Shown here: positions 1-64,000 of the stretch, in pieces
Position numbering within the stretch: the stretch's first letter is position 1
How the letters are laid out: the number at the start of each line of letters is the position of its first letter
Origin: Pristiophorus japonicus
Taxonomy: Eukaryota
DNA length: 64,000 nt
Direction of reading: 5' to 3'
Assembly: GCF_044704955.1 (NCBI RefSeq)
Contig: NW_027254394.1
Coordinates: 310,001 to 374,000 of the forward strand
Notes under the pieces: generated by a model
The model's input: only the letters and a program-made list of their open reading frames with translations
What the model was told of the DNA's origin: nothing
The model's database searches: none
Program-made: the position numbers and the translations under genes

Positions 1-1605
1 CTTATTAGTCAGGAAATTGTGTTGTGGAAATTGATGGGATTGAAGGCCGATAAATCCCCAGGGCCTGATGGACTGCATCCCAGAGTACTTAAGGAGGTGG
101 CGTTGGAAATAGTGGATGCATTGAAAGTCATTTTCCAACATTCCATTGACTCTGGATCAGTTCCTATGGAGTGGAGGGTAGCCAATGTCACCCCACTTTT
201 TAAAAAAGGAGGGAGATAACAGGGAATTATAGACCGGTCAGCCTGACATCGGTAGTGGGTAAAATGATGGAATCAATTATTAAGGATGTCATAGCAGTGC
301 ATTTGGAAAGAGGTGATATGATAGGTCCAAGTCAGCATGGATTTGTGAAAGGGAAATCATGCTTGACAAATCTTCTGGAATTTTTTGAGAATGTTTCCAG
401 TAGAGTGGACAAGGGAGAACCAGTTGATGTGGTATATTTGGACTTTCAGAAGGCTTTCGACAAGGTCCCACACAAGAGATTAATGTGCAACGTTAAAGAA
501 CATGGGATTGGGGGTAGTGTGCTGACATGGATTGAGAACTGGTTGTCAGACAAGAAGCAAAGAGTAGGAGTAAATGGGGACTTTTCAGAATGGCAGGCAG
601 TGACTACTGGGGCCCCAGCTGTTTACACTGTACATTAATGATTTAGACGAGGGGATTAAATGTAGTATCTCCAAATTTGCGGATGACACTAAGTTGGGTG
701 GCAGTGTGAGCTGCGAGGGGGATGCTATGAGGCTGCAGAGCGACTTGGATAGGTTAGGTGAGTGGGCAAATGCATGGCAGATGAAGTATAATGTGGATAA
801 ATGTGAGGTTATCCACTTTGGTGGTAAAAACAGAGAGACAGACTATTATCTGAATGGTGTCAGATTAGGAAAAAGGGAGGTGCAAAGAGACCTGGGTGTC
901 ATAGTACATCAGTCATTGAAGGTTGGCATGCAGGTACAGCAGGCGGTTAAGAAAGCAAATAGCATGTTGGCCTTCATAGCGAGGGGATTTGAGTACAGGG
1001 GCAGGGAGGTGTTGCTACAGTTGTACAGGGCCTTGGTGAGGCCACACCTGGATTATTGTGTACAGTTTTGGTCTCCTAACTTGAGGAAGGACATTCTTGC
1101 TATTGAGGGAGTGCAGCGAAGGTTCACCAGACTGATTCCCGGGATGGCGGGACTGACCTATCAAGAAAGACTGGATCAACTGGGCTTGTATTCACTGGAG
1201 TTCAGAAGAATGAGAGGGGACCTCATAGAAATGTTTACAATTCTGACGGGGTTAGACAGGTTAGATGCAGGAAGAATGTTCCCAATGTTGGGGAAGTCCA
1301 GAACCAGGGCACACAGTCTAAGGATAAGGGGTAAGCCATTTAGGACCGAGATGAGGAGGAATTTCTTCACCCAGAGAGTGGTGAACCTGTGGAATTCTCT
1401 ACCACAGAAAGTTGTTGAGGCCAATTCACTAAATATATTCAAAAAGGAGTTAGATGAAGTCCTTACTACTCGGGGGATCAAGGAGTATGGTGAGAAAGCA
1501 GGAATGGCGTACTGAAGTTGCATGTTCAGCCATGAACTCATTGAATGGCGGTTCAGGCTAGAAGGGCCGAATGGTCTACTCCTGCACCTATTTTCTATGT
1601 TTCTA
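1..1605 (+). mobile_element. CR1 LINE, 3' part (ORF2 RT plus 3'UTR), young subfamily, truncated by the window edge
   Basis: ORFs give [47 protein letters not shown] and RPHLDYCVQFWSP; ends in a TTTCTATG-type tail; nearly identical to 51180-52810. Confidence 0.95.
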
Positions 1606-2604
1606 TTTTCGGGTTGGTAGATTGTCACTAGTGGGGTGCCGCAAGGATTGGTGCTTGCTCCTCAGCTATTCACAATCTATATCAATATCAATGATTTGGA
1701 TGAGGCAACCAAATGTAATATATCCAAATTTCCTGATGATACAAAGCTAGGTGGGAATGTAAGTTGTGATGAGGATGCAACGAGACTTTAAGTGAATATA
1801 GACAGGCTAAGTGGGTGGGCAAGAACATGGCAAATGGAATATAATATGGAGAAATGTGAAGTTATCCACTTTGGTAGGAACAATGGAAAAGCAGAGTATT
1901 TTTTTTTAAATAGTGAGAGATTAGGAAATGTTGGTTTTCAAAGGGACCTGGGTGTCCTTGTACATGAATCACAAAGTTAACATGCAGGTACAGCAAGCAA
2001 TTAAGAAAGCAAATGATATGTTGGCCTTTATTGCATGAGGATTTGAATATAAGAGTAAAGCGGTCTTACTGCAATTATATAGGGCCCTAGTGAGACCGCA
2101 CCTGGAGTATTGTGTACTGCTTGGTCTCCTTACCTAACGATATACTTGAGGGAGTGCAACGAAGGTTACCAGACTGATTCCTGGGATGGGGTGATTGTCC
2201 TATGGGGAGAGATTGAGTAGACTAGCCCTATATTCTCTAGAGTGTAGAAGAATAAGAGGTGGTCTCATTGAAATTCTTACAGGGCTTGACAGGGTAGATG
2301 CAAGGAGAATGTTTCCTCTGTGCTCACAGTCTCAGAAGAGGGGGTCGGCCATTTAGGACTGAGATGAGGAGAAAGTTCTTCACTCAGAGGTTGGGGAATA
2401 TTTGGAATTCTCTACCCCAGAGGGCTGTGGAGGCTCAGTCTTTGAGTATGTTCAAGACAGAGATCGATAGATTTGTGAATATTGCGGGAATCAAGGGATA
2501 TGCAGGAAAGTGGAGTTGTGGTAGAAGATCAGCCAAGATCTCAATGAATGGCGGAGTAGGCTCAAGGGGCCGAATGCCTACTCCTGCTCCGAATTCTTAT
2601 GTTC
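1606..2604 (+). mobile_element. CR1 LINE 3' fragment, more decayed subfamily
   Basis: RT C-terminal motifs (WQMEYNMEKCEVIHFG, FFTQR) with stops and frameshifts; TTCTTATGTTC tail. Confidence 0.9.
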
Positions 2605-2734
2605 ATGCAGAACTTACAGGTCAGTTGCTGGTTTCTCATTACAGGTTGGAACTTCTGGACATTTTTGTGAGTTTTACCACTCTAGAACATTCAATGGCCT
2701 CAATATTTTATTGTCAGGTGCTGCGTGAACACTG

Positions 2735-4303
2735 AAGGCCCCAATACGGGGGCAGGAAGCGCAGACACATTTCCGACTGGAATTTTGCCACCCGCCATAT
2801 TGGGAAAGGAGTCAGGAGCTGCGCCACTGGCAAATTTAAAATGAATGTCAGGTGCACGCAAATCTTTACCCGTGGTGTTCCCTGTGATGGACTTTAAATT
2901 TTCAGCTATCCCAGCAAGTGCCCCACCATGTGCTGGTCTCACTCAGAAAATCGTGGTGCTAACCGGCAGGAAACGCCCCTGCCAGGGGGGATTTAAAGGG
3001 ACCATGCTGAACTCACAGGCGAGTTTGTCTTTTTAGGCTGATGGTTCAACTCCCCAGGATTGTTTGTTGCGTTTTAGCACTCTGCAAATTAGACTTTATC
3101 GGCTTCGGCGCAGATTTAGCTGTTGTCAGATTGCTGGTATTTGTGAGGCAGATAGCTTGCCTGTACCCACGGGTTAGGCTCATAGGGCTGCCTTTGGGGT
3201 TGGAAGTTGAGTGGGAGCAGCAGGACAGGCATCCCAGAGCAGGAGCAGCAGCCAGAAGAGGGAGGAGGAGGAGGAAGAGCGGGGGACTGTGTAAGAGGCC
3301 ATATCCTCAGAGTATTCAGGGAGCACTTCCCCGACCTTAACTACACGCAGGAGCAATGTATGAGGTGCCTTTGCTGTACTAAGGAGGCTGTGGCTAAGCT
3401 CTGTCACCAGCTCGAGCCACACACCAGGGCATGGACAGCACTGCCTGTGACTGCCACGCTCACCATCGCCCTCAATTTCTATGCTATGGGCTCCTTTCAG
3501 TCTGCAACAGGTGACACTAGAAACATCTCAGAGTGCAGTCAACAGATGTATCAGTGAGGTCACTTCAGCTCTATCTGCCAAAATTAACTGCATTTCCTTT
3601 CCGATGGACAGAGTGAGATGTTTCCCCAGTGGCTGCAGCTTGGGAGGTGTGAGGTTACTGAGCTTCCATTGAGGACACTTCAGATGGCTGTGGTGGGTGA
3701 CTTCAACCAGCTGTGTTGAGAGAGCCTGGCTGAAGCCCGCAGAATTACAGCGTGGGCTAGAGCAGTTTGAGCCGACTGGCTGTGTGACACCAACAAGGTC
3801 ATTGTTTCCCCTGCCAGCTGCTTTGTCAGACAGGCTGCCATCCTGAGAGAGGACAGCCGGTGCCTCTCCCATGGAGCCATGGCCATGCTCTTGGGCTGGA
3901 GCCTCAGCTCTGCTCTGCTCGAGAACGCAGTACAGATGTGACGTGATGCTCTGTGAGTTCCCGTCAACAGTGAGCCCCAAAGCCAAGATGGCAGCCATCC
4001 AAGCTTGTACTGCTATCCAAACTGTCAGCAGAGGCACTATCATGGCAGAGCTGACCATGTTGGACAGAATAGTCTCCACACTCTGCACAAAGCTTTGAGA
4101 CAAGTTGGAGCTGGACTGCTCCATGATCCGTGACATTGTGCACATGCTCTCTGGCAGGCTGCCCAGTGACACTAGCCGAGATGCCCATGAGCCTTCTTTG
4201 CTAGTCTGGGCCCTCGAGGTCTGCATCTGAGTCCTTTGTAGCAGAACTAAATGCGACCACGCCCCTGGCGAGCTGACAGCTGTGACGTCCTACCCCCAGC
4301 CCT
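2735..4303 (+). mobile_element. PIF/Harbinger DNA transposon fossil: transposase N-terminus (+, about 3170-3625) and 3' part of the partner Myb/SANT gene (-)
   Basis: RPYP..VFREHF..LNYTQEQC..TALPVTATLTIALNFYAMGSFQSATGD matches the HARBI1-like helical N-terminal region; boundaries approximate. Confidence 0.75.
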
Positions 4304-5804
4304 ATTGACTAGAATAGACTGGCGAGTGATACTTAAAGGGTTGACAGTGGATAGGCAATGGCAAACATTCAAAGATCACATGGATGAACTTCAACAATTG
4401 TACATCTGGAGTAAAAATAAAACGGGGAAGGTGGCTCAACCGTGGCTAACAAGGGAAATTAAGGATAGTGTTAAATCCAAGGAAGAGGCATATAAATTGG
4501 CCAGAAAAAGCAGCAAACCTGAGGACTGGGAGAATTTTATAATACAGCAGAGGAGGACAAAGGGTTTAATTACGAGGGGGAAAATAGAGTATGAGAGGAA
4601 GTTTGCTGGGAACATAAACACTGACTGCAAAAGCTTCTTTATTTATGTGAAGATAAAAGATTATGAAAACAAACGTAGGTCCCTTGCAGTCAGATTCAGG
4701 TGAATTTATAACAGGGAACAAATAATGGCAGACCAGTTGAACAAATACTTTGGTTCTGTCTTCACGAAGGAAGACACAAATAACCTTCCGGAAATACTGG
4801 GGGACCGAGGACCTAGTGAGAAAGAGGAACTGAAGGATATCCTTATTAGGCGGGAAATTGTGTTCGGGAAATTGATGGGATTAAAGGCCGATAAATCCCC
4901 GGGGCCTGATAGTCTGCATCTCAGAGTACTTAAGGAAGTAGCCCTAGAAATAGTGGATGCATTCATGATCATTTTCCAACAGTCTATCGACTCTGGATCA
5001 GTTCCTATGGACTGGAGGGTTGCTAATGTAACACCACTTAAAGGAGGGAAAGAGAAAACAGATAATTATAGACCAGTTAGCCTGACATCAGTAGGGGGGA
5101 AAATGTTGGAATCAATTATTAAAGATGAAATAACAGCGCATTTGGAAAGCAGTGACGGGATCGGTCCAAGTCAGCATGGATTTATGAAAGGGAAATCATG
5201 CTTGACAAATCTTCTGGAATTTTTTGAGGATGTAACTGGTACAGTAGACAAGGGAGAACCAGTGGATGTGGTGTATTTGGACTTTCATAAGGCTCTTGAC
5301 AAGGTCCCACACAAGAGATTGGTGTGCAAAATTAAAGTACATTGTATTGGGGGTAATGTATTGACGTGGATAGAGAACTGGTTGGCAGACAGGAAGCAGA
5401 GAGTTGGGATAAACGGGTCCTTTTCAGAATGGCAGGCAGTGACGAGTGGGGTGCCGCAGGGTTCAGTGCTGGGACCCCAGCTATTTACAATATACATTAA
5501 TGATTTAGATGAAGGAATTGAGTGTAATATCTCCAAGTTTGCAGATGACACTAAGCTGGGTGTGAGCTGTGAGGAGGACGCCAAGAGGCTGCAGGATGAT
5601 TTGGACAGGTTAGGTGAGTGGGCAAATGCATGGCAGATGCAGTCTAATGTGGATAAATGTGAGGTTATCTACTTTGGTGGCAAAAACACGAAGGCAGAAT
5701 ATTATCTGAATGGCGGCAGATTAGGAAAAGGAGAGGTGCAATGAGACCTGGGTGTCATGGTACATCAGTCATTGAAAGTTGGCATGCAGGTACAGCAGGC
5801 AGTG
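4304..5804 (+). mobile_element. CR1 LINE ORF2 fragment
   Basis: ORF 4725-5744 with RT motifs [10 protein letters not shown] and KFADDTKL; breaks off where the next CR1 begins. Confidence 0.93.
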
Positions 5805-8800
5805 ACTTTTAGATCGGTTTAATTGGCAGCGAACTACTAAGTAGCTGTTTGGTGTTTAAGTAAATTTTAGTAAGTGAATAATTTAAGGGTTAAGTCATGG
5901 CAGGAGAGCTCAGACCCGTGTCATGCTCATCCTGTGCTATGTGGGAAGTGTCCCTGACTACTGTATGTGTGCGAAAAGTGTCCAGCTGCAGCTCCTGACA
6001 GACCACATGATGGCATTGGAGCTGCGGATGGACTCACTCTGGAGCATACGCGATGCTGAGAATGTTATGGATAGCACATTTAGTGAGTTGGTCACACCGC
6101 AGGTAAGAGTTAGGACTGATAGTGAATGGGTGACCAAGAGACAAGGCAAGAGCAGGAAGGTAGTGCAGGAGTCCCCTGCGGTCATCTCCCTCCAAAACAG
6201 ATATACCGTTTTGGATACTGTTGGGGGAGATGACTTACCAGGGGAAGGCACCAGCAGCCAGGTTCATGGCACCATGGGTGGCTCTGCTGCACAGAAGGGT
6301 TGGAAAAAGAGTGGGAGAGCTATAGTGATAGGGAACTCTATTGTAAAGGGAATAGATGGGAGTTTCTGCGGCCGCAACCGAGACTCCAAGATGGTATGTT
6401 GCCTCCCTGGTGCAAGGGTCAAGAATGTCTCGGAGTGGCTGCAGAGCATTCTAGAGAGGGAGGGTGAACAGCCAGTTGTCGTGGTACATATCGGTACCAA
6501 CGATATAGGTAAGAAGCGGGAAGAGGGCCTACAAGCTGAATTTAGGGAGCTAGGAGTTAAATTAAAAAGTAGGACCTCAAAGGTAGTAATCTCTGGATTG
6601 CTACCAGTGCCGCGTGCTAATCAGAGTAGAGGAAGCAGGATAGTTAGAATACATGGCTTGAGCAGTGGTGCAAGAGGAAGGGATTCAAATTCCTGGGATA
6701 TTGGAACAGTTCTGGGGGAAGTGGGACCTGTACAAAAGGGACGGTCTGCACTTGGGCAAGACTGGAACTGATGTCCTGGGGGTAACATTTGCTAATGCAG
6801 TTCGGGAGTGTTTAAACTAATATGGCACGGGGATGGGAACCTATGCAGCAAGACAGGGCGAAGTAATATGGTATCAGAAACAGATGGTAGAAAGGTAACA
6901 AGCAATAGTGGAACGCCGAGTAAACAAAGGCAAGAGACAAAAAGGGCCACACTACATCATAATTCTAAAAGGACAAAGGGTGTTAAAAAAACAAGCCTGA
7001 AGGCTTTGTGTTTTAATGCAAGGAGTATCTGTAATAAGGTGGATGAATTAACTGTGCAAATAGATGTTAACAGATATGATGTGATTGGGATTACGGAGAC
7101 GTGGCTCCAGGATGATCAGGGCTGGGAACTCAACATCCAAGGGTATTCAACATTCACGAAGGATAGAATAAAAGGAAAAGGAGGTGGGGTAGCATTGCTG
7201 GTTAAAGAGGAGATTAATACAATAGTTAGGAAGGACATTAGCTTGGATGATGTGGAATCTGTATGGGTAGAGCTGCAGAACACCAAAGGGCAAAACAAGT
7301 TAGTGGGAGTTGTGTACAGACCTCCAAACAGTAGTAATGTTGGGGAGGGCATCAAACAGGAAATTAGGCGTGCATGCAATAAAGGTGCAGCAGTTATCAT
7401 GGGTGACTTTAATATGCATATAGATTGAGCTAACCAAACTGGAAGCAATACGGTGCAAGAGGATTTCCTGGAGTGCATAAGGGATGGTTTTCTAGACCAA
7501 TATGTCGAGTAACCAACCAGGGGGGAGGCCATCTTAGACTGGGTGTTGTGTAATGAGAGAGGATTAATTAGCAATCTCGTTGTGCGAGGCCCCTTGGGGA
7601 AGAGTGACCATAATATGGTGGAATTCTACATTAGGATGAAGAATGAAAGAGTTAATTCAGAGACCATGGTCCAGAACTTAAAGAAGGGTAGCGTTGAAGG
7701 TATGAGGCGTGAATTGGCTAGGATAGATTGGCGAATTATACTTAAGGGGTTGACTGTGGATGGGCAATGGCAAACATTTAGAGACCACGTGGATGAACTA
7801 CAACAATTGTACATCCCTGTCTGGTGTAAAAATAAAAAAGGGAAGGTGGCTCAACCGTGGCTATCAAGGGAAATCAGGGATAGTATTAAAGCCAAGGAAG
7901 TGGCATACAAATTGGCCAGAAATAGCAGCGAACCCGGGGACTGGGAGAAATTTAGAACTCAGCAGAGGAGGACAAAGGGTTTGATTAGGGCAGGGAATAT
8001 AGAGTATGAGAGGAAGCTTGCAGGGAACATTAAGACGGATTGCAAAAGCTTCGACAGATATGTAAAGAGAAAAAGGTTAGTAAAGACAAACGTAGGTCCC
8101 CTGCAGTCAGAATCAGGGGAAGTCATAACGGGGAACAAAGAAATGGCAGATCAATTGAACAAGTACTTTGGTTTGGTATTCACTAAGGAGGACACAAACA
8201 ACTTTCCGGATATAAAAGGGGTCAGAGGGTCTAGTAAGAAGGAGGAACTGAGGGGAATCCTTATTAGTTGGGAAATTGTGCTGGGGAAATTGATGGGATT
8301 GAAGGCCGATAAATCCCCAGGGCCTGATGGTCTGCATCCCAGAGTACATAAGGAGGTGGCCTTGGAAATAGCGGCTGCATTGAGAGTCATTTTCCAACAT
8401 TCCATACACTCTGGATCAGTTCCTATGGAGTGGAGGGTAGCAAATGTAACCCCACTTTTTAAAAAAGGAGGGAGAGAAAACGGAATTATAGACCAGTTAG
8501 CCTGACATCGGTAGTGGGTAAAATGATGGAATCAATTATTAAGGATGTCATAGCAGCGCATTTGGAAAAAGGTGACAAGATAGGTCCAAGTCAGCATGGA
8601 TTTGTGAAAGGGAAATCATGCTTGACAAATCTTCTGGAATTTTTTTGATGATGTTTCCAGTAGAGTGGACAAGGGAGAACCAGTTGATGTGGTGTATTTG
8701 GACTTTCAGAAGGCTTTCGACAAGGTCCCACACAAGAGATTAATGTGCAAAGTTAAAGCACATGGGACTGGGGGTAGTGTGGATTGAGAATTGTTTGGCA

Positions 8801-9868
8801 GACAGGAAGCAAAGAGTAGGAGTAAATGGGTACTTTTCAGAATGGCAGGCAGTGACTCGTGGGGTACCGCAAGGTTCTGTGCTGGGGCCCCAGCTGTTTA
8901 CATTGTACATTAATGATTTGGAAGAGGGGATTAAATGTAGTATCTCCAAATTTGCGGATGACACTAAGTTGGGTGGCAGTGTGAGCTGCGAGGAGGATGC
9001 TATGAGGCTTGGATAGGTTAGGTGAGTGGGCAAATGCATGGCAGGTCAAGTATAATGTGGATAAATGTGAGGTTATCCACTTTGGTGGTAAAAACAGAGA
9101 GACAGACTATTATCTGAATGATGACAGATTAGGAAAAGGGGAGGTACAACGAGACCTGGGTGTCATGGTACATCAGTCATTGAAGGTTGGCATGCAGGTA
9201 CAGCAGGCAGTTAAGAAAGCAAATGGCATGTTGGCCTTCATAGCGAGGGGATTTGAGTACAGGGGCAGGGAGGTGTTGCTACAGTTCTACAGGGCCTTGG
9301 TGAGGCCACACCTGGAATATTGTGTTCAGTTTTGGTCTCCTAACTTGAGGAAGGACATTCTTGCTATTGAGGGAGTGCAGCGAAGGTTCACCAGACTGAT
9401 TCCCGGGATGGCAGGACTGACATATGAGGAGAGATTGGATCGACTGGGCCTGTATTCACTGGATTTTAGAAGGATGAGAGGGAATCTCATAGAAACATAT
9501 AACATTCTGAGGGGGCGGGACAGGTTAGATGCAGGAAGCATATTCCCAATGTTGGGGAAGTCCAGAACCAGGGGACATAGTCTCAGGATAAGGGGCAAGT
9601 CATTTTGGACTGAGATGAGGAGAAACTTCTTCACTCAGAGAGTTGTTAACCTGTGGAAATGCCTACTGCAGAGATTTGTTGATGCCAGTTCATTGGATAT
9701 ATTCAAGAGGGAGTTAGATATGGCCCTTATGGCTAAAGGGATCAAGGGGTATGGAGAGAAAGCAGGAAAGGGGTACTGAGGTGAATGATCAGCCATGATC
9801 TTATTGAATGGTGGTGCAGGTTCAAAGGGCCAAATGGCCTCCTCCTGCACCTATTTTCTATGTTTCTA
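5805..9868 (+). mobile_element. Near full-length decayed CR1 LINE (ORF1 Zn-finger/SGNH esterase, ORF2 APE endonuclease and RT)
   Basis: ORF1 has VIGNSIV, VCCLPGARV and VVHIGTND; endonuclease has CFNARSI, GITETW, VVYRPP, MGDFN and KSDH; RT follows, then a TTTCTATGTTTCTA tail. Confidence 0.95.
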
Positions 9869-10730
9869 GACGCTGAGCATTTGTGCCCTGTGTGTCACCG
9901 CGTGTAGACATCTACTCTAATCAAGCCTATAAGATCCGCATGATACCAGTATCTGAGTTGGTGCCTGTGACTGCATCTTCCGGAAGGCTGGCCTCCTCTG
10001 CCTATACTCCTCTTCTCCATTATCATGACCTAAAATGGAGAGAGAGAAACAAGGGTTAGCCTGTGGTGAGAATGGAGTGCCGAGAGAGAGAAGTGCTGAA
10101 AGTATCTGAAGCTTGCAGTGAGAGTGGTGAGAGAGGTCAGAAGGGACAGAGAGAATGAGGTGTGAAGACACCCTGTGCAACGTCACCTCCAGTTGCCCCA
10201 ACCTCTGCCAGTTGCCTCGACATCAACTCTCTCCCGCCCCTGATGGCAAGCACGTTTTCTTCAAGGGCGGGGAAGGAGAGTGTGCAGGTGGACTGTGCCT
10301 CCTCCGGTGACAGTTGCTGTCTTGAGTTGTGTGTGACCACCTTCTGCAAGAAAACAGTGTCATGTTAGTGAGAGACTTGAGGAACATGTGGTGGTCATGG
10401 TGGAATAGCTGATAATGAGTGTGTGAGATGTGAGTTGTGGGCAAGTCAGGGTTGTACCCGTGATGAGTGTCTGAGTATGAGAAGGAGAAGCAGTGAAGTA
10501 TGGTTTAGTGAGTGTAGGAGAATGAAGGGAACTTATGGAAGGGACTTGGGTGCTGTGAGGTGGTGCAGCTGTGAGCAGGGATGAGATCAGTGTTCGTATC
10601 TTAACAACTCCAGGTAGATCATTAAATGTCTTCCGGCATTGTAGCCACGATCTGGGTGCAATATTCCTGCCATTGACATGCTCTGCAATTCCTTCGCGCT
10701 GCCTCCACAGTAGATGCCCGGAGAGGCTCC
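9869..10730 (-). mobile_element. Harbinger Myb/SANT-like gene exons (probably the same element as 2735-4303)
   Basis: IAEHVNGRNIAPRSWLQCRKTFNDL is a trihelix Myb/SANT signature; the downstream exon has PALEENVLAI. Confidence 0.75.
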
Positions 10731-10922
10731 TGGCCGGAGGTGGACCTGGAGGGGCACCTGGCCAGGGGTGGACCTGGAGGGGCACCTGGCCAGGGGTGGA
10801 CCTGGAGGGGCACCTGGCCAGGGGTGGACCTGGAGGGGCACCTGGCCAGGGGTGGACCTGGAGGGGCTCCTGGCCAGGGGTGGACCTGGAGGGGCTCCTG
10901 GCCAGGGGTGGACCTGGAGGGC
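10731..10922. repeat. 28-bp minisatellite, about 7 units (GGCCAGGGGTGGACCTGGAGGGGCACCT)
   Basis: Tandem units read directly from the sequence. Confidence 0.97.
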
Positions 10923-12474
10923 CAAGATTTCCCTCAGTTCCTCCTCCTTACTAGACCCTCTGACCCCTTTTATATCCGGAAGGTTGTTTGTGTCCTCCTT
11001 AGTGAATACTGAACCAAAGTACTTGTTCAATTGGTCTGCCATTTCTTTGTTCCCCGTTATGACTTCCCCTGATTCTGACTGCAGGGGACCTACGTTTGTC
11101 TTTACTAACCTTTTTCTCTTTACATACCTATAGAAACTTTTGCAATCCGTCTTAATATTCCCTGCAAGCTTCTTCTCGCACTCCATTTTCCCTGCCCTAA
11201 TCAAACCCTTTGTCCTCCTCTGCTGCACCACTGCTCAAGCCACGTATTCATCTGCGCTATCCTGCGATTCCTACTCTGACTAGCACGTGGCACTGGTAGC
11301 AATCCCGAGATTACTACTTTTGAGGTCCTACTTTTTAATTTAGCTCCTAGCTCCTTAAATTCATTTCGTAGGACCTCATCCCTTTTTTTACCAATGTGCA
11401 CCACGACAACTGGCTGTTCTCCCTCCCATTTCAGAATGTCCTGCACCCGCTCCGAGACATCCTTGACCCTTGCACCAGGGAGGCAACATACCATCCTGAA
11501 GTCTCGGTTGCGGCCGCAGAAACGCCTATCTATTCCCCTCACCATTGAATCCCCTATCACTATCGCGCTCCCACGCTTTTTCCTGCCCACCTGTGCAGCA
11601 GAGCCAGCCACGGTGCCATGAATTTGGCTGCTGCTGCCCTCCCCTGATGAGTCATCCCCCCCAACAGTACTCAAAGCGGTGTATCTGTTTTGCAGGGGGA
11701 TGACCACAGGGGACCCCTGCACTACCTTCCTTGCACTGCTCTTCCTGCTGGTCTTCCATTCCCTATCTGGCTGTGGACCCTTCTCCTGCGGTAAGACCAA
11801 CTCACTACACGTGATACTCACGTCATTCTCAGAATCGTGGATGGTCCAGAGTGAATCCACCCTCAGCTCCAATTCCGCAACGCGGACCGTCAGGAGCTCG
11901 AGGCGGATACACTTCTCACACACGTAGTCGTCAGGGACACCGGAAGTGTCCCTGAGTTCCCACATGGTACAGGAGGAGCATATCACGTGATCGAGCTCTC
12001 CTGCCATGCCTTAACCCTTAGATACCCTTAAATTGGTAATAACAATGTTACAGTTCACTTACTGATATAAAAATAAAAAGAAAAGCTACTCACCAATCAC
12101 TAGCAAATCACTTACCCCATTGGCTGTGACGTCACCTTTTGATCCCTTTCTACTTCTATTTTGCTTTCTCTCCCGCAGTAGCTGCACAAGTACGCCTTTA
12201 TAGGCCGCTCCAACACTGCTCCCACCTCTCACCAACTGCCGCTGGCTCTCGATCTCCCGCTGGGCCTTTTATAGGCCGCTCCCCTCTCAGCAACTGCCGT
12301 TGGCTCTCGATCTCCCGCTGGGCCTTTTATAGGCCGCTCCCGCCTCTCACCAACTGCCGCTGGCTCTCGATCTCCCGCTGGGCCTTTTATAGGCCGCTCC
12401 CCTCTCACCAACTGCCGCTGGCTCTCGATCTCCCGCTGGGCCTTTTATAGGCCGCTCCTGCCTCTCACCAACTG
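10923..12474 (-). mobile_element. CR1 5' portion (5'UTR, ORF1, internally deleted into ORF2, no 3' end) inside the minisatellite
   Basis: ORF 12007-11201 MAGELDHVICSSC...VIGDSMV is CR1 ORF1; it is fused at 11220-11225 to ORF2 QQRRTKGLIR...ELREIL. Confidence 0.92.
12225..12472 (-). repeat. 58-60 bp tandem monomers (about 4) in the CR1 5'UTR, each with CCTATAAAAGG
   Basis: TGGCTCTCGATCTCCCGCTGGGCCTTTTATAGG recurs at 12243, 12301, 12361 and 12419. Confidence 0.92.
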
Positions 12475-12475
12475 G

Positions 12476-13693
12476 GCCAGAGGTGGGTCTGGAGGGGCTC
12501 CTGGCCAGAGGTGGGTCTGGAGGGGCTCCTGGCCAGAGGTGGGTCTGGAGGGGCTCCTGGCCAGAGGTGGGTCTGGAGGGGCTCCTGGCCAGAGGTGGGT
12601 CTGGAGGGGCTCCTGGCCAGAGGTGGGTCTGGAGGGGCTCCTGGCCAGAGGTGGGTCTGGAGGGGCTCCTGGCCAGAGGTGGGTCTGGAGGGGCTCCTGG
12701 CCAGAGGTGGGTCTGGAGGGGCTCCTGGCCAGAGGTGGGTCTGGAGGGGCTCCTGGCCAGAGGTGGGTCTGGAGGGGCTCCTGGCCAGAGGTGGGTCTGG
12801 AGGGGCTCCTGGCCAGAGGTGGGTCTGGAGGGGCTCCTGCCCAGAGGTGGGTCTGGAGGGGCTCCTGCCCAGAGGTGGGTCTGGAGGGGCACCTGCCCAG
12901 AGGTGGGTCTGGAGGGGCTCCTGGCCAGAGGTGGGTCTGGAGGGGCTCCTGGCCAGAGGTGGGTCTGGAGGGGCTCCTGGCCAGAGGTGGGTCTGGAGGG
13001 GCTCCTGGCCAGAGGTGGACCTGGAGGGGCTCCTGGCCAGAGGTGGACCTGGAGGGGCTCCTGGCCAGAGGTGGACCTGGAGGGGCTCCTGGCCAGAGGT
13101 GGACCTGGAGGGGCTCCTGGCCAGAGGTGGACCTGGAGGGGCTCCTGGCCAGAGGTGGACCTGGAGGGGCTCCTGGCCAGAGGTGGACCTGGAGGGGCTC
13201 CTGGCCAGAGGTGGACCTGGAGGGGCTCCTGGCCAGAGGTGGACCTGGAGGGGCTCCTGGCCAGAGGTGGACCTGGAGGGGCTCCTGGCCAGAGGTGGAC
13301 CTGGAGGGGCTCCTGGCCAGAGGTGGACCTGGAGGGGCTCCTGGCCAGAGGTGGATCTGGAGGGGTACCTGCCCAGAGGTGGGTCTGGAGGGGTACCTGC
13401 CCAGAGGTGGATCTGGAGGGGTACCTGCCCAGAGGTGGATCTGGAGGGGCTCATGGCCAGAGGTGGATCTGGAGGGGTACCTGCCCAGAGGTGGATCTGG
13501 AGGGGCTCATGGCCAGAGGTGGATCTGGAGGGGTACCTGCCCAGAGGTGGGTCTGGAGGGGCTCATGGCCAGAGGTGGATCTGGAGGGGCTCATGGCCAG
13601 AGGTGGATCTGGAGGGGCTCATGGCCAGAGGTGGACCTGGAGGGGCTCCTGGCCAGAGGTGGATCTGGAGGGGTACCTGCCCAGAGGTGGATC
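12476..13693. repeat. 28-bp G-rich minisatellite, about 43 units (GGCCAGAGGTGGGTCTGGAGGGGCTCCT and variants)
   Basis: Direct tandem array; it produces the spurious ~400-aa ORFs in all three plus frames. Confidence 0.98.
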
Positions 13694-14004
13694 TCGTTCC
13701 TCCTGTCCATTAGTTGCCCCCCCACCCCACCACCGCACTACAGGACGAGCAGCCAATGAATAGTACGAGTGGTGCTGCATGCACAACTGCATCAGTAAAA
13801 TGATCAGGCAGGACAAATATCACAAGCTCTTTAATGTCAGTAAGTCCTGTTGCAGAAATGTTGGTGAAGAAGAAAAACTGTTAGTTGAATATTTTGGGTT
13901 CCTGATTTTAGTATGAAAACCCACCTATGAACCCGATGATCAATCTCTTGATGTGATGTTTGTAGTTTGAACAACTGGATGAAATCACCTCTGTGACAAC
14001 TACC

Positions 14005-14138
14005 TATCTGTGCCCAAATTGTCAGCCGTGTTTTCTACATTACAACAGTGACGACACCTCAAAAGTACTTCCCTGGCTGTAAAGGGCTTTGGGACTAAAG
14101 GTCATGAAAGGCGCTATATTAACATAAGTTCTTTCTTT
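14005..14138 (+). mobile_element. DeuSINE/SacSINE1-like 3' fragment
   Basis: GTAAAGGGCTTTGGGAC...GAAAGGCGCTATAT...TCTTTCTTT L2-type tail; recognised from memory of the consensus. Confidence 0.6.
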
Positions 14139-14514
14139 ACTCGGCTGACCCTGTGGCTCGTTGGGTCGGGGAGAGAGAGAGATTAAAGGAAGGAAGTTAA
14201 TGAATGCTGTAACAACACAGGATATACATTAGAACGGGTCAGGTTCCTTCCGTGGACTCCAAGCACCTGTGACACCGCACTGCTCCATTTCATCCCCTCC
14301 CCCCAGACTTAATATTAATCATATCCCTTTCCTGCTTATTCCATGGCAAAGAAAAATCTCCAGGTGCTCTGTACAAATACAAGTTGTTTTATTGATTTTG
14401 TTATTGCCACTTTGCCAGCTGCTTTATTATTCCTGTACATTTTGTAAACTTTATGCATTTTAATAGATTAACTTGCAGAGATTATTGTGGTCCAATAGTT
14501 GTGGTACTACCAAA

Positions 14515-14800
14515 TCAGAGCCCAAATCTCAGCATGGGAAATTGTGAAATAAAATGTTTTAAATCTGGGTAATTTATGGGCTGGCACCAGACAAAGGACC
14601 ATGAAAGCTGCTGGATTGTCATTAAAAAGCCAACTGATACAATAATGTCCTTCAGGGATGGACGTGCTACCTCTAACTGTTCTGACCTACACGTGACTCC
14701 AGTCCCACACGACATTGCTGACTCAATGCAACCGGCAACTAAGGCTGGGCATTGAATATTCCTCATCAGTACCACACATACCCCAGAACAAATAGATAAA
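14515..14800 (+). mobile_element. Decayed elasmobranch SINE-like repeat
   Basis: GACCATGAAA..TAATGTCCTTCAGGGA..CCTACACGTGACTCCAG resembles a common shark SINE body. Confidence 0.5.
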
Positions 14801-14814
14801 CCAGTTATATAGCA

Positions 14815-15140
14815 GTTTCCAGAAAAGCACTTCACAGCCAATGAAATCATTTTGACTTATAGCCACTTATTTATGAAAACACAGCAGCCAATTTGTGCAC
14901 AGCAAGCTCCCACAAACAGCAATGAGATAAACGTTCAGATAATTTGTTTTAGTAATGTTGGCTGAGTGACAAATATTGTCCGGGACAGCGGGAGGTCCAA
15001 ATCGCGGTGGGACAGCGGGAGGTCCAAATCGTGTCACAGCACCTTTTATATCCCATGAACAGACAAAGCCTCAATTTAATGTCTCAATCAACAGGCATCA
15101 CACCTGATACCACACTCACTCGGTACTGTATTGAACTACC
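14815..15140 (-). mobile_element. DeuSINE/SacSINE1-like element
   Basis: CAGCCAATTTGTGCACAGCAAGCTCCCACAAACAGCAATG resembles the reverse complement of the Deu-domain region. Confidence 0.6.
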
Positions 15141-15258
15141 AGCTTACTCCTCACGAACCGATATAGAGGCCCTGATATCTACACGGAGGCTGAACATGGA
15201 CAGAAAACGCGGTAAGAGCAGGACACTTGGGTCCAGCTGAACTTAACGGCGAGACCCC

Positions 15259-16033
15259 ATTACATTGGCCTGGAAATCCCGGCCTCCCCAGGTCCGTACG
15301 GAGTGTGTACGGACCCGGGAATGCATCGCAAACGTCGGTTTTCAGCGCACAATGCGCATGCGCTGAAAAACGGGTTTTCCGATCTGTCAAGGCTTGACAG
15401 ATCATCCGCATCTCGGGAGCGAGGACATTTGCTTGGGCAAGACTGTGGGATTTACCCATATCTTGCCCAGCAAATGTCCTCAAAACTCTTGCACCTGATA
15501 AAAGCAGGTGCATAGCCTACTGTTACAGGCATAAGAGTTTTAAAGCACAAAAATATAATAACATTTTAAAAACACATTTTATTGTTAAAAACCCTGCCCA
15601 CCAAGGTAAGTTTATTTTTAACCCTAATTACAAAACTTTTTTAAAAAAATCGGAAAAATCTTTTTTTTCTAATGCATTTTTAAGTTTAATTTCAATTAAT
15701 TTTAATTATGTGAGGTGTGTTTTTAAATTTTTTATTATGGTGTTTATTGTGTTTGTTTTTTCTCATTAATAGCAATGAGAACTGGTAGATACGGAGTTCT
15801 CATTGCTATTAATGAGCAAGTTGTGGAATATTGTACCTGATTGGGTGAGCAGTCACATGTGACTGCACCTTCTGTGAGGGAACCTGGAGGACGGGAGCAC
15901 CTTTTGCAGCACGGGATGAGAAGGCTTCCCTAACGCAATCCCACAATCCCATGCTCCTCCGGGACCACCAGGTACATTCGTAGAAATTTTTCAGGTCGGA
16001 CGCCTCCACCCGCAATTTCTGGCCCAATGTAAT
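15259..16033. mobile_element. Non-autonomous DNA transposon (MITE, probably Harbinger-type)
   Basis: Terminal inverted repeats ATTACATTGGCCTGGAAAT and ATTTCTGGCCCAATGTAAT; internal perfect 22-bp hairpin at 15762-15816. Confidence 0.7.
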
Positions 16034-16540
16034 TCCATGTCCTGCCCGGCAGCTGGACACATGGACAGCCTGGTCAGCGGTAGGGAGGGAACAGCAGCGG
16101 CAACACTTGGTCGGTCCACGGCAACCCGGAGGGAGAGAGATGGACAGGTTGTGATCTGGAGGGGCTGAGAGAGGCCACAGGCAACCCGTGCAGCAACAGT
16201 ACATTTTAAATCAGGCTCCCAATTGCACTGTGGGAGCCTGATTTAAATACCTTAATAAAGTGTCCTGCCGCTCCAGGGCAGGATGCTTGGAGACCACAAT
16301 AACCCTCCCCTTCTTGCGTGGTATGTTGGGGACGTGTTTCCAGTATTTAACTCTTGAACACACCTCTCCTGCTCAACGTGGAAGGCAAAAATATCAAAGT
16401 CTGGCTCAGATTTCACCCTCTATTCTGTACGCATAACTCCGTATTGTTACTGGAAAAGAAACAGTTTGTGTAACATAAATAAGATGCTTGTATGGTAACA
16501 TAGTTGGGAATAAAAGCAATATAATGTAAAAGGTACTTAC

Positions 16541-16897
16541 CGGTTACATTCAGCCGGGTTCCATTTCCATAGATTGTTCCCCAAATACCACAAATATAGA
16601 CAGTGCTGTCTCTGTGCTGCACGCCTCTGATGGTCAGAATGTAGCTGTTAATGGAAACATCTCTGGAAAGCTCAAACTGTTTAAAGAAGCCATTGTTTTG
16701 TTAAACCTCGCCAGCTACAGAAAGAGTCAATAAAGGTTTGCTTTTCCCAATTGATGGGTGGTACCAGTGTACAGTATATTTATCCACACGGTCATTCACA
16801 TTGCTGCTCTCCAGGGCACAGCGAAACTACACCATCCCATCTTCGAGCATCGTCACAACTTCTGGGGACTGGATAAGAACCGGACTTGCCTTTAGAC
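16541..16897 (-). pseudogene. VJ-type Ig V-set exon, copy V1 (type A), pseudogene
   Basis: GLKASPVLIQSPEVVTMLEDGMV*FRCALESSNVNDRVDKYTVHWYHPSIGKSKPLLTLSVAGEV*QNNGFFKQFELSRDVSINSYILTIRGVQHRDSTVYICGIWGTIYGNGTRLNVT; phase-1 GTAAGT donor; stops at 16827-29 and 16701-03; acceptor AG mutated to GG. Confidence 0.93.
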
Positions 16898-17464
16898 CCG
16901 TGAATAGTAAATAACTGATGATCAGAACAGATGAGGAACCACAAGATATAATCAGTGCTCAACAGGTCGAGGGCAGGTCGAGACAGGGGCCCGGTTTGTG
17001 AGCAAATAGCAGAGAGGGGTTGGGGACTGGAACAGTGGGTTAGAGGCAGGCCTGAAGGCAAAACGTCACAAAGCATTTTAATCAACAGCAGGGCTTTTTT
17101 ATTGGGAGTTTGAAATATTTAAAATTTTTATGCCAGTTACGTTTTCAATTGTAAAAGTATTTTAAGTGAGTTGATCGGTTTACTACTTGTACTTTTTTAT
17201 TGTTAAAACTGCTGTTTCCCGTAGTTATGAAGTTACGTGAATGTTACTAAAAGGACTTTGGAGAAAACAAAATTTGATGCTCGTGTTCCCAGCAAAACCG
17301 CTACTCTCTCCCTCCCTGGTGATTCTCCGGTACAGCTCCCACCTTCCCTTCATTAAGTCGAATGAGGTGAGGGGAGGGGTCAGCAGCTGGATGGCCTCCC
17401 AGATTCTCAACTATGGAAGTGTTGCTGGCTGAAGTGTGGACCACTAAGGGGCACAATGGACATA

Positions 17465-20400
17465 TATGTTAGAGGGATCATCAAATGAGGCCATATGGGT
17501 CGAACTGAAAAGTTAAAAAGGGACGATCATACGGCTGGGAGTGTATTATCGACCCCCAAACAGTGGGAGGGAGATAGAGGAGCAAATATGTAGGCAAATT
17601 ACTGTGAAGTCCAAAAACCAAAGGGTAGTAATAGTCGGGGATTTTAACTATCCAAATATTGATTGGGACAAATTTAGTGTGAAGGCTATAGAGGGTGCGG
17701 AATTCTTGAAATGCATTCAAGAGAACTTTTTTTAGTCAGTCTGTAGCAAGCCCAACACGAGAGGGGGCTGACTTGGATTTAGTTTTGGGGAATGAAGCTG
17801 GGCAGGTTGAAGGGGGGAGAGCACCAGTGCCAGTGACCATAATTCAGTCAGATTCAAGTTGGTTACGGATAAGGACAAGGATAGGCCTGGAATAAAAGTT
17901 CCAAATTGGGGAAAAGCTAATTTTGTTAAGTTAAGGAGTGATTTGGCCAAAGTGGACTGGAAACAGCTACTTGTGGGTAAATCAGTATCGGAACAGTGGG
18001 AGTCATTTAAGGAGGAGATCTGGATGGCTCAGGCCAAATATGTGCCCTTAAAGAAAAAGGCTGGGAAAAATAATTCTCGAACCCCCTGAATGTCTAGGGA
18101 CTTACAGGGGAGGATTAAGAAAAAAAGTGATGCTTATGTCATATACCAACGGCTAAATACTTTAGAATCTTTAGAGGAATATAGAAAGAGGCAAAATTAA
18201 AAAGGATATTAGGAATGCTAAGAGAGAGCATGAGAAATTCTTGGCTGGTAAAATTAAGGAAAACCCCAAGATCTTCTATAAATATATTAAGAGTAAGAGG
18301 GTAACTAAAGAAAGAGTAGGGTCTATTAGAGACCATGAGGGTGATCTTTGTGTGGAGGCGGAAGATGTTGATAAGGTTCTTAACGAATACTTTGCATCTG
18401 TTTTCACAAAGGAAAGGGGTAATGCAGATACTGCTATCGAGGAGGAGTGTGATATTCTGGATGAAATAAATGGAGTGAGAGGGGAAGTATTAAAGGATTT
18501 AGCAGCTTTGAAAGTAGATAAGTCCCCAGGCCCGGATGAAATGCATCCCAGGCTGTTGAGCGAAGTAAAGGAGGAAATAGCAGGGGCCTTGACCATCATT
18601 TTCCAGTCGTCTTTGGATCTGGGCATGGTGGCGGAGGATTGGAGGACTGGTAATGTAGTACCCTTGTTTAAGGGAAAAAGGGATAGGCCGAGTAATTACA
18701 GGCCTGTCGGCCTAACCTCAGTGGAGGGAAAATTATTGGGAGAAGATCCTGAAAGACAGGATAAATCTGTATTTGGAAAGGCAAGAATTAATTAGGGACA
18801 GTTAGCACGGATTTGTTAAGGGAAGATCGTGTATTACTAACCCAATTGAATTTTTTGAGGAGGTAACCAAGAGGGTCGATGAGGGTAGTGCGTACGATGT
18901 AGTATATATGGACTTTAGCAAAGCTTTTGATAAGGTCCCACATGGTAGACTAGTCATGAAGGTTAAAGCCCATGGGATACAGTGGCAAGTTGGATCCAAA
19001 ATTGGCTTGGAGGTAGGAAGCAAAGGGTAATGGTTGATGGATGCTTTTGTGAGTGGAAGGTTGTTTCCAGTGGGGTTCCGCAGGGCTCAGTAGTGGGACC
19101 GTTGCTTTTTGTGGTATATATCAATGATTTAGATTTGAATATAGTGAGTATGATTAAGAAGTTTGCAGACGACACGAATATTGGCTGTGTGGTTGATAAT
19201 GAAGAGGAAAGTCATGGGCTGCAGGAGGATATCAATCTACGGGTCAGGTAGGCAGAGCAGTGGCAAATGGAATTCAATTCAGAGAAGTGTGAGGTGATGC
19301 ACTTTGGGAGGGCTAATAAGCAAAGGGTATACACATTAAGTGGTAGGTCACTTAATAGTGTGGATGAACAAAGGGACCTTGGAGTGTTTGTCCACAAATC
19401 CCTGAAAGTAGCAGGCCAGGTGGATAAGGTGGTTAAGAAGACATACAGAATGCTTGCCTTTATTGCCCGAGGCATAGAATATAAGAGCAGCGAGGTTATG
19501 CTTAAATTGTATAATACTTTGGTTAGGCCACAGCTGGAGTAGTGTGCGCAGTTCTGGTCACCGTATTATAGGAAGAACGTGATTGTACTAGAGAGGGTGC
19601 AGAGGAGATTTACTAGGATGCTGCCTGGAATGGAGAATCTTAGTTATGAGGACAGATTGCATAGACTGGGTTTGGTCTCATTGGAACAAAGGAGGTTGAG
19701 AGGAAACATCATCGAGGGGTACAAAATATTGAGGGGCCTGGACATAGTGGATAGTAAGGGCCGATTTCCATTGGTGGAGGGGTCTATTACGAGGGGGCAT
19801 AGGTTTAAGGTGGATGGTGGAAGGTTTAGAGGGGATTTGAGGGGGGCTTTTTTACGCAGAGGGTTGAGAGGATCAGTAACTCGCTGCCTGGAAGGGTGGT
19901 GGATGCAGAAACCCTCACCACTTTTAAGAGATGGTTGGATGGGCACTTAAAGTGCAGTAACCTGCAGGGTTACGGACCTCGAGCTGGTAATTGGGATTAG
20001 ACTGAAGTATACTGGTAGAAAGCCCCAAGGTAAAAGCACGGTAACAAATTGACCATAAAGTATTAAGACGACTGGCTTGTAACAAAACCCAGTCACGTTA
20101 ACACCAGATTGAGGCCTTGGGAATTGTACAACAAGATGTTGTAGCTATCTGTACAAGATATGGTGAAATGTAATTTTCTAAGAATGCAGACACACAATGA
20201 TTTAGTTCGAAGAATGCTGAGCTGCAGACTTTGCCTGTACGATAAGCTTGTGAGAATAAAGTATAAAAGACTGTAGCAGATGATTCCCCGGCGGAGTCGG
20301 ATCCAAGAGCAATCTTGGAAGGTTCTCTCCAGGCCTGCGAATAAAGACCGTTGTGAACCACCTACCGAAGTCTGACGTCTCTACCCGAGTGTCGATCTTG

Positions 20401-20826
20401 TCTATCACTTGGTCTGCTCCTCGGTCACCACAGACTGGATGACCTTTTGTTGGACGGAGCAGATATAATGGTCAGTACTGCAGGGAATCGAATACGGCCA
20501 GGGTGATCTCCTGGACTAGTTTCGATCGCCTGGATGGGTCGGAGAGGAATTTTCCCAGATTTTTTTCTCCCTAAATTGGCCTGGGTTTTTAAATCTGGTA
20601 TTTGCCTCTCCCAGGAGATCACATGGCTCCGGTTGGGTTGGAGTGTGGAATGTTTCAGTATAAGGGTAGTGAGGCGGACTGGTTGCTCTTTGCCTTTGTC
20701 ATTGTTCACAAGTTTATATGTAACCTTTAGGGCTGCTGACCATGGGCCGTGCGGCTCTCTGTCGGCCGGCGCGGACGCGATGGGCCAAAATGGCCTCGTT
20801 CTGTGCTGTAAATTTTTATGTTTCTA
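17465..20826 (+). mobile_element. CR1 LINE ORF2 (second subfamily) with insertions in its 3'UTR
   Basis: YYRPPNS, VGDFNYP, KSPGPDEMHPR, GVPQGSVVGP, KFADDT; 3' end GGGCCAAAATGGCC...TATGTTTCTA. Confidence 0.92.
20003..20431 (+). mobile_element. Solo LTR inserted in the CR1 3' end
   Basis: Starts TG and ends CACCA(CA); AGAC duplicated on both sides; TATAAAA at about 20262 and AATAAA at about 20340; removal restores GGGATTAGACTGGATG. Confidence 0.8.
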
Positions 20827-21887
20827 CTTACCTGAACGTGGAACTGGGAAAGGAGCAGGAATCCTTCTCCTGGTGCCACATTAACAGATACACGAGCCGC
20901 AGTAAGCCGCTCTCCCCCCCGGCAAGCCGCCTCTGTGATCACCGCCACTTGCTCTCCAGACCTCCCTTGATCACCGCCCATCTTGCTCCAACCACCCGAT
21001 CATCACCGCTCCACCTCTCCTGTGATAACCACCATCACCCCCTCCACGATCACCAGGTGTACCTCCCCAACCCTGTTATCACCATCACCCCCACCCTGAT
21101 CATCACTGCTCCTGCTCCCCACCTCCCCCCATGAACACCTCCACTCCCATCACCCCGAGACCCAGTATCGAACCCTGCACCCACCACGCGCCCCAAAACG
21201 GGTACGCCTGAATTTCTAGGCCTCTCAGACTGCAGACCGGTTATCAGCATGTAGGGAAGAATCACACTGACTGAGCACCTTCAATCTGGCTTCTTTTCGA
21301 TAACTCCTCACTAGCATAAGAATAAAATTCCCACCATCATTATTCCTGCTCATTTATTTTGGGTGAGCGACACCTTGAAATGGCTGTGCGGCCCATTCAA
21401 ATTTCCGTGCACGTGCCGTTTTTCCATTTGAAAGCAGCCACTAATGGCAAAAGTCCTGATTAGTACTTCCCTGATTCAAAGACACCAATAGGCAAGCAAA
21501 ATAATGGCAACTCTCAACAGCTGTACATTACATGGCCTTGTCAATGCTCTATCCGCCTCAGGAATACCTTCTTACCTCCTGTACGGTCACTTATAGTGGT
21601 GAGACGTACTTGGGGCAGAGGTTTGGGAAAATGGATCGGGGGAGCAGCCATTCCCATTAGACAGGTGGGCTCCTGACAGACTTCAAAGGAGTCTGGTGCT
21701 TTTTTGGGAATATAATTCAGGGGCACTTTTGTTGCAGTAGACTTGAGGCAGTCGCCCGAGAACTCAATTTACTCTGTTTATCGCCCTAAATTAGCTGATT
21801 ATTTGGAGGAAATCATACAGCGTATCACCACAAAGGAAATTAAAAGCTGCGACACCCAGAAAGAGGAAAACACCATTTCTAGATTCC

Positions 21888-22145
21888 CCGATACGGAGAA
21901 ACATCCTCTCTGCATCGACCCTGTCGAGCCCCCTCAGAATCTTATACGTTTCAATAAGATTACCTTTAATTCTTCTAAACTCCAAAGAGTCCAGGCCCAA
22001 ACTGCTCAACCTTACTACACAAGATAACCCCTTCATCTCGGGAATCAATCTGGTGCACCTTCTCTGAACAGCCTCCAATCCTTAAATACGGAGACCAAAA
22101 CTGTACGCAGTACTCCAGGTGTGGCTTCACCAACGCCCTGTGCCC
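21888..22145 (-). mobile_element. CR1 fragment
   Basis: KPHLEYCVQFWSP and LEFRRIKGNLIETYKIL. Confidence 0.85.
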
Positions 22146-22562
22146 TTCCAGAAGGACTTCCATACGTCATCGCTGGTTGCTCAGCGGCCCGAGCCACTAG
22201 CCGCGGGGGCAGCGTGCCATGATAGCGCCGCCACAAACTCCGGGCAATTTCCTGGGAGCCGATATCGCCCAGTGCGCCCCCCACCCCCGGCCAAAAAGTA
22301 TTTCACGCTCAGTTAGCAACCCCCGGGGCTCCCACGGGCGGGAAAAAGGGGAAATTCCGACGGCCAATTCCTGTTCATTCACACACTGTCTCCTGTTACC
22401 GTCCATGGTCCACAGGTGGCTCAATGTCACTTCACTTCCCCACATTGTTGTCACAGCTCCAATACAAGCGATCATATTGGGAGCTGGGTTGAAAGGATTG
22501 GCCCCACGTTCTCAGCCAGGACTGAGAGCCTGTGTGCTGCAGGAGGGAAGAGGGAGTTGTCC

Positions 22563-23495
22563 CATAGAAACAAAGAAAATAGGTGCAGGAGTAGGCCATT
22601 CGGCCCTTCGAGCCTGCATCATAGTTGATCATTCCCTCAGTACCCCTTTCCTGCTTTCTCTCCATACCCCTTGATCCCTTTAGCCATAAGGGCCACATCT
22701 AAATTCCTCTTGAATATATCCAACGAACTGGCATCAACAACTCTCTGCGGTAGAGAATTCCACAGGTTAACAACTCTGAGTGAAGAAGTTTCTCCTCATC
22801 TTAGTCCTAAATGGTCTACCCCTTATCCTAAGACTGTGTCCCCTGGTTCTGGACTTCCCCAACATCGGGAACATTCTTGCCGCATCTAACCTGTTCTGTC
22901 AGAATCTTATGTTTCTATGAAATCCCCTCTCATCCTTCTAAACTCCAGTGAATAGAGGCCCAGTCGATCCAGTCTCTCCTCAGATGTCAGTCCTGCCATC
23001 CCAGGAATCAGTCTGGTGAACCTTCGCTGCACTCCGTCTGTAAAGTCCTTACTCTACAGCATGAAACCACACGAGGCACATTCTGGGGACAAGGTCACTC
23101 TGACCGTAACTCTTTATTCACAGGACTCCAAAGACGCTGACCCTGCGTGGGACCTCCCTCTTTATACCTGTGTGTTCAGGTAAGGAGTGTCTCCCACTAG
23201 TTCACCCCTTGTGGTCAAGGTGTGCATCTAGGTTGAGTGTATCCAGTAATACAGTGGTGTTACATTCTGGTTACATACATGACACCCTCAATAGCAAGAA
23301 CGTCCCTTCTTCAGATTACAAGATCAAAACTGAACACAATATTCCAGGTGAGGCCTCACCAAGGCCCTGTACAACTGCCCCTATACTCAAATCCCCTAGA
23401 TATGAAGGCCAACATACCATTTGCCTTCTTCACCGCCTGCTGTACCTGCATGCCAACTTTCAATGACTGATGCACCATGACACCCAGGTCTCGTG
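22563..23495 (-). mobile_element. CR1 3' fragment interrupted by a solo LTR
   Basis: Reverse-complement CR1 3'UTR and RT C-terminus. Confidence 0.9.
23039..23284 (-). mobile_element. Solo LTR (246 bp, Gypsy-like)
   Basis: TG...CA ends; 5-bp TSD CCGTC/CCCTC; TATAAA and AATAAA on the minus strand; removal restores the CR1 sequence. Confidence 0.85.
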
Positions 23496-23496
23496 C

Positions 23497-24120
23497 CGGA
23501 GGCGGGTGGGGAGAGGCTGAGGGCCGGGGCCGGCCTGCAGTGAGCTGGGGGGCGGGTGGGGAGAGGCTGGGGGCCGGGGCCGGCCTGCAGTGAGCTGGGG
23601 GGCGGGCGGGGAGAGGCTGAGGGCCGGGGCCGGCCTGCAGTGAGCTGGGGGGCGGGCGGGGAGAGGCTGAGGGCCGGGGCCGGCCTGCAGTGAGCTGGGG
23701 GGCGGGTGGGGAGAGGCTGAGGGCCGGGGCCGGCCTGCAGTGAGCTGGGGGGCGGGCGGGGAGAGGCTGAGGGCCGGGGCCGGCCTGCAGTGAGCGGGGG
23801 GGGCGGGCGGGGAGAGGCTGAGGGCCGGGGCCGGCCTGCAGTGAGCGGGGGGCGGGCGGGGAGAGGCTGAGGGCCGGGGCCGGGGCCGGCCTGCAGTGAG
23901 CGGGGGGGCGGGCGGGGAGAGGCTGAGGGCCGGGGCCGGGGCCGGCCTGCAGTGAGCGGGGGGGCGGGCGGGGAGAGGCTGAGGGCCGGGAAGGGCCTGT
24001 AGTGAGCGGGGGGCGGGTGGGGAGAGGCTGAGGGCCGGGAAGGGCCTGCAGTGAGCGGGGGGCGGGCGGGGAGAGGCTGGGGGCCGGGGCCGGGGCCGGC
24101 CTGCAGTGAGCGGGGGGCGG
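23497..24120. repeat. GC-rich ~50-bp minisatellite, about 12 units
   Basis: GAGAGGCTGAGGGCCGGGGCCGGCCTGCAGTGAGCTGGGGGGCGGGCGGG recurs every 50 nt from 23511. Confidence 0.95.
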
Positions 24121-24329
24121 ACCCGGGCGGGGGATGGATGGATGGGGTTAGGGGGGAGTGGGCTCCAGGGGCCGAGGTGGTGCGGGGGGGGGTGAGTGTG
24201 TGGCGGCAGTGGGCTGGAGGAGGCAGTGAGCGGGGCGGGGATAAACTCCCTCCAACACTCCCCAGTCAGGGCAGTAACTGCGGCCAATGGCAATGAACCA
24301 TGACACTGCAGGCCCTCAGCCTCTGCCCC

Positions 24330-24545
24330 CCGGCCCCCAGCCTCTCCCCGCCCGCCCGGGCCCGGGCTCAGCCTCCGCTCACCGGCCGCCATCGCCTCCA
24401 ACCGCGGCGCCGCTCCGCTGTTCCCGCCTCATCCACTCGCCATTCTGATTGGTCCCCAGCGCCGCGCGGGGCGGGGCGGGGTGGGGCCGGTGGGCGGGGC
24501 CCCCGCGCGGGGCGGGGACGGTTGGGCGCGCGGGAAGTTTGAACC
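24330..24545. promoter_or_regulatory. CpG-island promoter with GC boxes, CCAAT box, E2F sites and a CDE/CHR-like element
   Basis: TTCCCGCC at 24421, ATTGG at 24448, several GGGGCGGGG, and GCGCGGGAAGTTTGAA at about 24528-24543; undepleted CpG. Confidence 0.65.
24383..24392 (-). CDS. Candidate first coding mini-exon (M-A-A-, phase 1) of an unidentified gene
   Basis: gcgATGGCGGCCG|GTGAGC: strong Kozak context plus a consensus donor directly downstream of the CpG promoter; no exon 2 identified. Confidence 0.45.
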
Positions 24546-24989
24546 GGATGACCCAAATATACAAACAAACCATTTGTGGTCAATCACAGCATGAGAAGGA
24601 ATAGAAGCGGGAAATCAAATCAATGAGTTGTGTGCAGCAACAATCCTGAAAGGAAGTGTGAGCTTGGACAGATAAACAAGGGCAAGGAGCAGCTTTAAAT
24701 ACGGCCAAAAGATAAAGTCTGTCAATGCTGGGAGTGTGGGGCTTACTGAGGGAATGAGAAACAATGGTGGCACGGATTTAACAGCACTGACAAACCTGGC
24801 TGGGAATTGTGCAGGAGTGCAACATAAACATCAGATTGCAATGTTTTCAGGAGGGGCAGAACAGGAGCAAGAGTGCAAGACAGGGTGAAGGAGGGAATAG
24901 ATTCTGCAGGGAGCTGATGTGCACAAAAAATAAGTTCAGACAAAAAAAAGACAACAGCAGAAAAGAACCGAGATATAAGGAAAGTTGCG

Positions 24990-26140
24990 GGGGACCTCTC
25001 TACTCTTTACACCTTTAAGACTCTCCATAAAACCTACCTCTTTGACCGAGCTTGTGGAGCGCCTTGGGACATTTTACATTAAAGGCACTATATAAATACA
25101 AGTTGTTGTTGTTAAGGAGCATCTTGAAGGAGGAACGAGGTAGAGAGGCGGAGAGGTTTAGGCAGGGAGTTCCAGAGCTTGGGGCCAGGCAACAGAAGGC
25201 ACGGCCACCAATGGTGGAGCGATTATAATCCGGGATGCTCAGGAGGGCAGAATTAGAGGAGCGCAGACATCTCGAGGGGTTGTGGGGCTGGAGGAGATTA
25301 CAGAGAAAGGGAGGGGCGAGGCCGTGGAGGGATTTGAAAACAAGGATGAGAATTTTCAAATTGAGGCGTTGCTTAACTGGGAGCCAATGTAGGTCAGTGA
25401 GCTCAGGGGTGATGGGTGAGTGGGACTTGGTGCAAGTTAGGACATGGGCTGCCGAGTTTTGGATGACCTCAAGTTTGTGTAGGATAGAATGTTTGAATAT
25501 TCAAGAATAAAGGTAAAAAGACATGGATGAGGGTTTCAGCAGCGGATGAGCTGAGGCAGGTCGGAGACGATCGATGTTACAGAGTTGGAACTAGGTGGTC
25601 TTAGTTAAGCTGCAGATAAATGTTTGGAAGCTGATTTCCGGGTCAAATATGGCACCAAGGTTGTGAACAGCTTGGTTCAGCCTCAGACAGGACAGGGATG
25701 GAGTAAGTGGCTGGGGAACGGAGTTGGTGACGGGGACTGAAAACAATGGCTTTGGTTGTCCCAATATTTCATTGGAGAACATTTCTGCTCATCCAGTACG
25801 ATATGTTGGATAGGCAGTCTGACAATTTAGAGACCGTGACGGGGTGGAGAGACGTGGTAGTGAGGTGAAGCTGGGAGACGTCAGTGTATGTGTGGAAACT
25901 GGCGCTGTATTTTTGAATGATGTTGCCAATGTAGATGATAAATAGGAGGGGGCCAAGGATAGATCCTTGTGGGGGGGAACCAGAGTTAACGGTGCAGGAG
26001 TAGGAAGAGAAACTATTCTCTGGCAACGGTTAGATAGATAAGATTGAAACCAGGTGAGTGCAGTCTCACCCAGCTGGTCAACGGTGGAGAGGGTTTGGAG
26101 GAGGATGGATTGGTAAATCATGTCAAAGTCTGCAGACAAG
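24990..26140 (-). mobile_element. L2 LINE fragments (short plus-strand tail to about 25112, then minus-strand RT)
   Basis: ALTWFQSYLSNR, PQGSILGPLLFIIY and FKILILVFKSLHGLAP are L2-clade motifs. Confidence 0.85.
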
Positions 26141-26668
26141 TCAAGAAGAACAACACAAAGACATTACGGTTACAATGTACAACGTCACAGGAGATTGGCT
26201 AATTTTTAAAAAGAACCTTGTCTTGTGCAATGAGGATTGGGCGGATTCTACACTGGGTGTCAGCTCACAACAGCAGTTTTACGCAAGTTGAAAATCTTAC
26301 GTATTTGATTCAATGTATATTTTAACGTATGTGTTGATGTTAGATGAAGAAACCAGATGTGAATTGGTTTGCCTGGGCCTATCATAGCTACTGCTGACTG
26401 CACATCTTAATTTGTAGTTTTTGGAGCTTCGTGTTTTGGTGTTTTTCATTCCTGCTTGTTACTTGCTGATTCTCACGTTCTCCACCTGTGCAGTTGTGAT
26501 CTGTTGGTGGTTGATGAATATGAAATTTAATCCTATCGGCTGGGAGAACTTTGCATATGAGAAGGTGTGACAGCCAAAGTGTGACACAGGAAATGTGACA
26601 GTCAAACAGGAAATGCATCCTGTGCACCATTTTTAATAGGTTGCCAGTGGATGTCCTGTGTTACTCAC

Positions 26669-26900
26669 AATAAGTCAGAGAATGCTCTGTTTTATGGAGC
26701 AATGTACATGAACCTTTCGTTAACTTCAAATAGCGATTCATTTTAAAGTGGCTCTTCTCCCTACGACTGACGGTAGTTTCAAGCTGGTGACCATGTAGAT
26801 GGCAAATGCCCTGGTTACTGGTCGTTTATTTCAGTCTAGTTTTAAATAGTATCCATGAGCTGAGCATTGAGAGATTGTACAGGGAGGTGCCACAGTAACC
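26669..26900 (-). pseudogene. Possible heavily decayed C1-set Ig exon
   Basis: Pyrimidine tract followed by ..QCSAHGYY.. (compare CxAxGFYP), later a frameshifted YxCSIK-like stretch and a GTGAGT donor at 26668; several indels must be assumed. Confidence 0.3.
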
Positions 26901-26973
26901 AACAGGAAGCTTACTTCATTGTAGAAAGAGACAGAACATGGGCATTTTAAAACAGGTCACTTATTAACGTTGG

Positions 26974-29410
26974 GTGGGGCCGAAATTGCCCCTTCCGATA
27001 AAGCCTCTTGCTGCCTGAAAGCAGCGGCTATGGGGCGGCGCGGAATGGCCGGGGACTCACGGCGGACTGGCCGATGTTCGTGGCATTGCCCTCAAAGGTT
27101 TTTGCTGCATTGTGAAGATCCGCCCCGCTCCAGCAGATGCGTCGTTAACGATGTCATCCGAGCACGCACCGCATCGGACCCGCCCCGGAAGGTAAATTCA
27201 TTCAAAAAGTCTTCCAGCCGCCTGTCGATGCCAACGACAGTTTTTTGGGTCGGTACACAGTGCTAACTCAAGACCACCAGCAGCCTTTAAAAGTGTGTTG
27301 CATGTAGCAGCATTCTGCACTGACCCTCCCACTCCAGATATTGGGTGAAATGGAGAGAAGGCAGGGTGCACAGGAGGCAGATGCTTGCCAGCAGCAGGCT
27401 GCAGAGGGTGAGGAGCAGCAAGAGCATGAAGGAGAAGGCAATGAGGCAGCTGCCATCGGAAGACGTGAACATAGACATGGCGGGGAGAAGGCCCTATCGT
27501 CCAAGGGTGTACAGACAGCAGTTCTCATACATGGACCTGACGGATGACCAGTGTCTCCGGAGACTTCGATTCCTGTGCAATCTCCTGCAGCCAGACCTCC
27601 AGCCTCGAACAAAGTTGAGGACAGCGCTGACCGTTGCATCCAAGGTGACCATAGCACTCCATTTCTATGCGACTTGATCATTCCAAGCTGCTACAGTAGA
27701 CATCTCGAACATTTCACATTTCACCGCGCGTCGCTCCATCATTAAGTGACAGATGCTCTCTATAAGAGAAGGAGGGACTAGTTATCCTTCCCGATGAGCA
27801 GGGACAAACAGTTGGTGTGGAGACCAGATTCGGGAGGTGTGTGGGCTTCCCCAGGGTTCAGGGTGCCATTGACTGCACCCACGTCGCAATGAGGGCACCA
27901 CAGAACAATCCCGAGATCTTCAGAAACTGCAAGGGATTCCACTCCCTCAATGTGCAGCTGGTGTGTGACACCCCACCACAAAATCATGGCAGCTGATGCC
28001 CGGTATCCTGGCAGCAGCCTCGTTGCTTTCATCCAGCGCCAGAGCGGTGCGCCTGACGTGTTTGTTGGACCAAGCCAAGGTTGCGGCTGGGTCCTTGGAG
28101 ACAAGGGCTACCCACTGTGCACTTGGCTGCTGACTCCCCTTCACAACCCCAGGACTGCTGTGCAGCAAGCCGGCAATGACTCTCATTCAGCCACCAGCTG
28201 CTTCATTGAGCAGTGCATCAGAATCCTTAAACAGAGGTTCCATTGCCTGGATCACTCTTCCAGTACTCGCCTGAGCGGGTCTCCCTATTCGTGGTCGTCT
28301 GATGCATGCTTCATAACCTGGCAATCATGAGGGCACAACCATTGGAGGACGAGGCACCAGTATCAGCTGAGGAGGAGGACCAGGAGGAGGAGGACCAGTA
28401 CCAGTACCAGGAGGAGGAGGAGGCACAGGAGCACGATGCACAGAAGGAGGAGGAGGTGCAGGAGGAGGACCAGGATGCGGGTCGCTGGCCAAACTGGAGG
28501 CAGCGTCGCCATCCAAACCCTGCAAGGGAAGTGCAAAGCCGTCTCATTGTTGCTCGTTTCTGATGAGTTCATGCGCACTTCACCCTTCACCTGTGCATCT
28601 CCATGGCCAACCCAATGAGCCCTCTCACACATCATTACCCACAGTGAAATGAGACACCTGCACAGATATTGAAACACAAAATAAAGATTTATTACACAAG
28701 AAAGAATGGTGCAAAAAAACATACACCATCAATTATCATCCTTGTGCATTTGCTTATTCTTACACAAACCTATTCTTGAACTATGCCCCAGTGTCTCGCC
28801 TGTGGCTGCATCATGCGTCTGGGAAGGCTGCTGTGTTTCAGGTGTAGAAGCTGCAGATGTCCTTCTAGGACGCCCTCGACCAGCTCTTTCCCTGGAAGTG
28901 CCAGCTGCAGACTGCACCGCACTCTCCTCGGTGCATTCAGTCGGGATTGGCTGGGGCGATTCCATGCTTGATGGCAATGGCGGACTGAGAGGTCTCAGCT
29001 CAGGACTACTGAGAGAGCACATCAGAATCCTGGTCCGAGGAGCCTGCTCCACTCCCCCGGGGCAGCACCTCACCATCCCCACCAATCAGCTGGAGCACAG
29101 GTCAGTGGTGTGGCACGACACCGGAAGTTCCCCGTGGACCGTGGTGGACCCAGCCGCGATGGCAACAGTCAGATCTCGCTTGGCATCCAGCTGAGACTGC
29201 ATGAGAGCAGATACAGTCTCAATGCCACCAGAGGCTACAGCAGTAAGATGCTCCGTAAGACAGCAGCATGAGCCTGGAGCAGCTGAGGGAGAGTTAAACA
29301 TCAGCGTCTCCGGGACAACGGAGGCAGCGCGAGCCTGGTGCACCTGTTCGGCATGTGGCGTGGGTAATGGTGGCGGCCACTCTGACTTCTCCCACAATCC
29401 TTCGAGAAGC
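26974..29410 (+). mobile_element. PIF/Harbinger transposon fossil: DDE transposase (+, about 27340-28563) and opposite-strand second gene remnant
   Basis: [52 protein letters not shown] and IEQCIRILKQRF match the HARBI1-like DDE nuclease; GGGGCCGAAATTG terminus. Confidence 0.92.
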
Positions 29411-30527
29411 TAAAATGGAGCAGGACCCCAGCGTGTTTCATCCCATTCCCTCATCACACCTCAGATCTCCCACCACCTCTCCTGAAGGCACTGCTCAGTG
29501 CCGAGCTTACAGCTCACACCCCACTATAGGCAATTAGGCCCATACAGTAGTGCCTGGTCTCCAATCGTCTCAGACCCCCTTGCCACTGGACCAAGACCTT
29601 GCTCTGCTAAGCCCGTGTGGTAGCCGGTGTTCGGTGGCCACCCCACCGTAAAAAAACTCACGCACATGTATCTTCCACCCTTCAAATGAAGTTTGGGACT
29701 TGGAACGTCCGGCCCCTCATGGACAACCCCAACAGCGACAGACTGGAATGCCGCACCGCCATCGATGCCCGGGAACTTAGAGGCTTCGATATCGACAGTG
29801 CCGCCCGAAGCAGATCCGGTGAGTAGGGGAAGGCCAGATCAAAGAACAAGGTGGAGGTTACACCTTCTTCTGGGAAGGCAAATGGTCTACAGGGCTGTAG
29901 TGATACCCGCCCTCCTATATGCTCAGGAGACGTGGACCATATACAGTAGAGACCTCAAATCGCTGGAGAAATACCACCAACGATGTCTCCGCAAGATCCT
30001 GCAAATCTCCTGGGAGGACAGACGCACCAACATCAGTGTTGTCAATCAGGCCAGCATCGAAACACTGACCACATTCGACCAGCTCCATTGGGCAGGCCAC
30101 ATTGTCCGCATGTCCGACACAAGACTCCCAAAGCAAGCGCTGTACTCGGAACTCCGACACAGCAAGCGAGCCCCAGGTGGACAGAGGAAACATTTCAAGG
30201 GCACCCTCAAAGCCTCCTTGATAAAGTGCAACATCCCCACTGACACCTGGGAATCCCTGGGCAAAGATTGCCTTAAGTGGAGGAAGAGCATCCGGAAGGG
30301 CGTTGAGCACCTCGAGTCTCGTCACCGAGAGCATGCAGAAAACAAGCGCAGGCAGCGGAAGGAGCGTGCGGCAAACCAGTCCCACCCACCCTTTCCCTCA
30401 ATGACTGTCTGTCCCACCTGTGACAGAGACTGTAATTCCCCTATTGGACTGTTCAATCACCTGAGAACTCACTTCTAGAGTGGAAGCAAGTCTTCCTCGA
30501 TTTTGAGGGACTGCCTATGATGATGAT
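29411..30527 (+). mobile_element. RTE-clade LINE, internally deleted
   Basis: MKFGTWNVR (APE N-terminus) joined to the C-terminal LLYAQETW..HQRCLRKIL..CPTC..HLRTH; ATGATGATG tail. Confidence 0.9.
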
Positions 30528-30656
30528 ATTGCCTGTTTTGAACAAAATTAAAAACAGTTATCTGCAGTAATCTCGTGTAAAATGTGACAATTCAGACATT
30601 GAGTTTATCCCGGGCATATCTGAGCCATACAGACTGGTAGGTCTCAGGATTGTGTG

Positions 30657-33600
30657 AATCAGAATCGTGGAAATTCATGGCACAGGAGGCAATTCGACCC
30701 ATCGTGTCTGTGCCGGAGGACTAAGAGCTATCCAGCCTAATCCCACTTTCCAGTTCTTGGTCTGTATCCTTGTAGGGTATGGCACTTCAAGTGCATATCC
30801 AAGTACTTTTTAAATGTGATGAGGGTTTTTGCCTCTCCCAGCCTTTTAGGCAGTGAATTCCAGAGCCCCACTGCTCTCTCAGTGGAAAAAGTTCTCAACT
30901 CCCCTCTAGTCCTTCCAATCACCTTAAATCTATACCCCCTGGTTGTTGACCCCTCTGCTAAGGAAAATACAGGCAACCCTCGATTATCCGGGTCCCACGG
31001 GGATTGAGCTATTTCGGGTAAACGATTTTTCCGTTATGGCGAGTTGACATTTATAAGTTAAAACTTGAATGAATCAATACAAACAGTAACAAAAGATAGA
31101 CATTACCAGCATGCATGTACAGGTTCTGTGCCTGGAACCCGGTGCCAGCACCATCCCCGTTCCCAACGTCAGCGGCGGCCGCGAGAGACAGCGGCTGCAG
31201 CAGCGCGCACACACCTCAGCAAAGTAAAGGCAGAGGAGGGTGATTTTTATGGTGAGTGAGAGAGTGTGTGTGAGAGAGAAAATGTGCGAGATTGTGTGTG
31301 CGAGAGAGAATGAGCAAATATAAATGAGCACAGTGTTTGGAAGGCGATTTTTCCAAATTATTTGGAGCTGTCTTTTCACTTGTTAGCCACAGAATTTTAA
31401 ATCCCGATACAACGGTTTCCCGTTGGATCCGTGTACGGATAATCGAGAGTTGCCTGTAGGTCATTCCTATCCACTCTTATCTTGGCCCCTCATCATTTTA
31501 TACACCTCAATAAGTCTCCCCTCAGCCACCTCTGTTCCAAAGAAAACAACACCAACCTATCCAATCTTTCTTCATAGCTAAAATTCACCAGTCATGAAAA
31601 AATTCTCGTAAATTTCCTCTGCACACTCTCTAGTGCAATTACATCTTTCCTGTAATGTGGTGACCAGAACAGTATGCTGTGCTCTAGCTGTGGCCTATCA
31701 AGTGTTTTAATGCAGTTCTAGCATAAGCTCCCTGCTCATATATTCTATGCCTCAGCTGAGAAAGGAAAGTATCCCGTATGCCTTCTTAATCACCGTATCT
31801 ACCTGTCCTGTTACCTTCAGGGATCTGTGGACATGCATTTCAAGAACCCTCTATTCCTCTACACTTCTCCGTATTCTACCATTTATTGTGTATTCCCTTG
31901 CCTTGTTAACCCTCCCCAAATGGAATATCTCACACTTCTTCGGATTGAATTCCATTTGCCACCTTTCTGCCCACTTGTCCAGTCCATTGGCATCTTCCTG
32001 CAGTATGCCTCAGTGCCAACCACACGGCCAATTTTTGTATCATCTTCAAACTTCTTAATCATACCTCCTATATTGGAATCTAAATCATTGACGCATACCA
32101 CAAAAAGCAAGGGACCTACTACTGAGCCCTGCGGAACCCCATTGGAAACAGCCTTCCAGTCACCAAAACACCCGTCGACCATTACCTTTTGCTTCCTGCA
32201 ACTGAGACAATTTTGGATCCAACTTGCCACTTCCCCTTGGATCAGATGGACTTTTACTTTCCTGACCAGTCTGCCAGGTTGGACCTTGTCAAATGCCTTG
32301 CTTAAAATCCATGTAGACAAACGCACTACCCTCATCAACCATCCTTGTTACCTCCTCAAAAATAATCAAGTTAGTCAGACATGACCTTCCTTTAACAAAT
32401 CCATGCTGATTGTCCTTGATTAATTCATGCCTTGCTAAATGATGATTAAGACTGTGCCTCACAAATGTTTCCAACAATTTTCCCATCACCGAGGTTAGGC
32501 TGACTGGCCTGTAATTACTTGCTCTATCCCGTTCTCCTTTTTTAAACAATAGTACAACATTAGCAGTCCTCCAGTCCTCCAGCATCACGCCTGTAGCCTG
32601 AGAGGATTGGAAAATGATGGTCAGAGCCTCTGCTATTTTCTTCCTTGCTTCTCCTAACAGTCTGGGATACATTACATCCGGGTCTGGCGATTTATCTACT
32701 TTCAAGGATGTTAAACCCCTTAATATTTCCTCTCTCACTACGGTTATTTCATCTAATATTTCACACTCCTCCCCCTTAACTACAATGTTTGCATTGTCCC
32801 TCCTTTTTGTGAAGACAGATGCAAAGTATTCATTAAGAACCATACCCATATCCTCCATCACAATCTTCCTTTTTTGGTCTCCCACAGACTCTACTCTTTC
32901 TTTAGTTATCCTCATGCTCTTTATATAGTTATAAAACATTCTTGATTTTACTTGCCAATATTTTTTCATATCTTTGCATTCCTCATTTTTTAATTTTACC
33001 CCTGCACTTTCTATACTCCTCTAGGCTTTCTGCAGTATTTAGCTCTTGGTATCCAACATACACTTCCCTTTTTTGCCTTATCCCACTGTATGTCCCTTGA
33101 CATCCATGGAGTTCTAGATTTGGGAGTCCCACCACTGCTCCAACACTGATTTACCTTCGTTGCTGTTTGAAGTCCACTTTTGCTAAGTCACATCTCGGCT
33201 TAGTAAAATTGGCCTTTCCCCAACTGAGAACTTTTACTCTTGGTTTATCTTTCTCCTTTCCATAACTACACTAAATCTAACTGAATTATGATCACTAACA
33301 CCAAAATGCTCTCCCACTGATACCCCTACCATCTGTCCAGCATCATTCCATAAGTCCAGAACCGCCCCTCTCTTGTTGGGCTTGCTACGACTGACTAAAA
33401 ACGTTCTGCTGAATGCATTTTATGAATTCTGTACCCTCTGTACGTTTTACACTGATTCTATCCCAGTTAATGTTAGGGTAGTTGAAATCCCCTACTATTT
33501 CTGCCCTATTGTTTTTGCACTTCTCAGAAATGTGCTTATATTTGCTCTTCTCTCTTCCTCTGATGATTTGGGGGTCTATAGTACACTCCCAGCAGTGTGA

Positions 33601-33775
33601 TTGCCCCTTTTTTGTTCTTCAGTTCAACCCATAAGGCCTCATTTGATGATCTTTCTAACGTATTATCCCTCCTCACAGCTGTAATTGTTTCCAATATTTC
33701 GACTGCCCCTTCCATTTTTTATCCCCCTCTCTATCTCATCTGAAAACCCTGTAACCAGGAATGTTTTGCTGCCAT
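30657..33775 (-). mobile_element. CR1 LINE ORF2 (second subfamily) with a nested MITE
   Basis: Minus-strand ORFs with KSPDPD, QHGFVKGRSCLTN and GVPQGSVVGP. Confidence 0.92.
30970..31456. mobile_element. Tc1/mariner (Tigger/pogo-like) MITE
   Basis: TIRs CAGGCAACCCTCGATTATCCG and CGGATAATCGAGAGTTGCCTG; TA TSD at 30968-69 and 31457-58. Confidence 0.92.
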
Positions 33776-33777
33776 TC

Positions 33778-36700
33778 GTGGCAAGTAGAATCAGGGACAA
33801 CCCAAAGATGTTTTATAAATATATTAAGAGCATGAGGATAACTAGAAAAAGAGTGGGGCCTATTAGATACCATAAAGTAAATCTGTGTGTGGAGGCAGAA
33901 GATGTGGGTATGATTCTTAATGAATACTTTGCATCTGTTTTCACAAAAGAGAGGGGCGATGAAGACTTTGCAATGAGGGAGGAGGAGTGTGAAATATTAG
34001 ATGAGATAAACATAGTGAGAGAGGAAGTATTAAGGGGCTTAACAACTTTGAAAGTGGATAAATCCCCAGGCCCGGATGAAATGTATCCCTGTTAAGAGAA
34101 GCAAAAGAAGAAATAGCAGAGGCTCTGACCATCATTTTCCAATCCTCTCTGGCTACAGGTGTGGTACCAGAGGACTGGGAGGACTACTGATATTGTACCT
34201 TTGTTTAAAAAGGGAGAAATGGATAGACCAAGTAATTACAGGCCAGTCAGTCTTACCTCAGTGGTGGGAAAAATCCTGAGGGACATGATAAATCTTCATT
34301 TGGAAAGACATGGATTAATCAAGGATAGTCAGCACAAATTGGTTAAGGGAAGGTCATGTCTGACTAACTTGATTGAATTTTTTGAGGAGGTAACAAGGAG
34401 GGTCAAAGAGGACGGTGTGTATGATATAGTGTATATGGATTTTAGCAACGTTTTTCATACGATCCCACATGACAGACTGGTCACGAAAGTAAAAGCCCAT
34501 GGGATCCAGGGCAAAGTGGCAAGTTGTATCCAAAATTGGCTCATGGGCAGGAAGCAATGGGTAATGGTTGATGGGTGTTTTTGTGCCTGGAAGGCTGTTT
34601 CCAGTAGGGGTCCGCAGGGCTCAGTGCTGGATCCCTTGCTTTTTGTGGTATATATCAATGACTTGGTCTTGAATGTTGGGGGTATGATTAAGAGGTTTGT
34701 AGATGACACTAAAATAGGCTGTGTGGTTGATAATGAAGAAGCAAGCTGCGGATTGCAAGGCGATATCAATGTACTGGTCAGGCGGTTGGAACAGTGGAAA
34801 ATGGATTCAATCCGGATAAGTGTGAGGTAATGCATTTGGGGAGGTCTAACAAGGCAAGGGAATACACAGTAACTGGTACGACACTGAAAAGTGTAGAGGA
34901 ACAAAGGGACCTTGGAATGCAGGTCCACAGATCCCTAAAGGTAGTAGGCCAGGTAGATAAGGTGGTTAAGAAGGCAGAGAGAATACTTGCCTTTGTTAGT
35001 CGAGGCATGGAATACAAGAGCTAGGAGGTTATGCTTGAACTGTAAAAGCACAGGTTAGGCCGCAGCTGGAGTACTGTGTGCAGTTCTGTCACCCCATTAC
35101 AGGAAAGGAGGGTAGCTAATGTAACACCATTTTTTAAAAAAGGAGAGAGAAAATGGGTAATTATAGACCGGTTAGCCTGACATCAGTAGTGGGGAAAATG
35201 TTGGAATCAATTATTAAAGATGAAACAGCAGCACATTTGGAAAGTAGTGACAGGATCGGGCCAAGTCAGCATGGATTTATGAAAGGGAAATCATGCTTGA
35301 CAAATCTTCTGGAATTTTTTGAGGATGTAACTAGTAGAGTGGAGAAGGGAGAACTAGTGGATGTGGTGTATTTGGACTTTCAAAAGGCTTTTGACAAGGT
35401 CCCACACAAGAGATTGATGTGCAAAATTAGAGCAAATGGTATTGGGGTAATGTATTAACGTGGATAGAGAACTGGTTGGCAGACATGAAGCAGAGAGTCG
35501 GGATAAACGGATCCTTTTCTGAACAGGCAGGCAGTGACTAATGGGGTGCTGCAGGGTTCAGTGCTGGGACCCCAGCTATTTACAATATAGATAAATGATT
35601 AACATGAAGGAATTGAGAGTAATATCTTCAAGTTTGCAGATGACACTAAGCTGGGTGGCGGTGTGAGCTGTGAGGAGGATGCTAAGAGGCTGCAGGGTGA
35701 CTTGGACAGGTTAGGTGAGTGGGAAAATGCATGGCAGATGCAGTATAATGTGGATAAATGTGAGGTTAGCCACTTTGGTGGCAAAAACATGACAGCAGAA
35801 TATTATCTGAATGGCGGCAGATTAGGAAAAGGTGCAACGAGACTTGGGTGTCATGGTACATCAGTCATTGAAAGTTGGCATGCAGGTACAGCAGGTGGTG
35901 AAGAAGGCAAATGGCATGTTGGCTTTCATAGCGAGGGGATTTGAGTATAGGAGCAGGGAGGTCTTACTGCAGTTGTACAGGGCCTTGTTGAGGCCTCACC
36001 TGGAATATTGTGTTCAGTTTTCGTCTCCTAATCTGAGGAAGGATGTTCTTGCTATTGAGGGAGTGCAGCGAAGATTCACCAGGCTGATTCCCGGGATGGC
36101 AGGACTGACATGAGGAGAGACTGGATCGACTGGGCCTCTATTCACTGAAGTTTAGAAAGATGAGAGGAGATCTCATAGAAACATATAAAATTCTGACGGG
36201 ACTGGACAGGTTAGATGCAGGAAGAATGTTCCCGATGCTGGGGGAGTCCAGAACCAGGGGTCACAGTAAGGATAAGGGGTAAGCCATTTAGGACCGAGAT
36301 GAGGAGAAATCTGTTCACTCAGAGAGTTGTTAACCTGTGGAATTCTCTACCACACAGAGTTGTTGATGCCAGTTCGTTAGATATATTCAAGAGGGAGTTG
36401 GCCCTTACGGCTAAAGGGATCAAGGGATATGGAGAGAAAGCAGGAAAGGGGTACTGAGGTGAATGATCAGCCATGATCTTTTTGAATGGTGATGCAGGCT
36501 GGAAGGGCCAAGTGGCCTACTCCTGCACCTATTTTCCATGTTTCTATGAAAGATGTGATTGCACTGGAAAGGGTGCAGAGGAGATTTACAAGAATGTTGC
36601 CTGGGCTGGAGAATTTTAGCTTTGAGGAAAAATTGGAGATGCTGGGTCTGTTTTCTTTGGAACAGAGGAGGCTGAGGGGAGACCTGATTGAGGTGTATAA

Positions 36701-37059
36701 AATTATGAGGGGCCTAGATAGAATAGATAGGAAGGACCTGTTTCCCTTTGCAGAGGGGTTAACAACCAGGGGACATAGATTTAAAGTAATTGGGAGGAGG
36801 TTTAGAGGAGATATTAGGGGAAATGTCTTTACCCAGAGGGTAGTGGGAATCTGAAACTCTCTGCCTGAAAGAGTGGTAGAGGCAGGAACCCTCACCACAT
36901 TTAAAAAATACTTGTATGTGCACTTAAAGTGCCGTAACCTACAGGGCTACGTTCCAAGAGCTGGAAAGTGGGGTTAGGCTGGATAGCTCTTGGTCGGCCG
37001 GTGCGGACACGATGGGCCAAAATAACCTCCTTCCATGCTGTAAATTTCTATGATTCTAT
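33778..37059 (+). mobile_element. CR1 LINE (second subfamily) split by a younger CR1
   Basis: RT motifs at 33778-35107 resume at 36548 (KDVIALERVQRR). Confidence 0.9.
35108..36547 (+). mobile_element. Nested 5'-truncated CR1
   Basis: RT plus 3'UTR flanked by a GAAAG duplication (35103-35107 and 36548-36552). Confidence 0.9.
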
Positions 37060-37502
37060 ACGTAGCTTTCCCTTGATTATTATGGTCTGTTTTCCCAGAA
37101 TTAATGTGACATAGCTCTTGTTGGAAAACATCAGAGCCAATAATTTACTTAACCCTTGAAACCAATGGAAAATGTTGAATCAGAAAATGAAATGTGCTGG
37201 CTACTTTTAACCTGGTTACAATACTCAGTGTGAACAAAGGAGAGGATTTGTGTGTGTGCGGCTGTGGGTGTTAATGATTTAGTAAAAGCTGTTCATCACC
37301 ACACAACATTCAATCCATCACCGTACTGGGCTACTGATGGCCCGTTACCACACTGGGCCCATTGCTCTCGGTCTATTCCAGGCAGTGTTGCTGCTATGGA
37401 TCCATTTTAGGTGAAGGTTTCCCACAGTTTCACCATTTATACAAAAAGTGACAGATATCACACGCTTTGCCTCTACCCTTGCCAAGTGTGAGAGAAACAT
37501 AC

Positions 37503-37545
37503 CTTTAAGCTCACTGTATATGGACTGATCCGATTCCTTCAATGC
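37503..37545 (-). CDS. Candidate 43-nt cytoplasmic-tail exon with an ITIM (ALKESDQSIYSELK)
   Basis: Acceptor ctctgttccctgttAG and donor AAG|GTATGT; S-I-Y-S-E-L fits the (S/I/V/L)xYxx(I/V/L) consensus; unique sequence on the same strand as the V exons. Confidence 0.55.
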
Positions 37546-37566
37546 CTAACAGGGAACAGAGCAATG

Positions 37567-40359
37567 ATAGAAACATAGAAACATAGAAAACAGGTGCAGG
37601 AGTAGGCCATTCGGCCCTTCGAGCCTGTACCACCATTCAATAAGATCTTGGCTGATCATTCACCTCAGTACCCCTTTCCTGCTTTCTCTCCATATCCCTT
37701 GACCCCCTTTAGCAGTTAGGGCCATATCTAACTCCCTCTTGAATATATCTAACGAACTGGCATCAACAACTCTGTGTGGTAGAGAATTCCACAGGTTAAC
37801 AACTCTCTGAGTGAAGAAGTTTCTCCTCATCTCGGTCCTAAATGGCTTACCCCTTATCCTTAGACTGTGACCCCTGGTTCTGAACTTCCCCAACATTGGG
37901 AACATTCTTCCTGCATCTAACCTGACTAGTCCCGTCAGAATTTTATATGCCTCTATGAGATTCTCCCCTCATTCTTCTGGATCCCGGGAATCAGTCTGGT
38001 GACCCTTCGCTGCACTCCCTCAATAGCAAGCACGTTCCTCAAATTAGGAGACCAAAACTGCACACAATACTCAAGGTGTGGTCTCACCAAGGTCCTGTAG
38101 AACTGCAGCAAGACCTCTCTGCTCCTATACTCAAATCCCCTTGCTATGAAGGCCAGCATGCCATTTGCTTTCTTTGCTGTCTGCTGTACCTGCATGCCTA
38201 ACTTCAAAGACTGATGTACCATGATACCCAGGTCTCATTGTACCTCCTCTTTTACTAATCTGTCACCATTCAAATAATAATCTACCTTCCTGTTTTTGCC
38301 ACCAAAGTGGATAACCTCACATTTATCCACATTATACTGCATTTGCCCATTCACCTAACCTGTCCAAGTCCCCTGCAGCCTCTTAGCATCCTCTTCGCAG
38401 CTCGCTCTGCCACCCATCTTAGTGTCATCTGCAAACATGGAGATATTACATTCAATTCCTTCGTCAAAGTCATTAATGTATATTGTAAATAGCTGGGGTC
38501 CCAGCATTGAACCCTGCAGCAGCCCACTAGTCACTGCCTGCCATTCTGAAAAGGACCCGTTTATTCCCACTCTTTGCATCCTGTCGGCCAACATCTCTAT
38601 CCACGTCAATATATTACCCCCAATACCATGTGCCTTAATTTTGCACACTAGTCTATTGTGTGGGACATTGTCAAAAGCCTTTTGAAAGTCCAAATACATC
38701 ACATCCACTTATTCTCCCTTATCCACTCTACTAGTTATATCCTCAAAAAGCTCGAGAAGATTTGTCAAGCTTGATTTCCCGTTCATAAATCCATACTGAC
38801 TTGGTTCGATCCTGTCACTGCTTTCCAAATGCGCTGCTATTTCATCTTTAATAATTGATTCCAGCATTTTCCCCACCACCGATGTCAGGCTAACCGGTCT
38901 ATAATTCCCTGTTTTCTCTCCCTCCTTCTTTAAAAAGTGGTGTTACATTAGCTACCCTCCAATCCATAGGAACTGAATCAGAGTCCATGGAATGTTGGAA
39001 AATGACCACCAATGCATCTTCTATTTCTAGAGCCACTTCCTTAAGTACTCTGGAGTGCAGACTATCAGGACCTGGGGATTTATCGGCCTTCAGTCCCTTC
39101 AATTTCCCTAACACCATTTCCTGACTAATAAGGATTTCCCTCAGTTCCCCCTTCTCGCTAGACCCTCTGTCCCATAGTATTTTCGGGAGGTTATTTGTGT
39201 CTTCCTTAGTGAAGACAGAACCAAAGTATTTTTTCAATTGGTCTGCCATTTCCTTGTTCCCCATTATGGATTCCCCTGATTCTGACTGCAAGAGACCTAC
39301 ATTAGTCTTCACTAATATTTTTCTCTTCACATATCTGTAGATGCCTCTGCAGTCAGTTTTTATGTTCCCTGCAAGCTTACTCTCATACCCTATTTTCCCC
39401 CTCCTAATTAAACCCTTAGTCCTCCTCTGCTGAATACTAAATTTCTCCCAGTCCTCAGGTTTGCTGCTTTTTCTGGCCAATTTATATGCTTCTTCCTTGG
39501 ATTTAACACTTTCCCTAATTTCCCTTGTTAGCCACGGCTGAGCCACCTTCCCTTTATTTTTACGCCACACTGTGATGTACAATTGTTGTAGTTCATCCAT
39601 GTGATCTTTAAATGTCTGCCATTGCCTATCCACCGTCAACCCTTTAAGCATCGGTCGCCAATCTATCCTAGCCAATTCACGTCTCATACCGTCGAAGATT
39701 CCTTTCCTTAAGTTCAGAACCCTAGTCTCTAAATTAACTGTGTCACTCTCCATCTTAATGAAGAATTCTACCATATTATGGTCACTCTTCCCCAAGGGGC
39801 CTCGCACGACCAGATTGCTAATTAATCCTCTCTCATTACACAAGACCCAGTCTAGGATGGCCTGCTCTCTTGTTGGTTCCTCGACATATTGTTCTAGAAA
39901 ACCGTCCCTTATACACTCCAGGAAATCCTCCTCCACAGTATTGCTACCAGTTTGGTTAGCCCAATCAATATGTAGATTAAATTCACCCATGATAACTGCT
40001 GTAACCTTATTGCACGCGTCCCTAATTTCCTGTTTGATGCCATCCCCAACCCCCATACTACTGTTTGATGGCCTGTACACAACTCCCACGAACGTTTTCT
40101 GCCCTTTGGTTCTTCGCAGCTCTACCATATAGATTCCACATCATCCACGTTAATGTCCTTCCTTACGATTGCGTTAATCTCCTCTTTAACCAGTAACGCT
40201 ACCCCACCTCCTTTTCCTTCCTGTCTATCCTTCCTGAATATTGAATACCCCTGGATATTGAGTTCCCAGCCTTGGTCACCCTGGAGTATGTCTCCGTAAT
40301 CTCAATTACATCATATCCATTAACATCTATCTGCGCAGTTAATTCGTCCACCTTATTGC
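37567..40359 (-). mobile_element. CR1 LINE ORF2 (5'-truncated)
   Basis: ORF 40128-38899 (endonuclease/tether), RT fragments, and an (ATAGAAAC)n tail at 37567. Confidence 0.95.
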
Positions 40360-40468
40360 ATTAAGTTTACCAGCGGTTTTTGTGATATTAATCAGATACT
40401 GATCAATAAATCCATGTGTAAGAGGTTATTCCTTCTATTCAGGTTAATATAATGTAAACTGTATTTAC

Positions 40469-40813
40469 TGGTTACATTGAGCTGGGTTCCGTTCCCGCTG
40501 ATATCGCCCCACACTTTACAGTAATAGGCGACAGTGTCACTGGGCTGCACTTCTGTGACTGTCAGAATGAAGCTGTCATTGGAGGTGTCTCTGGAAGGCT
40601 GGAGATGGTCAGTGGAACCTGGGCTCCCGCGTGTGCTGCCACTTGCCTCATGTGTTAAAACCCACTCCATATCTTGCCCCAGGAGTTGCCGGTACCAGTG
40701 GACATCGGTGTCACTCACTCTGGCGTTCCACATGGTGCATTGTAACCGTGCCGTGTGACCCTCTGTGACAAGTTCCAGGCTCGGAGACTGGGTCAGGACA
40801 GGGACAACTGCAC
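40469..40813 (-). CDS. VJ-type Ig V-set exon, copy V2 (type B), intact reading frame
   Basis: 345 nt, phase 1 at both ends, acceptor ccattaaAG, donor GTAAAT; GAVVPVLTQSPSLELVTEGHTARLQCTMWNARVSDTDVHWYRQLLGQDMEWVLTHEASGSTRGSPGSTDHLQPSRDTSNDSFILTVTEVQPSDTVAYYCKVWGDISGNGTQLNVT; canonical B-strand Cys, C-strand Trp, DxxxYYC and GxGT. Confidence 0.93.
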
Positions 40814-41149
40814 CTTTAATGGTAAAATATCAATCACTTAAAAACCGGTCTGAAGGTTACAAAGTGTCCCCGGTATTTAAAGGGCCAGTCCAGGCAGTAC
40901 AAGTTAGACGGAGATCAAAGATTGCAATCCTGGAGCAGTGCGGTTAGTCAGTTACTGATTCCGATCCAAAATGTGGAAAACCTGTGTTGTGAACCCTGTC
41001 TTTTATTTGAACAAGTTCACCAATATAAGAGAAGGTTCTTTTTCTTTTCATTCACCGGCTGGCGTTGGCACGGGTACAATGGGCCGAATCAGTGTCCTTC
41101 GGTGCTGTCTGATTCTATCATGGAAACTGGTAAAGGGAGACCTGGGGAG

Positions 41150-42180
41150 GGAACAACAACTGGTATTGATATAGCGCCTTTAATGCAGTAAAAGGTCCCA
41201 AGGTGCTTCACAGGAGTGTTATTAGACATAAGATGGTTCCTTCAAGCTGCGAGGAACCATCAGCGGAAGGTCGGGGCTTTAAAAGGAGGAGCAGCATGGC
41301 GGCATACCACTGCAAGGTACAGCGTGAGCCAGTCAGGGAGGGCAACGACTGTGAAGAGGGCGACTGGAATGGACATCCTCATAATGCAGGTCGGTGATTG
41401 GAGCGTGGGCAGGTACAGCAGGAGCGATGAGGTCGGTGCGAAGTAGTGGCGAGGGATTGCAGACCAACGTGATCGGGGCCCAGGAGAGGCATGAGTTCGG
41501 GGACCAGAAGAGGCGAGGGCCCAGGGGCACACGGGCCAGCCCACACTGCAATATGTGTGCACAGTAGATCCGTGCAGCAGAGCTGGTTTCCAGTCGTCAA
41601 GGTTAATCCTTGCCACTGGACCAAGACCTAGCTCTGTCAAGCCCGTGTGGTGGTTGGTGTGCAACGGTCACCACACGTTAAAAAAATCCACACTCTGGCA
41701 TCATCCATCCTTCAATCTGCAGTTCGGGACTTGGAATAGCCAGTCCTTCATTGAAACACATGTGAACTCATCCCTTTTTGGTGGAAGCAAGTCATACTCG
41801 ATACAAGGGACCGCCGAAGAGAAGATAAGACAAAAAATTTGATACCAAGACACATGACACAAATGGTCAAAGAAGTAGGTTTTAAGGGGCGTCTTACAGG
41901 AGAAAAGAGGGTCGAGAGGATTAGCAAGGAATTCCAGAGCATAGGGAGCTGGAGGCACGGCCGCCAGTGGTTGAGTAATTATAGTCGGGGGTGCTGAACA
42001 GGCCAGAATTAGTGGAGCGCAGACATCTCTTTGGCGGGGGGTCATGGGGCTGGAGGAGATTACAGAGAGTGTGAAGGTCGAGGCCATGGAGGGATTTGAA
42101 AACCAGGATGAGCATTTTTAAAATCGAGGCATTGCTTAACCGGGAGCCAATGTAGGTCAGCGAGCACAGGGGAGATGGGT
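41150..42180 (-). mobile_element. L2 3' fragment interrupted by an RTE-related element
   Basis: LADLHWLPVKQCLDFK and LILVFKSLHGL; L2 tail at about 41150-41220. Confidence 0.75.
41235..41825 (+). mobile_element. RTE-derived non-autonomous element or SINE
   Basis: Shares GCCACTGGACCAAGACC...AAGCCCGTGTGG and GTGGAAGCAAGTC with the RTE at 29411-30527. Confidence 0.75.
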
Positions 42181-42189
42181 TTACAGGAC

Positions 42190-43005
42190 TTGGAAAGTTT
42201 ACAGCACACAAGCGACCTATTCGGCCCATCGTGTCCGTGCCGGACGACAAAGCTATCCAGCCTAATCCCACTTTCCAGCTCTTGGTCCATAGCCTTGTAT
42301 GTTACGGCATTTCAAGTGCATATCCAAGTACTTTTTAAATGTGGTGAAGGTTTCTGTCTCTACCACCCTGTCAGGCAGTGAGGGGATAAGGGGTTATGGG
42401 GAGCGGGTGGGGAAGTGGAGCTGAGTCCATAATCAGATCAGCCATGATCTTATTGAATGGCGGAGCAGGCTCAAGGGGCCATATGGCCTACACCTGTTCC
42501 TATTTCTTATGTTCTTATAGACCCCCACCACCCTCTGGGTGAAAAAAAATTCTCCTCAAATCCCCTCTAAACCTCGTACCAATTACTTTAAATCTATGCC
42601 CCCTGGTTGGTGACCCCTCTGCTGATGGAAATAGGTCATTCCTATCCACTCTATCTCAGCCCCACATAATTTTATACACCTCAATTAGGTCTCTCCTCAG
42701 CCTCCTATGTTCCAAAGAAAACAACCCCAGCCTATCCAATCATTCATTATGGCTAAAATTCTCCAGTCCAGGCAAAATCCTCGTAAATCTCCTCTATACC
42801 CTCTCTAGTGCAATCACATCTTTTCCTGTAATGTGGTGACCAGAACTGCAGACAGTACTCTAGCTGTGGCTTAGCTAGTGTTTTATACCATCAAAGCATA
42901 ACCTCCCGGCTCTTATATTCTATGCCTTGGCTAATAAAGGCAAGTATCCCGTATGCCTTCTTATCCACCTTATATACCTGTCCTGCTACCTTCAGGGATC
43001 TGTAG
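42190..43005 (-). mobile_element. CR1 3' fragment with a short nested plus-strand CR1 tail (about 42381-42519)
   Basis: Reverse-complement CR1 RT C-terminus and 3'UTR. Confidence 0.85.
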
Positions 43006-43006
43006 A

Positions 43007-44329
43007 CACAAGAACATAAGACATTTGAGCCGTTGTAGGCCATATGGCCCCTCGAGCCTGCTCCACCTTTCAATAAGATCATGGCTGATCTGATCTTGGC
43101 CTCCACTCCACTTTCCTTCCTGTTCCCCATAACCCTTGACTCCCATATAGTTCAAGAATCTGTCTATCTCAGCCTTGAATATCTTCACTGACAGCCTCCA
43201 CATCTCTCTGGGGTAGAGAATTCCAAAGATTCATGACCCTCAGTGAAGAAATTACTCCTCATCTCCATCTTAAATGGACGATCCCTTATTCTGAAACTAT
43301 GTGCCCTAGTTCTAGATTCCCCCATGAGGAGAAACATCCTCTCAGCATCTGCTCTGTCAAGCCCCCTCAGAATCTTATATGTTTCAATAAGATCACCTCT
43401 CATTCTTCTAAAGTCCAAAGAGTACAGGCCCAACCTGCTCAACCTTTCCTCATAACATGCCTTCATCCCAGTAATCAACCAAGTGAACCTTCTCTGAACT
43501 GCCTCCAATGCAACTATATCCCTCCTTAAATAAGGAGACCAAAATAGCACGCAGTACTCCAAGTTTGGTCTCACCAATGCCCTGTACAGTTGCTGCAAGA
43601 CTTCCCTACATTTATACTCCATCCCCCTTGCCATAAAGGCCAACATTCCATTTGCCCTCCTAATTACTTGCTACTTGAATGTTAACTTTTTGTGTTACAA
43701 GTACAAGGACCCCCAGATCCCCCCGTACCACAGAATTCTGCAGTCTCTCTCCATTCAAATAATATTTTGCTTTTCTGTTCTTCCTATCAAATTGGATAAC
43801 CTTACACTTTCCCACATTATACTCCATCTGCCAAATGTTTTCTCACTCAGTTAACCTATCTATATCCCTTTGCAGACTCTGAGTCCTCCTCACAACTTGA
43901 TTTCCCACCTATCATTGTATTGTCGGCAAATTTGGCTGTAATACTCTGTCCCTTCACCCAAGTCACTACGATAGATTAAAATAGATTGTAAATAGTTGAG
44001 GCTCCAGCACTGATCGCTGTGGCACCCCACTAGTTACAGTTTGCCAACCTGAAAATGGCCCATTTATCTCGACTCTCTGTTTTCTGTTAGTTAGTTAATC
44101 CTCTACATGCTTATATATTACCCCCCAACACCATGAGCTCTTATCTTGTGTAATAACCTTTTATGTCGCATCTTATCGAATGCCTTTTCGAAATCCAAGT
44201 ACACAATATCCACTGGTTCTCCTTTACACACCCTGCTTGTTACATCCTCAAAGAACAATAATAAATTTGTCAAAAATGATTTCCCTTTCATAAAACCATG
44301 TTGAATCTGCATGATTGTATTATTACTTT
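43007..44329 (-). mobile_element. CR1, 3' half of the copy split by the Gypsy element
   Basis: RPNLEYCVLFWSP and QHGFMKGKS; resumes at 53298. Confidence 0.9.
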
Positions 44330-44936
44330 TGTATTAATTCTTGGGGGTCACGAGACACCAGAGGGCACCATCGTCGGAGGTCATCAGGCTGTATGCATGT
44401 GGCATGTGTGCTTGGTCACCTGTATATAAGCTGGGTGTCTTTGTCACGGTGGCACTCTTGGGCTGGAATAATGATGGATCAAGTTGCACCTGAGTGAGTT
44501 TCCAGTAACCAGACTCTTGCGTCATTACAATTGGCGACGAGGTAATTTAAGAACCTTCGCATGCACAATGAGCACTGTTGGAATCCTGGAGAGATTCGTG
44601 GAGGGCGAGGATTGGGTGGATTTTGTCGACCGCCTGGATCAATATTTTGTGGCCAATGGCATGGAGGCAGAGGCCTACGCAGTTAAGTGCAGGGCAGTTC
44701 TCCTCACCGTTTGTGGTCTGAAAATTTACGGCTTCATGAAGAATCTTCTCTCGTCTGTACATCCGGTGGAAAAGGTACAAGGAATTGTGTACATTGGTGG
44801 GTAACCATCTGAAACCAAAAGAGGGGATCATCATATCACACTACCGTTTCTACACACATGTTCATGCTGAGAGCCAGGACGTGTTGGGATTTGTCGCCGA
44901 CCTGTGACGTCTTGCTGAGCCGTGTAAGTTCGGGAA

Positions 44937-47425
44937 CAAACAGTAGTAACAAGGTTGGGGATGGCATCAAACAGAAAATTAGAGACACGTGCAATAAGGG
45001 TACAGCAGTTATCATGGGTGACTTTAATCTGCATATTGATTGGGCTAACCAAACTGGTAGCAATACTGTGGAGGAGGATTTCCTGGAGTGTATAAGGGAT
45101 GGTTTTCAAGACCAATATGTCGAGGAACCAACTAGAGAGCAGGCCATCCTAGACTGTGTAACGAGAGAGGATTAATTAGCAATCTAGTCGTGTGAGGCCC
45201 CTTGGGGAAGAGTGACCATAATATGGTAGAATTCTTCATTAAGATGGAGAGTGACACAGTTAATTCAGAGACTAGGGTCCTGAACTTAAAGAAAGGAAAC
45301 TTCGACGGTATGAGACGTGAATTGGCTGGGATAGACTGGCGACTGATACTTAAAGGGTTGATGGTGGATAGGCAATGGCATACATTTAAAGATCACATGG
45401 ATGAACTACAACAATTGTACATCCCTGTGTGGCATAATAATAAAAAAAGGGAAGGTGGCTCAACCGTGGCTAACAAGGGAAATTAGGGAAAATGTTAAAT
45501 TCAAGGAAGAGCTATATAAATTGGCCAGAAAAAGCAGCAAACCTGAGGACTGGGAGAAATTTAGAATTCAGCAGAGAAGGGCCAAGGGTTTAATTAGGAG
45601 GGGGAAACTAGAGTATGAGAGTAAGCTTGCAGGGAACATAAACCCTGCAAAAACTTCTACAGATATGTGAAGAGAAAAATATTAATGAAGACTAATGTAG
45701 CTCCCTTGCAGTCAGAATCAGGGGAATTCATAATGGGGAACAAGGAAATGGCAGACCAATTGAACAAATACTTTTGTTCTGTCTTCACTAAGGAAGACAC
45801 AAATAACCTCCCGAAAATACTAGGGGACTGAGGGTCTAGCGAGAAGGGGGAACTGAGGGAAATCCTTAATAGTCAGGAAATGGTGTTAGGGAAATTGAAG
45901 GGCCTGAAGGCCGATAAATCCCCAGGGCCTGATAGTCTGCACCCCAGAGTACTTAAGGAAGTGGCCCTAGAAATAGTAGATGCATTGGTGGTCATTATCC
46001 AACATTCCATGCACTCTGGTTCAGTTCCTATGGATTGGAGGGTAGCTAATGTAATGCCACTTTTTTAAAAAGGAGGGAGAGAGAAAACAGGGAATTGTAG
46101 ACCGGTTAGCCTGACATCGGTAGTGGGGAAAATGCTGGAATCAATTATTAAAGATGAAATAGCAGCGCATTTGGAAAGCAGTGACAGGATCGGGCCAAGT
46201 CAGCATGGATTTATGAAAGGGAAATCAAGCTTGACAAATCTTTGAGAGTTTTTTGAGGATGTAACTTGTAGATTGGATAAGGGAAAACCAGTGTATATGG
46301 TGTATTTGGATTTTCAAAAGGCTTTTGACACGAAATTAGTGTGCAAAATTAAGGCACATGGAATCGGGGGTAATGTATTGACATAGATAGCGAACTGGTT
46401 GGCAGACAGGAAGCAAAGAGTGGGAATAAATGGGTCCTTTTCAGAATGGTAGGTAGTGACTAGTGGGTGCCGCAGGGTTCAGTGCTATGGCCCCAGCTAT
46501 TTTCAATATACATTAATGATTTAGACGAAGGAATTGAATGTAATATCTCCAAGTTTGCAGATGACAGGAAGCTGGGTGGCAGTGTGAGCTGCGAGGAGGA
46601 TGCTAAGACGCTGCAGGGGGACTTGGACAGGTTGGGTGAATGGGCAAATGCAGTATAATGTGGATATGTGTGAGGTTATCCACTTTGGTGGCAAAAACAG
46701 GAAGGCAGATTATTATCTGAATGGTGACAGATTAGTAAAAGGGGAGTTGCATCGAGACCTGGGTGTCGTGGTACATCAGTCATTGAAGGTAGGCATGCAG
46801 GTACAGCAGGCAGTAAAGAAATCAAATGGCATGCTGGCCTTCATAATGAGGGTATTTGAGTATAGGAGCAGGGAGGTCTTACTTCAGACCACACCTTGAG
46901 TATTGTGTGCAGTTTTGGTCTCCTAATCTGAGGAAGGACACCCTTGCCACTGAGGGAATGCAGCGAAGGTTCACCAGACTGATTCCCGGAATGGCAGGAC
47001 TGACATATGAAGAAAGACTGGATCAACTAGGCTTATATTCACTGGAATTTAGAAGAATGAGAGGGGATCTCAGAGAAGCAGATAAAACTCTGATGGGATT
47101 GGACAGGTTAGATGTTGGGGAAGTCCAGAACCAGGGTCACAGTCTAAGGATGAGGGGTAAGCCATTTAGGACCAACATGAAGGAAACTTCTTCACTCAGA
47201 GAATTGTGAACCTGTGGAGTTCTCTACCGCAGTAGTTGAGGCCAGTTCGTTAGATATATTCAAATGGGAGTTAAATGTGGCCCTTACAACTAAAGGAATC
47301 AAGGAGTATGGAGAGAAAGCAGGAATGGGGTACTGAAGTTGCATGATCAGCCATGATCATATTGAATGGGGTGCAAGCTCGAAGGGCCGAATGGCCTACT
47401 CCTGCACCTACTTTCTATGTTTCTA
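44937..47425 (+). mobile_element. CR1 nested in Gypsy gag
   Basis: MGDFN, KSDH and RT motifs with a 3' tail; gag resumes afterwards. Confidence 0.93.
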
Positions 47426-49439
47426 AGACATGCGGCGTGATGTCTCAGTGATAGGCATCAGCCATGATGCGATGCTCAGGAAGCTGTTGGCTGCAGATAC
47501 GCTGGATTTGAAAAAGGCCATCGCGACTGCCCAGGTATGCATGACAACAGATGAGAATTTGAGGCAGATATCATCGATGAGTCGGAGTTCCATGGCAAGT
47601 ACTGTACACAAGATGGCATTGTCTTCGGGCAGAGTTGCTTCCCTGAAACCTGCCGCTGCTCAGAGTCCGCCAACTGGTTCGATCCAGATTTCACCCTGTT
47701 GGTGATGTGGGGGCAATTATCGGCCTCATCAGTGTCGGTTTATGCAATGGATGTTTAAAAGTGGGGCACCTTCACAGGATGTGTCCACAACGGAGCAAGC
47801 ATGGTGCGGCTCACCACGTGGTGGATGAAGATCAGTTCAGTGATGGCCCGGATACACAACCCGAGGAGGAAGTGAATGGACTGTATTCGTTCCTGAGCAA
47901 GAGCCAGCCGAATAGTGGTTAATGTGAAGCTGCATGGCGTGCGTGTATCAATGGAGCTGGACACGGGTGTGAGCCAGTCGATAATGAGCCAAAGGACATT
48001 CGACAAGCTGTGGGACACTAAGGCTGCGAAACCAAAGCTGAGTCCAGTCAATGCCAGGTTGTGTACTTGCACTAAGGAACTCATACCTGTGCTCGGCAAT
48101 GCAGCAATCGAGGTGTCATATGATGGTGTGGTTCACGAGCTACCATTATGGATCATCCCAGGTCATTATCCAACGCTGTTCGGCAGGAATTCACTTGAGA
48201 AAATCAAGCTGAATTGGAATGATGTCAAGATGTTGTCCTGGGTAGATGATACTTAGTGTGCTCAAGTATTGAAAAAGTTTCCTTCTTTGTTTGAACCGGG
48301 CATTGGTAATTTTACAGATTCACCTGGACTCGAATGCAAGGCCTGCCTATCACAAAGCTCGGTCTGTTCCGTACATGATGAGGGAGAAGGTTGAAATCGA
48401 GCTTGACAGACTCCAGCATGAAGGGATCATATCACCGGTCAAGTTTAACGAGTGGGCCAGTCCCATTATTCCTGTGTTGAAGAGTGATGGCATTGTCAGG
48501 ATTTGTGGAGACAACAAGGTTACGATTAACCGATTTTCAAAACAGGATCAGTATCCATTACCGAGGACCGATGACCTGTTCGCCATGCTAGCTGGTGGAA
48601 AGTCGTCCACGAAACTGGATCTGACATCGGCCTATATGACCCAGGAACTTGTCACCACTTCGAAGAAACTCACCTGCATCAACACCCATAAAGGACTGTT
48701 CGTCTACAACAGGTGTCCTTTTGGGATTTGTTCAGTTGCAGCCATATTTCAGAGGACTGTGGAGAGTTTACTGAAGTCCGTTCCTAGGAAAGATGTTTCT
48801 TGTTGTAGTAGATGCATATTCTAAGTTGTTATTTCGTCTTCCAGCACATCGACAGCTAACATTGAGAGCCTTCGTATCATGTTTGCTACTCATGGTTTGC
48901 CTGACATTGTTGTGAGCGACAATGGATCTTGCTTCTCAAGTCTTGAGTTCCAGGAGTTCATGAAACTCAATGACATCAGACATGTGAGATCAGCTCCTTC
49001 AAGCCTGCTTCTAATGGTCTAGCAGAGCGTGCCATTCAAATGATCAAGCAAAGTATGAAACATGTAACTCAGGGCTCACTGCAGAGACGGTTGACATGTA
49101 TATTGCTCAGTTACAGGTCAAGACTTCATACACTTACTGGGGTTCCTCCTGCTGAACTACTGATGAAGAGAAATCTCAAGACCAGGCTTTTTCTTCATCC
49201 TGATTTGAATGATCATGTTGAAAACAGACGTCAAAGTCAGCAATGGTGTCATGATCGTGTTGCCATGTCACGTGACATCTCGGTCAACGATCCAGTTTAT
49301 GTACTGAACTATGGTCAAGGTCCAAAGTGGATCGCCAGCACTGTTACAGCCAAGGAGGGTAACAGAGTGTTTATTGTCATGCTCAAAAATGGGCAAACAT
49401 GCAGGAAACACCTTGACCAGGTTAAACTGCGGCACACGG

Positions 49440-52400
49440 ATGAGTTCCTACGAAACGAAGTTAAGGAGCTCGGAGCTAAATTAAAAAGTAGGACCTCAAA
49501 AGTAGTAATCTCGGGATTGCTACCAGTGCCACGTGATAGTCAGAGTAGGAATCGCAGGATAGCGCAGATGAATACGTGGCTTGAGCAGTGGTGCAGCAGG
49601 GAGGGATTCAAATTCCTGGGTCATTGGAACCGGTTCTGGGGGAGGTGGGACCAGTACAAACCGGACGGTCTGCACCTGGGCAGGACCGGAACCAATGTCC
49701 TAGGGGGAGTGTTTGCTAGTGCTGTTGGGGAGGATTGAAACTAATATGGCAGGGGGATGGGAACCAATGCAGGGAGACAGAGGGAAACAAAAAGGAGGCA
49801 AAAGCAAAAGACAGAAAGGAAAAGTGGAGGGCAGAGAAACCCAAGGCAAAGAACAAAAAGGGCCACTGTACAGCAAAATTCTAAAAGGACAAAGGGTGTT
49901 AAAAATAACAAGCCTGAAGGCTTTGTGTCTTAATGCAAGGAGTATCCGCAATAAGGTGGATGAATTAACTGTGCAAATAGATGTTAACAAATATGATGTG
50001 ATTGGGATTACGGAGACGTGGCTCCAGGATGATCAGGGCTGGGAACTCAACATCCAGGGGTATTCAACATTCAGGAAAGATAGAATAAAAGGAAAAGGAG
50101 GTGAGGTAGCATTGCTGGTTAAGGAGCAAATTAAGGCAATAGTTCGGAAGGACATTAGCTTGGATGATGTGGAATCTATATGGGTAGAGCTGCAGAATAC
50201 CAAAGGGCAAAAAACGTTAGCGGGAGTTGTGTACAGACCTCCAAACAGTAGTAGTGATGTTGGGGAGGGCATCAAACATGAAATTAGGGGTGCGTGCAAT
50301 AAAGGTGCAGCAGTTATAATGGGTGACTTTAATATGCACATAGATTGGGTTAACCAAGCTGGAAGCAATACGGTGGAGGAGGATTTCCTGGAGTGCATAA
50401 GGGATGGTTTTCTAGACCAATATGTCGAGGAACCAACTAGGGGGGAGGCCATCTTAGACTGGGTGTTGTGTAATGAGAGAGGATTAATTAGCAATCTCGT
50501 TGTGCGAGGCCCCTTGGGGAAGAGTGACCATAATATGGTGGAATTCTGCATTAGGATGGCGAATGAAAGAGTTAATTCAGAGACCATGGTCCAGAACTTA
50601 AAGAAGGGTAACTTTGAAGGTATGAGGCGTGAGTTGGCTAGGATAGATTGGCGAATGATACTGAAGGGGTTGACTGTGGATGGGCAATGGCAGACATTTA
50701 GAGACCGCATGGATGAACTACAACAATTGTACATTCCTGTCTGGCGTAAAAATAAAAAAGGGAAGGTGGCTCAACCGTGGCTATCAAGGGAAATCAGGGA
50801 TAGCATTAAAGCCAAGGAAGTGGCATACAAATTGGCCAGAAATAGCAGCGAACCCGGGGACTGGGAGAAATTTAGAACTCAGCAGAGGAGGACAAAGGGT
50901 TTGATTAGGGCAGGGAAAATGGAGTACGAGAAGAAGCTTGCAGGGAACATTAAGACGGATTGCAAAAGTTTCTATAGATATGTAAAGAGAAAAAGGTTAG
51001 TAAAGACAAACGTAGGTCCCCTGCAGTCAGAATCAGGGGAAGTCATAACGGGAAACAAAGAAATGGCGGACCAATTGAACAAGTACTTTGGTTCGGTATT
51101 CACTGAGGAGGACACAAACAACCTTCCGGATATAAAAGGGGTCGGAGGGTCTAGTAAGGAGGAAGAACTGAGGGAAATCCTTATTAGTCGGGAAACTGTG
51201 TTGGGGACATTGATGGGATTGAAGGCCGATATATCTCCAGGGCCTGATGGACTGCAGCCCAGAGTACTTAAGGAGGTGGCCTTGGAAATAGTGGATGCAT
51301 TGACAATCATTTTCCAACATTCCATTGACTCTGGATCAGTTACTATGGAGTGGAGGGTAGCCAATGTCACCCCACTTTTTAAAAAAGGAGGGAGAGAGAA
51401 AACAGGGAATTATAGACCGGTCAGCCTGACATCGGTAGTGGTAAAATGATGGAATCAATTATTAAGGATGTCATAGCAGTGCATTTGGAAAGAGGTAATA
51501 TGATAGGTCCAAGTCAGCATGGATTTGTGAAAGGGAAATCATGCTTGACAAATCTTCTGGAATTTTTTGAGGATGTTTCCAGTAGAGTGGACAAGGGAGA
51601 ACCAGTTGATGTGGTATATTTGGACTTTCAGAAGGCTTTCGACAAGGTCCCACACAAGAGATTAATGTGCAAAGTTAAAGCACATGGGATTGGGGGTAGT
51701 GTGCTGACATGGATTGAGAACTGGTTGTCAGACAGGAAGCAAAGAGTAGGAGTAAATGGGGACTTTTCAGAATGGCAGGCAGTGACTAGTGAGGTACCGC
51801 AAGGTTCTGTGCTGGGGCCCCAGCTGTTTACATTGTACATTAATGATTTAGACGAGGGGATTAAATGTAGTATCTCCAAATTTGCGGATGACACTAAGTT
51901 GGGTGGCAGTGTGAGCTGCGAGGAGGATGCTATGAGGCTGCAGAGCGACTTGGATAGGTTAGGTGAGTGGGCAAATGCATAGCAGATGAAATATAATGTT
52001 GATAAATGTGAGGTTATCCACTTTGGTGGTAAAAACAGAGAGACAGACTATTATCTGAATGGTGACAGATTAGGAAAAGGGGAGGTGCAAAGAGACCTGG
52101 GTGTCATGGTACATCAGTCATTGAAGGTTGGCATGCAGGTACAGCAGGCTGTTAAGAAAGCAAATGGCATGTTGGCCTTCATAGCGAGGGGATTTGTGTA
52201 CAGGGGCAGGGAGGTGTTGCTACAATTGTACAGGGCCTTGGTGAGGCCACACCTGGAGTATTGTGTACAGTTTTGGTCTCCTAACCTGAGGAAGAACATT
52301 CTTGCTATTGAGGGAGTGCAGCGAAGGTTCACCAGACTGATTCCCGGGATGGCGGGACTGACCTATCAAGAAAGACTGGATCAACTGGGCTTGTATTCAC

Positions 52401-52812
52401 TGGAGTTCAGAAGAATGAGAGGGGACCTCATAGAAACGTTTAAAATTCTGACGGGGTGAGACAGGTTAGATGCAGGAAGAATGTTCCCAATGTTGGGGAA
52501 GTCCAGAACCAGGGGACACAGTCTAAGGATAAGGGGGAAGCCATTTAGGACCGAGACGAGGAGGAATTTCTTCTCCCAGAGAGTGGTGAACCTGTGGAAT
52601 TCTCTACCACAGAAAGTTGTTGAGGCCAATTCACTAAATATATTCAAAAAGGAGTTAGATGAAGTCCTTACTACTAGGGGAATCAAGGGGTATGGTGAGA
52701 AAGCAGGAATGGGGTACTGAAGTTTCATGTTCAGCCATGAACTCATTGAATGGCGGTGCAGGCTTGAAGGGCCGAATGGCCTACTCCTGCACCTATTTTC
52801 TATGTTTCTATG
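49440..52812 (+). mobile_element. Young CR1 (end of ORF1 plus nearly intact ORF2) nested in Gypsy integrase
   Basis: 578-aa endonuclease/tether ORF, then RT with a frameshift at about 51440 and stops at 51980 and 52457. Confidence 0.96.
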
Positions 52813-53297
52813 TTGCTATGAACTGGAAGCGAGTGAGGAAGATGCAGTCAGTGACCAACCAACCATTGTTCACTCATCAGAGGACTCTGCTGACATTACT
52901 GACTCTGAACCTTCAGTCTCTGATGTGGTCATGACCACTCCCATCAGCTCGGCTACTCAGCCCTCAGTCTCAACGGACTCAGAACGCTCGCCCAGAGACA
53001 AAGTTGAACTGAGACGATCAACTCGTGAGAGGAAAGCCCCAGACCATCTTAATTTGTAAAAAAAAAACTTGTTAAGATTTTAAAAAGGAAATGTTGTTAT
53101 GTATTAATACTTGAGGGTCACCAGACACCAGAGGGCGCCGCGGTCAGAGGTCATTGGGCTGTACACATGTGGCATGTGTGCTTGGTCACCTGTATATAAG
53201 CTGGGTGTCTTTGTCACGCTGGCACTCTTGGGCTGGAATAAAGAAGGATCAGGTTGCACCTGAGTGAGTTTACAGTAAACAGACTTGAGTCATTACA

Positions 53298-55385
53298 ATT
53301 TTCTAAATGTCCTGCTACTACTTCCTTAATAATAGATTCCAGCATTTTCTCAATGACAGATGTTAGGCTTACTGACCTATAATTTCCTGCTATCTGTCTC
53401 CCTCCTTTCTTAAAAAGGGGTGTTCCATTTGCAGTTTTCCAATCCTTGGGACCTTTCCAGAATCTAGGGAATTTTGAAACATTACAACCAATGCATCCAC
53501 TATCTCTGCAGCCACTTCTTTTAAGACCCAAGGATGCAGGCCATCAGGTCCAGGGGACTTGTCAGTCTTTAGTCCCATTAGTTTGCCTATTACTTTTTCT
53601 GTAGTGATGATAATTGTTTTTATTTCCTCCCGACCCTTTGCCCTTGATTTTCTATTAGTAGGATGCTTTTCATGTCTTCTACCGTAAAGACAGATACAAA
53701 TATTTGTTCAAAGTCTCTGCCATTTCCTTGTTTCCCATTATTATTTCCCCAGTCTCACCCTCTAAGGGACCAATATTTACTTCAGCTACTCCCTTCCTTT
53801 TTATATACGTGGCGTGGTGACCCCGACCAGCGAGGAAATACCAGCAGCAGGTCGGGGCCATAAAAGGCGAGCAGCGAGCGACCCTGGGAGCAGCGTGGTG
53901 ACATGCCACTTCAGGGAGCAGTGCGAGCTGGTGCAAGAGGGCAACAGCAGTGCAGCGGGCAACTGGATTGGACATCACCAAGGTCCAGGTCGGTGATTGG
54001 AACGTGGGCAGGTACAGCAGCAGCGGCGAGTTTGGGACGCAGGAGCGGTGAGTTATCGTGGAGTGATGTGATCGAGGCCCAGGAGAGGCGTGAGTTCGGG
54101 GCCCAGCAGAGGCGAGGGCCCTGGGGCAGCAACTTCTTCACTCAGAGAATTGTTAACCTGTGGAATCCTCGACCGCAGAAAGCTGTTGAGGCCAGTTCAT
54201 TAGATATATTCAAAAGGGAGTTAGATATGGCCCTTACGGCCGAAATGGCTTTCCCCTTATTCTTCGACAGTGACTGGTTCTGGAACTCCCCAGCAATGGG
54301 AACATTCTTTCTGCCTCTAACCTGTCCAATCCCGTCAGAATTTTATATGTTTCTATGAGATCCCCTCTCATTCTTCTAAACTCCAGTGGATACAAGCCCA
54401 GTTGATCCAGTCTCTCCTCATAGGTCAATAAGGGGTATGGAGAGAAAGCAGGAAAGGGGTACTGAGGTTGAATGATCAGCCATGATCTTGTTGAATGTCG
54501 GTGCAGGCTCGAAGGGCCGAATGGCCTGCTCCTGCACCTAATTTCTATGTTTCTATGTTTCTACGTTTAACATGTAGTTCGGGACCAGGAATATCAGGTC
54601 TTTCATTGAAACACCTGTGAACTCATCCTTTTTTAGTGTGGAAGTGGGTCATCCTCGATACGAGGGACCGCCTAAGAGAGATATACTTGTAGAAGCTCTT
54701 ACCGTCTGTTTTTATATTATTTGCTAGTTTACTCTCATAATCTATTTTATCCTTCTTTATTCATTTTTTAGTTATCCTTTGGTGGTTTCTAACATTTTGC
54801 CAATCTTCGAGCCTACCACTAATCTTTGCAACATATCTGCCTTTTCTTTCAAATTGATACCATCCTTAACTTCCTTAGTTAGCCACGGATGGTTCATCCT
54901 TCTCATTGAGTCTTTCTCAATGGAATATATCTTTGTCGAGAATTATGAAATATCTCCTTAAATGTGTGCCACTGCTTATCTACTGTCATACCTTTTAATC
55001 TAATTTCCCACTCCACATTAACCAATTCTGACTTCATACCTTTGTAATTGCCTTTATTTAGGCTTAAGATATAGTTTCAGATCCAAGTTTCAAACTGAAT
55101 GTGAAATTTTATCATGTTATGCTCACTCTTCCCGAGAGGATCCTTTACTGTGAGGCAATCAATTAATCCTGTCTCATTGCACCTTACCAGATCTAAAATA
55201 GCTTGTTCCCTGGTTGGTTCTACAATGTATGGTTCTAAGAAACTGTCACGAATACACCCTATGAACTAGTTGTCACAGCTACCTTTGCCAATTTGATTTG
55301 TTGAATCTATATGAAGATTAAAATTGCCCACGATTATTGCAGTACCTCTCTTAAAAGCCCCATTATTTCTTAATTTATACTCTGT
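53298..55385 (-). mobile_element. CR1, 5' half of the copy split by Gypsy, with a nested RTE-type SINE (about 53810-54680) that contains CR1 pieces
   Basis: KSPGPDGLHP and upstream ORF2 motifs; 53810-54125 and 54565-54680 resemble 41235-41825. Confidence 0.85.
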
Positions 55386-55389
55386 CCTG

Positions 55390-56127
55390 CACTCCAAGGT
55401 CCCTCTGTTCCTCTACACTTCTCATTGTCCTACCATTTATTGTATATTCCCTTGCCTTGTTAGCCCTTCCCAAATGCATTACCTCACACTTCTCCGGATT
55501 GAATTCCATTTGCCACTGTTCTGCCCACGCGACCAGTACATTGATATCTTTCCTACAGTCTACAGCTTTCTTCTTCATTATCAACCTTACAAAAAATGGT
55601 AGTATCATCTACAAACTTCTTAATCATACCCTCTATATTCAAGTCTAAATCATTGATATATACCACAAAAAGCAAGGGAACTTGTACTGAGCCCTGTGGA
55701 ACCCCACTGGAAATAGCCTTGCAGACACAAAAGCACCCATCGACCATTACCCTTTGCTTCCTTCCTCCAAGCCAATTTTGGATCCAACTTGTCACTTTGC
55801 CCTGTATCTCATGGGCTTTACCCTTCATGACCAGTCTACCATGTGGGACCTTATCAAAAGCCTTGGTAAAACCCATATATACTACATCGTACGCACTACC
55901 CTCATCAAACCTCCTTGTTACCTCCACATAAATTCAGTCAAGTTAGTCAGACACTATCTTCCCTCAAAAAATCCATGTTGACTGTCGTTGATTAATCTGT
56001 GTATTTCGAAATGAAGATTTATCCTAGCCCTCAGAATGTTTTCCCATAATTCTCCCACCACCGACTTTAGGCTGATAGGCCTGCAATTCTCGGTCTATCC
56101 CTTTCTCATTTTTTAAACAACAGTATA
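55390..56127 (-). mobile_element. CR1 RT fragment (second subfamily)
   Basis: [24 protein letters not shown]. Confidence 0.9.
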
Positions 56128-56990
56128 ATGGGCAGGGGGAGAGAGAGAGAGAGAGAGACAGTGAACAGGCGGGGAGAAAGAGAGAGGCCACGATTGGGCA
56201 GGTGAGAGAGAAAGGCCATGATTGGGTGGAAGAGAGAGAGAGACCACGATCGGGTGGGGGGGAGAGAGAGAAAGGCCATGATTGGGCGGGAGAGAGATAG
56301 AGACCATGAACAGGTGGGGAGAGAGAGAGGGCTCGATTGGGTGGGGAGAGAGAGAGAGAGGCCATGATCGGGCGAGGGGGAGAGAGAGAGAGGCCACGAT
56401 TGGGCAGGGGAGAGAGAGAGGCCACGATCGGGCAGGGAGAGAGAGAGGCTACAATCGGGCAGGGAGAGAGAGAGGCTACGATCGGGTGGGGGAGAGAGAG
56501 AGGCCACGATCGGGCAGGGAGAGAGAGAGGCTACGATCGGGCAGGGAGAGAGAGAGGCCACGATTGGGCAGGGGAGAGAGAGAGGCTACGATCGGGCAGG
56601 GAGAGAGAGAGGCCATGATCGGGCAGGGACAGAGAGAGAGGCCACGATCGGGCAGGGGAGAGAGAGAGGCCACGATCGGGCAGGGGAGAGAGAGAGGCCA
56701 CGATCGGGCAGGGGAGAGAGAGAGGCTACAATCGGGCAGGGAGAGAGAGAGGCTACGATCGGGCAGGGAGAGAGAGAGGCCACGATTGGGCAGGGGAGAG
56801 AGAGAGGCTACGATCGGGCAGGGAGAGAGAGAGGCTACAATCGGGCAGGGAGAGAGAGAGGCTACGATCGGGCAGGGAGAGAAAGAGGCCATGATTGGGC
56901 GAGGGAGAGGGGGGAGAGAGAGAGAGAGAGACCACGATCGTGTGGGGGGAGGTGCGGGAGGGGAGGGAGAGAGAGGGCATGATTGGGGGA
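56128..56990. repeat. Purine-rich ~27-28 bp minisatellite (GGCCACGATCGGGCAGGGGAGAGAGAGA), about 30 units
   Basis: Direct tandem units with a variable (GA)n stretch. Confidence 0.95.
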
Positions 56991-57419
56991 GGCGGAAGGG
57001 AAAGGAGAGCGTGCGCTATCTGGAGGACTTGGGCATGTTGGGGACAATTTTCCCATAATTAACACTAACACCCACCCCTCCGATGCTCTCCCGCACTGCG
57101 TGGGGGGGGCAGAGGGTGGCAGGGGGTTAATATCAGGGTCGATTTCATGGTTTAGAGCTCTCTAAATTATTCCTATTACTGCACTTTTCCCTCAACATGT
57201 ATTTTACCGTTGAATCCTGTGTGTGAGATTTTGTCCCACCATGTGCTCACAATTATTTGTTCTGTTAAAAACAAATTGAGTTTGGCCCAGATTTCACCCT
57301 CCATTCTGTAGTTAAAACTCAGTGTTACTGTAAAAGGAACAGCTTGTATAACATTTAAACAAGATGCTTGTACATAACATTATTAGGTATAAAACCAATA
57401 TAACATAGAAGGTACTTAC

Positions 57420-57768
57420 TGGTTACTTTCAGCCGGGTTCCATTTCCATAGATTGTTCCCCAAAATACCACAGATATAGACCGCGCTGTCTCTGGGCTCC
57501 ACGCCTCTGATGGTCAGAATGTAGCTGTTACTGGCAACATCTCTGGAGAGCTGAAACTGCTCAGAGAAACCGTGTGATTGGTCAACCCTGCCATCTGCAC
57601 AATGAGTAAATATTTTGTGTTTCCTATCCTGTGAGAGGTACCAGTGTACAGTATATTTATCCACATTCACATTGCTGCTCTCCAGGGTACACCAAAACTT
57701 CACCGTCCCACCCTCGGGCACCGTCACAACTTCTGGGGACTGGATAAGAACCGGACTTGCCTTTAGAC
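57420..57768 (-). pseudogene. VJ-type Ig V-set exon, copy V3 (type A); +1 frameshift in CDR3 (real or a sequencing error)
   Basis: Acceptor ttcacAG, donor GTAAGT; 349 nt (3n+1); GLKASPVLIQSPEVVTVPEGGTVKFWCTLESS..VHWY..SRDVASNSYILTIRGVEPRDSAVYICGI, then an extra T (A-run 57462-57465), then WGTIYGNGTRLKVT. Confidence 0.92.
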
Positions 57769-57926
57769 CTGTGAATAGTAAATAACTGATGATCAGAACT
57801 GATGAGGAACAACAAAAAGTAATAACTTGAAATGGAAGTGGCGATGAGGTCACGACGCGTGTGTGTAACCCCGCTCTACCCTTCACTTAAGGTGAGAGCA
57901 TTCAGCATTCAGAAACATCGGTCCAC

Positions 57927-58347
57927 TGGGCCACCAGGGAGGGGCCAGGCCACTGACCCTGTTGCCGGCCCGGCTGAACCCGGGGCAATAATTTGCCGGC
58001 CGATCGGGAAGTCGGCCGGCAAAGATAAAAACATGGTGGGCGCGGCAGTGGGCCCTCCCCTTGAAGGGCCGCCACGCTGTCGTGCTGCACACAGGCAGAA
58101 CAAGGTGCACCAACAGAAAAAGCTGTCGGGGGCACCATGCAGCGGCTCGTGGATTTTTTAAAGTAACTTTGGGGCAGATTGCAATGGAGGTGCGGGATAG
58201 CGGCGGTGCGTGCTTTGATGACGCGCTTGTGGCTGAATTTGGGTCGGGGTGGCCAATGGACTGCAACATGGCGGCCACTCGATTTCACCACGTGACCGTC
58301 GCAAAACGGCGGTAACCGGCCTTATACGGACCCTGAATTTCAGCTCG
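57927..58347. mobile_element. CpG-rich MITE-like insertion upstream of V3
   Basis: Absent from the paralogous V1 flank; ends CTGAATTTCAGCTC, like other Harbinger-type termini in this window. Confidence 0.5.
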
Positions 58348-58996
58348 TTGTTTTAAACATATCCTGAGCTTAGCTCTTTAACATCACACTGTACTGGCCA
58401 ACAGTGTCAGCCTAGCTTCTTGTGCTCAAGTCTCTGGAGAGGGACTTGACCTGAGCCATGGCTGACACACAGCAGGGAGGGGTCGAGGGGGTGGAACATT
58501 GGGTTGGAGGCAGGCCTGAAGGGCAAAAGGTGTGCTGGTGTTGGGTGGGTATCAACAGGGCTCCACGTGAGCGACAGGGCGAGCTCGGCCAGGAGCAGTG
58601 CAGCTTCCTCCAGTTAGAGGCCGACCACAAAGCCCCAGGCAGAAAATCATCACAGAGCAGTTTAGTCAGGGGGTGGGCCATTTTATTGGGAGGTTAAAAT
58701 ATTCCTGCATTTTTCTATCAGTTACGTTTTAACTTGTGTTGTTTACCTGTGTGTAACCAGAGGGCTCAGGGGAACATGTTTTGCAAAAGTATTTTGAGTG
58801 GTTTGATTGGTTCACCTACCGTTCTTTTCTGTTGCTGGATCTAGTGTCCTGTGTGCTGTAGTTATGAAGTTCTGATTGGTTGTATCTGAAAGGATTTTGA
58901 AAAAGAGGTGTGATTTGATTGCTTCAGATTGTGTCATGTCCTGAATCACCGACCCCGATATTAACGCAGAGATGGGAACAGAGCGCGTGGGGCGGG

Positions 58997-61225
58997 AACA
59001 TAAGAACATAAGAACATAAGAATTAGGAATAGCAGTAGGCCATTTAGCCCCTCGCGCCTGCTCCGCCATTCAATAAGATCATGGCTGATCTGGCCGTGGA
59101 CTCAGCTCCACTTACCCGCCCGCTCCCCGTAACCCTAAATTCCCTTATTGGTTAAAAATCTATCTATCTGTGACTTGAATACATTCAGTGAGCTAGCCTC
59201 AACTGCTTCCTTGGGCAGAGAATTCCACAGATTCACAACCCACTGGGAGAAGAAATTCCTTCTCAACTCGGTTTTAAATTGGCTCCCCCGTATTTTGAGG
59301 CTGTGCCCCCTAGTTCTAATCTCCCCCACCAGTGGAAACAACCTCTCTGCCTCTATCTTGTCTATCCCTTTCATTATTTTAAATGTTTCGATAAGATCAC
59401 CCATCATCCTTCTGAACTCCAAGGAGTAAAGACCCAGTCCACTCAATCTATCATCATAAGGTAACTCCCTCATCTCCGAAATCAGCCAAGTGAATCATCT
59501 CTGTACCCCCTCCAAAGCCAGTGACCAAAACTGCACGCAGTACTCCAGGTGTGGCCTTATCAATACCCTATACAGTTGCAGCAGGACCTCCCTGATTTTA
59601 TACTCCATCCCTCTCGCAATGAAGGCCAACATTCCATTCACCTTCCTGATTACCTGCTGCACATGCAAACTAACTTTTTGGGATTCATGCACAAGGACCC
59701 CCAGGTCCCTCTGCACCTCAGCATGTTGTAATTTCTCCCCATTCAAATAATATTCCCTTTTACTGTTTTTTTTTCCCAAGGTGGATGACCTCACACTTTC
59801 CGACATTGTATTCCATCTGCCAAACCTTCGCCCATTCGCTTAACCTATCCAAATCTCTTTGCAGCCTCTCTGTGTCCTCCACCCAACCCACTTTCCCACT
59901 AATCTTTGTGTCATCTGCAAATTTTGTTACACTACACTCTGTCCCCTCTTCCAGGTCATCTATGTATATTGTAAACAGTTGTGGTCCCAGCACCGATCCC
60001 TGTGGCACACCACTAACCACCGATTTCCAACCCCAAAAGGACCCATTGATCCCGACTCTCTGCTTTGTGTTAGCCAGCCAATTCTATATCCATGCTAATA
60101 CATTTCCTCTGACTCCGCGTTCCTCTATCTTCTGCAGTAACCTTTTGTGTGGCACCTTATCGAATGCCTTTTGGAAATCTAAATACACCACATCCATCGG
60201 TACACCTCTATCCAACATGCTCGTTATATCCTCAAAGAATTCCAGTAAATTAGTTAAACATGATTTCCCCTTCATGAATCCATGTTGTGTCTGCTTGATT
60301 GCACTATTCCTATCTAGATGTCCCGCTATTTCTTTCTTAATGATAGTTTCAAGCATTTTCCCCACTACAGATGTTAAACTAACCGGCCTATAGTTACCTG
60401 CCTTTTGTCTGCCCCCTTTTTTAAACAGAGGCGTTACATTAGCTGCTTTCCAATTCGCTGGTACCTCCCCAGAGTCCAGAGAATTTTGGTAGATTATAAC
60501 GAATGTATCTGCTATAATTCCGCCATCTCTTTTAATACCCTGGGATGCATTTCATCAGGACCAGGGGACTTGTCTACCTTGAGTCCCATTAGCCTGTTCA
60601 GCACTACCCCCCTAGTGTTAGTGATTGTCTCAAGGTCCTCCCTTCCCACATTCCTGTGACCAGCAATTTTTGGCATTGTTTTTGTGTCTTCCACTGTGAA
60701 GACCGAAGCAAAATAATTGTTTAAGGTCTCAGCCATTTCCACATTTCCCATTATTAAATCCCCCTTCTCATCTTCTAAGGGACCAACATTTACTTTAGTC
60801 ACTCTTTTCCATTTTATATATCTGTAAAAGCTTTTACTGTCTGTTTTTATGTTTTGCACAAGTTTACCTTCATAATCTATCTTTCCTTTCTTTATTGTTT
60901 TTTAGTCATGCTTTGCTGTTGTTAAAAATTTTCCCAATCTTCTAGTTTCCCACTAACCTTGGCCACCTTATACGCATTGGTCTTTGATTTGATACTCTCC
61001 TTTATTTCTTCGGTTATCCATGGCTTGTTATCCCTTCTCTTACCGCCCTTCTTTTTCACTGGAATATATTTTTGTTGCGCACTATGAAAGAACTCCTTAA
61101 AAGTCCTCCACTGTTCCTCAATTGTGCCACCGTTTAGTCTGTGTTTCCAGTCTACTTTAGCCAACTCTGCCCTCATCCCACTGTAGTCCCCTTTGTTGAA
61201 GCATAGTACGCTTGTATCTGGGATA
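58997..61225 (-). mobile_element. CR1 LINE ORF2, another subfamily
   Basis: (AACATAAG)n tail; [28 protein letters not shown]. Confidence 0.93.
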
Positions 61226-62456
61226 TAACGGGCGACGGTCCCGGAGCATCGCCAGACCAGGAAATCTGGCTGATTTTAATTGCCGGGCCTCATTTGTATA
61301 TAGCTCCCGGGTTCATCATCTTCTCTGTGCATCGGCGGAAGTGACACAGACCCGCGTGATGCAATTTCCTGGCGCCAATTCCAAGGTTCAGCTCAGCACG
61401 GAAATGGAGGAAGAGGTTCGCGCTTTCTACACAGAGGACTGAAGAAGAGGAGCTGTGAGAGGCTGCGGAAAGTGGGAAGGTTGCCGCTATGCCCCCATTT
61501 CACAGAAGCTTCCTCTGATGTTCTGCTGGGCGCTGTCAGAGCCAGGAGGGACGGGCTAGTTCCCACCAGCAGGAAAAGGAAAGCTGCTGTCACAGCTCAA
61601 GGTGTGAGTAGAGGCGGCAGAAGTCAGGAGCAGGAGTGTGACCAGGAGGTTGTGGATTCAGTGCTGTTAATGGTTCAATGACTTGACTAGGTCAGGGAAG
61701 GTCAGTCGATGGTTATCTGCACCCGAATCCTCCAATGCACCCTCGCACACCTCCTCTCATCCTCACTCCCTTCACAAGTTCATCACCCTCTTCCTCACTC
61801 CACCACTGTCAGTAACCGCAATTCTCATCTCATCTGACCTAAATCACCTCCACCCACTCTCATTACACATCCTGAGGTGGCACCGTGACCATGTTCCTCA
61901 AAGGCATGCCATTCCCACTCCTTATGCATCTGCGTGATTCTCACCTTCACCATATGCAGTGCATCCATCGGATGCCACTCACAGGGCTGCAGGATGAAGA
62001 GAGCGCAGAATGCCAGGGAAAGGGCCAGGACCAGAGGAGGGCTGCAGGAAATTGTTAAGAGGAGGCGCTGGTGATCCGTGGCATCTCAAGCACTGTGAGC
62101 ATTGGAGATGGAGAGGTTGGCGGAGCAGGGCGACTGCTTTAATCTTTCATACCTGCACCTCCCACAAAGCAACATCACCCACAGTGGGCTTCACAACATC
62201 ATCACCTGATCAAGTGCTTCATGGGCATATCAACAATTACAAAGTACCATCTCCAAATATTATCTCTTCCTTCTCGCCCCAGTGCCATCACATGAAGAAC
62301 CCGAGCCACTGCCCAGGGAAGATGAAGATTCCTCGAGGACTTTATACCTGCGGAGGATGTACCATCACAGGTTACATGCATTGCAGGCACCAGTGCAGAT
62401 ACCAGCACCTCGGTGATTCTCACTGCACAAATCAACATGAGCAGAGTACTGCATAC
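61226..62456 (+). mobile_element. Harbinger Myb/SANT-like gene fossil
   Basis: PHFTEASSDVLLGAVRARR...SRSVTRRLWIQCC*WFNDLTRSGK|gtcagt. Confidence 0.75.
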
Positions 62457-62467
62457 TGAATGCATAC

Positions 62468-64000
62468 TGAACATGGATATTAAATGTATACAGACATTTA
62501 AGTCGAGAAGTTGAGAACGTGGGAATTATATATGGACAGTATAAGCTAACAAAGAATTCATGGAGGAATAGCCATGACATCTCAGACTCGAGACTGCGAA
62601 ATGTTACAACACTAACACATATTGAAACAAAACACACAGCTTGCAGAAAAACCTCAAGGTCTTATTAAATCATGTTATTAACCTGAAACATTTACAGAAG
62701 GCCTTTGTTTAAAATCAGACCATACTTAGGTCGGCTTATGAGTGGACAAAGGGAAAGAGGGATCAAAAGGGATAGGCTGAACTAGGATGTCACTCTAGCC
62801 CTATCTTGTTATCTTTTACCGAAAATGTATAACCGTCGTCCCTTTACAATGTAACGTCACTTTGTCCGTAGGAAGTGAGTGCGTTCTATCAGAGTTGCAT
62901 TCCTTCTGTCTGATAAGGTCCCCAATCGGGATTTGCTTTTTAAATAAAAGCTTGCCTTGTTTAAAGCACAATCGGTATTCGACTCAGTGATTTCACTGAA
63001 CCAGATTGAGGGAAAAGAATCCAAAAATCAACATTTGGTGTCAGAAGTGGGATCTCAACGGACGACTGCTGAAAACTTGCGAATTAAGAGCCAGACTAGC
63101 CTTGGACGAGACGAGGGGAAAGTGGCCACTGGAATAAGTATACTTTCAATACTGCTCCAGTTTCCCCCGGTTTCAAAAGTCTGAGGAAAGTTTAGCCACT
63201 CGCTGGTTCTCAGGTAGTGTCTGAACGAGATCCAGGACAATCTGGTGAATACCTTTCAAACTTAGAATAGGGATAGAGATAGGGAAATTGCGCGGTGACG
63301 CAAACCAAGCGGCGACTCGGAAAGATAGGTTAGAAGAGGTAAGTCTGCCTGGGTTCAAGGCCCAGAGCCTGCCTGGGTTCGAGGCCCAGTGTCTGTGTGG
63401 GTTCGAGGCCCAAGTAAAACCGCGCGGCAACGCGGAGAGAGAGAGAGAATCGCGCGAACCGCGTAGGGAAACGCGGAGGTTAGGGAATTACGTAAAATTA
63501 AGCCGCGGGACTGCGCGGGACTGTGTAAATTTTAAATTGTACTTACGCCAGGTACGGCGTCAATCTTGTACATCACTTGGTCCACCTAGACTCTGGGTAA
63601 GATAACTGAAACCACCACGGGGCGACGTGGAGACAATCAGGACTAATTAGAACCCTGATCCAACGTGCGGTGACACAGGATGGGTAATTTAGATAAAACT
63701 ACGAATTCCCTGAAAGGTCATGGATCCAAAAATAGAGCCGGCCAAAACAATTAATAGGAAAGAAGAGAGACTCTTGTGAACGTCTGTTTTAAATGAGAAA
63801 TGCTTGTGTGATTTTTACTGTGGAAAAGAAAGCCGGGGAGTTGTGGTTTGTTTTAGCTCCACCCACTTTTTCAAACAGAATGAAAGTTTTTTTAACCCTT
63901 CGTAGTGTTGTCCTGTATGTGGGAAGTTTAAGAGTGTGAGCCTTATTGAATTACGTATATTCGGATGATAAGTTATGAAGCCAGGAAATGCACAAAGGAT
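62468..64000 (+). mobile_element. 5' LTR (ends 63033), tRNA-Leu PBS and long leader of an ERV/LTR element, truncated by the window edge
   Basis: AATAAA at 62943; ...CAACA followed by TGGTGTCAGAAGTGGGAT (63036-63053), complementary to the tRNA-Leu 3' end; LTR start approximate. Confidence 0.85.

Follow-up and report, generated by a model that had tools for sequence, protein, structure and literature searches.

A receptor with a fused VJ domain is commonly taken for a relic of the gene split by RAG, and the question raised by the present locus is whether its joined exons are of this kind. The window, a stretch of 64,000 nucleotides from a Pristiophorus japonicus contig, contains three minus-strand, phase-1 V-set exons, found exactly where the initial annotation had placed them (Table 1). 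Each has a GxG strand and a splice donor, but the uninterrupted passage from V into a J-like G strand that had been described is not a property of all three. In the exon at 57420–57768, an insertion of one nucleotide puts V out of frame with the J-like part. Eighteen of the listed D1 matches, this one included, break off at the same residue; of the other 17, six were retrieved, and all six are frameshifted. The exon at 16541–16897 contains a TAG at 16829–16827 and a TAA at 16703–16701, its acceptor CAG is changed to CGG, and five matches to it in the genome carry both stops. Two of the three VJ exons are thus dead, and the exons belong to broken copies. The exon at 40469–40813 matches the Pfam V-set family with an E-value of 1.9e-14 and differs from the GTAAGT-class majority by eight nonsynonymous and four synonymous changes. 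The exons that begin at 57768 (D1) and 40813 (D2) code for two consecutive domains of the same multi-domain gene, and the exon that begins at 16897 is the D1 of another gene, so the locus does not consist of three genes with a single VJ each. The proposed loss of the canonical J Phe/Trp is likewise not general, as the Phe that precedes GxG is kept in 47 of 65 D1 domains across species.

Table 1. Features of the receptor units in the window (positions are those of the 64,000-nucleotide stretch)
Feature	Position	Strand	Remarks
Fused VJ pseudo-exon, domain 1 (membrane-distal), gene A	57420–57768	−	+1 frameshift at ~57463, before the J-like strand
Fused VJ exon, domain 2, gene A	40469–40813	−	Open frame; donor GTAAAT (GTAAGT in most copies)
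LINE remains (endonuclease and RT pieces)	37576–40357	−	Occupy the site of the TM exon and of cytoplasmic exons 1 and 2 in the intact ITAM-type gene
Cytoplasmic exon with second half of ITAM (..DQSIYSELK)	37503–37545	−	Phase-0 acceptor; missed in the initial annotation
Possible leader-exon remnant, decayed and inverted	22489–22550	+	73% over 62 nt; uncertain
Divergent domain-1 VJ pseudo-exon, second gene	16541–16897	−	Two in-frame stops; acceptor AG lost

The remainder of gene A is also degraded. The replacement of the TM exon by LINE remains recurs in three of three other copies retrieved (L128–L130), which are 97–99.9% identical. The segment at 37059–37575 has 95% identity to the locus of an intact gene (L056), but the ITAM-half exon within it is out of frame with the phase-1 donor of D2 because its acceptor is of phase 0. 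The unit in the window was likely inactivated first, and segmental duplication would then have amplified the dead unit. No RNA run with a high share of the window was found, and none of the runs that contained part of it was recorded as RNA. We conclude that the units in the window are probably dead duplicates that stem from an extensive cluster of tandem-VJ membrane receptors with predicted ITAM or ITIM/ITSM tails, and that the domains of these receptors likely go back to a sigma-2-lineage Ig light chain with a germline-joined VJ.

The architecture of a complete receptor can be read from an intact relative on the same contig, just left of the window, which comprises a leader, D1, D2, D3, TM, and tail. 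The 103 family proteins matched by D2 are built of V domains, and no match to the sigma-2 C domain was obtained in any of them; a precomputed PF07654 label is present on two of the 103, for which blastp gave no support. All of the family domains are of the V-set type, and the structural model of one member (P0038) shows a TM helix and three domains with a beta-sandwich fold. A TM is present in 75 of the 103 proteins (19 with an ITAM tail, 45 with an ITIM/ITSM tail, and 11 with neither). The P. japonicus genome contains four ITAM-type and 18 ITIM-type TM exons, with both types on contig C3961. As judged from these sequences, the family is a paired-receptor-like set in which similar ectodomains are combined, within one cluster, with predicted ITAM or ITIM/ITSM tails. 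D1 is likely the binder of a variable ligand, with D2 and D3 likely forming a stalk. By analogy with paired leukocyte receptors, forms with an ITIM would recruit phosphatases of the SHP type, and those with an ITAM kinases of the Syk type. The initial description of a non-rearranging, antigen-receptor-like multigene family is borne out, its innate role being predicted.

Automatic models are known to string V segments together in genuine Ig/TCR loci (e.g. P0106 and P0121), and two of the three window exons are broken, so it might be argued that the window exons are orphaned pseudogenes of germline-joined Ig light chains and that the multi-V models are annotation artefacts. We regard this as very improbable. 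No C exon was found in the window or its flanks, and the D1-D2-D3-TM-tail order is conserved across sharks and rays. In addition, sequence contigs of relatives from two studies (their RNA nature is a guess, and their loose ends were translated by hand) cover only the D2 exon and exit at the D2 donor into TM or D3, in spliced D2-TM and D2-D3 joins. The artefact explanation is thus largely refuted.

We then considered the origin of the VJ domains. The initial annotation had noted the absence of recombination signals at the V-J join, and this is confirmed, as a heptamer-12/23-nonamer arrangement was detected near none of the three window exons and none of four other joined exons, whereas three of three rearranging controls from the same genome were positive. 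An unrooted tree was calculated with IQ-TREE from 73 rows (115 columns) that were picked by hand from 680 extracted domains and genomic V exons, with NKp30, PRARP, UrIg, and CD8 left out. Also left out was P0194, which had grouped with the family in a first FastTree run and is an unrelated long-branch protein. The family is monophyletic (99/95) and lies inside a wider sigma-2-like group (90/76, which is not strong) and outside sigma-2 proper (96/90). In topology tests, an IgL clade without the family was rejected (p = 0.009) and an IgL clade that includes it was not (p = 0.25); neither a sigma-2-like group without the family (p = 0.195) nor a clade of the family and sigma-2 (p = 0.24) was rejected. 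A clade of the family and NITR-like V domains was not rejected either (p = 0.18). As neither this clade nor a sigma-2-like group without the family is rejected, the root may lie on the family branch. With the family profile, five of six sigma-2 V domains scored 105–112 bits and the sixth 81, and sigma, lambda, kappa, VH, TCR, and NITR-like V domains all scored ≤66 bits (29–40 for the NITR-like domains, which were labelled by motif). D2 shares 46% identity with sigma-2 and 29–36% with these other classes. The 13/58 framework spacing is common to family D2/D3 and 46 of 48 sigma-2 V domains, and it also occurs in shark VH and in one TCR-gamma-like V; the spacing of D1 is 17/55–59. The Cys-to-GxG length is fixed at seven across all family domains. 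Horn shark has split sigma-2 genes, and those of skate, gar, coelacanth, and turtles are joined. An octamer promoter upstream of the leader is a feature of Ig light chains; none was found within 600 nt upstream of two of two family leaders, which therefore retain no promoter relic, and eight of ten Ig V loci have an octamer somewhere in the stretch scanned.

Since sigma-2 V domains are the nearest V relatives of the family, an origin from a germline-joined light-chain VJ is likelier than a pre-RAG relic. The likeness to the pre-RAG VJ ancestor that had been suggested is thus not our preferred reading, as the closest lineage has RSS-split members, although the tree leaves room for it. A V domain that was never split and branched off before the RAG insertion, resembling sigma-2 because the latter is slow and early-branching, would fit with exons devoid of RSS, with an unrooted tree in which the family lies outside sigma-2 proper and may join NITR-like V, and with UrIg and UrIg2 as other non-rearranging VJ relics in sharks. 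We nevertheless consider it unlikely, as it requires the root of all Ig/TCR V genes to fall within the sigma-2-like group, one V of which (L042) bears an RSS. Moreover, the identity of the family to sigma-2 exceeds that of sigma-2 to kappa, lambda, VH, or TCR (29–38%), all species-labelled family members are chondrichthyan, and the cluster is located on C9 rather than on the IgH-bearing chromosome C23. The domains lie beside the IgL clade; splicing to a CL exon, which the initial annotation had named together with nesting in a known V clade as evidence against a new family, is not seen. For an origin from a joined light chain, a phase-1/phase-1 joined VJ exon would have lost its C exon, been duplicated in tandem, and been placed above TM and tail exons before chimaeras and elasmobranchs split.

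A relationship to a named VJ family was also examined. Chicken PRARP combines a VJ domain with ITIM/ITSM tails, and joined VJ-C1 genes (L041, P0158, and P0191) are placed next to the family. Shark orthologues of PRARP, NITR, SIRP, or NCR3-like genes, or derivation from a non-rearranging VJ-C1 gene such as L041, are improbable, however, given that C1 domains, I domains, and charged TM residues are all absent from the family, that NITR-like V domains score so low against its profile, and that its members carry arbitrary NCBI names or are called 'uncharacterized'. No PRARP-labelled sequence was among the results when joined sigma-2-like V domains served as the query. Engineered multi-V antibodies, which are uninformative on origin, were the sole matches in the PDB sequence search and in Foldseek, and the ESM Atlas yielded the cluster of the family itself along with clusters of generic V-set domains. 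The claim that the family is undescribed holds for the searchable literature, in which no description of it and no named-family match was found; the PRARP, UrIg, Ohta 2019, and Flajnik 2024 papers lie beyond that coverage, and PRARP, NKp30, and UrIg are set apart by their descriptions.

Sharks, rays, and chimaera all have the family, which has undergone strong expansion in the P. japonicus genome, with 26 distinct open D1 exons. Amino-acid changes are concentrated in one part of D1: the pN/pS ratio is 4.1 in the CDR2 region of D1, 0.9–1.0 in the D1 frameworks, and 0.44 in D2; these are pairwise counts among related paralogues, without a significance test, which gene conversion could inflate. 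Searches of the same genome for MHC class II beta and PLAC8, run without a positive control, gave no match. LOC122553189 is a myeloid and HSC marker in a bamboo-shark single-cell supplement; its number is one away from that of the family gene LOC122553190, and the link is one of number only. We lean towards a scenario in which, >400 Myr ago, RAG-joined light-chain DNA was recycled into a KIR/LILR-like paired complex of all cartilaginous fishes, with dozens of genes in the P. japonicus genome and a former CDR2 that is diversifying. If so, the usual arrow would be reversed for at least one family, with adaptive immunity seeding innate immunity. Lee et al. 2000 (PMC2193156) predicted that an Ig gene, once rejoined, can turn into a novel receptor, and the family would bear this out. 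A joined VJ alone would then be weaker evidence of antiquity, as fused-VJ receptors need not be pre-RAG relics. In cartilaginous fishes, the family would also be a candidate for a leukocyte receptor complex of activating and inhibitory members, whose ligands, tails, and copy-number variation can be tested.

Among known systems, UrIg and UrIg2 are non-rearranging VJ-C1 genes of sharks, with UrIg linked to the MHC or an antigen-receptor complex, as outlined in PMC12227049. They share with the family a VJ in one exon, a split leader, and the lack of rearrangement, whereas the family has no C1; it is on a chromosome other than that of IgH. A joined VJ domain on a membrane receptor is common to the family and to PRARP, NKp30, and NITR. 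PRARP has a single VJ with a C1 or degenerate C1 and an ITIM/ITSM tail; by this description its tail type matches the family, but the domain content differs, as the family has tandem V domains without C1. NCR3/NKp30 has a single V domain and a charged TM residue, whereas the family has tandem V domains and none of its 75 TMs is charged. NITR combines a V and an I domain with tyrosine motifs, in contrast to the exclusively V-set domains of the family. The paired ITAM/ITIM receptors of the Ig superfamily (CEACAM1/CEACAM3, teleost NILT, LILR, and SIRP) resemble the family in similar ectodomains with opposing tails, clustering, birth-and-death expansion, and a variable distal domain; the family differs in its light-chain-like VJ domains and in an activating form that itself carries an ITAM and lacks a charged residue in the TM. 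IgL sigma-2 (sigma-cart, type I, NS5) provides the nearest V, along with a split leader, a single joined VJ exon, and, in D2/D3, the framework spacing and PSRD motif. In contrast to sigma-2, the family has no CL exon and no octamer at the leader, its junction is fixed and short, and it forms a clade of its own in which tandem V domains are mounted on a TM with a signalling tail.

The three V-type exons reported in the initial annotation were present on the minus strand at the coordinates listed below, with phase 1 at both ends and a terminal GxG strand. Their presence was corroborated; two of the three are broken, which had been overlooked. The absence of an RSS from these fused exons also held: the scan gave no hit at any of them or at four further joined exons, and it was positive for the control, 3/3 rearranging V genes from the same genome. 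The broken D1 exon and the D2 exon (D1, D2 and D3 are three types of tandem VJ domain, D1 being membrane-distal) were assigned to one gene, and the divergent D1 to another.

Exons of the receptor family in the window
Feature	Window coordinates	Strand	Remarks
D1 exon, broken	57420–57768	minus	one-base insertion just ahead of J-like part
D2 exon	40469–40813	minus	sole open exon of the three
Fourth exon, last tail exon	37545–37503	minus	second half of ITAM
Pseudo-exon, divergent D1	16541–16897	minus	two in-frame stops; acceptor reads CGG

LINE remains lie between the tail exon and D2, at the position of the TM and first tail exons of an intact gene, and the splice still left, from D2 to the tail exon, is out of phase. 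No leader exon was found in the remainder of the window or 30 kb further. Because of the D1 frameshift, the lost TM and first tail exons and the out-of-phase splice, the window gene is dead, via frameshift and deletion; the feature is real, yet the window holds debris of its family. The same D1 lesion is repeated, as 18 D1 matches stop at the identical residue and the frameshift was present in all six fetched of the other 17. All three other D2–LINE units fetched match that of the window at 97–99.9%, and one further D2 is 100% identical to the window D2. An intact ITIM-type gene is located on the same contig, 34–108 kb left of the window. Positions 44690–44750 (minus strand) match the signal-less first exon of the database protein model P0015, whose join to D2 is probably a prediction artefact, and GC-rich tandem repeats (12450–13750, 23350–24430 and 56100–56980) are the source of long repetitive open frames.

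The D2 query matched 103 related shark and ray proteins and one Ig light chain, and its closest named relatives (89–93%) carry the label Pristiophorus japonicus. The family comprises type I membrane proteins with tandem VJ domains of the three recurring types, up to nine in a single model, and no match to a light-chain C domain was found in these tandem-VJ proteins. V exons of the family also occur in chimaera. In related organisms, contigs of two studies, presumably RNA, match the D2 exon alone and run on past its donor into TM or D3 sequence. Among 75 TM-bearing proteins, 45 have ITIM/ITSM tails, 19 ITAM tails and 11 neither, and none has a charged TM residue; TM exons in this genome are of ITIM type (18) or ITAM type (4). 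The family looks undescribed, as the initial annotation had suggested: no description was found in the literature searched, and subscription papers and supplements outside it could contain one.

In our assembly (G000), the TM exons of the family lie on chromosome-scale C9 (0.6–6.3 Mb) and on many unplaced contigs; some of these contigs may be haplotype duplicates, as the D2 identical to that of the window illustrates. Conserved synteny with GULO is suggested by a GULO-type exon at C9:6.96 Mb and, in PMC11372145, by a bamboo shark GULO gene with a LOC number neighbouring that of a family gene. Among the 41 D1 exons examined, 29 keep an open frame, and 26 of those are distinct. From pairwise counts without a significance test, pN/pS in D1 is 4.1 for the C′–C″ (CDR2) region, 2.1 for CDR3 and the G strand and 0.9–1.0 for frameworks, whereas in D2 it is 0.44. 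L045 and L047 (G000:C3782:286573 and 303087) are two identical leader exons upstream of a single intact D1. At L057 (G000:C9, 4.44 Mb), no intron separates a D2 domain from the 3056-codon open frame that follows it; the Rhinoraja model P0071 is similar and long.

Other V genes lie elsewhere: IgH on C23, lambda-like on C8 and sigma-like on C18. In a whole-genome search with a white-shark sigma-2 V, no typical sigma-2 V was seen among 150 scored of 793 candidates, which may reflect loss or an assembly gap, and the best matches were family D2 exons (52%). L041 (G000:C23, 8.90 Mb) combines a germline-joined VJ with one C1 exon, without an octamer in the examined stretch, and represents a distinct sigma-2-like lineage also found in Heptranchias, Stegostoma and Chiloscyllium. 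The light-chain-like V at L042 (G000:C23, 3.51 Mb) carries a 12-RSS; it differs from both typical sigma and typical sigma-2 and lies loosely near joined sigma-2 of turtle and caecilian. L083 (G000:C23, 66.13 Mb) is a heavy-chain V exon with germline-joined VDJ.

In the family profile search, sigma-2 ranked top among V classes, the other panel labels (sigma, lambda, kappa, VH, TCR, NITR-like) being our own, assigned by motif. In IQ-TREE the family was monophyletic (99/95) and lay inside a sigma-2-like group (90/76), yet outside sigma-2 proper. A light-chain clade excluding the family was rejected (p 0.009), and one including it was not (p 0.25). Counting against a light-chain origin, neither a clade of the family with NITR-like V (p 0.18) nor a sigma-2 group excluding the family (p 0.195) was rejected, and no light-chain octamer is left at the family leader. 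Junction length has one fixed value common to all three domain types, which is what descent from one joined ancestor would predict. The nearest V domains were those of Ig light chain sigma-2, in a comparison from which NKp30, PRARP and UrIg sequences were absent and in which sigma-2 was anchored on a skate protein labelled type I light chain and on the synonym table of PMC5985310. According to PMC5985310 and PMC2193156, horn shark has sigma-2 in split form, the joined form occurs in skate, gar, coelacanth and turtles, and nurse shark provides a documented case of germline joining through RAG-like activity. Taken together, the nearness of sigma-2, the topology tests, known germline joining and the fixed junction length make it fairly probable that the VJ domains are recycled from a light chain. 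That the family is a pre-RAG relic appears unlikely; the initial annotation saw a likeness to the pre-RAG VJ ancestor, and the reverse story is likelier.

By analogy, the variable distal D1 would likely be the ligand-binding domain, with D2 and D3 as a likely extension of it, and the predicted ITIM tails would inhibit a leukocyte and the ITAM tails activate it. The family shares these predicted tail types with other paired receptors, which have opposing ITIM and ITAM tails.

Follow-up and report, generated by a model that had tools for sequence, protein, structure and literature searches.

The immunoglobulin exons of the window, a stretch of 64,000 nucleotides from Pristiophorus japonicus (C3782:310001-374000 of a 5.9-Gb genome, G000 in locus labels), are, judged by their sequence, duplicated non-rearranging VJ domains of predicted paired activating and inhibitory surface receptors of chondrichthyans. 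The six-residue junction within this predicted family probably derives from one germline V-J join of a sigma-2-type light chain that preceded the chimaera-shark split. On balance, we favor the more specific reading that RAG made the join in a germ cell of an early chondrichthyan, that it converted an antibody light-chain gene into the founder of an innate paired-receptor family, and that the same junction formed again in a carpet-shark light chain. Tandem VJ domains each encoded by a single exon, the lack of a C1 domain, two kinds of tail, spliced exon joints, a single clade and a nearly fixed loop are the directly demonstrated part of this account. The receptor family is apparently undescribed so far; no description was found in the literature searched, and subscription papers on PRARP, MDIR and the NS5 junction, as well as bioRxiv supplements, could hold one.

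VJ exons in the window

Three V exons lie in the window, all on the minus strand, and in each of them, as at 63 family loci, V and J are joined in a single exon. By reading of its sequence, V1 (16541..16897) is a type A' single-exon VJ domain that has become a pseudo-exon: it contains two stops (TAG at 16829-16827 and TAA at 16703-16701) and its splice acceptor has changed from AG to GG (16899-16898), while its donor is intact. One TAG and one TAA are present in five genomic copies, with V1 counted among them. The 3′ end of V1 reads CGIWGTIYGNGTRLNVT, and its last stretch (16541..16600, minus strand) comprises the F-strand Cys (16592-16590), the six-residue CDR3 GIWGTI, the J-like YGNGTRLNVT and a phase-1 donor. 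V2 (40469..40813, minus strand; protein P0001) is a type B VJ exon with an open frame, intact AG and GT borders, the CDR3 KVWGDI and a 3′ end reading CKVWGDISGNGTQLNVT; its closest named proteins, with 89-93% identity, are from P. japonicus itself. V1 and V2, which the preliminary description had put at about 40% identity, are identical at 43 of 113 aligned residues (38%). Its proposal that their intron starts (16518..16540 and 40446..40468, both minus strand) are homologous also held: the window has two copies of the 13-mer AATATAATGTAAA (at 16518 and 40446), each right behind a splice donor, and the core of this 13-mer also follows type A and B exons at other genomic sites.

V3 (57420..57768, minus strand) is a type A VJ exon with a +1 frameshift within CDR3 (T run at 57465-57462), so that it has a V1-type end that is out of frame past the extra T. 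The insertion is also present in both of the other copies checked. Eighteen genomic matches, V3 included, terminate at the same residue (three were checked), and the frameshift appears to have been amplified along with the array. Sequencing error was ruled out as the source of the V3 frameshift and the V1 stops, since other copies carry them too.

Between V1 and V2 lies the second exon of an ITAM, ALKESDQSIYSELK (37503..37545, minus strand), which has a phase 0 acceptor and stands alone as the vestige of an activating tail. In run contigs, the paralogous pair of exons on C9 (L122) is found spliced. Self-BLAST and comparison with L121, L122 and L129 revealed a multi-copy repeat (37572..40360, no strand assigned) where paralogues have their transmembrane and first cytoplasmic exons; we take it to be LINE-like from the RT-like translation of a related copy. 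No leader exon was found in the window, and the copies of the receptor genes that it contains are broken. The window also holds tandem repeats at 12218-13694, 23495-24132 (GC-rich) and 56133-57009, the GC-rich one being found as well on the array contigs C2571 and C2932.

Architecture of the receptor family

A homologue search returned 104 proteins, 103 of them family proteins of sharks and rays, which are type I membrane proteins with one to nine tandem VJ domains and no C1 motif. Among 113 classed proteins, 40 have a transmembrane segment and a terminal ITSM, 24 an ITAM, 23 a transmembrane segment with another or truncated tail, and 26 no transmembrane call. A C1 motif was detected in none of the 113; the automatic Pfam C1-set label attached to P0004 and P0032 is not borne out by the sequence of P0004. 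The inhibitory tails carry ITIM/ITSM motifs (VYATV, YYADI, TEYAAI) and the activating tails the ITAM YMAL-x7-YSEL, and the same A, B and C domains are carried by ITSM-ended and by ITAM proteins. By analogy, this array of similar ectodomains with opposing predicted tails may be likened to paired receptors. The AlphaFold model shows a V-set fold at high confidence (pLDDT 92.8). Searches of the PDB by sequence and by fold returned generic antibody V domains only, the best fold matches being antibody chains of about 32% identity, several of them named lambda; in the ESM Atlas the first match was an uncharacterised cluster, probably the protein's own, followed by generic V-set clusters.

An intact gene of the order leader-A-B-C-TM-ITIM/ITSM adjoins the window downstream (C3782:303k-201k). 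A single type A exon is preceded by two leader exons of identical peptide sequence, at C3782:303087 and 286573 (L102, L104). Of the 150 scored matches to V2, 147 fall on 18 contigs with their anchor at C9:0.6-6.1 Mb; some of them are halves of broken exons. Some array contigs may be allelic; C2571 and the window are 99.8% identical over 5 kb. On C9 (L122) a phase-0 intron splits the ITAM as Y-M|A-L, and a GT..AG joint across the split was found in contigs of runs X2 and X3, which come from a single study whose run type is not recorded as RNA. Leader-A, A-B and V-A exon joints were seen as loose ends of run contigs, by our own reading of the ends and in that same study. A type C exon at L123:1044 (C691) has a GC splice donor.

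No RSS was detected within 400 bp of the exon at any of 63 family loci, and control RSSs were detected at L092, L132 and L097. A germline-joined light-chain locus was ruled out by the transmembrane tails and the absent C exon, none being found in C3782:200-414 kb. A retrocopy of a somatically rearranged transcript was likewise ruled out, because intact genes have a leader intron and a J donor.

The CDR3 and J region

CDR3 length, measured as residues from the second Cys to the J Phe position, was tabulated for 127 family proteins (103 from the homologue search and 24 from a representative search and cluster look-ups). It is six residues in 262 of 272 V domains of sharks, rays and elephant shark, as it is in V1, V2 and V3, for which an ultra-short CDR3 of equal length had been claimed; of the other ten, five were unparsed, three have nine residues, one has eight (P0041) and one has 15. 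Because the elephant-shark members P0208 and P0329 keep the six-residue loop, this length predates the chimaera-shark split. That split dates to about 420 million years ago. Among the exceptions in length is a divergent N-terminal domain with an extended loop (P0048, P0189, P0191, P0322); it precedes type D domains, falls outside the family in the 41-row V+C tree and may be a second captured V.

In the CDR3/J region, near-invariance is confined to length. The motif W-G-x-I, described as fixed, varies across the family (W 93%, G 78%, I 83%) and in type C is WSYI. The canonical J Phe position is occupied by S in 40%, Y in 35% and F in 11%. The NGT sequon noted in the J motif is present in V1, but NG[S/T] occurs in only 146 of 323 domain ends (45%); a second pattern, an end-of-strand sequon of the NVT type, occurs in 193 of the 323 in the same proteins. 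CDR3 motifs specific to domain types persist from shark to ray (GIWG in A, KVWGDI in B, SVWSYI in C), and four family domains read CSVWGYIYGAG.

Probable kinship to sigma-2 light chains

Outside the family, the best match was a light chain from the 'type I' group, which a table of PMC5985310 equates with sigma-2 (papers are cited here and below for the parts available to us). In the V region, type B has a mean identity of 48% with shark sigma-2, 37% with kappa, 30% with VH, 29% with lambda, 28% with TCR and 25% with NKp30/CD8-like domains. For shark sigma-2, identity is 43% with sigma-2-like chains of coelacanth and caecilian, 40% with kappa and 38% with lambda; that type B resembles shark sigma-2 more than the latter resembles its bony-vertebrate counterparts was counted for a sigma-2 origin. 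We assigned the labels of the outgroups (kappa, lambda, sigma, TCR, NKp30-like, CD8-like, NITR-like, sigma-prime) ourselves from sequence features. For sigma-prime, we also relied on its position on the TCR/IgH contig, as given in table S1 of PMC12227049.

Trees were built without CDR3 or J, from V alignments of about 95 columns, with 83 rows (24 named rows having been dropped as redundant or distant), 51, 45 and, with C domains added, 41 rows; UrIg and PRARP are absent from them. The careful tree search was incomplete for the 83-row tree and the first 51-row tree, and the 41-row tree has no support values. On the V region alone the family forms one clade (SH-aLRT 97 with 83 rows, 85 with 51 rows, and 89 with UFBoot 74 with 45 rows). 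This clade and the lack of RSSs near the exons agree with the earlier opinion that independent RAG joins are unlikely. In each of the five free trees, the family falls within the sigma-2 group or next to it, with best support of SH-aLRT 89 (83 rows) and 83 with UFBoot 76 (45 rows); the branch uniting sigma-2 and the family is below 80 in the 51-row tree, and no nesting branch reaches UFBoot 95. A search for bony-vertebrate sigma-2 with a coelacanth chain returned only the query itself. These comparisons point to the rearranging IgL chains sigma-2 and sigma-prime as the nearest relatives of the family.

Junctions of sigma-2 and sigma-prime

The sigma-2 junction could be parsed in 51 of 66 proteins (15 could not). 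In 48 of the 51, CDR3 has 8-11 residues, and in 48 its W is at position 3 (positions 2-3 ending in W); the commonest J start is GYIF (6). The junction EVWGYI-F/YGGG is found in three of the 51, which belong to zebra, whale and bamboo sharks; epaulette shark and a second bamboo shark are further members of the P0122 cluster. Among the parsed proteins the short junction was thus seen solely in carpet sharks, and the EVWGYI chains nest inside shark sigma-2. Several carpet-shark species have an identical EVWGYI junction (P0117, P0121, P0122, P0313), and such identity in genome-based models suggests that these chains are germline-joined; they are possibly the neonatal germline-joined partner of IgM1gj (PMC5192425). 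Other carpet-shark models read AVWDSSAGY-HS, which would be translation through an RSS heptamer, i.e. of split genes.

In the genome of P. japonicus, a sigma-prime gene on C23 is split, its V bearing an RSS12 and its J, GYVSGNGTPLDVK, preceded by an RSS whose spacer has 24 bases; this J resembles that of type B, DISGNGTQLNVT. The split sigma-prime-type light chain spans C23:3514017-3526276 (L092, L132, L093), and the canonical Phe is missing from its J (GYVSGNGT). Typical type I sigma-2 V and C exons are absent among the scored genome candidates (no C exon in the 150 scored of 1,513, the best reaching 51%), and the type I isotype may be lost or missing from the assembly. A joined VJ of a divergent sigma-2-like light chain lies near the TCR alpha/delta V cluster (C23:8901847, L096; L133:9572-9904); L096 has an orthologue in Heptranchias (P0288), and the C exon of the L096/L133 gene appears out of frame. 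At C8:177.9-178.2 Mb (L099, L100, L207, L217) there are several joined lambda-related light chains with junctions of 8-11 residues, distinct from classical type II lambda (L091).

Variation among copies

Selection was assessed in 18 unique open frames of type A (from 21 extracted of 30 loci) and 23 unique frames of type B (30 loci), all top-ranked matches and hence biased to similar copies. The preliminary expectation that variation concentrates in CDR1- and CDR2-like regions was confirmed for type A, in which amino-acid variants number 25 per 56 sites in C-C'-C'' compared with 37 per 211 elsewhere (Fisher p 6e-5) and 15 per 36 in the BC loop, and failed for type B, in which variation is flat along the domain. 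In type A, the dN/dS calculation that had been proposed gave a pairwise pN/pS of 2.0, which falls to an overall dN/dS of 1.11 (p 0.76) when each variant is counted once, and positive selection is not claimed.

In comparisons between types A-E, identity at four-fold sites is 62% in the 3′ third of the exon and 41% in its 5′ part (p 0.023 by column permutation). Types A, B and D share some 20 bases at the start of the intron (GTAAGT...TTACATT; window 16518-16540 and 40446-40468; L094), even though they are older than the shark-ray split. The shared bases may be a splice element or a product of conversion, and the pattern leaves room for conversion or splice constraint having helped to fix the junction.

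Origin of the junction

That the exon either was never split or descends from one ancient join had been proposed from the constancy of CDR3. Single origin is backed by our data, and of its two branches the ancient join is favored because the nearest relatives have RSS-flanked V and J: in the search for such counterparts the family loci yielded none, and sigma-prime on C23 and horn-shark type I (PMC2193156) are split. The shared CDR3 length follows from exon duplication, and therefore independent joins are unlikely; by itself this length does not separate the two single-origin options. The W-G-x-I motif fits a join, since the end of sigma-2 V (xVW) and the start of J (GYI), minus about four codons, give it. 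P and N nucleotides at the junction are unreadable after such divergence.

We propose that RAG, in a germ cell, would have joined a sigma-2 V (C-x-V-W...) to a J (G-Y-I-F/Y-G-x-G-T) with the loss of about four codons, and that the leader and VJ exons would then have been transferred to exons for a transmembrane segment and ITIM/ITSM or ITAM tails. Duplication of the VJ exon would have produced types A-E, amplified by birth and death. Pairing with VH has presumably been lost, as the mostly absent J Phe and the G-strand sequons argue against a heavy-chain partner. Without it, the J phenylalanine would have mostly disappeared, G-strand sequons would have been gained, and the variable surface would have shifted to BC and C-C'-C'' of the N-terminal domain, which would bind via BC and C'-C'' instead of CDR3. 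The receptors could act in the manner of CEACAM1 and CEACAM3, in which an inhibitory member and an ITAM member have outer domains that are alike and the ITAM member likely serves against microbes that exploit the inhibitory one.

The strongest competitor, which we regard as unlikely, is that the family was never split and descends from the intact VJ exon that a RAG transposon invaded, sigma-2 resembling the family as the rearranging lineage that evolved most slowly or arose first; to about the same degree it is improbable that the family survives as a living relic of the exon RAG first invaded. The AU test tolerates this history (dlnL 6.9, p 0.34 with 51 rows; 5.4, p 0.45 with 45 rows; 8.1, p 0.28 with 41 rows, V+C), and the uniform lack of RSSs near the 63 exons agrees with it. 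Horn shark has split sigma-2 genes and skates have joined ones (PMC2193156, PMC5192425); those of coelacanth, gar and turtle are joined as well (PMC5985310), so that the ancestral state of sigma-2 is argued from parsimony. Moreover, ITIM-bearing VJ receptors that were never split do exist, namely NITR (PMC7916673). However, the constrained trees need a root on a branch of near-zero length (0.02, 45 rows) and leave sigma-2 paraphyletic with respect to kappa, lambda, sigma and VH, and holding all IgL together without the family costs a dlnL of 20.9 (p-AU 0.11, 51 rows). No non-chondrichthyan member was among the best 150 matches of a search of 1.8 billion proteins, beyond which lay 3,555 weaker matches. 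Genomic linkage may also speak against a relic. Among the best candidates scored, the PBX and NOTCH markers of MHC paralogons lie on C8, C19, C20, C24 and two small contigs (one PBX and one NOTCH match), and no PBX, NOTCH or proteasome match falls on the array contig C9; NKp30-like genes lie on C19, a PBX/NOTCH chromosome, and the receptor array lies off such chromosomes. The proteasome search, which placed nothing on C9, is uninformative on linkage.

Less probable still is that several captures or joins converged on a minimal junction and that gene conversion or splice-related constraint later homogenised the 3′ end of the exon. The excess of identical four-fold sites in the 3′ third and the common intron start are in keeping with this, as is the departure of the longer-loop N-terminal domain from the family in the V+C tree. 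Importantly, the carpet-shark EVWGYI chains carry the same six-residue W-G-x-I junction and yet group with sigma-2 (dlnL 14.6-17, p-AU 0.06-0.19 when forced onto the family); the same junction may therefore have arisen twice, and fixed length is no proof against convergent joins. Against several joins within the family are its unity on the V region alone and the type-specific CDR3 motifs, which wholesale conversion would have erased between shark and ray. It is very unlikely that the family and the EVWGYI light chain stem from the same single join, with later homogenisation of the light-chain framework by sigma-2 neighbors: junction length and the letters W-G-Y-I are identical, four family domains come as close as CSVWGYIYGAG, and forced grouping keeps the p-AU just given, but the restriction of the short junction to carpet sharks nested inside shark sigma-2 opposes it.

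Comparison with known systems

That a rejoined Ig gene can become a novel receptor was proposed, without a direct example, by Lee et al. 2000 (PMC2193156). If the germline join that we favor is correct, the family would supply that example, in which a once-joined rearranging antibody gene founded a large innate family kept since before the chimaera-shark split, a case of adaptive-to-innate recycling. The family also provides candidate leukocyte receptors of sharks with predicted built-in ITIM or ITAM tails.

Sigma-2 (sigma-cart, type I, NS5) and sigma-prime are closest to the family in V sequence, and share with it V length, a split leader, W at CDR3 position 3 and the G-Y-I start of J, with carpet-shark members sharing the six-residue junction as well. 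Unlike sigma-2, the family lacks C1, has one to nine tandem VJ domains followed by a transmembrane segment and signalling tail, seldom retains the canonical J Phe, and lies on a different chromosome-scale sequence in species where both were seen. CEACAM1/CEACAM3 and Xenopus Ceacam (PMC5112662) resemble the family in combining similar outer domains with ITIM/ITSM or an ITAM of their own, in the phase-0 intron that splits the YxxL of the ITAM, in a YxN before the ITAM and in the concentration of variation in the N-terminal domain. The outer domains of the shark receptors are nevertheless of the antigen-receptor VJ type, with a canonical disulphide and no IgC2, and the likeness described here is one of architecture. 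Bony-fish NITRs (PMC7916673) also have non-rearranging VJ domains, a transmembrane segment, inhibitory motifs and a cluster evolving by birth and death, but NITR-like V domains group with TCR-like rows away from the family (45- and 41-row trees), and the family has no I domain and activates through its own ITAM instead of a charged transmembrane segment.

UrIg/UrIg2, NKp30 and PRARP (PMC12227049, PMC10751288) share the single-exon VJ, split leader and lack of RSS; in contrast to the family, UrIg, UrIg2 and PRARP have C1 domains, the CDR3 of UrIg is long, and these genes map to the MHC or antigen-receptor complex, which the array, by two markers, does not appear to do. NKp30-like domains are 25% identical to type B. 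UrIg2 was proposed as a never-split relic in PMC12227049, the part of which available to us makes no mention of the shark receptor family. Single-exon VJ genes are usually taken as pre-RAG relics, and the present family would exemplify the reverse route, a warning that a joined VJ exon need not be primordial.

What the first reader, a model, noticed from the sequence alone, without database searches (positions are those of the whole stretch)
37503..37545. ITIM mini-exon downstream of the intact V2 exon
Seen: a well-formed 43-nt exon encoding ALKESDQSIYSELK. Known: SxYxxL is an ITIM, and such short tail exons typify inhibitory IgSF receptors; Ig and TCR chains do not have them. Inference: the VJ genes encode inhibitory membrane receptors. 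Caveat: subtracting the CR1 leaves only about 130 nt between the V2 donor and this acceptor, with no C or TM exon, and the phases mismatch. Either the middle of the gene was deleted at the CR1, or direct splicing gives V+SIEGIGSVHIQ*, a soluble single V domain. A motif this short can arise by chance.
Basis: partly seen in the sequence, partly recalled or inferred. Interest (0 to 1): 0.7.

Follow-up and report, generated by a model that had tools for sequence, protein, structure and literature searches.

The report
Orphan ITAM half, dead shark receptor
This short exon is real, but in intact sister genes it encodes the second half of an activating-type signal motif (ITAM) rather than a lone inhibitory one; here it is a leftover in a likely dead, much-copied gene of a shark and ray receptor family whose near-identical outer parts carry either activating-type or inhibitory-type tails and probably work as on/off immune receptor pairs.

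Summary
The 43-nt exon is real, but sequence alone could not show it: 2 such hits in the window against 1.3 in shuffles. Homology does. Four intact sister genes in this genome, and shark and ray proteins, join it at phase 0 to an exon ending ...ATYM, giving YMAL-x7-YSEL, a classical split ITAM. The 'ITIM, hence inhibitory' inference therefore fails for this exon. The family's inhibitory-type tail (YYADIQF...TEYAAI) sits on other exons in 18 other copies.

The copy also has a V1 frameshift, an interrupted last exon and no leader found. This unit occurs 19 times; V1 is out of frame in 18. It is a pseudogene relic, and a soluble decoy is unlikely.

The wider family (2-4, up to 9, joined-VJ domains, no C, uncharged TM, ITAM or ITIM/ITSM-like tails, ectodomains 95% identical within the species) was not found in 9 paper searches; three key papers were unread. 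No RNA test was possible.

The parts
37503..37545 (-). 43-nt tail exon (third cytoplasmic exon of intact sister genes): second half of a split ITAM; here ALKESDQSIYSELK, ALQQPDQSIYSELK in intact genes
   Evidence: 4 fixed differences from intact-type copies at exon positions 6, 7, 10, 13
37546..37575 (-). last ~30 nt of the 102-nt intron that splits the ITAM in intact genes (acceptor kept)
37567..40360 (-). 5'-truncated, decayed CR1-type LINE (starts inside ORF2; 3' (TTTCTATG)n tail meets TTCTAT of the intron) bridging the deletion of TM, cytoplasmic exon 1 and exon 2
40361..40468 (-). first ~108 nt of the V2 intron; found only in the 19 deleted copies
   Evidence: 19 of 19 matches are these units
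40469..40813 (-). V2: open single-exon V-set domain with joined J-like G strand (GNGTQLNVT), phase 1-1
57420..57768 (-). V1 of the same gene copy, 349 nt, out of frame near the YIC-WG motif; V1-V2 splicing stops 103 nt into V2
30533..37502 (-). intron after the tail exon, colinear with intact sister genes apart from extra repeats
30527..30532 (-). stub of the terminal exon (GNK* in intact genes): acceptor and 6 nt kept, then an insertion; the rest of the exon is not found in the window
16541..16897 (-). V1-type exon of a separate neighbouring fragment, with TAG and TAA stops

Best explanation
The exon is the second half of a split ITAM-pattern motif, stranded in a likely dead copy of a shark VJ-domain membrane receptor gene whose transmembrane exon and first two tail exons are missing at a CR1 element. 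Shown: intact sister genes run V1-V2(-V3)-TM-cyt1(YENV)-cyt2(..ATYM)-cyt3(ALQQPDQSIYSELK)-GNK*, with canonical splice sites and matching phases; the window copy lacks TM, cyt1 and cyt2, has V1 out of frame and a broken last exon, and this unit exists 19 times. Inferred: a CR1 inserted by target-primed reverse transcription about 30 nt before this acceptor (TTCTAT microhomology) and the insertion or a later recombination removed the middle of the gene once, before the unit was amplified. Inferred for the intact genes: Src-family phosphorylation of the two tyrosines, 11 residues apart, would dock Syk/ZAP-70 directly, without a charged-TM adaptor, with YENV as a GRB2-type site; they would be the activating partners of about 18 ITIM/ITSM-like paralogues with about 95% identical ectodomains.
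For: Intact model at G000:C699 has AG/GT sites and consistent phases over 8 exons and translates to the ITAM tail; TM+cyt1 found 4 times, cyt2 5 times, cyt3 region 25 times. 22 of 104 homologues carry YxxL/I-x6-8-YxxL/I and all 22 have spacer 7, across sharks and rays. PMC4536121 (passages): classical ITAM is D/E/NxxYxxL/I-x7-YxxL/I, always on two exons with the boundary in the first module; PMC2110893 (passages): typical split by a phase 0 intron. P0059 has N at Y-3. No charged residue in the 19-residue TM window of 20 of 20 ITAM+TM proteins. Dead-copy signs: V1 out of frame in 18 of 19, V2 frameshifted in 6 of 19; pN/pS 0.79 (V2) and 0.85 (V1) among these copies; no same-strand leader match nearer than 179 kb upstream of any of the 19; last exon interrupted in 3 of 3 units examined. 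Pairing: ectodomain identity ITAM vs inhibitory-type models 95.4-98.2% in this species, 90.8% horn shark, 79% Mobula, with TM+tail 19-31% where alignable.
Against: No RNA or protein-binding data; signalling is read from motifs only. SIYSEL formally fits the ITIM consensus and 21 of 22 homologues keep S at Y-2. 12 of 19 V2 copies are full length and open, and one unit (C3248:220053) has both V1 and V2 open. The leader search would miss a divergent leader. No undeleted sister with the same V2 intron survives, so the left breakpoint and the deleted length cannot be mapped, and insertion-deletion versus CR1-CR1 recombination is undecided. Some of the 19 copies may be haplotypes or assembly duplicates (C2571 is identical over V2 and the tail exon). 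pN/pS may be confounded by conversion between V exons.
Confidence: 0.85

Rival explanations
1. The deleted units are expressed as secreted decoys: a leader splices to V2 (skipping V1, or using the one open V1) and V2 splices to this exon in the shifted frame, giving V+S(I/N)EGIGSVHIQ*; amplification to 19 copies would reflect use.
For: Splice sites of V2 and the tail exon are intact in all 19 copies; the stop lies 8 nt before the exon end, so it could escape decay; 12 of 19 V2 are full length and open, and one unit has V1 and V2 open; leader-to-V2 phases would match. Secreted members exist in paired families such as zebrafish NILT (passages).
Against: No leader match within 56 kb here or 179 kb for any copy; last exon interrupted; V2 frameshifted in 6 of 19; pN/pS near 0.8; the same stop in that frame is present in intact genes too, so it is not an adaptation; 0 of 138 fetched models end in GSVHIQ and the 62-200 aa search gave 3 proteins, none of this form.
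Confidence: 0.08
2. One reading: SIYSEL works as an ITIM and the genes bearing it are inhibitory (alone or as a dual ITIM/ITAM tail).
For: SIYSEL fits S/I/V/LxYxxI/V/L (consensus); S at Y-2 in 21 of 22 homologues; uncharged TM is typical of inhibitory receptors (recalled).
Against: A second YxxL exactly 7 residues upstream in 22 of 22, split by a phase-0 intron as in classical ITAMs; the family has a separate inhibitory-type tail with about 20 residues between tyrosines in 36 of 104 homologues and 18 genomic copies; in the window there is no TM at all.
Confidence: 0.05
3. The dead units are kept as donors of V-exon sequence for gene conversion into live receptors.
For: V exons of the 19 units differ by 3.0-3.1% versus 1.0-1.5% for flanking introns; 11 of 36 V2 polymorphisms are shared with 25 non-deleted V2 exons, with 0 fixed differences, although their introns do not align.
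Against: Non-deleted V2 exons are less diverse (1.6%) than the dead ones, which fits decay plus incoming conversion as well; direction was not tested; CR1 segments in the same units reach 2.1-2.9%. It does not give this tail exon a role.
Confidence: 0.1
4. Chance motif between chance splice sites.
For: Shuffles give 1.27 such hits per window.
Against: Same exon in intact genes and in proteins of many elasmobranch species.
Confidence: 0.01

Closest known systems
Paired CEACAM receptors (CEACAM1 vs CEACAM3/dog CEACAM28; PMC2110893, passages)
   Same: Near-identical V-type ectodomains on ITIM/ITSM or ITAM tails; ITAM built from small exons and split by a phase-0 intron; signs of conversion; decayed copies in the cluster.
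   Different: Ectodomain here is only tandem antigen-receptor-like VJ domains; no CEACAM hit among named homologues; analogy, not shown orthology.
Teleost NILT receptors (bioRxiv 10.1101/2022.04.21.489081, passages)
   Same: Cluster of V-only receptors with 1-6 domains, many ITIM forms, few with their own ITAM, some secreted.
   Different: NILT domains carry an extra Cx3C/Cx6C/Cx7C pair; V2 here has only two cysteines and a J-like GxG strand; that paper has 0 mentions of shark or cartilaginous.
ITAM adaptors CD3, CD79, FcR-gamma, DAP12 (PMC4536121, passages)
   Same: Same motif pattern, spacer 7 and two-exon split.
   Different: No acidic TM residue; the ITAM sits on the putative ligand-binding chain.
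Teleost NITR (PMC2442602, start of abstract in a search listing; rest recalled)
   Same: Multigene cluster, V domain with J-like strand, mostly ITIM.
   Different: NITRs have V plus an I domain and activate through a charged TM and adaptor (recalled); here all domains are VJ-type and TM is uncharged.
Elasmobranch non-rearranging VJ genes UrIg/UrIg2 and NKp30/NCR3 (PMC12227049 abstract and part of results; PMC10751288 passages)
   Same: VJ in one exon; leader split from the V exon.
   Different: UrIg2 has nine C1 domains; neither paper mentions ITAM or ITIM (0 occurrences). NKp30 is one VJ with a charged TM (recalled).
SIRP-alpha / PD-1 type ITIM+ITSM tails and NFAM1-type V+ITAM receptors (both recalled)
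   Same: The inhibitory-type tail resembles the SIRP-alpha pair (several homologues are auto-named SHPS-1-like); the activating-type tail resembles NFAM1.
   Different: No C1 domains as in SIRP; resemblance not tested by alignment or synteny.

Membership tests
ITIM (stand-alone inhibitory motif) | S/I/V/L-x-Y-x-x-I/V/L consensus | tested here: met
   SIYSEL; consensus as given
ITIM (stand-alone inhibitory motif) | Lies in a cytoplasmic tail behind a TM and is not one half of a YxxL-x6-8-YxxL pair | tested here: not met
   Window copy has no TM; in intact genes it is the second module of a spacer-7 pair
ITIM (stand-alone inhibitory motif) | Recruits SHP-1/SHP-2/SHIP when phosphorylated | not testable with these tools
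   needs binding or cell assay
Classical ITAM (intact sister genes) | D/E/NxxYxxL/I-x7-YxxL/I | tested here: met
   NATYMAL-QQPDQSI-YSEL; spacer 7 in 22 of 22; residue at Y-3 is N in P0059 but D, S, P or other in some relatives
Classical ITAM (intact sister genes) | Two exons, phase-0 boundary inside the first YxxL | tested here: met
   YM|AL, 42-nt exon, 102-nt intron, 43-nt exon; rule from PMC4536121 and PMC2110893
Classical ITAM (window copy) | Both modules present | tested here: not met
   cyt2 has 5 full matches in the genome, none in this unit
Classical ITAM (intact sister genes) | Docks Syk/ZAP-70 tandem SH2 and activates | not testable with these tools
   inferred from motif only
ITAM adaptor subunits (CD3/CD79/FcR-gamma/DAP12) | Acidic residue in the TM | tested here: not met
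   none in the best 19-residue hydrophobic window of 20 of 20 ITAM+TM homologues
NILT | Extra Cx3C/Cx6C/Cx7C motif in the V domain | tested here: not met
   V2 has two cysteines only; feature
NITR | V plus intermediate (I) domain; activating forms with charged TM (recalled) | tested here: not met
   P0059, P0038 and the C699 model hold only VJ-type domains and an uncharged TM
UrIg/UrIg2, PRARP (VJ-C1) | C1-set domains after the VJ | tested here: not met
   V exon is followed by V or TM exon in C699, C691, C3961; PF07654 listed for 3 of 104 hits
NKp30/NCR3 | Single VJ with basic TM residue, MHC-linked (recalled) | tested here: not met
   2-4 VJ domains, uncharged TM; MHC linkage not tested; atlas rank 2 is an 'NCR3-like' cluster at 0.95, a lead only
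Rearranging Ig/TCR | Separate V and J segments with RSS, and a C exon | tested here: not met
   V and J-like strand are one exon ending in a donor; no C exon in intact models; RSS not scanned separately
Paired immune receptors | Similar ectodomains with opposing tails in one cluster | tested here: met
   95.4-98.2% ectodomain identity between tail classes; both tail classes on C9 5.8-6.25 Mb and on C3961
Paired immune receptors | Shared ligand and opposing signalling in leukocytes | not testable with these tools
   no expression or ligand data

The most novel reading that the evidence does not exclude
Sharks and rays have a large, unnamed paired-receptor family built only of germline-joined, antigen-receptor-like VJ domains (2-4, up to 9), in which activating members carry their own GRB2-type site and classical ITAM, like a one-chain TCR+CD3 or a natural CAR, while near-identical partners carry ITIM/ITSM-like tails; a candidate for the elasmobranch counterpart of NITR/KIR-type leukocyte receptors.
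Probability: 0.5. Interest if true: 0.72.

Novelty: new variant of a known kind. Interest (0 to 1): 0.5.

Why it matters
The exon in this window is only a relic, but it leads to a family that joins two things usually kept on separate chains in jawed vertebrates: an antigen-receptor-like VJ domain and a classical two-exon ITAM. If the motifs work as predicted, cartilaginous fish have a rapidly expanding activating/inhibitory receptor cluster (about 18 inhibitory-type, 4 activating-type and 19 dead copies in this assembly) that could serve NK-like or myeloid recognition, and that bears on what non-rearranging VJ receptors did around the origin of Ig and TCR. The intact gene models give concrete targets for expression, ligand and signalling tests. 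It is also a practical warning: a lone phase-0 exon with SxYxxL may be half an ITAM.

Tried and rejected
RNA test: no RNA holder listed for window 40440-41100, so no reads were laid; this is no evidence either way. Chance control: first version faulty, redone. The V1 end used was one base too long, so its V1+V2 translation is void; corrected. Leader search: none in the window or 56 kb beyond V1. Left breakpoint: no undeleted sister with this V2 intron. PDB sequence search gave only antibody fragments in the best 60. Tail-only search found 6 proteins, all sharks. Profile search: of 10 hits looked up, 8 were elasmobranch and 2 were Ig lambda-like V arrays from a snake and a tree shrew; no chimaera or bony-fish member was seen among named hits, but only 10 were named. 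Papers: 10 searches, 9 aimed at the family showed no description of it; Ohta 2019, Flajnik 2012 and a DOI recalled for Kinlein 2021 were not held; Dornburg and Yoder 2022 was seen only as a reference and not requested. No supplements were opened; these papers or their supplements may list the family. UrIg2 and CD28-family papers were checked and do not match. Earlier scan notes: 3 in this genome, none related; none by sequence. No structure or complex job was sent, as no binding claim depends on one.

Full report
Observation. Window 37545-37503 (-) is a 43-nt stretch between ...ccctgttAG and GTatgt that reads ALKESDQSIYSELK in phase 0. V2 (40813-40469) is an open V-set exon (Pfam V-set E 1.9e-14) ending in phase 1; direct splicing gives SIEGIGSVHIQ*, with the stop 8 nt before the exon end. 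Such a motif between splice-like sites is not rare: 2 of 62 candidates in the window, 1.27 on average in 30 shuffles. Reality had to come from homology.

Homologues. V2 finds 104 longer proteins, nearly all labelled as sharks or rays; the closest are labelled Pristiophorus japonicus and two of their tails match this genome at 100%. They are chains of VJ-type domains, a TM and one of several tails. By my pattern classes: 22 of 104 carry YxxL/I-x6-8-YxxL/I (20 with a TM), 36 carry an ITIM+ITSM-like pair (YYADIQF...TEYAAI), 27 have a TM and another or truncated tail (some with two YxN sites, a few missed members of the first two classes), 19 have no TM. All 22 have a spacer of exactly 7, and both tyrosine modules align across 12 sequences from sharks and rays. 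The window peptide is the homologue of ALQQPDQSIYSELK, which follows ...NATYM in these proteins.

Intact sister genes. In this genome the TM+cyt1 block occurs 4 times (C3961, C691, C699, C9:6.235 Mb), the cyt2 exon 5 times and the region of our exon 25 times. At C699 the exons V1, V2, V3, TM, cyt1 (74 nt), cyt2 (42 nt), cyt3 (43 nt) and terminal have AG/GT sites and matching phases and translate to ...TTADYENVF...EDPNATYMALQQPDQSIYSELKGNK* (its leader lies beyond the contig end or was not found). The intron between cyt2 and cyt3 is 102 nt and phase 0, falling inside the first module, YM|AL. PMC4536121 (passages) gives the classical ITAM as D/E/NxxYxxL/I-x7-YxxL/I, always on two exons with the boundary in the first module; PMC2110893 (passages) notes the typical phase-0 split. 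The exon is thus the 3' half of an ITAM-pattern motif. YxN is described as a GRB2/GADS motif in PMC11599192 (passages). The inhibitory-type tail is a different exon, found 18 times. Ectodomains of the two classes are 95.4-98.2% identical in this species, 90.8% in horn shark and 79% in Mobula (6 pairs).

The window copy. Downstream of the exon the window is colinear with intact genes for 7 kb. Upstream, homology stops about 30 nt into the intron, where the (TTTCTATG)n tail of a 5'-truncated CR1 meets TTCTAT; the CR1 5' end abuts 108 nt of V2 intron. TM, cyt1 and cyt2 are absent. V1 (57768-57420) is 349 nt, so V1-V2 splicing stops 103 nt into V2. The terminal exon is interrupted 6 nt after its acceptor, as in two other units checked. 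No leader was found in the window or up to 56 kb beyond V1, while the next gene downstream has leader matches about 10 and 27 kb from its V1.

The amplified unit. Nineteen copies share the V2-intron remnant, the CR1 junction and four fixed changes in the exon, so the deletion happened once, before amplification (inference). V1 is out of frame in 18 of 19; V2 is frameshifted in 6, 3 nt short in 1 and full length in 12. pN/pS among copies is 0.79 for V2 and 0.85 for V1. The nearest same-strand leader match is at least 179 kb upstream for 8 copies and absent for 11. Some copies may be haplotypes. None of 138 fetched protein models ends in the shifted-frame peptide or carries the altered exon. No RNA run was listed.

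Mechanism. Most likely (0.85) this is an orphan ITAM half in a pseudogene. For intact genes I infer ligand-induced clustering, phosphorylation of the two tyrosines and direct docking of Syk/ZAP-70, opposed by the ITIM/ITSM-like paralogues; none of this signalling was tested. Rivals: secreted decoy (0.08), true ITIM function (0.05), conversion donor (0.10, not exclusive): V exons of the dead units are 2-3 times as diverse as flanking introns and share 11 of 36 V2 polymorphisms with 25 non-deleted V2 exons.

Comparison. It works like paired CEACAMs or teleost NILTs but fails their defining domain features, and those of NITR, UrIg, NKp30 and the ITAM adaptors (see membership table). Solved-structure hits are antibody V domains; atlas neighbours are the family's own cluster, then NCR3-like, TIGIT-like, CD7 and JAM-like clusters, leads only. 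Beyond elasmobranchs the profile falls to Ig lambda-like V arrays among the 10 hits named. Nine paper searches found no description of the family; three likely papers could not be read, so novelty is uncertain.

Verdict. Observation confirmed; interpretation partly right (tail exon of a VJ membrane receptor, deletion at the CR1) and wrong in sign (activating-type, not inhibitory). The exon itself is a relic; the family it exposes is the interesting part. Interest 0.5.

Noticed in passing
G000:C9:4442208-4433058 (-); loci L007-L008: A V2-type VJ exon continues without an intron into about 2,930 residues of 14-residue repeats (GEIFRNGKDLNGTS-like, resembling the V domain's own GDISGNGTQLNVTS end) with 203 N-glycosylation sequons, ending at a GT donor. 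P0071 (skate, with TM, 80 sequons) and P0101 look related: a possible giant N-glycan stalk grown from the J-like strand. TM exon not found in the next 20 kb with the queries used.
   Followed up: partly
V1 57420-57768 and V2 40469-40813 and their 18 sister units: V exons are 3.0-3.1% diverse versus 1.0-1.5% for adjacent introns, and V2 has no fixed difference from non-deleted V2 exons whose introns do not align: likely exon-limited gene conversion.
   Followed up: partly
G000:C3248:220053-203576 (-); L050, L031: The only deleted-type unit with both V1 and V2 in frame; best place to look for a secreted V1-V2 product, though no leader was found within 20 kb by translation or 179 kb by DNA search.
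   Followed up: partly
homologues P0065, P0066, P0077, P0078, P0082, P0089: A third tail class with two YxN sites and no ITAM or ITIM pair; not searched for in this genome.
   Followed up: no
G000:C9:5720319, C9:5691760, C3961:119324, C691:30044: Further decayed ITAM-type copies: a TAG in cyt3 and no TM match; an isolated cyt3; V3 donor AT in C3961 and GC in C691.
   Followed up: partly
window 16541-16897 (-): Second V1-type exon with TAG and TAA; belongs to a 5-copy subfamily.
   Followed up: partly
G000:C9:655985, 1012210, 4585941; C23:8901847: Divergent single-exon VJ domains: three on C9 look like further family members; the C23 one (AVYYDNHVHFGNG) looks like a different joined VJ gene.
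   Followed up: no
window 10559-13756, 23359-24428, 56109-56979: GC-rich tandem repeats giving long spurious open frames.
   Followed up: no
window 27893-29191: Open frames resembling a Harbinger-type transposase fragment (recalled resemblance).
   Followed up: no
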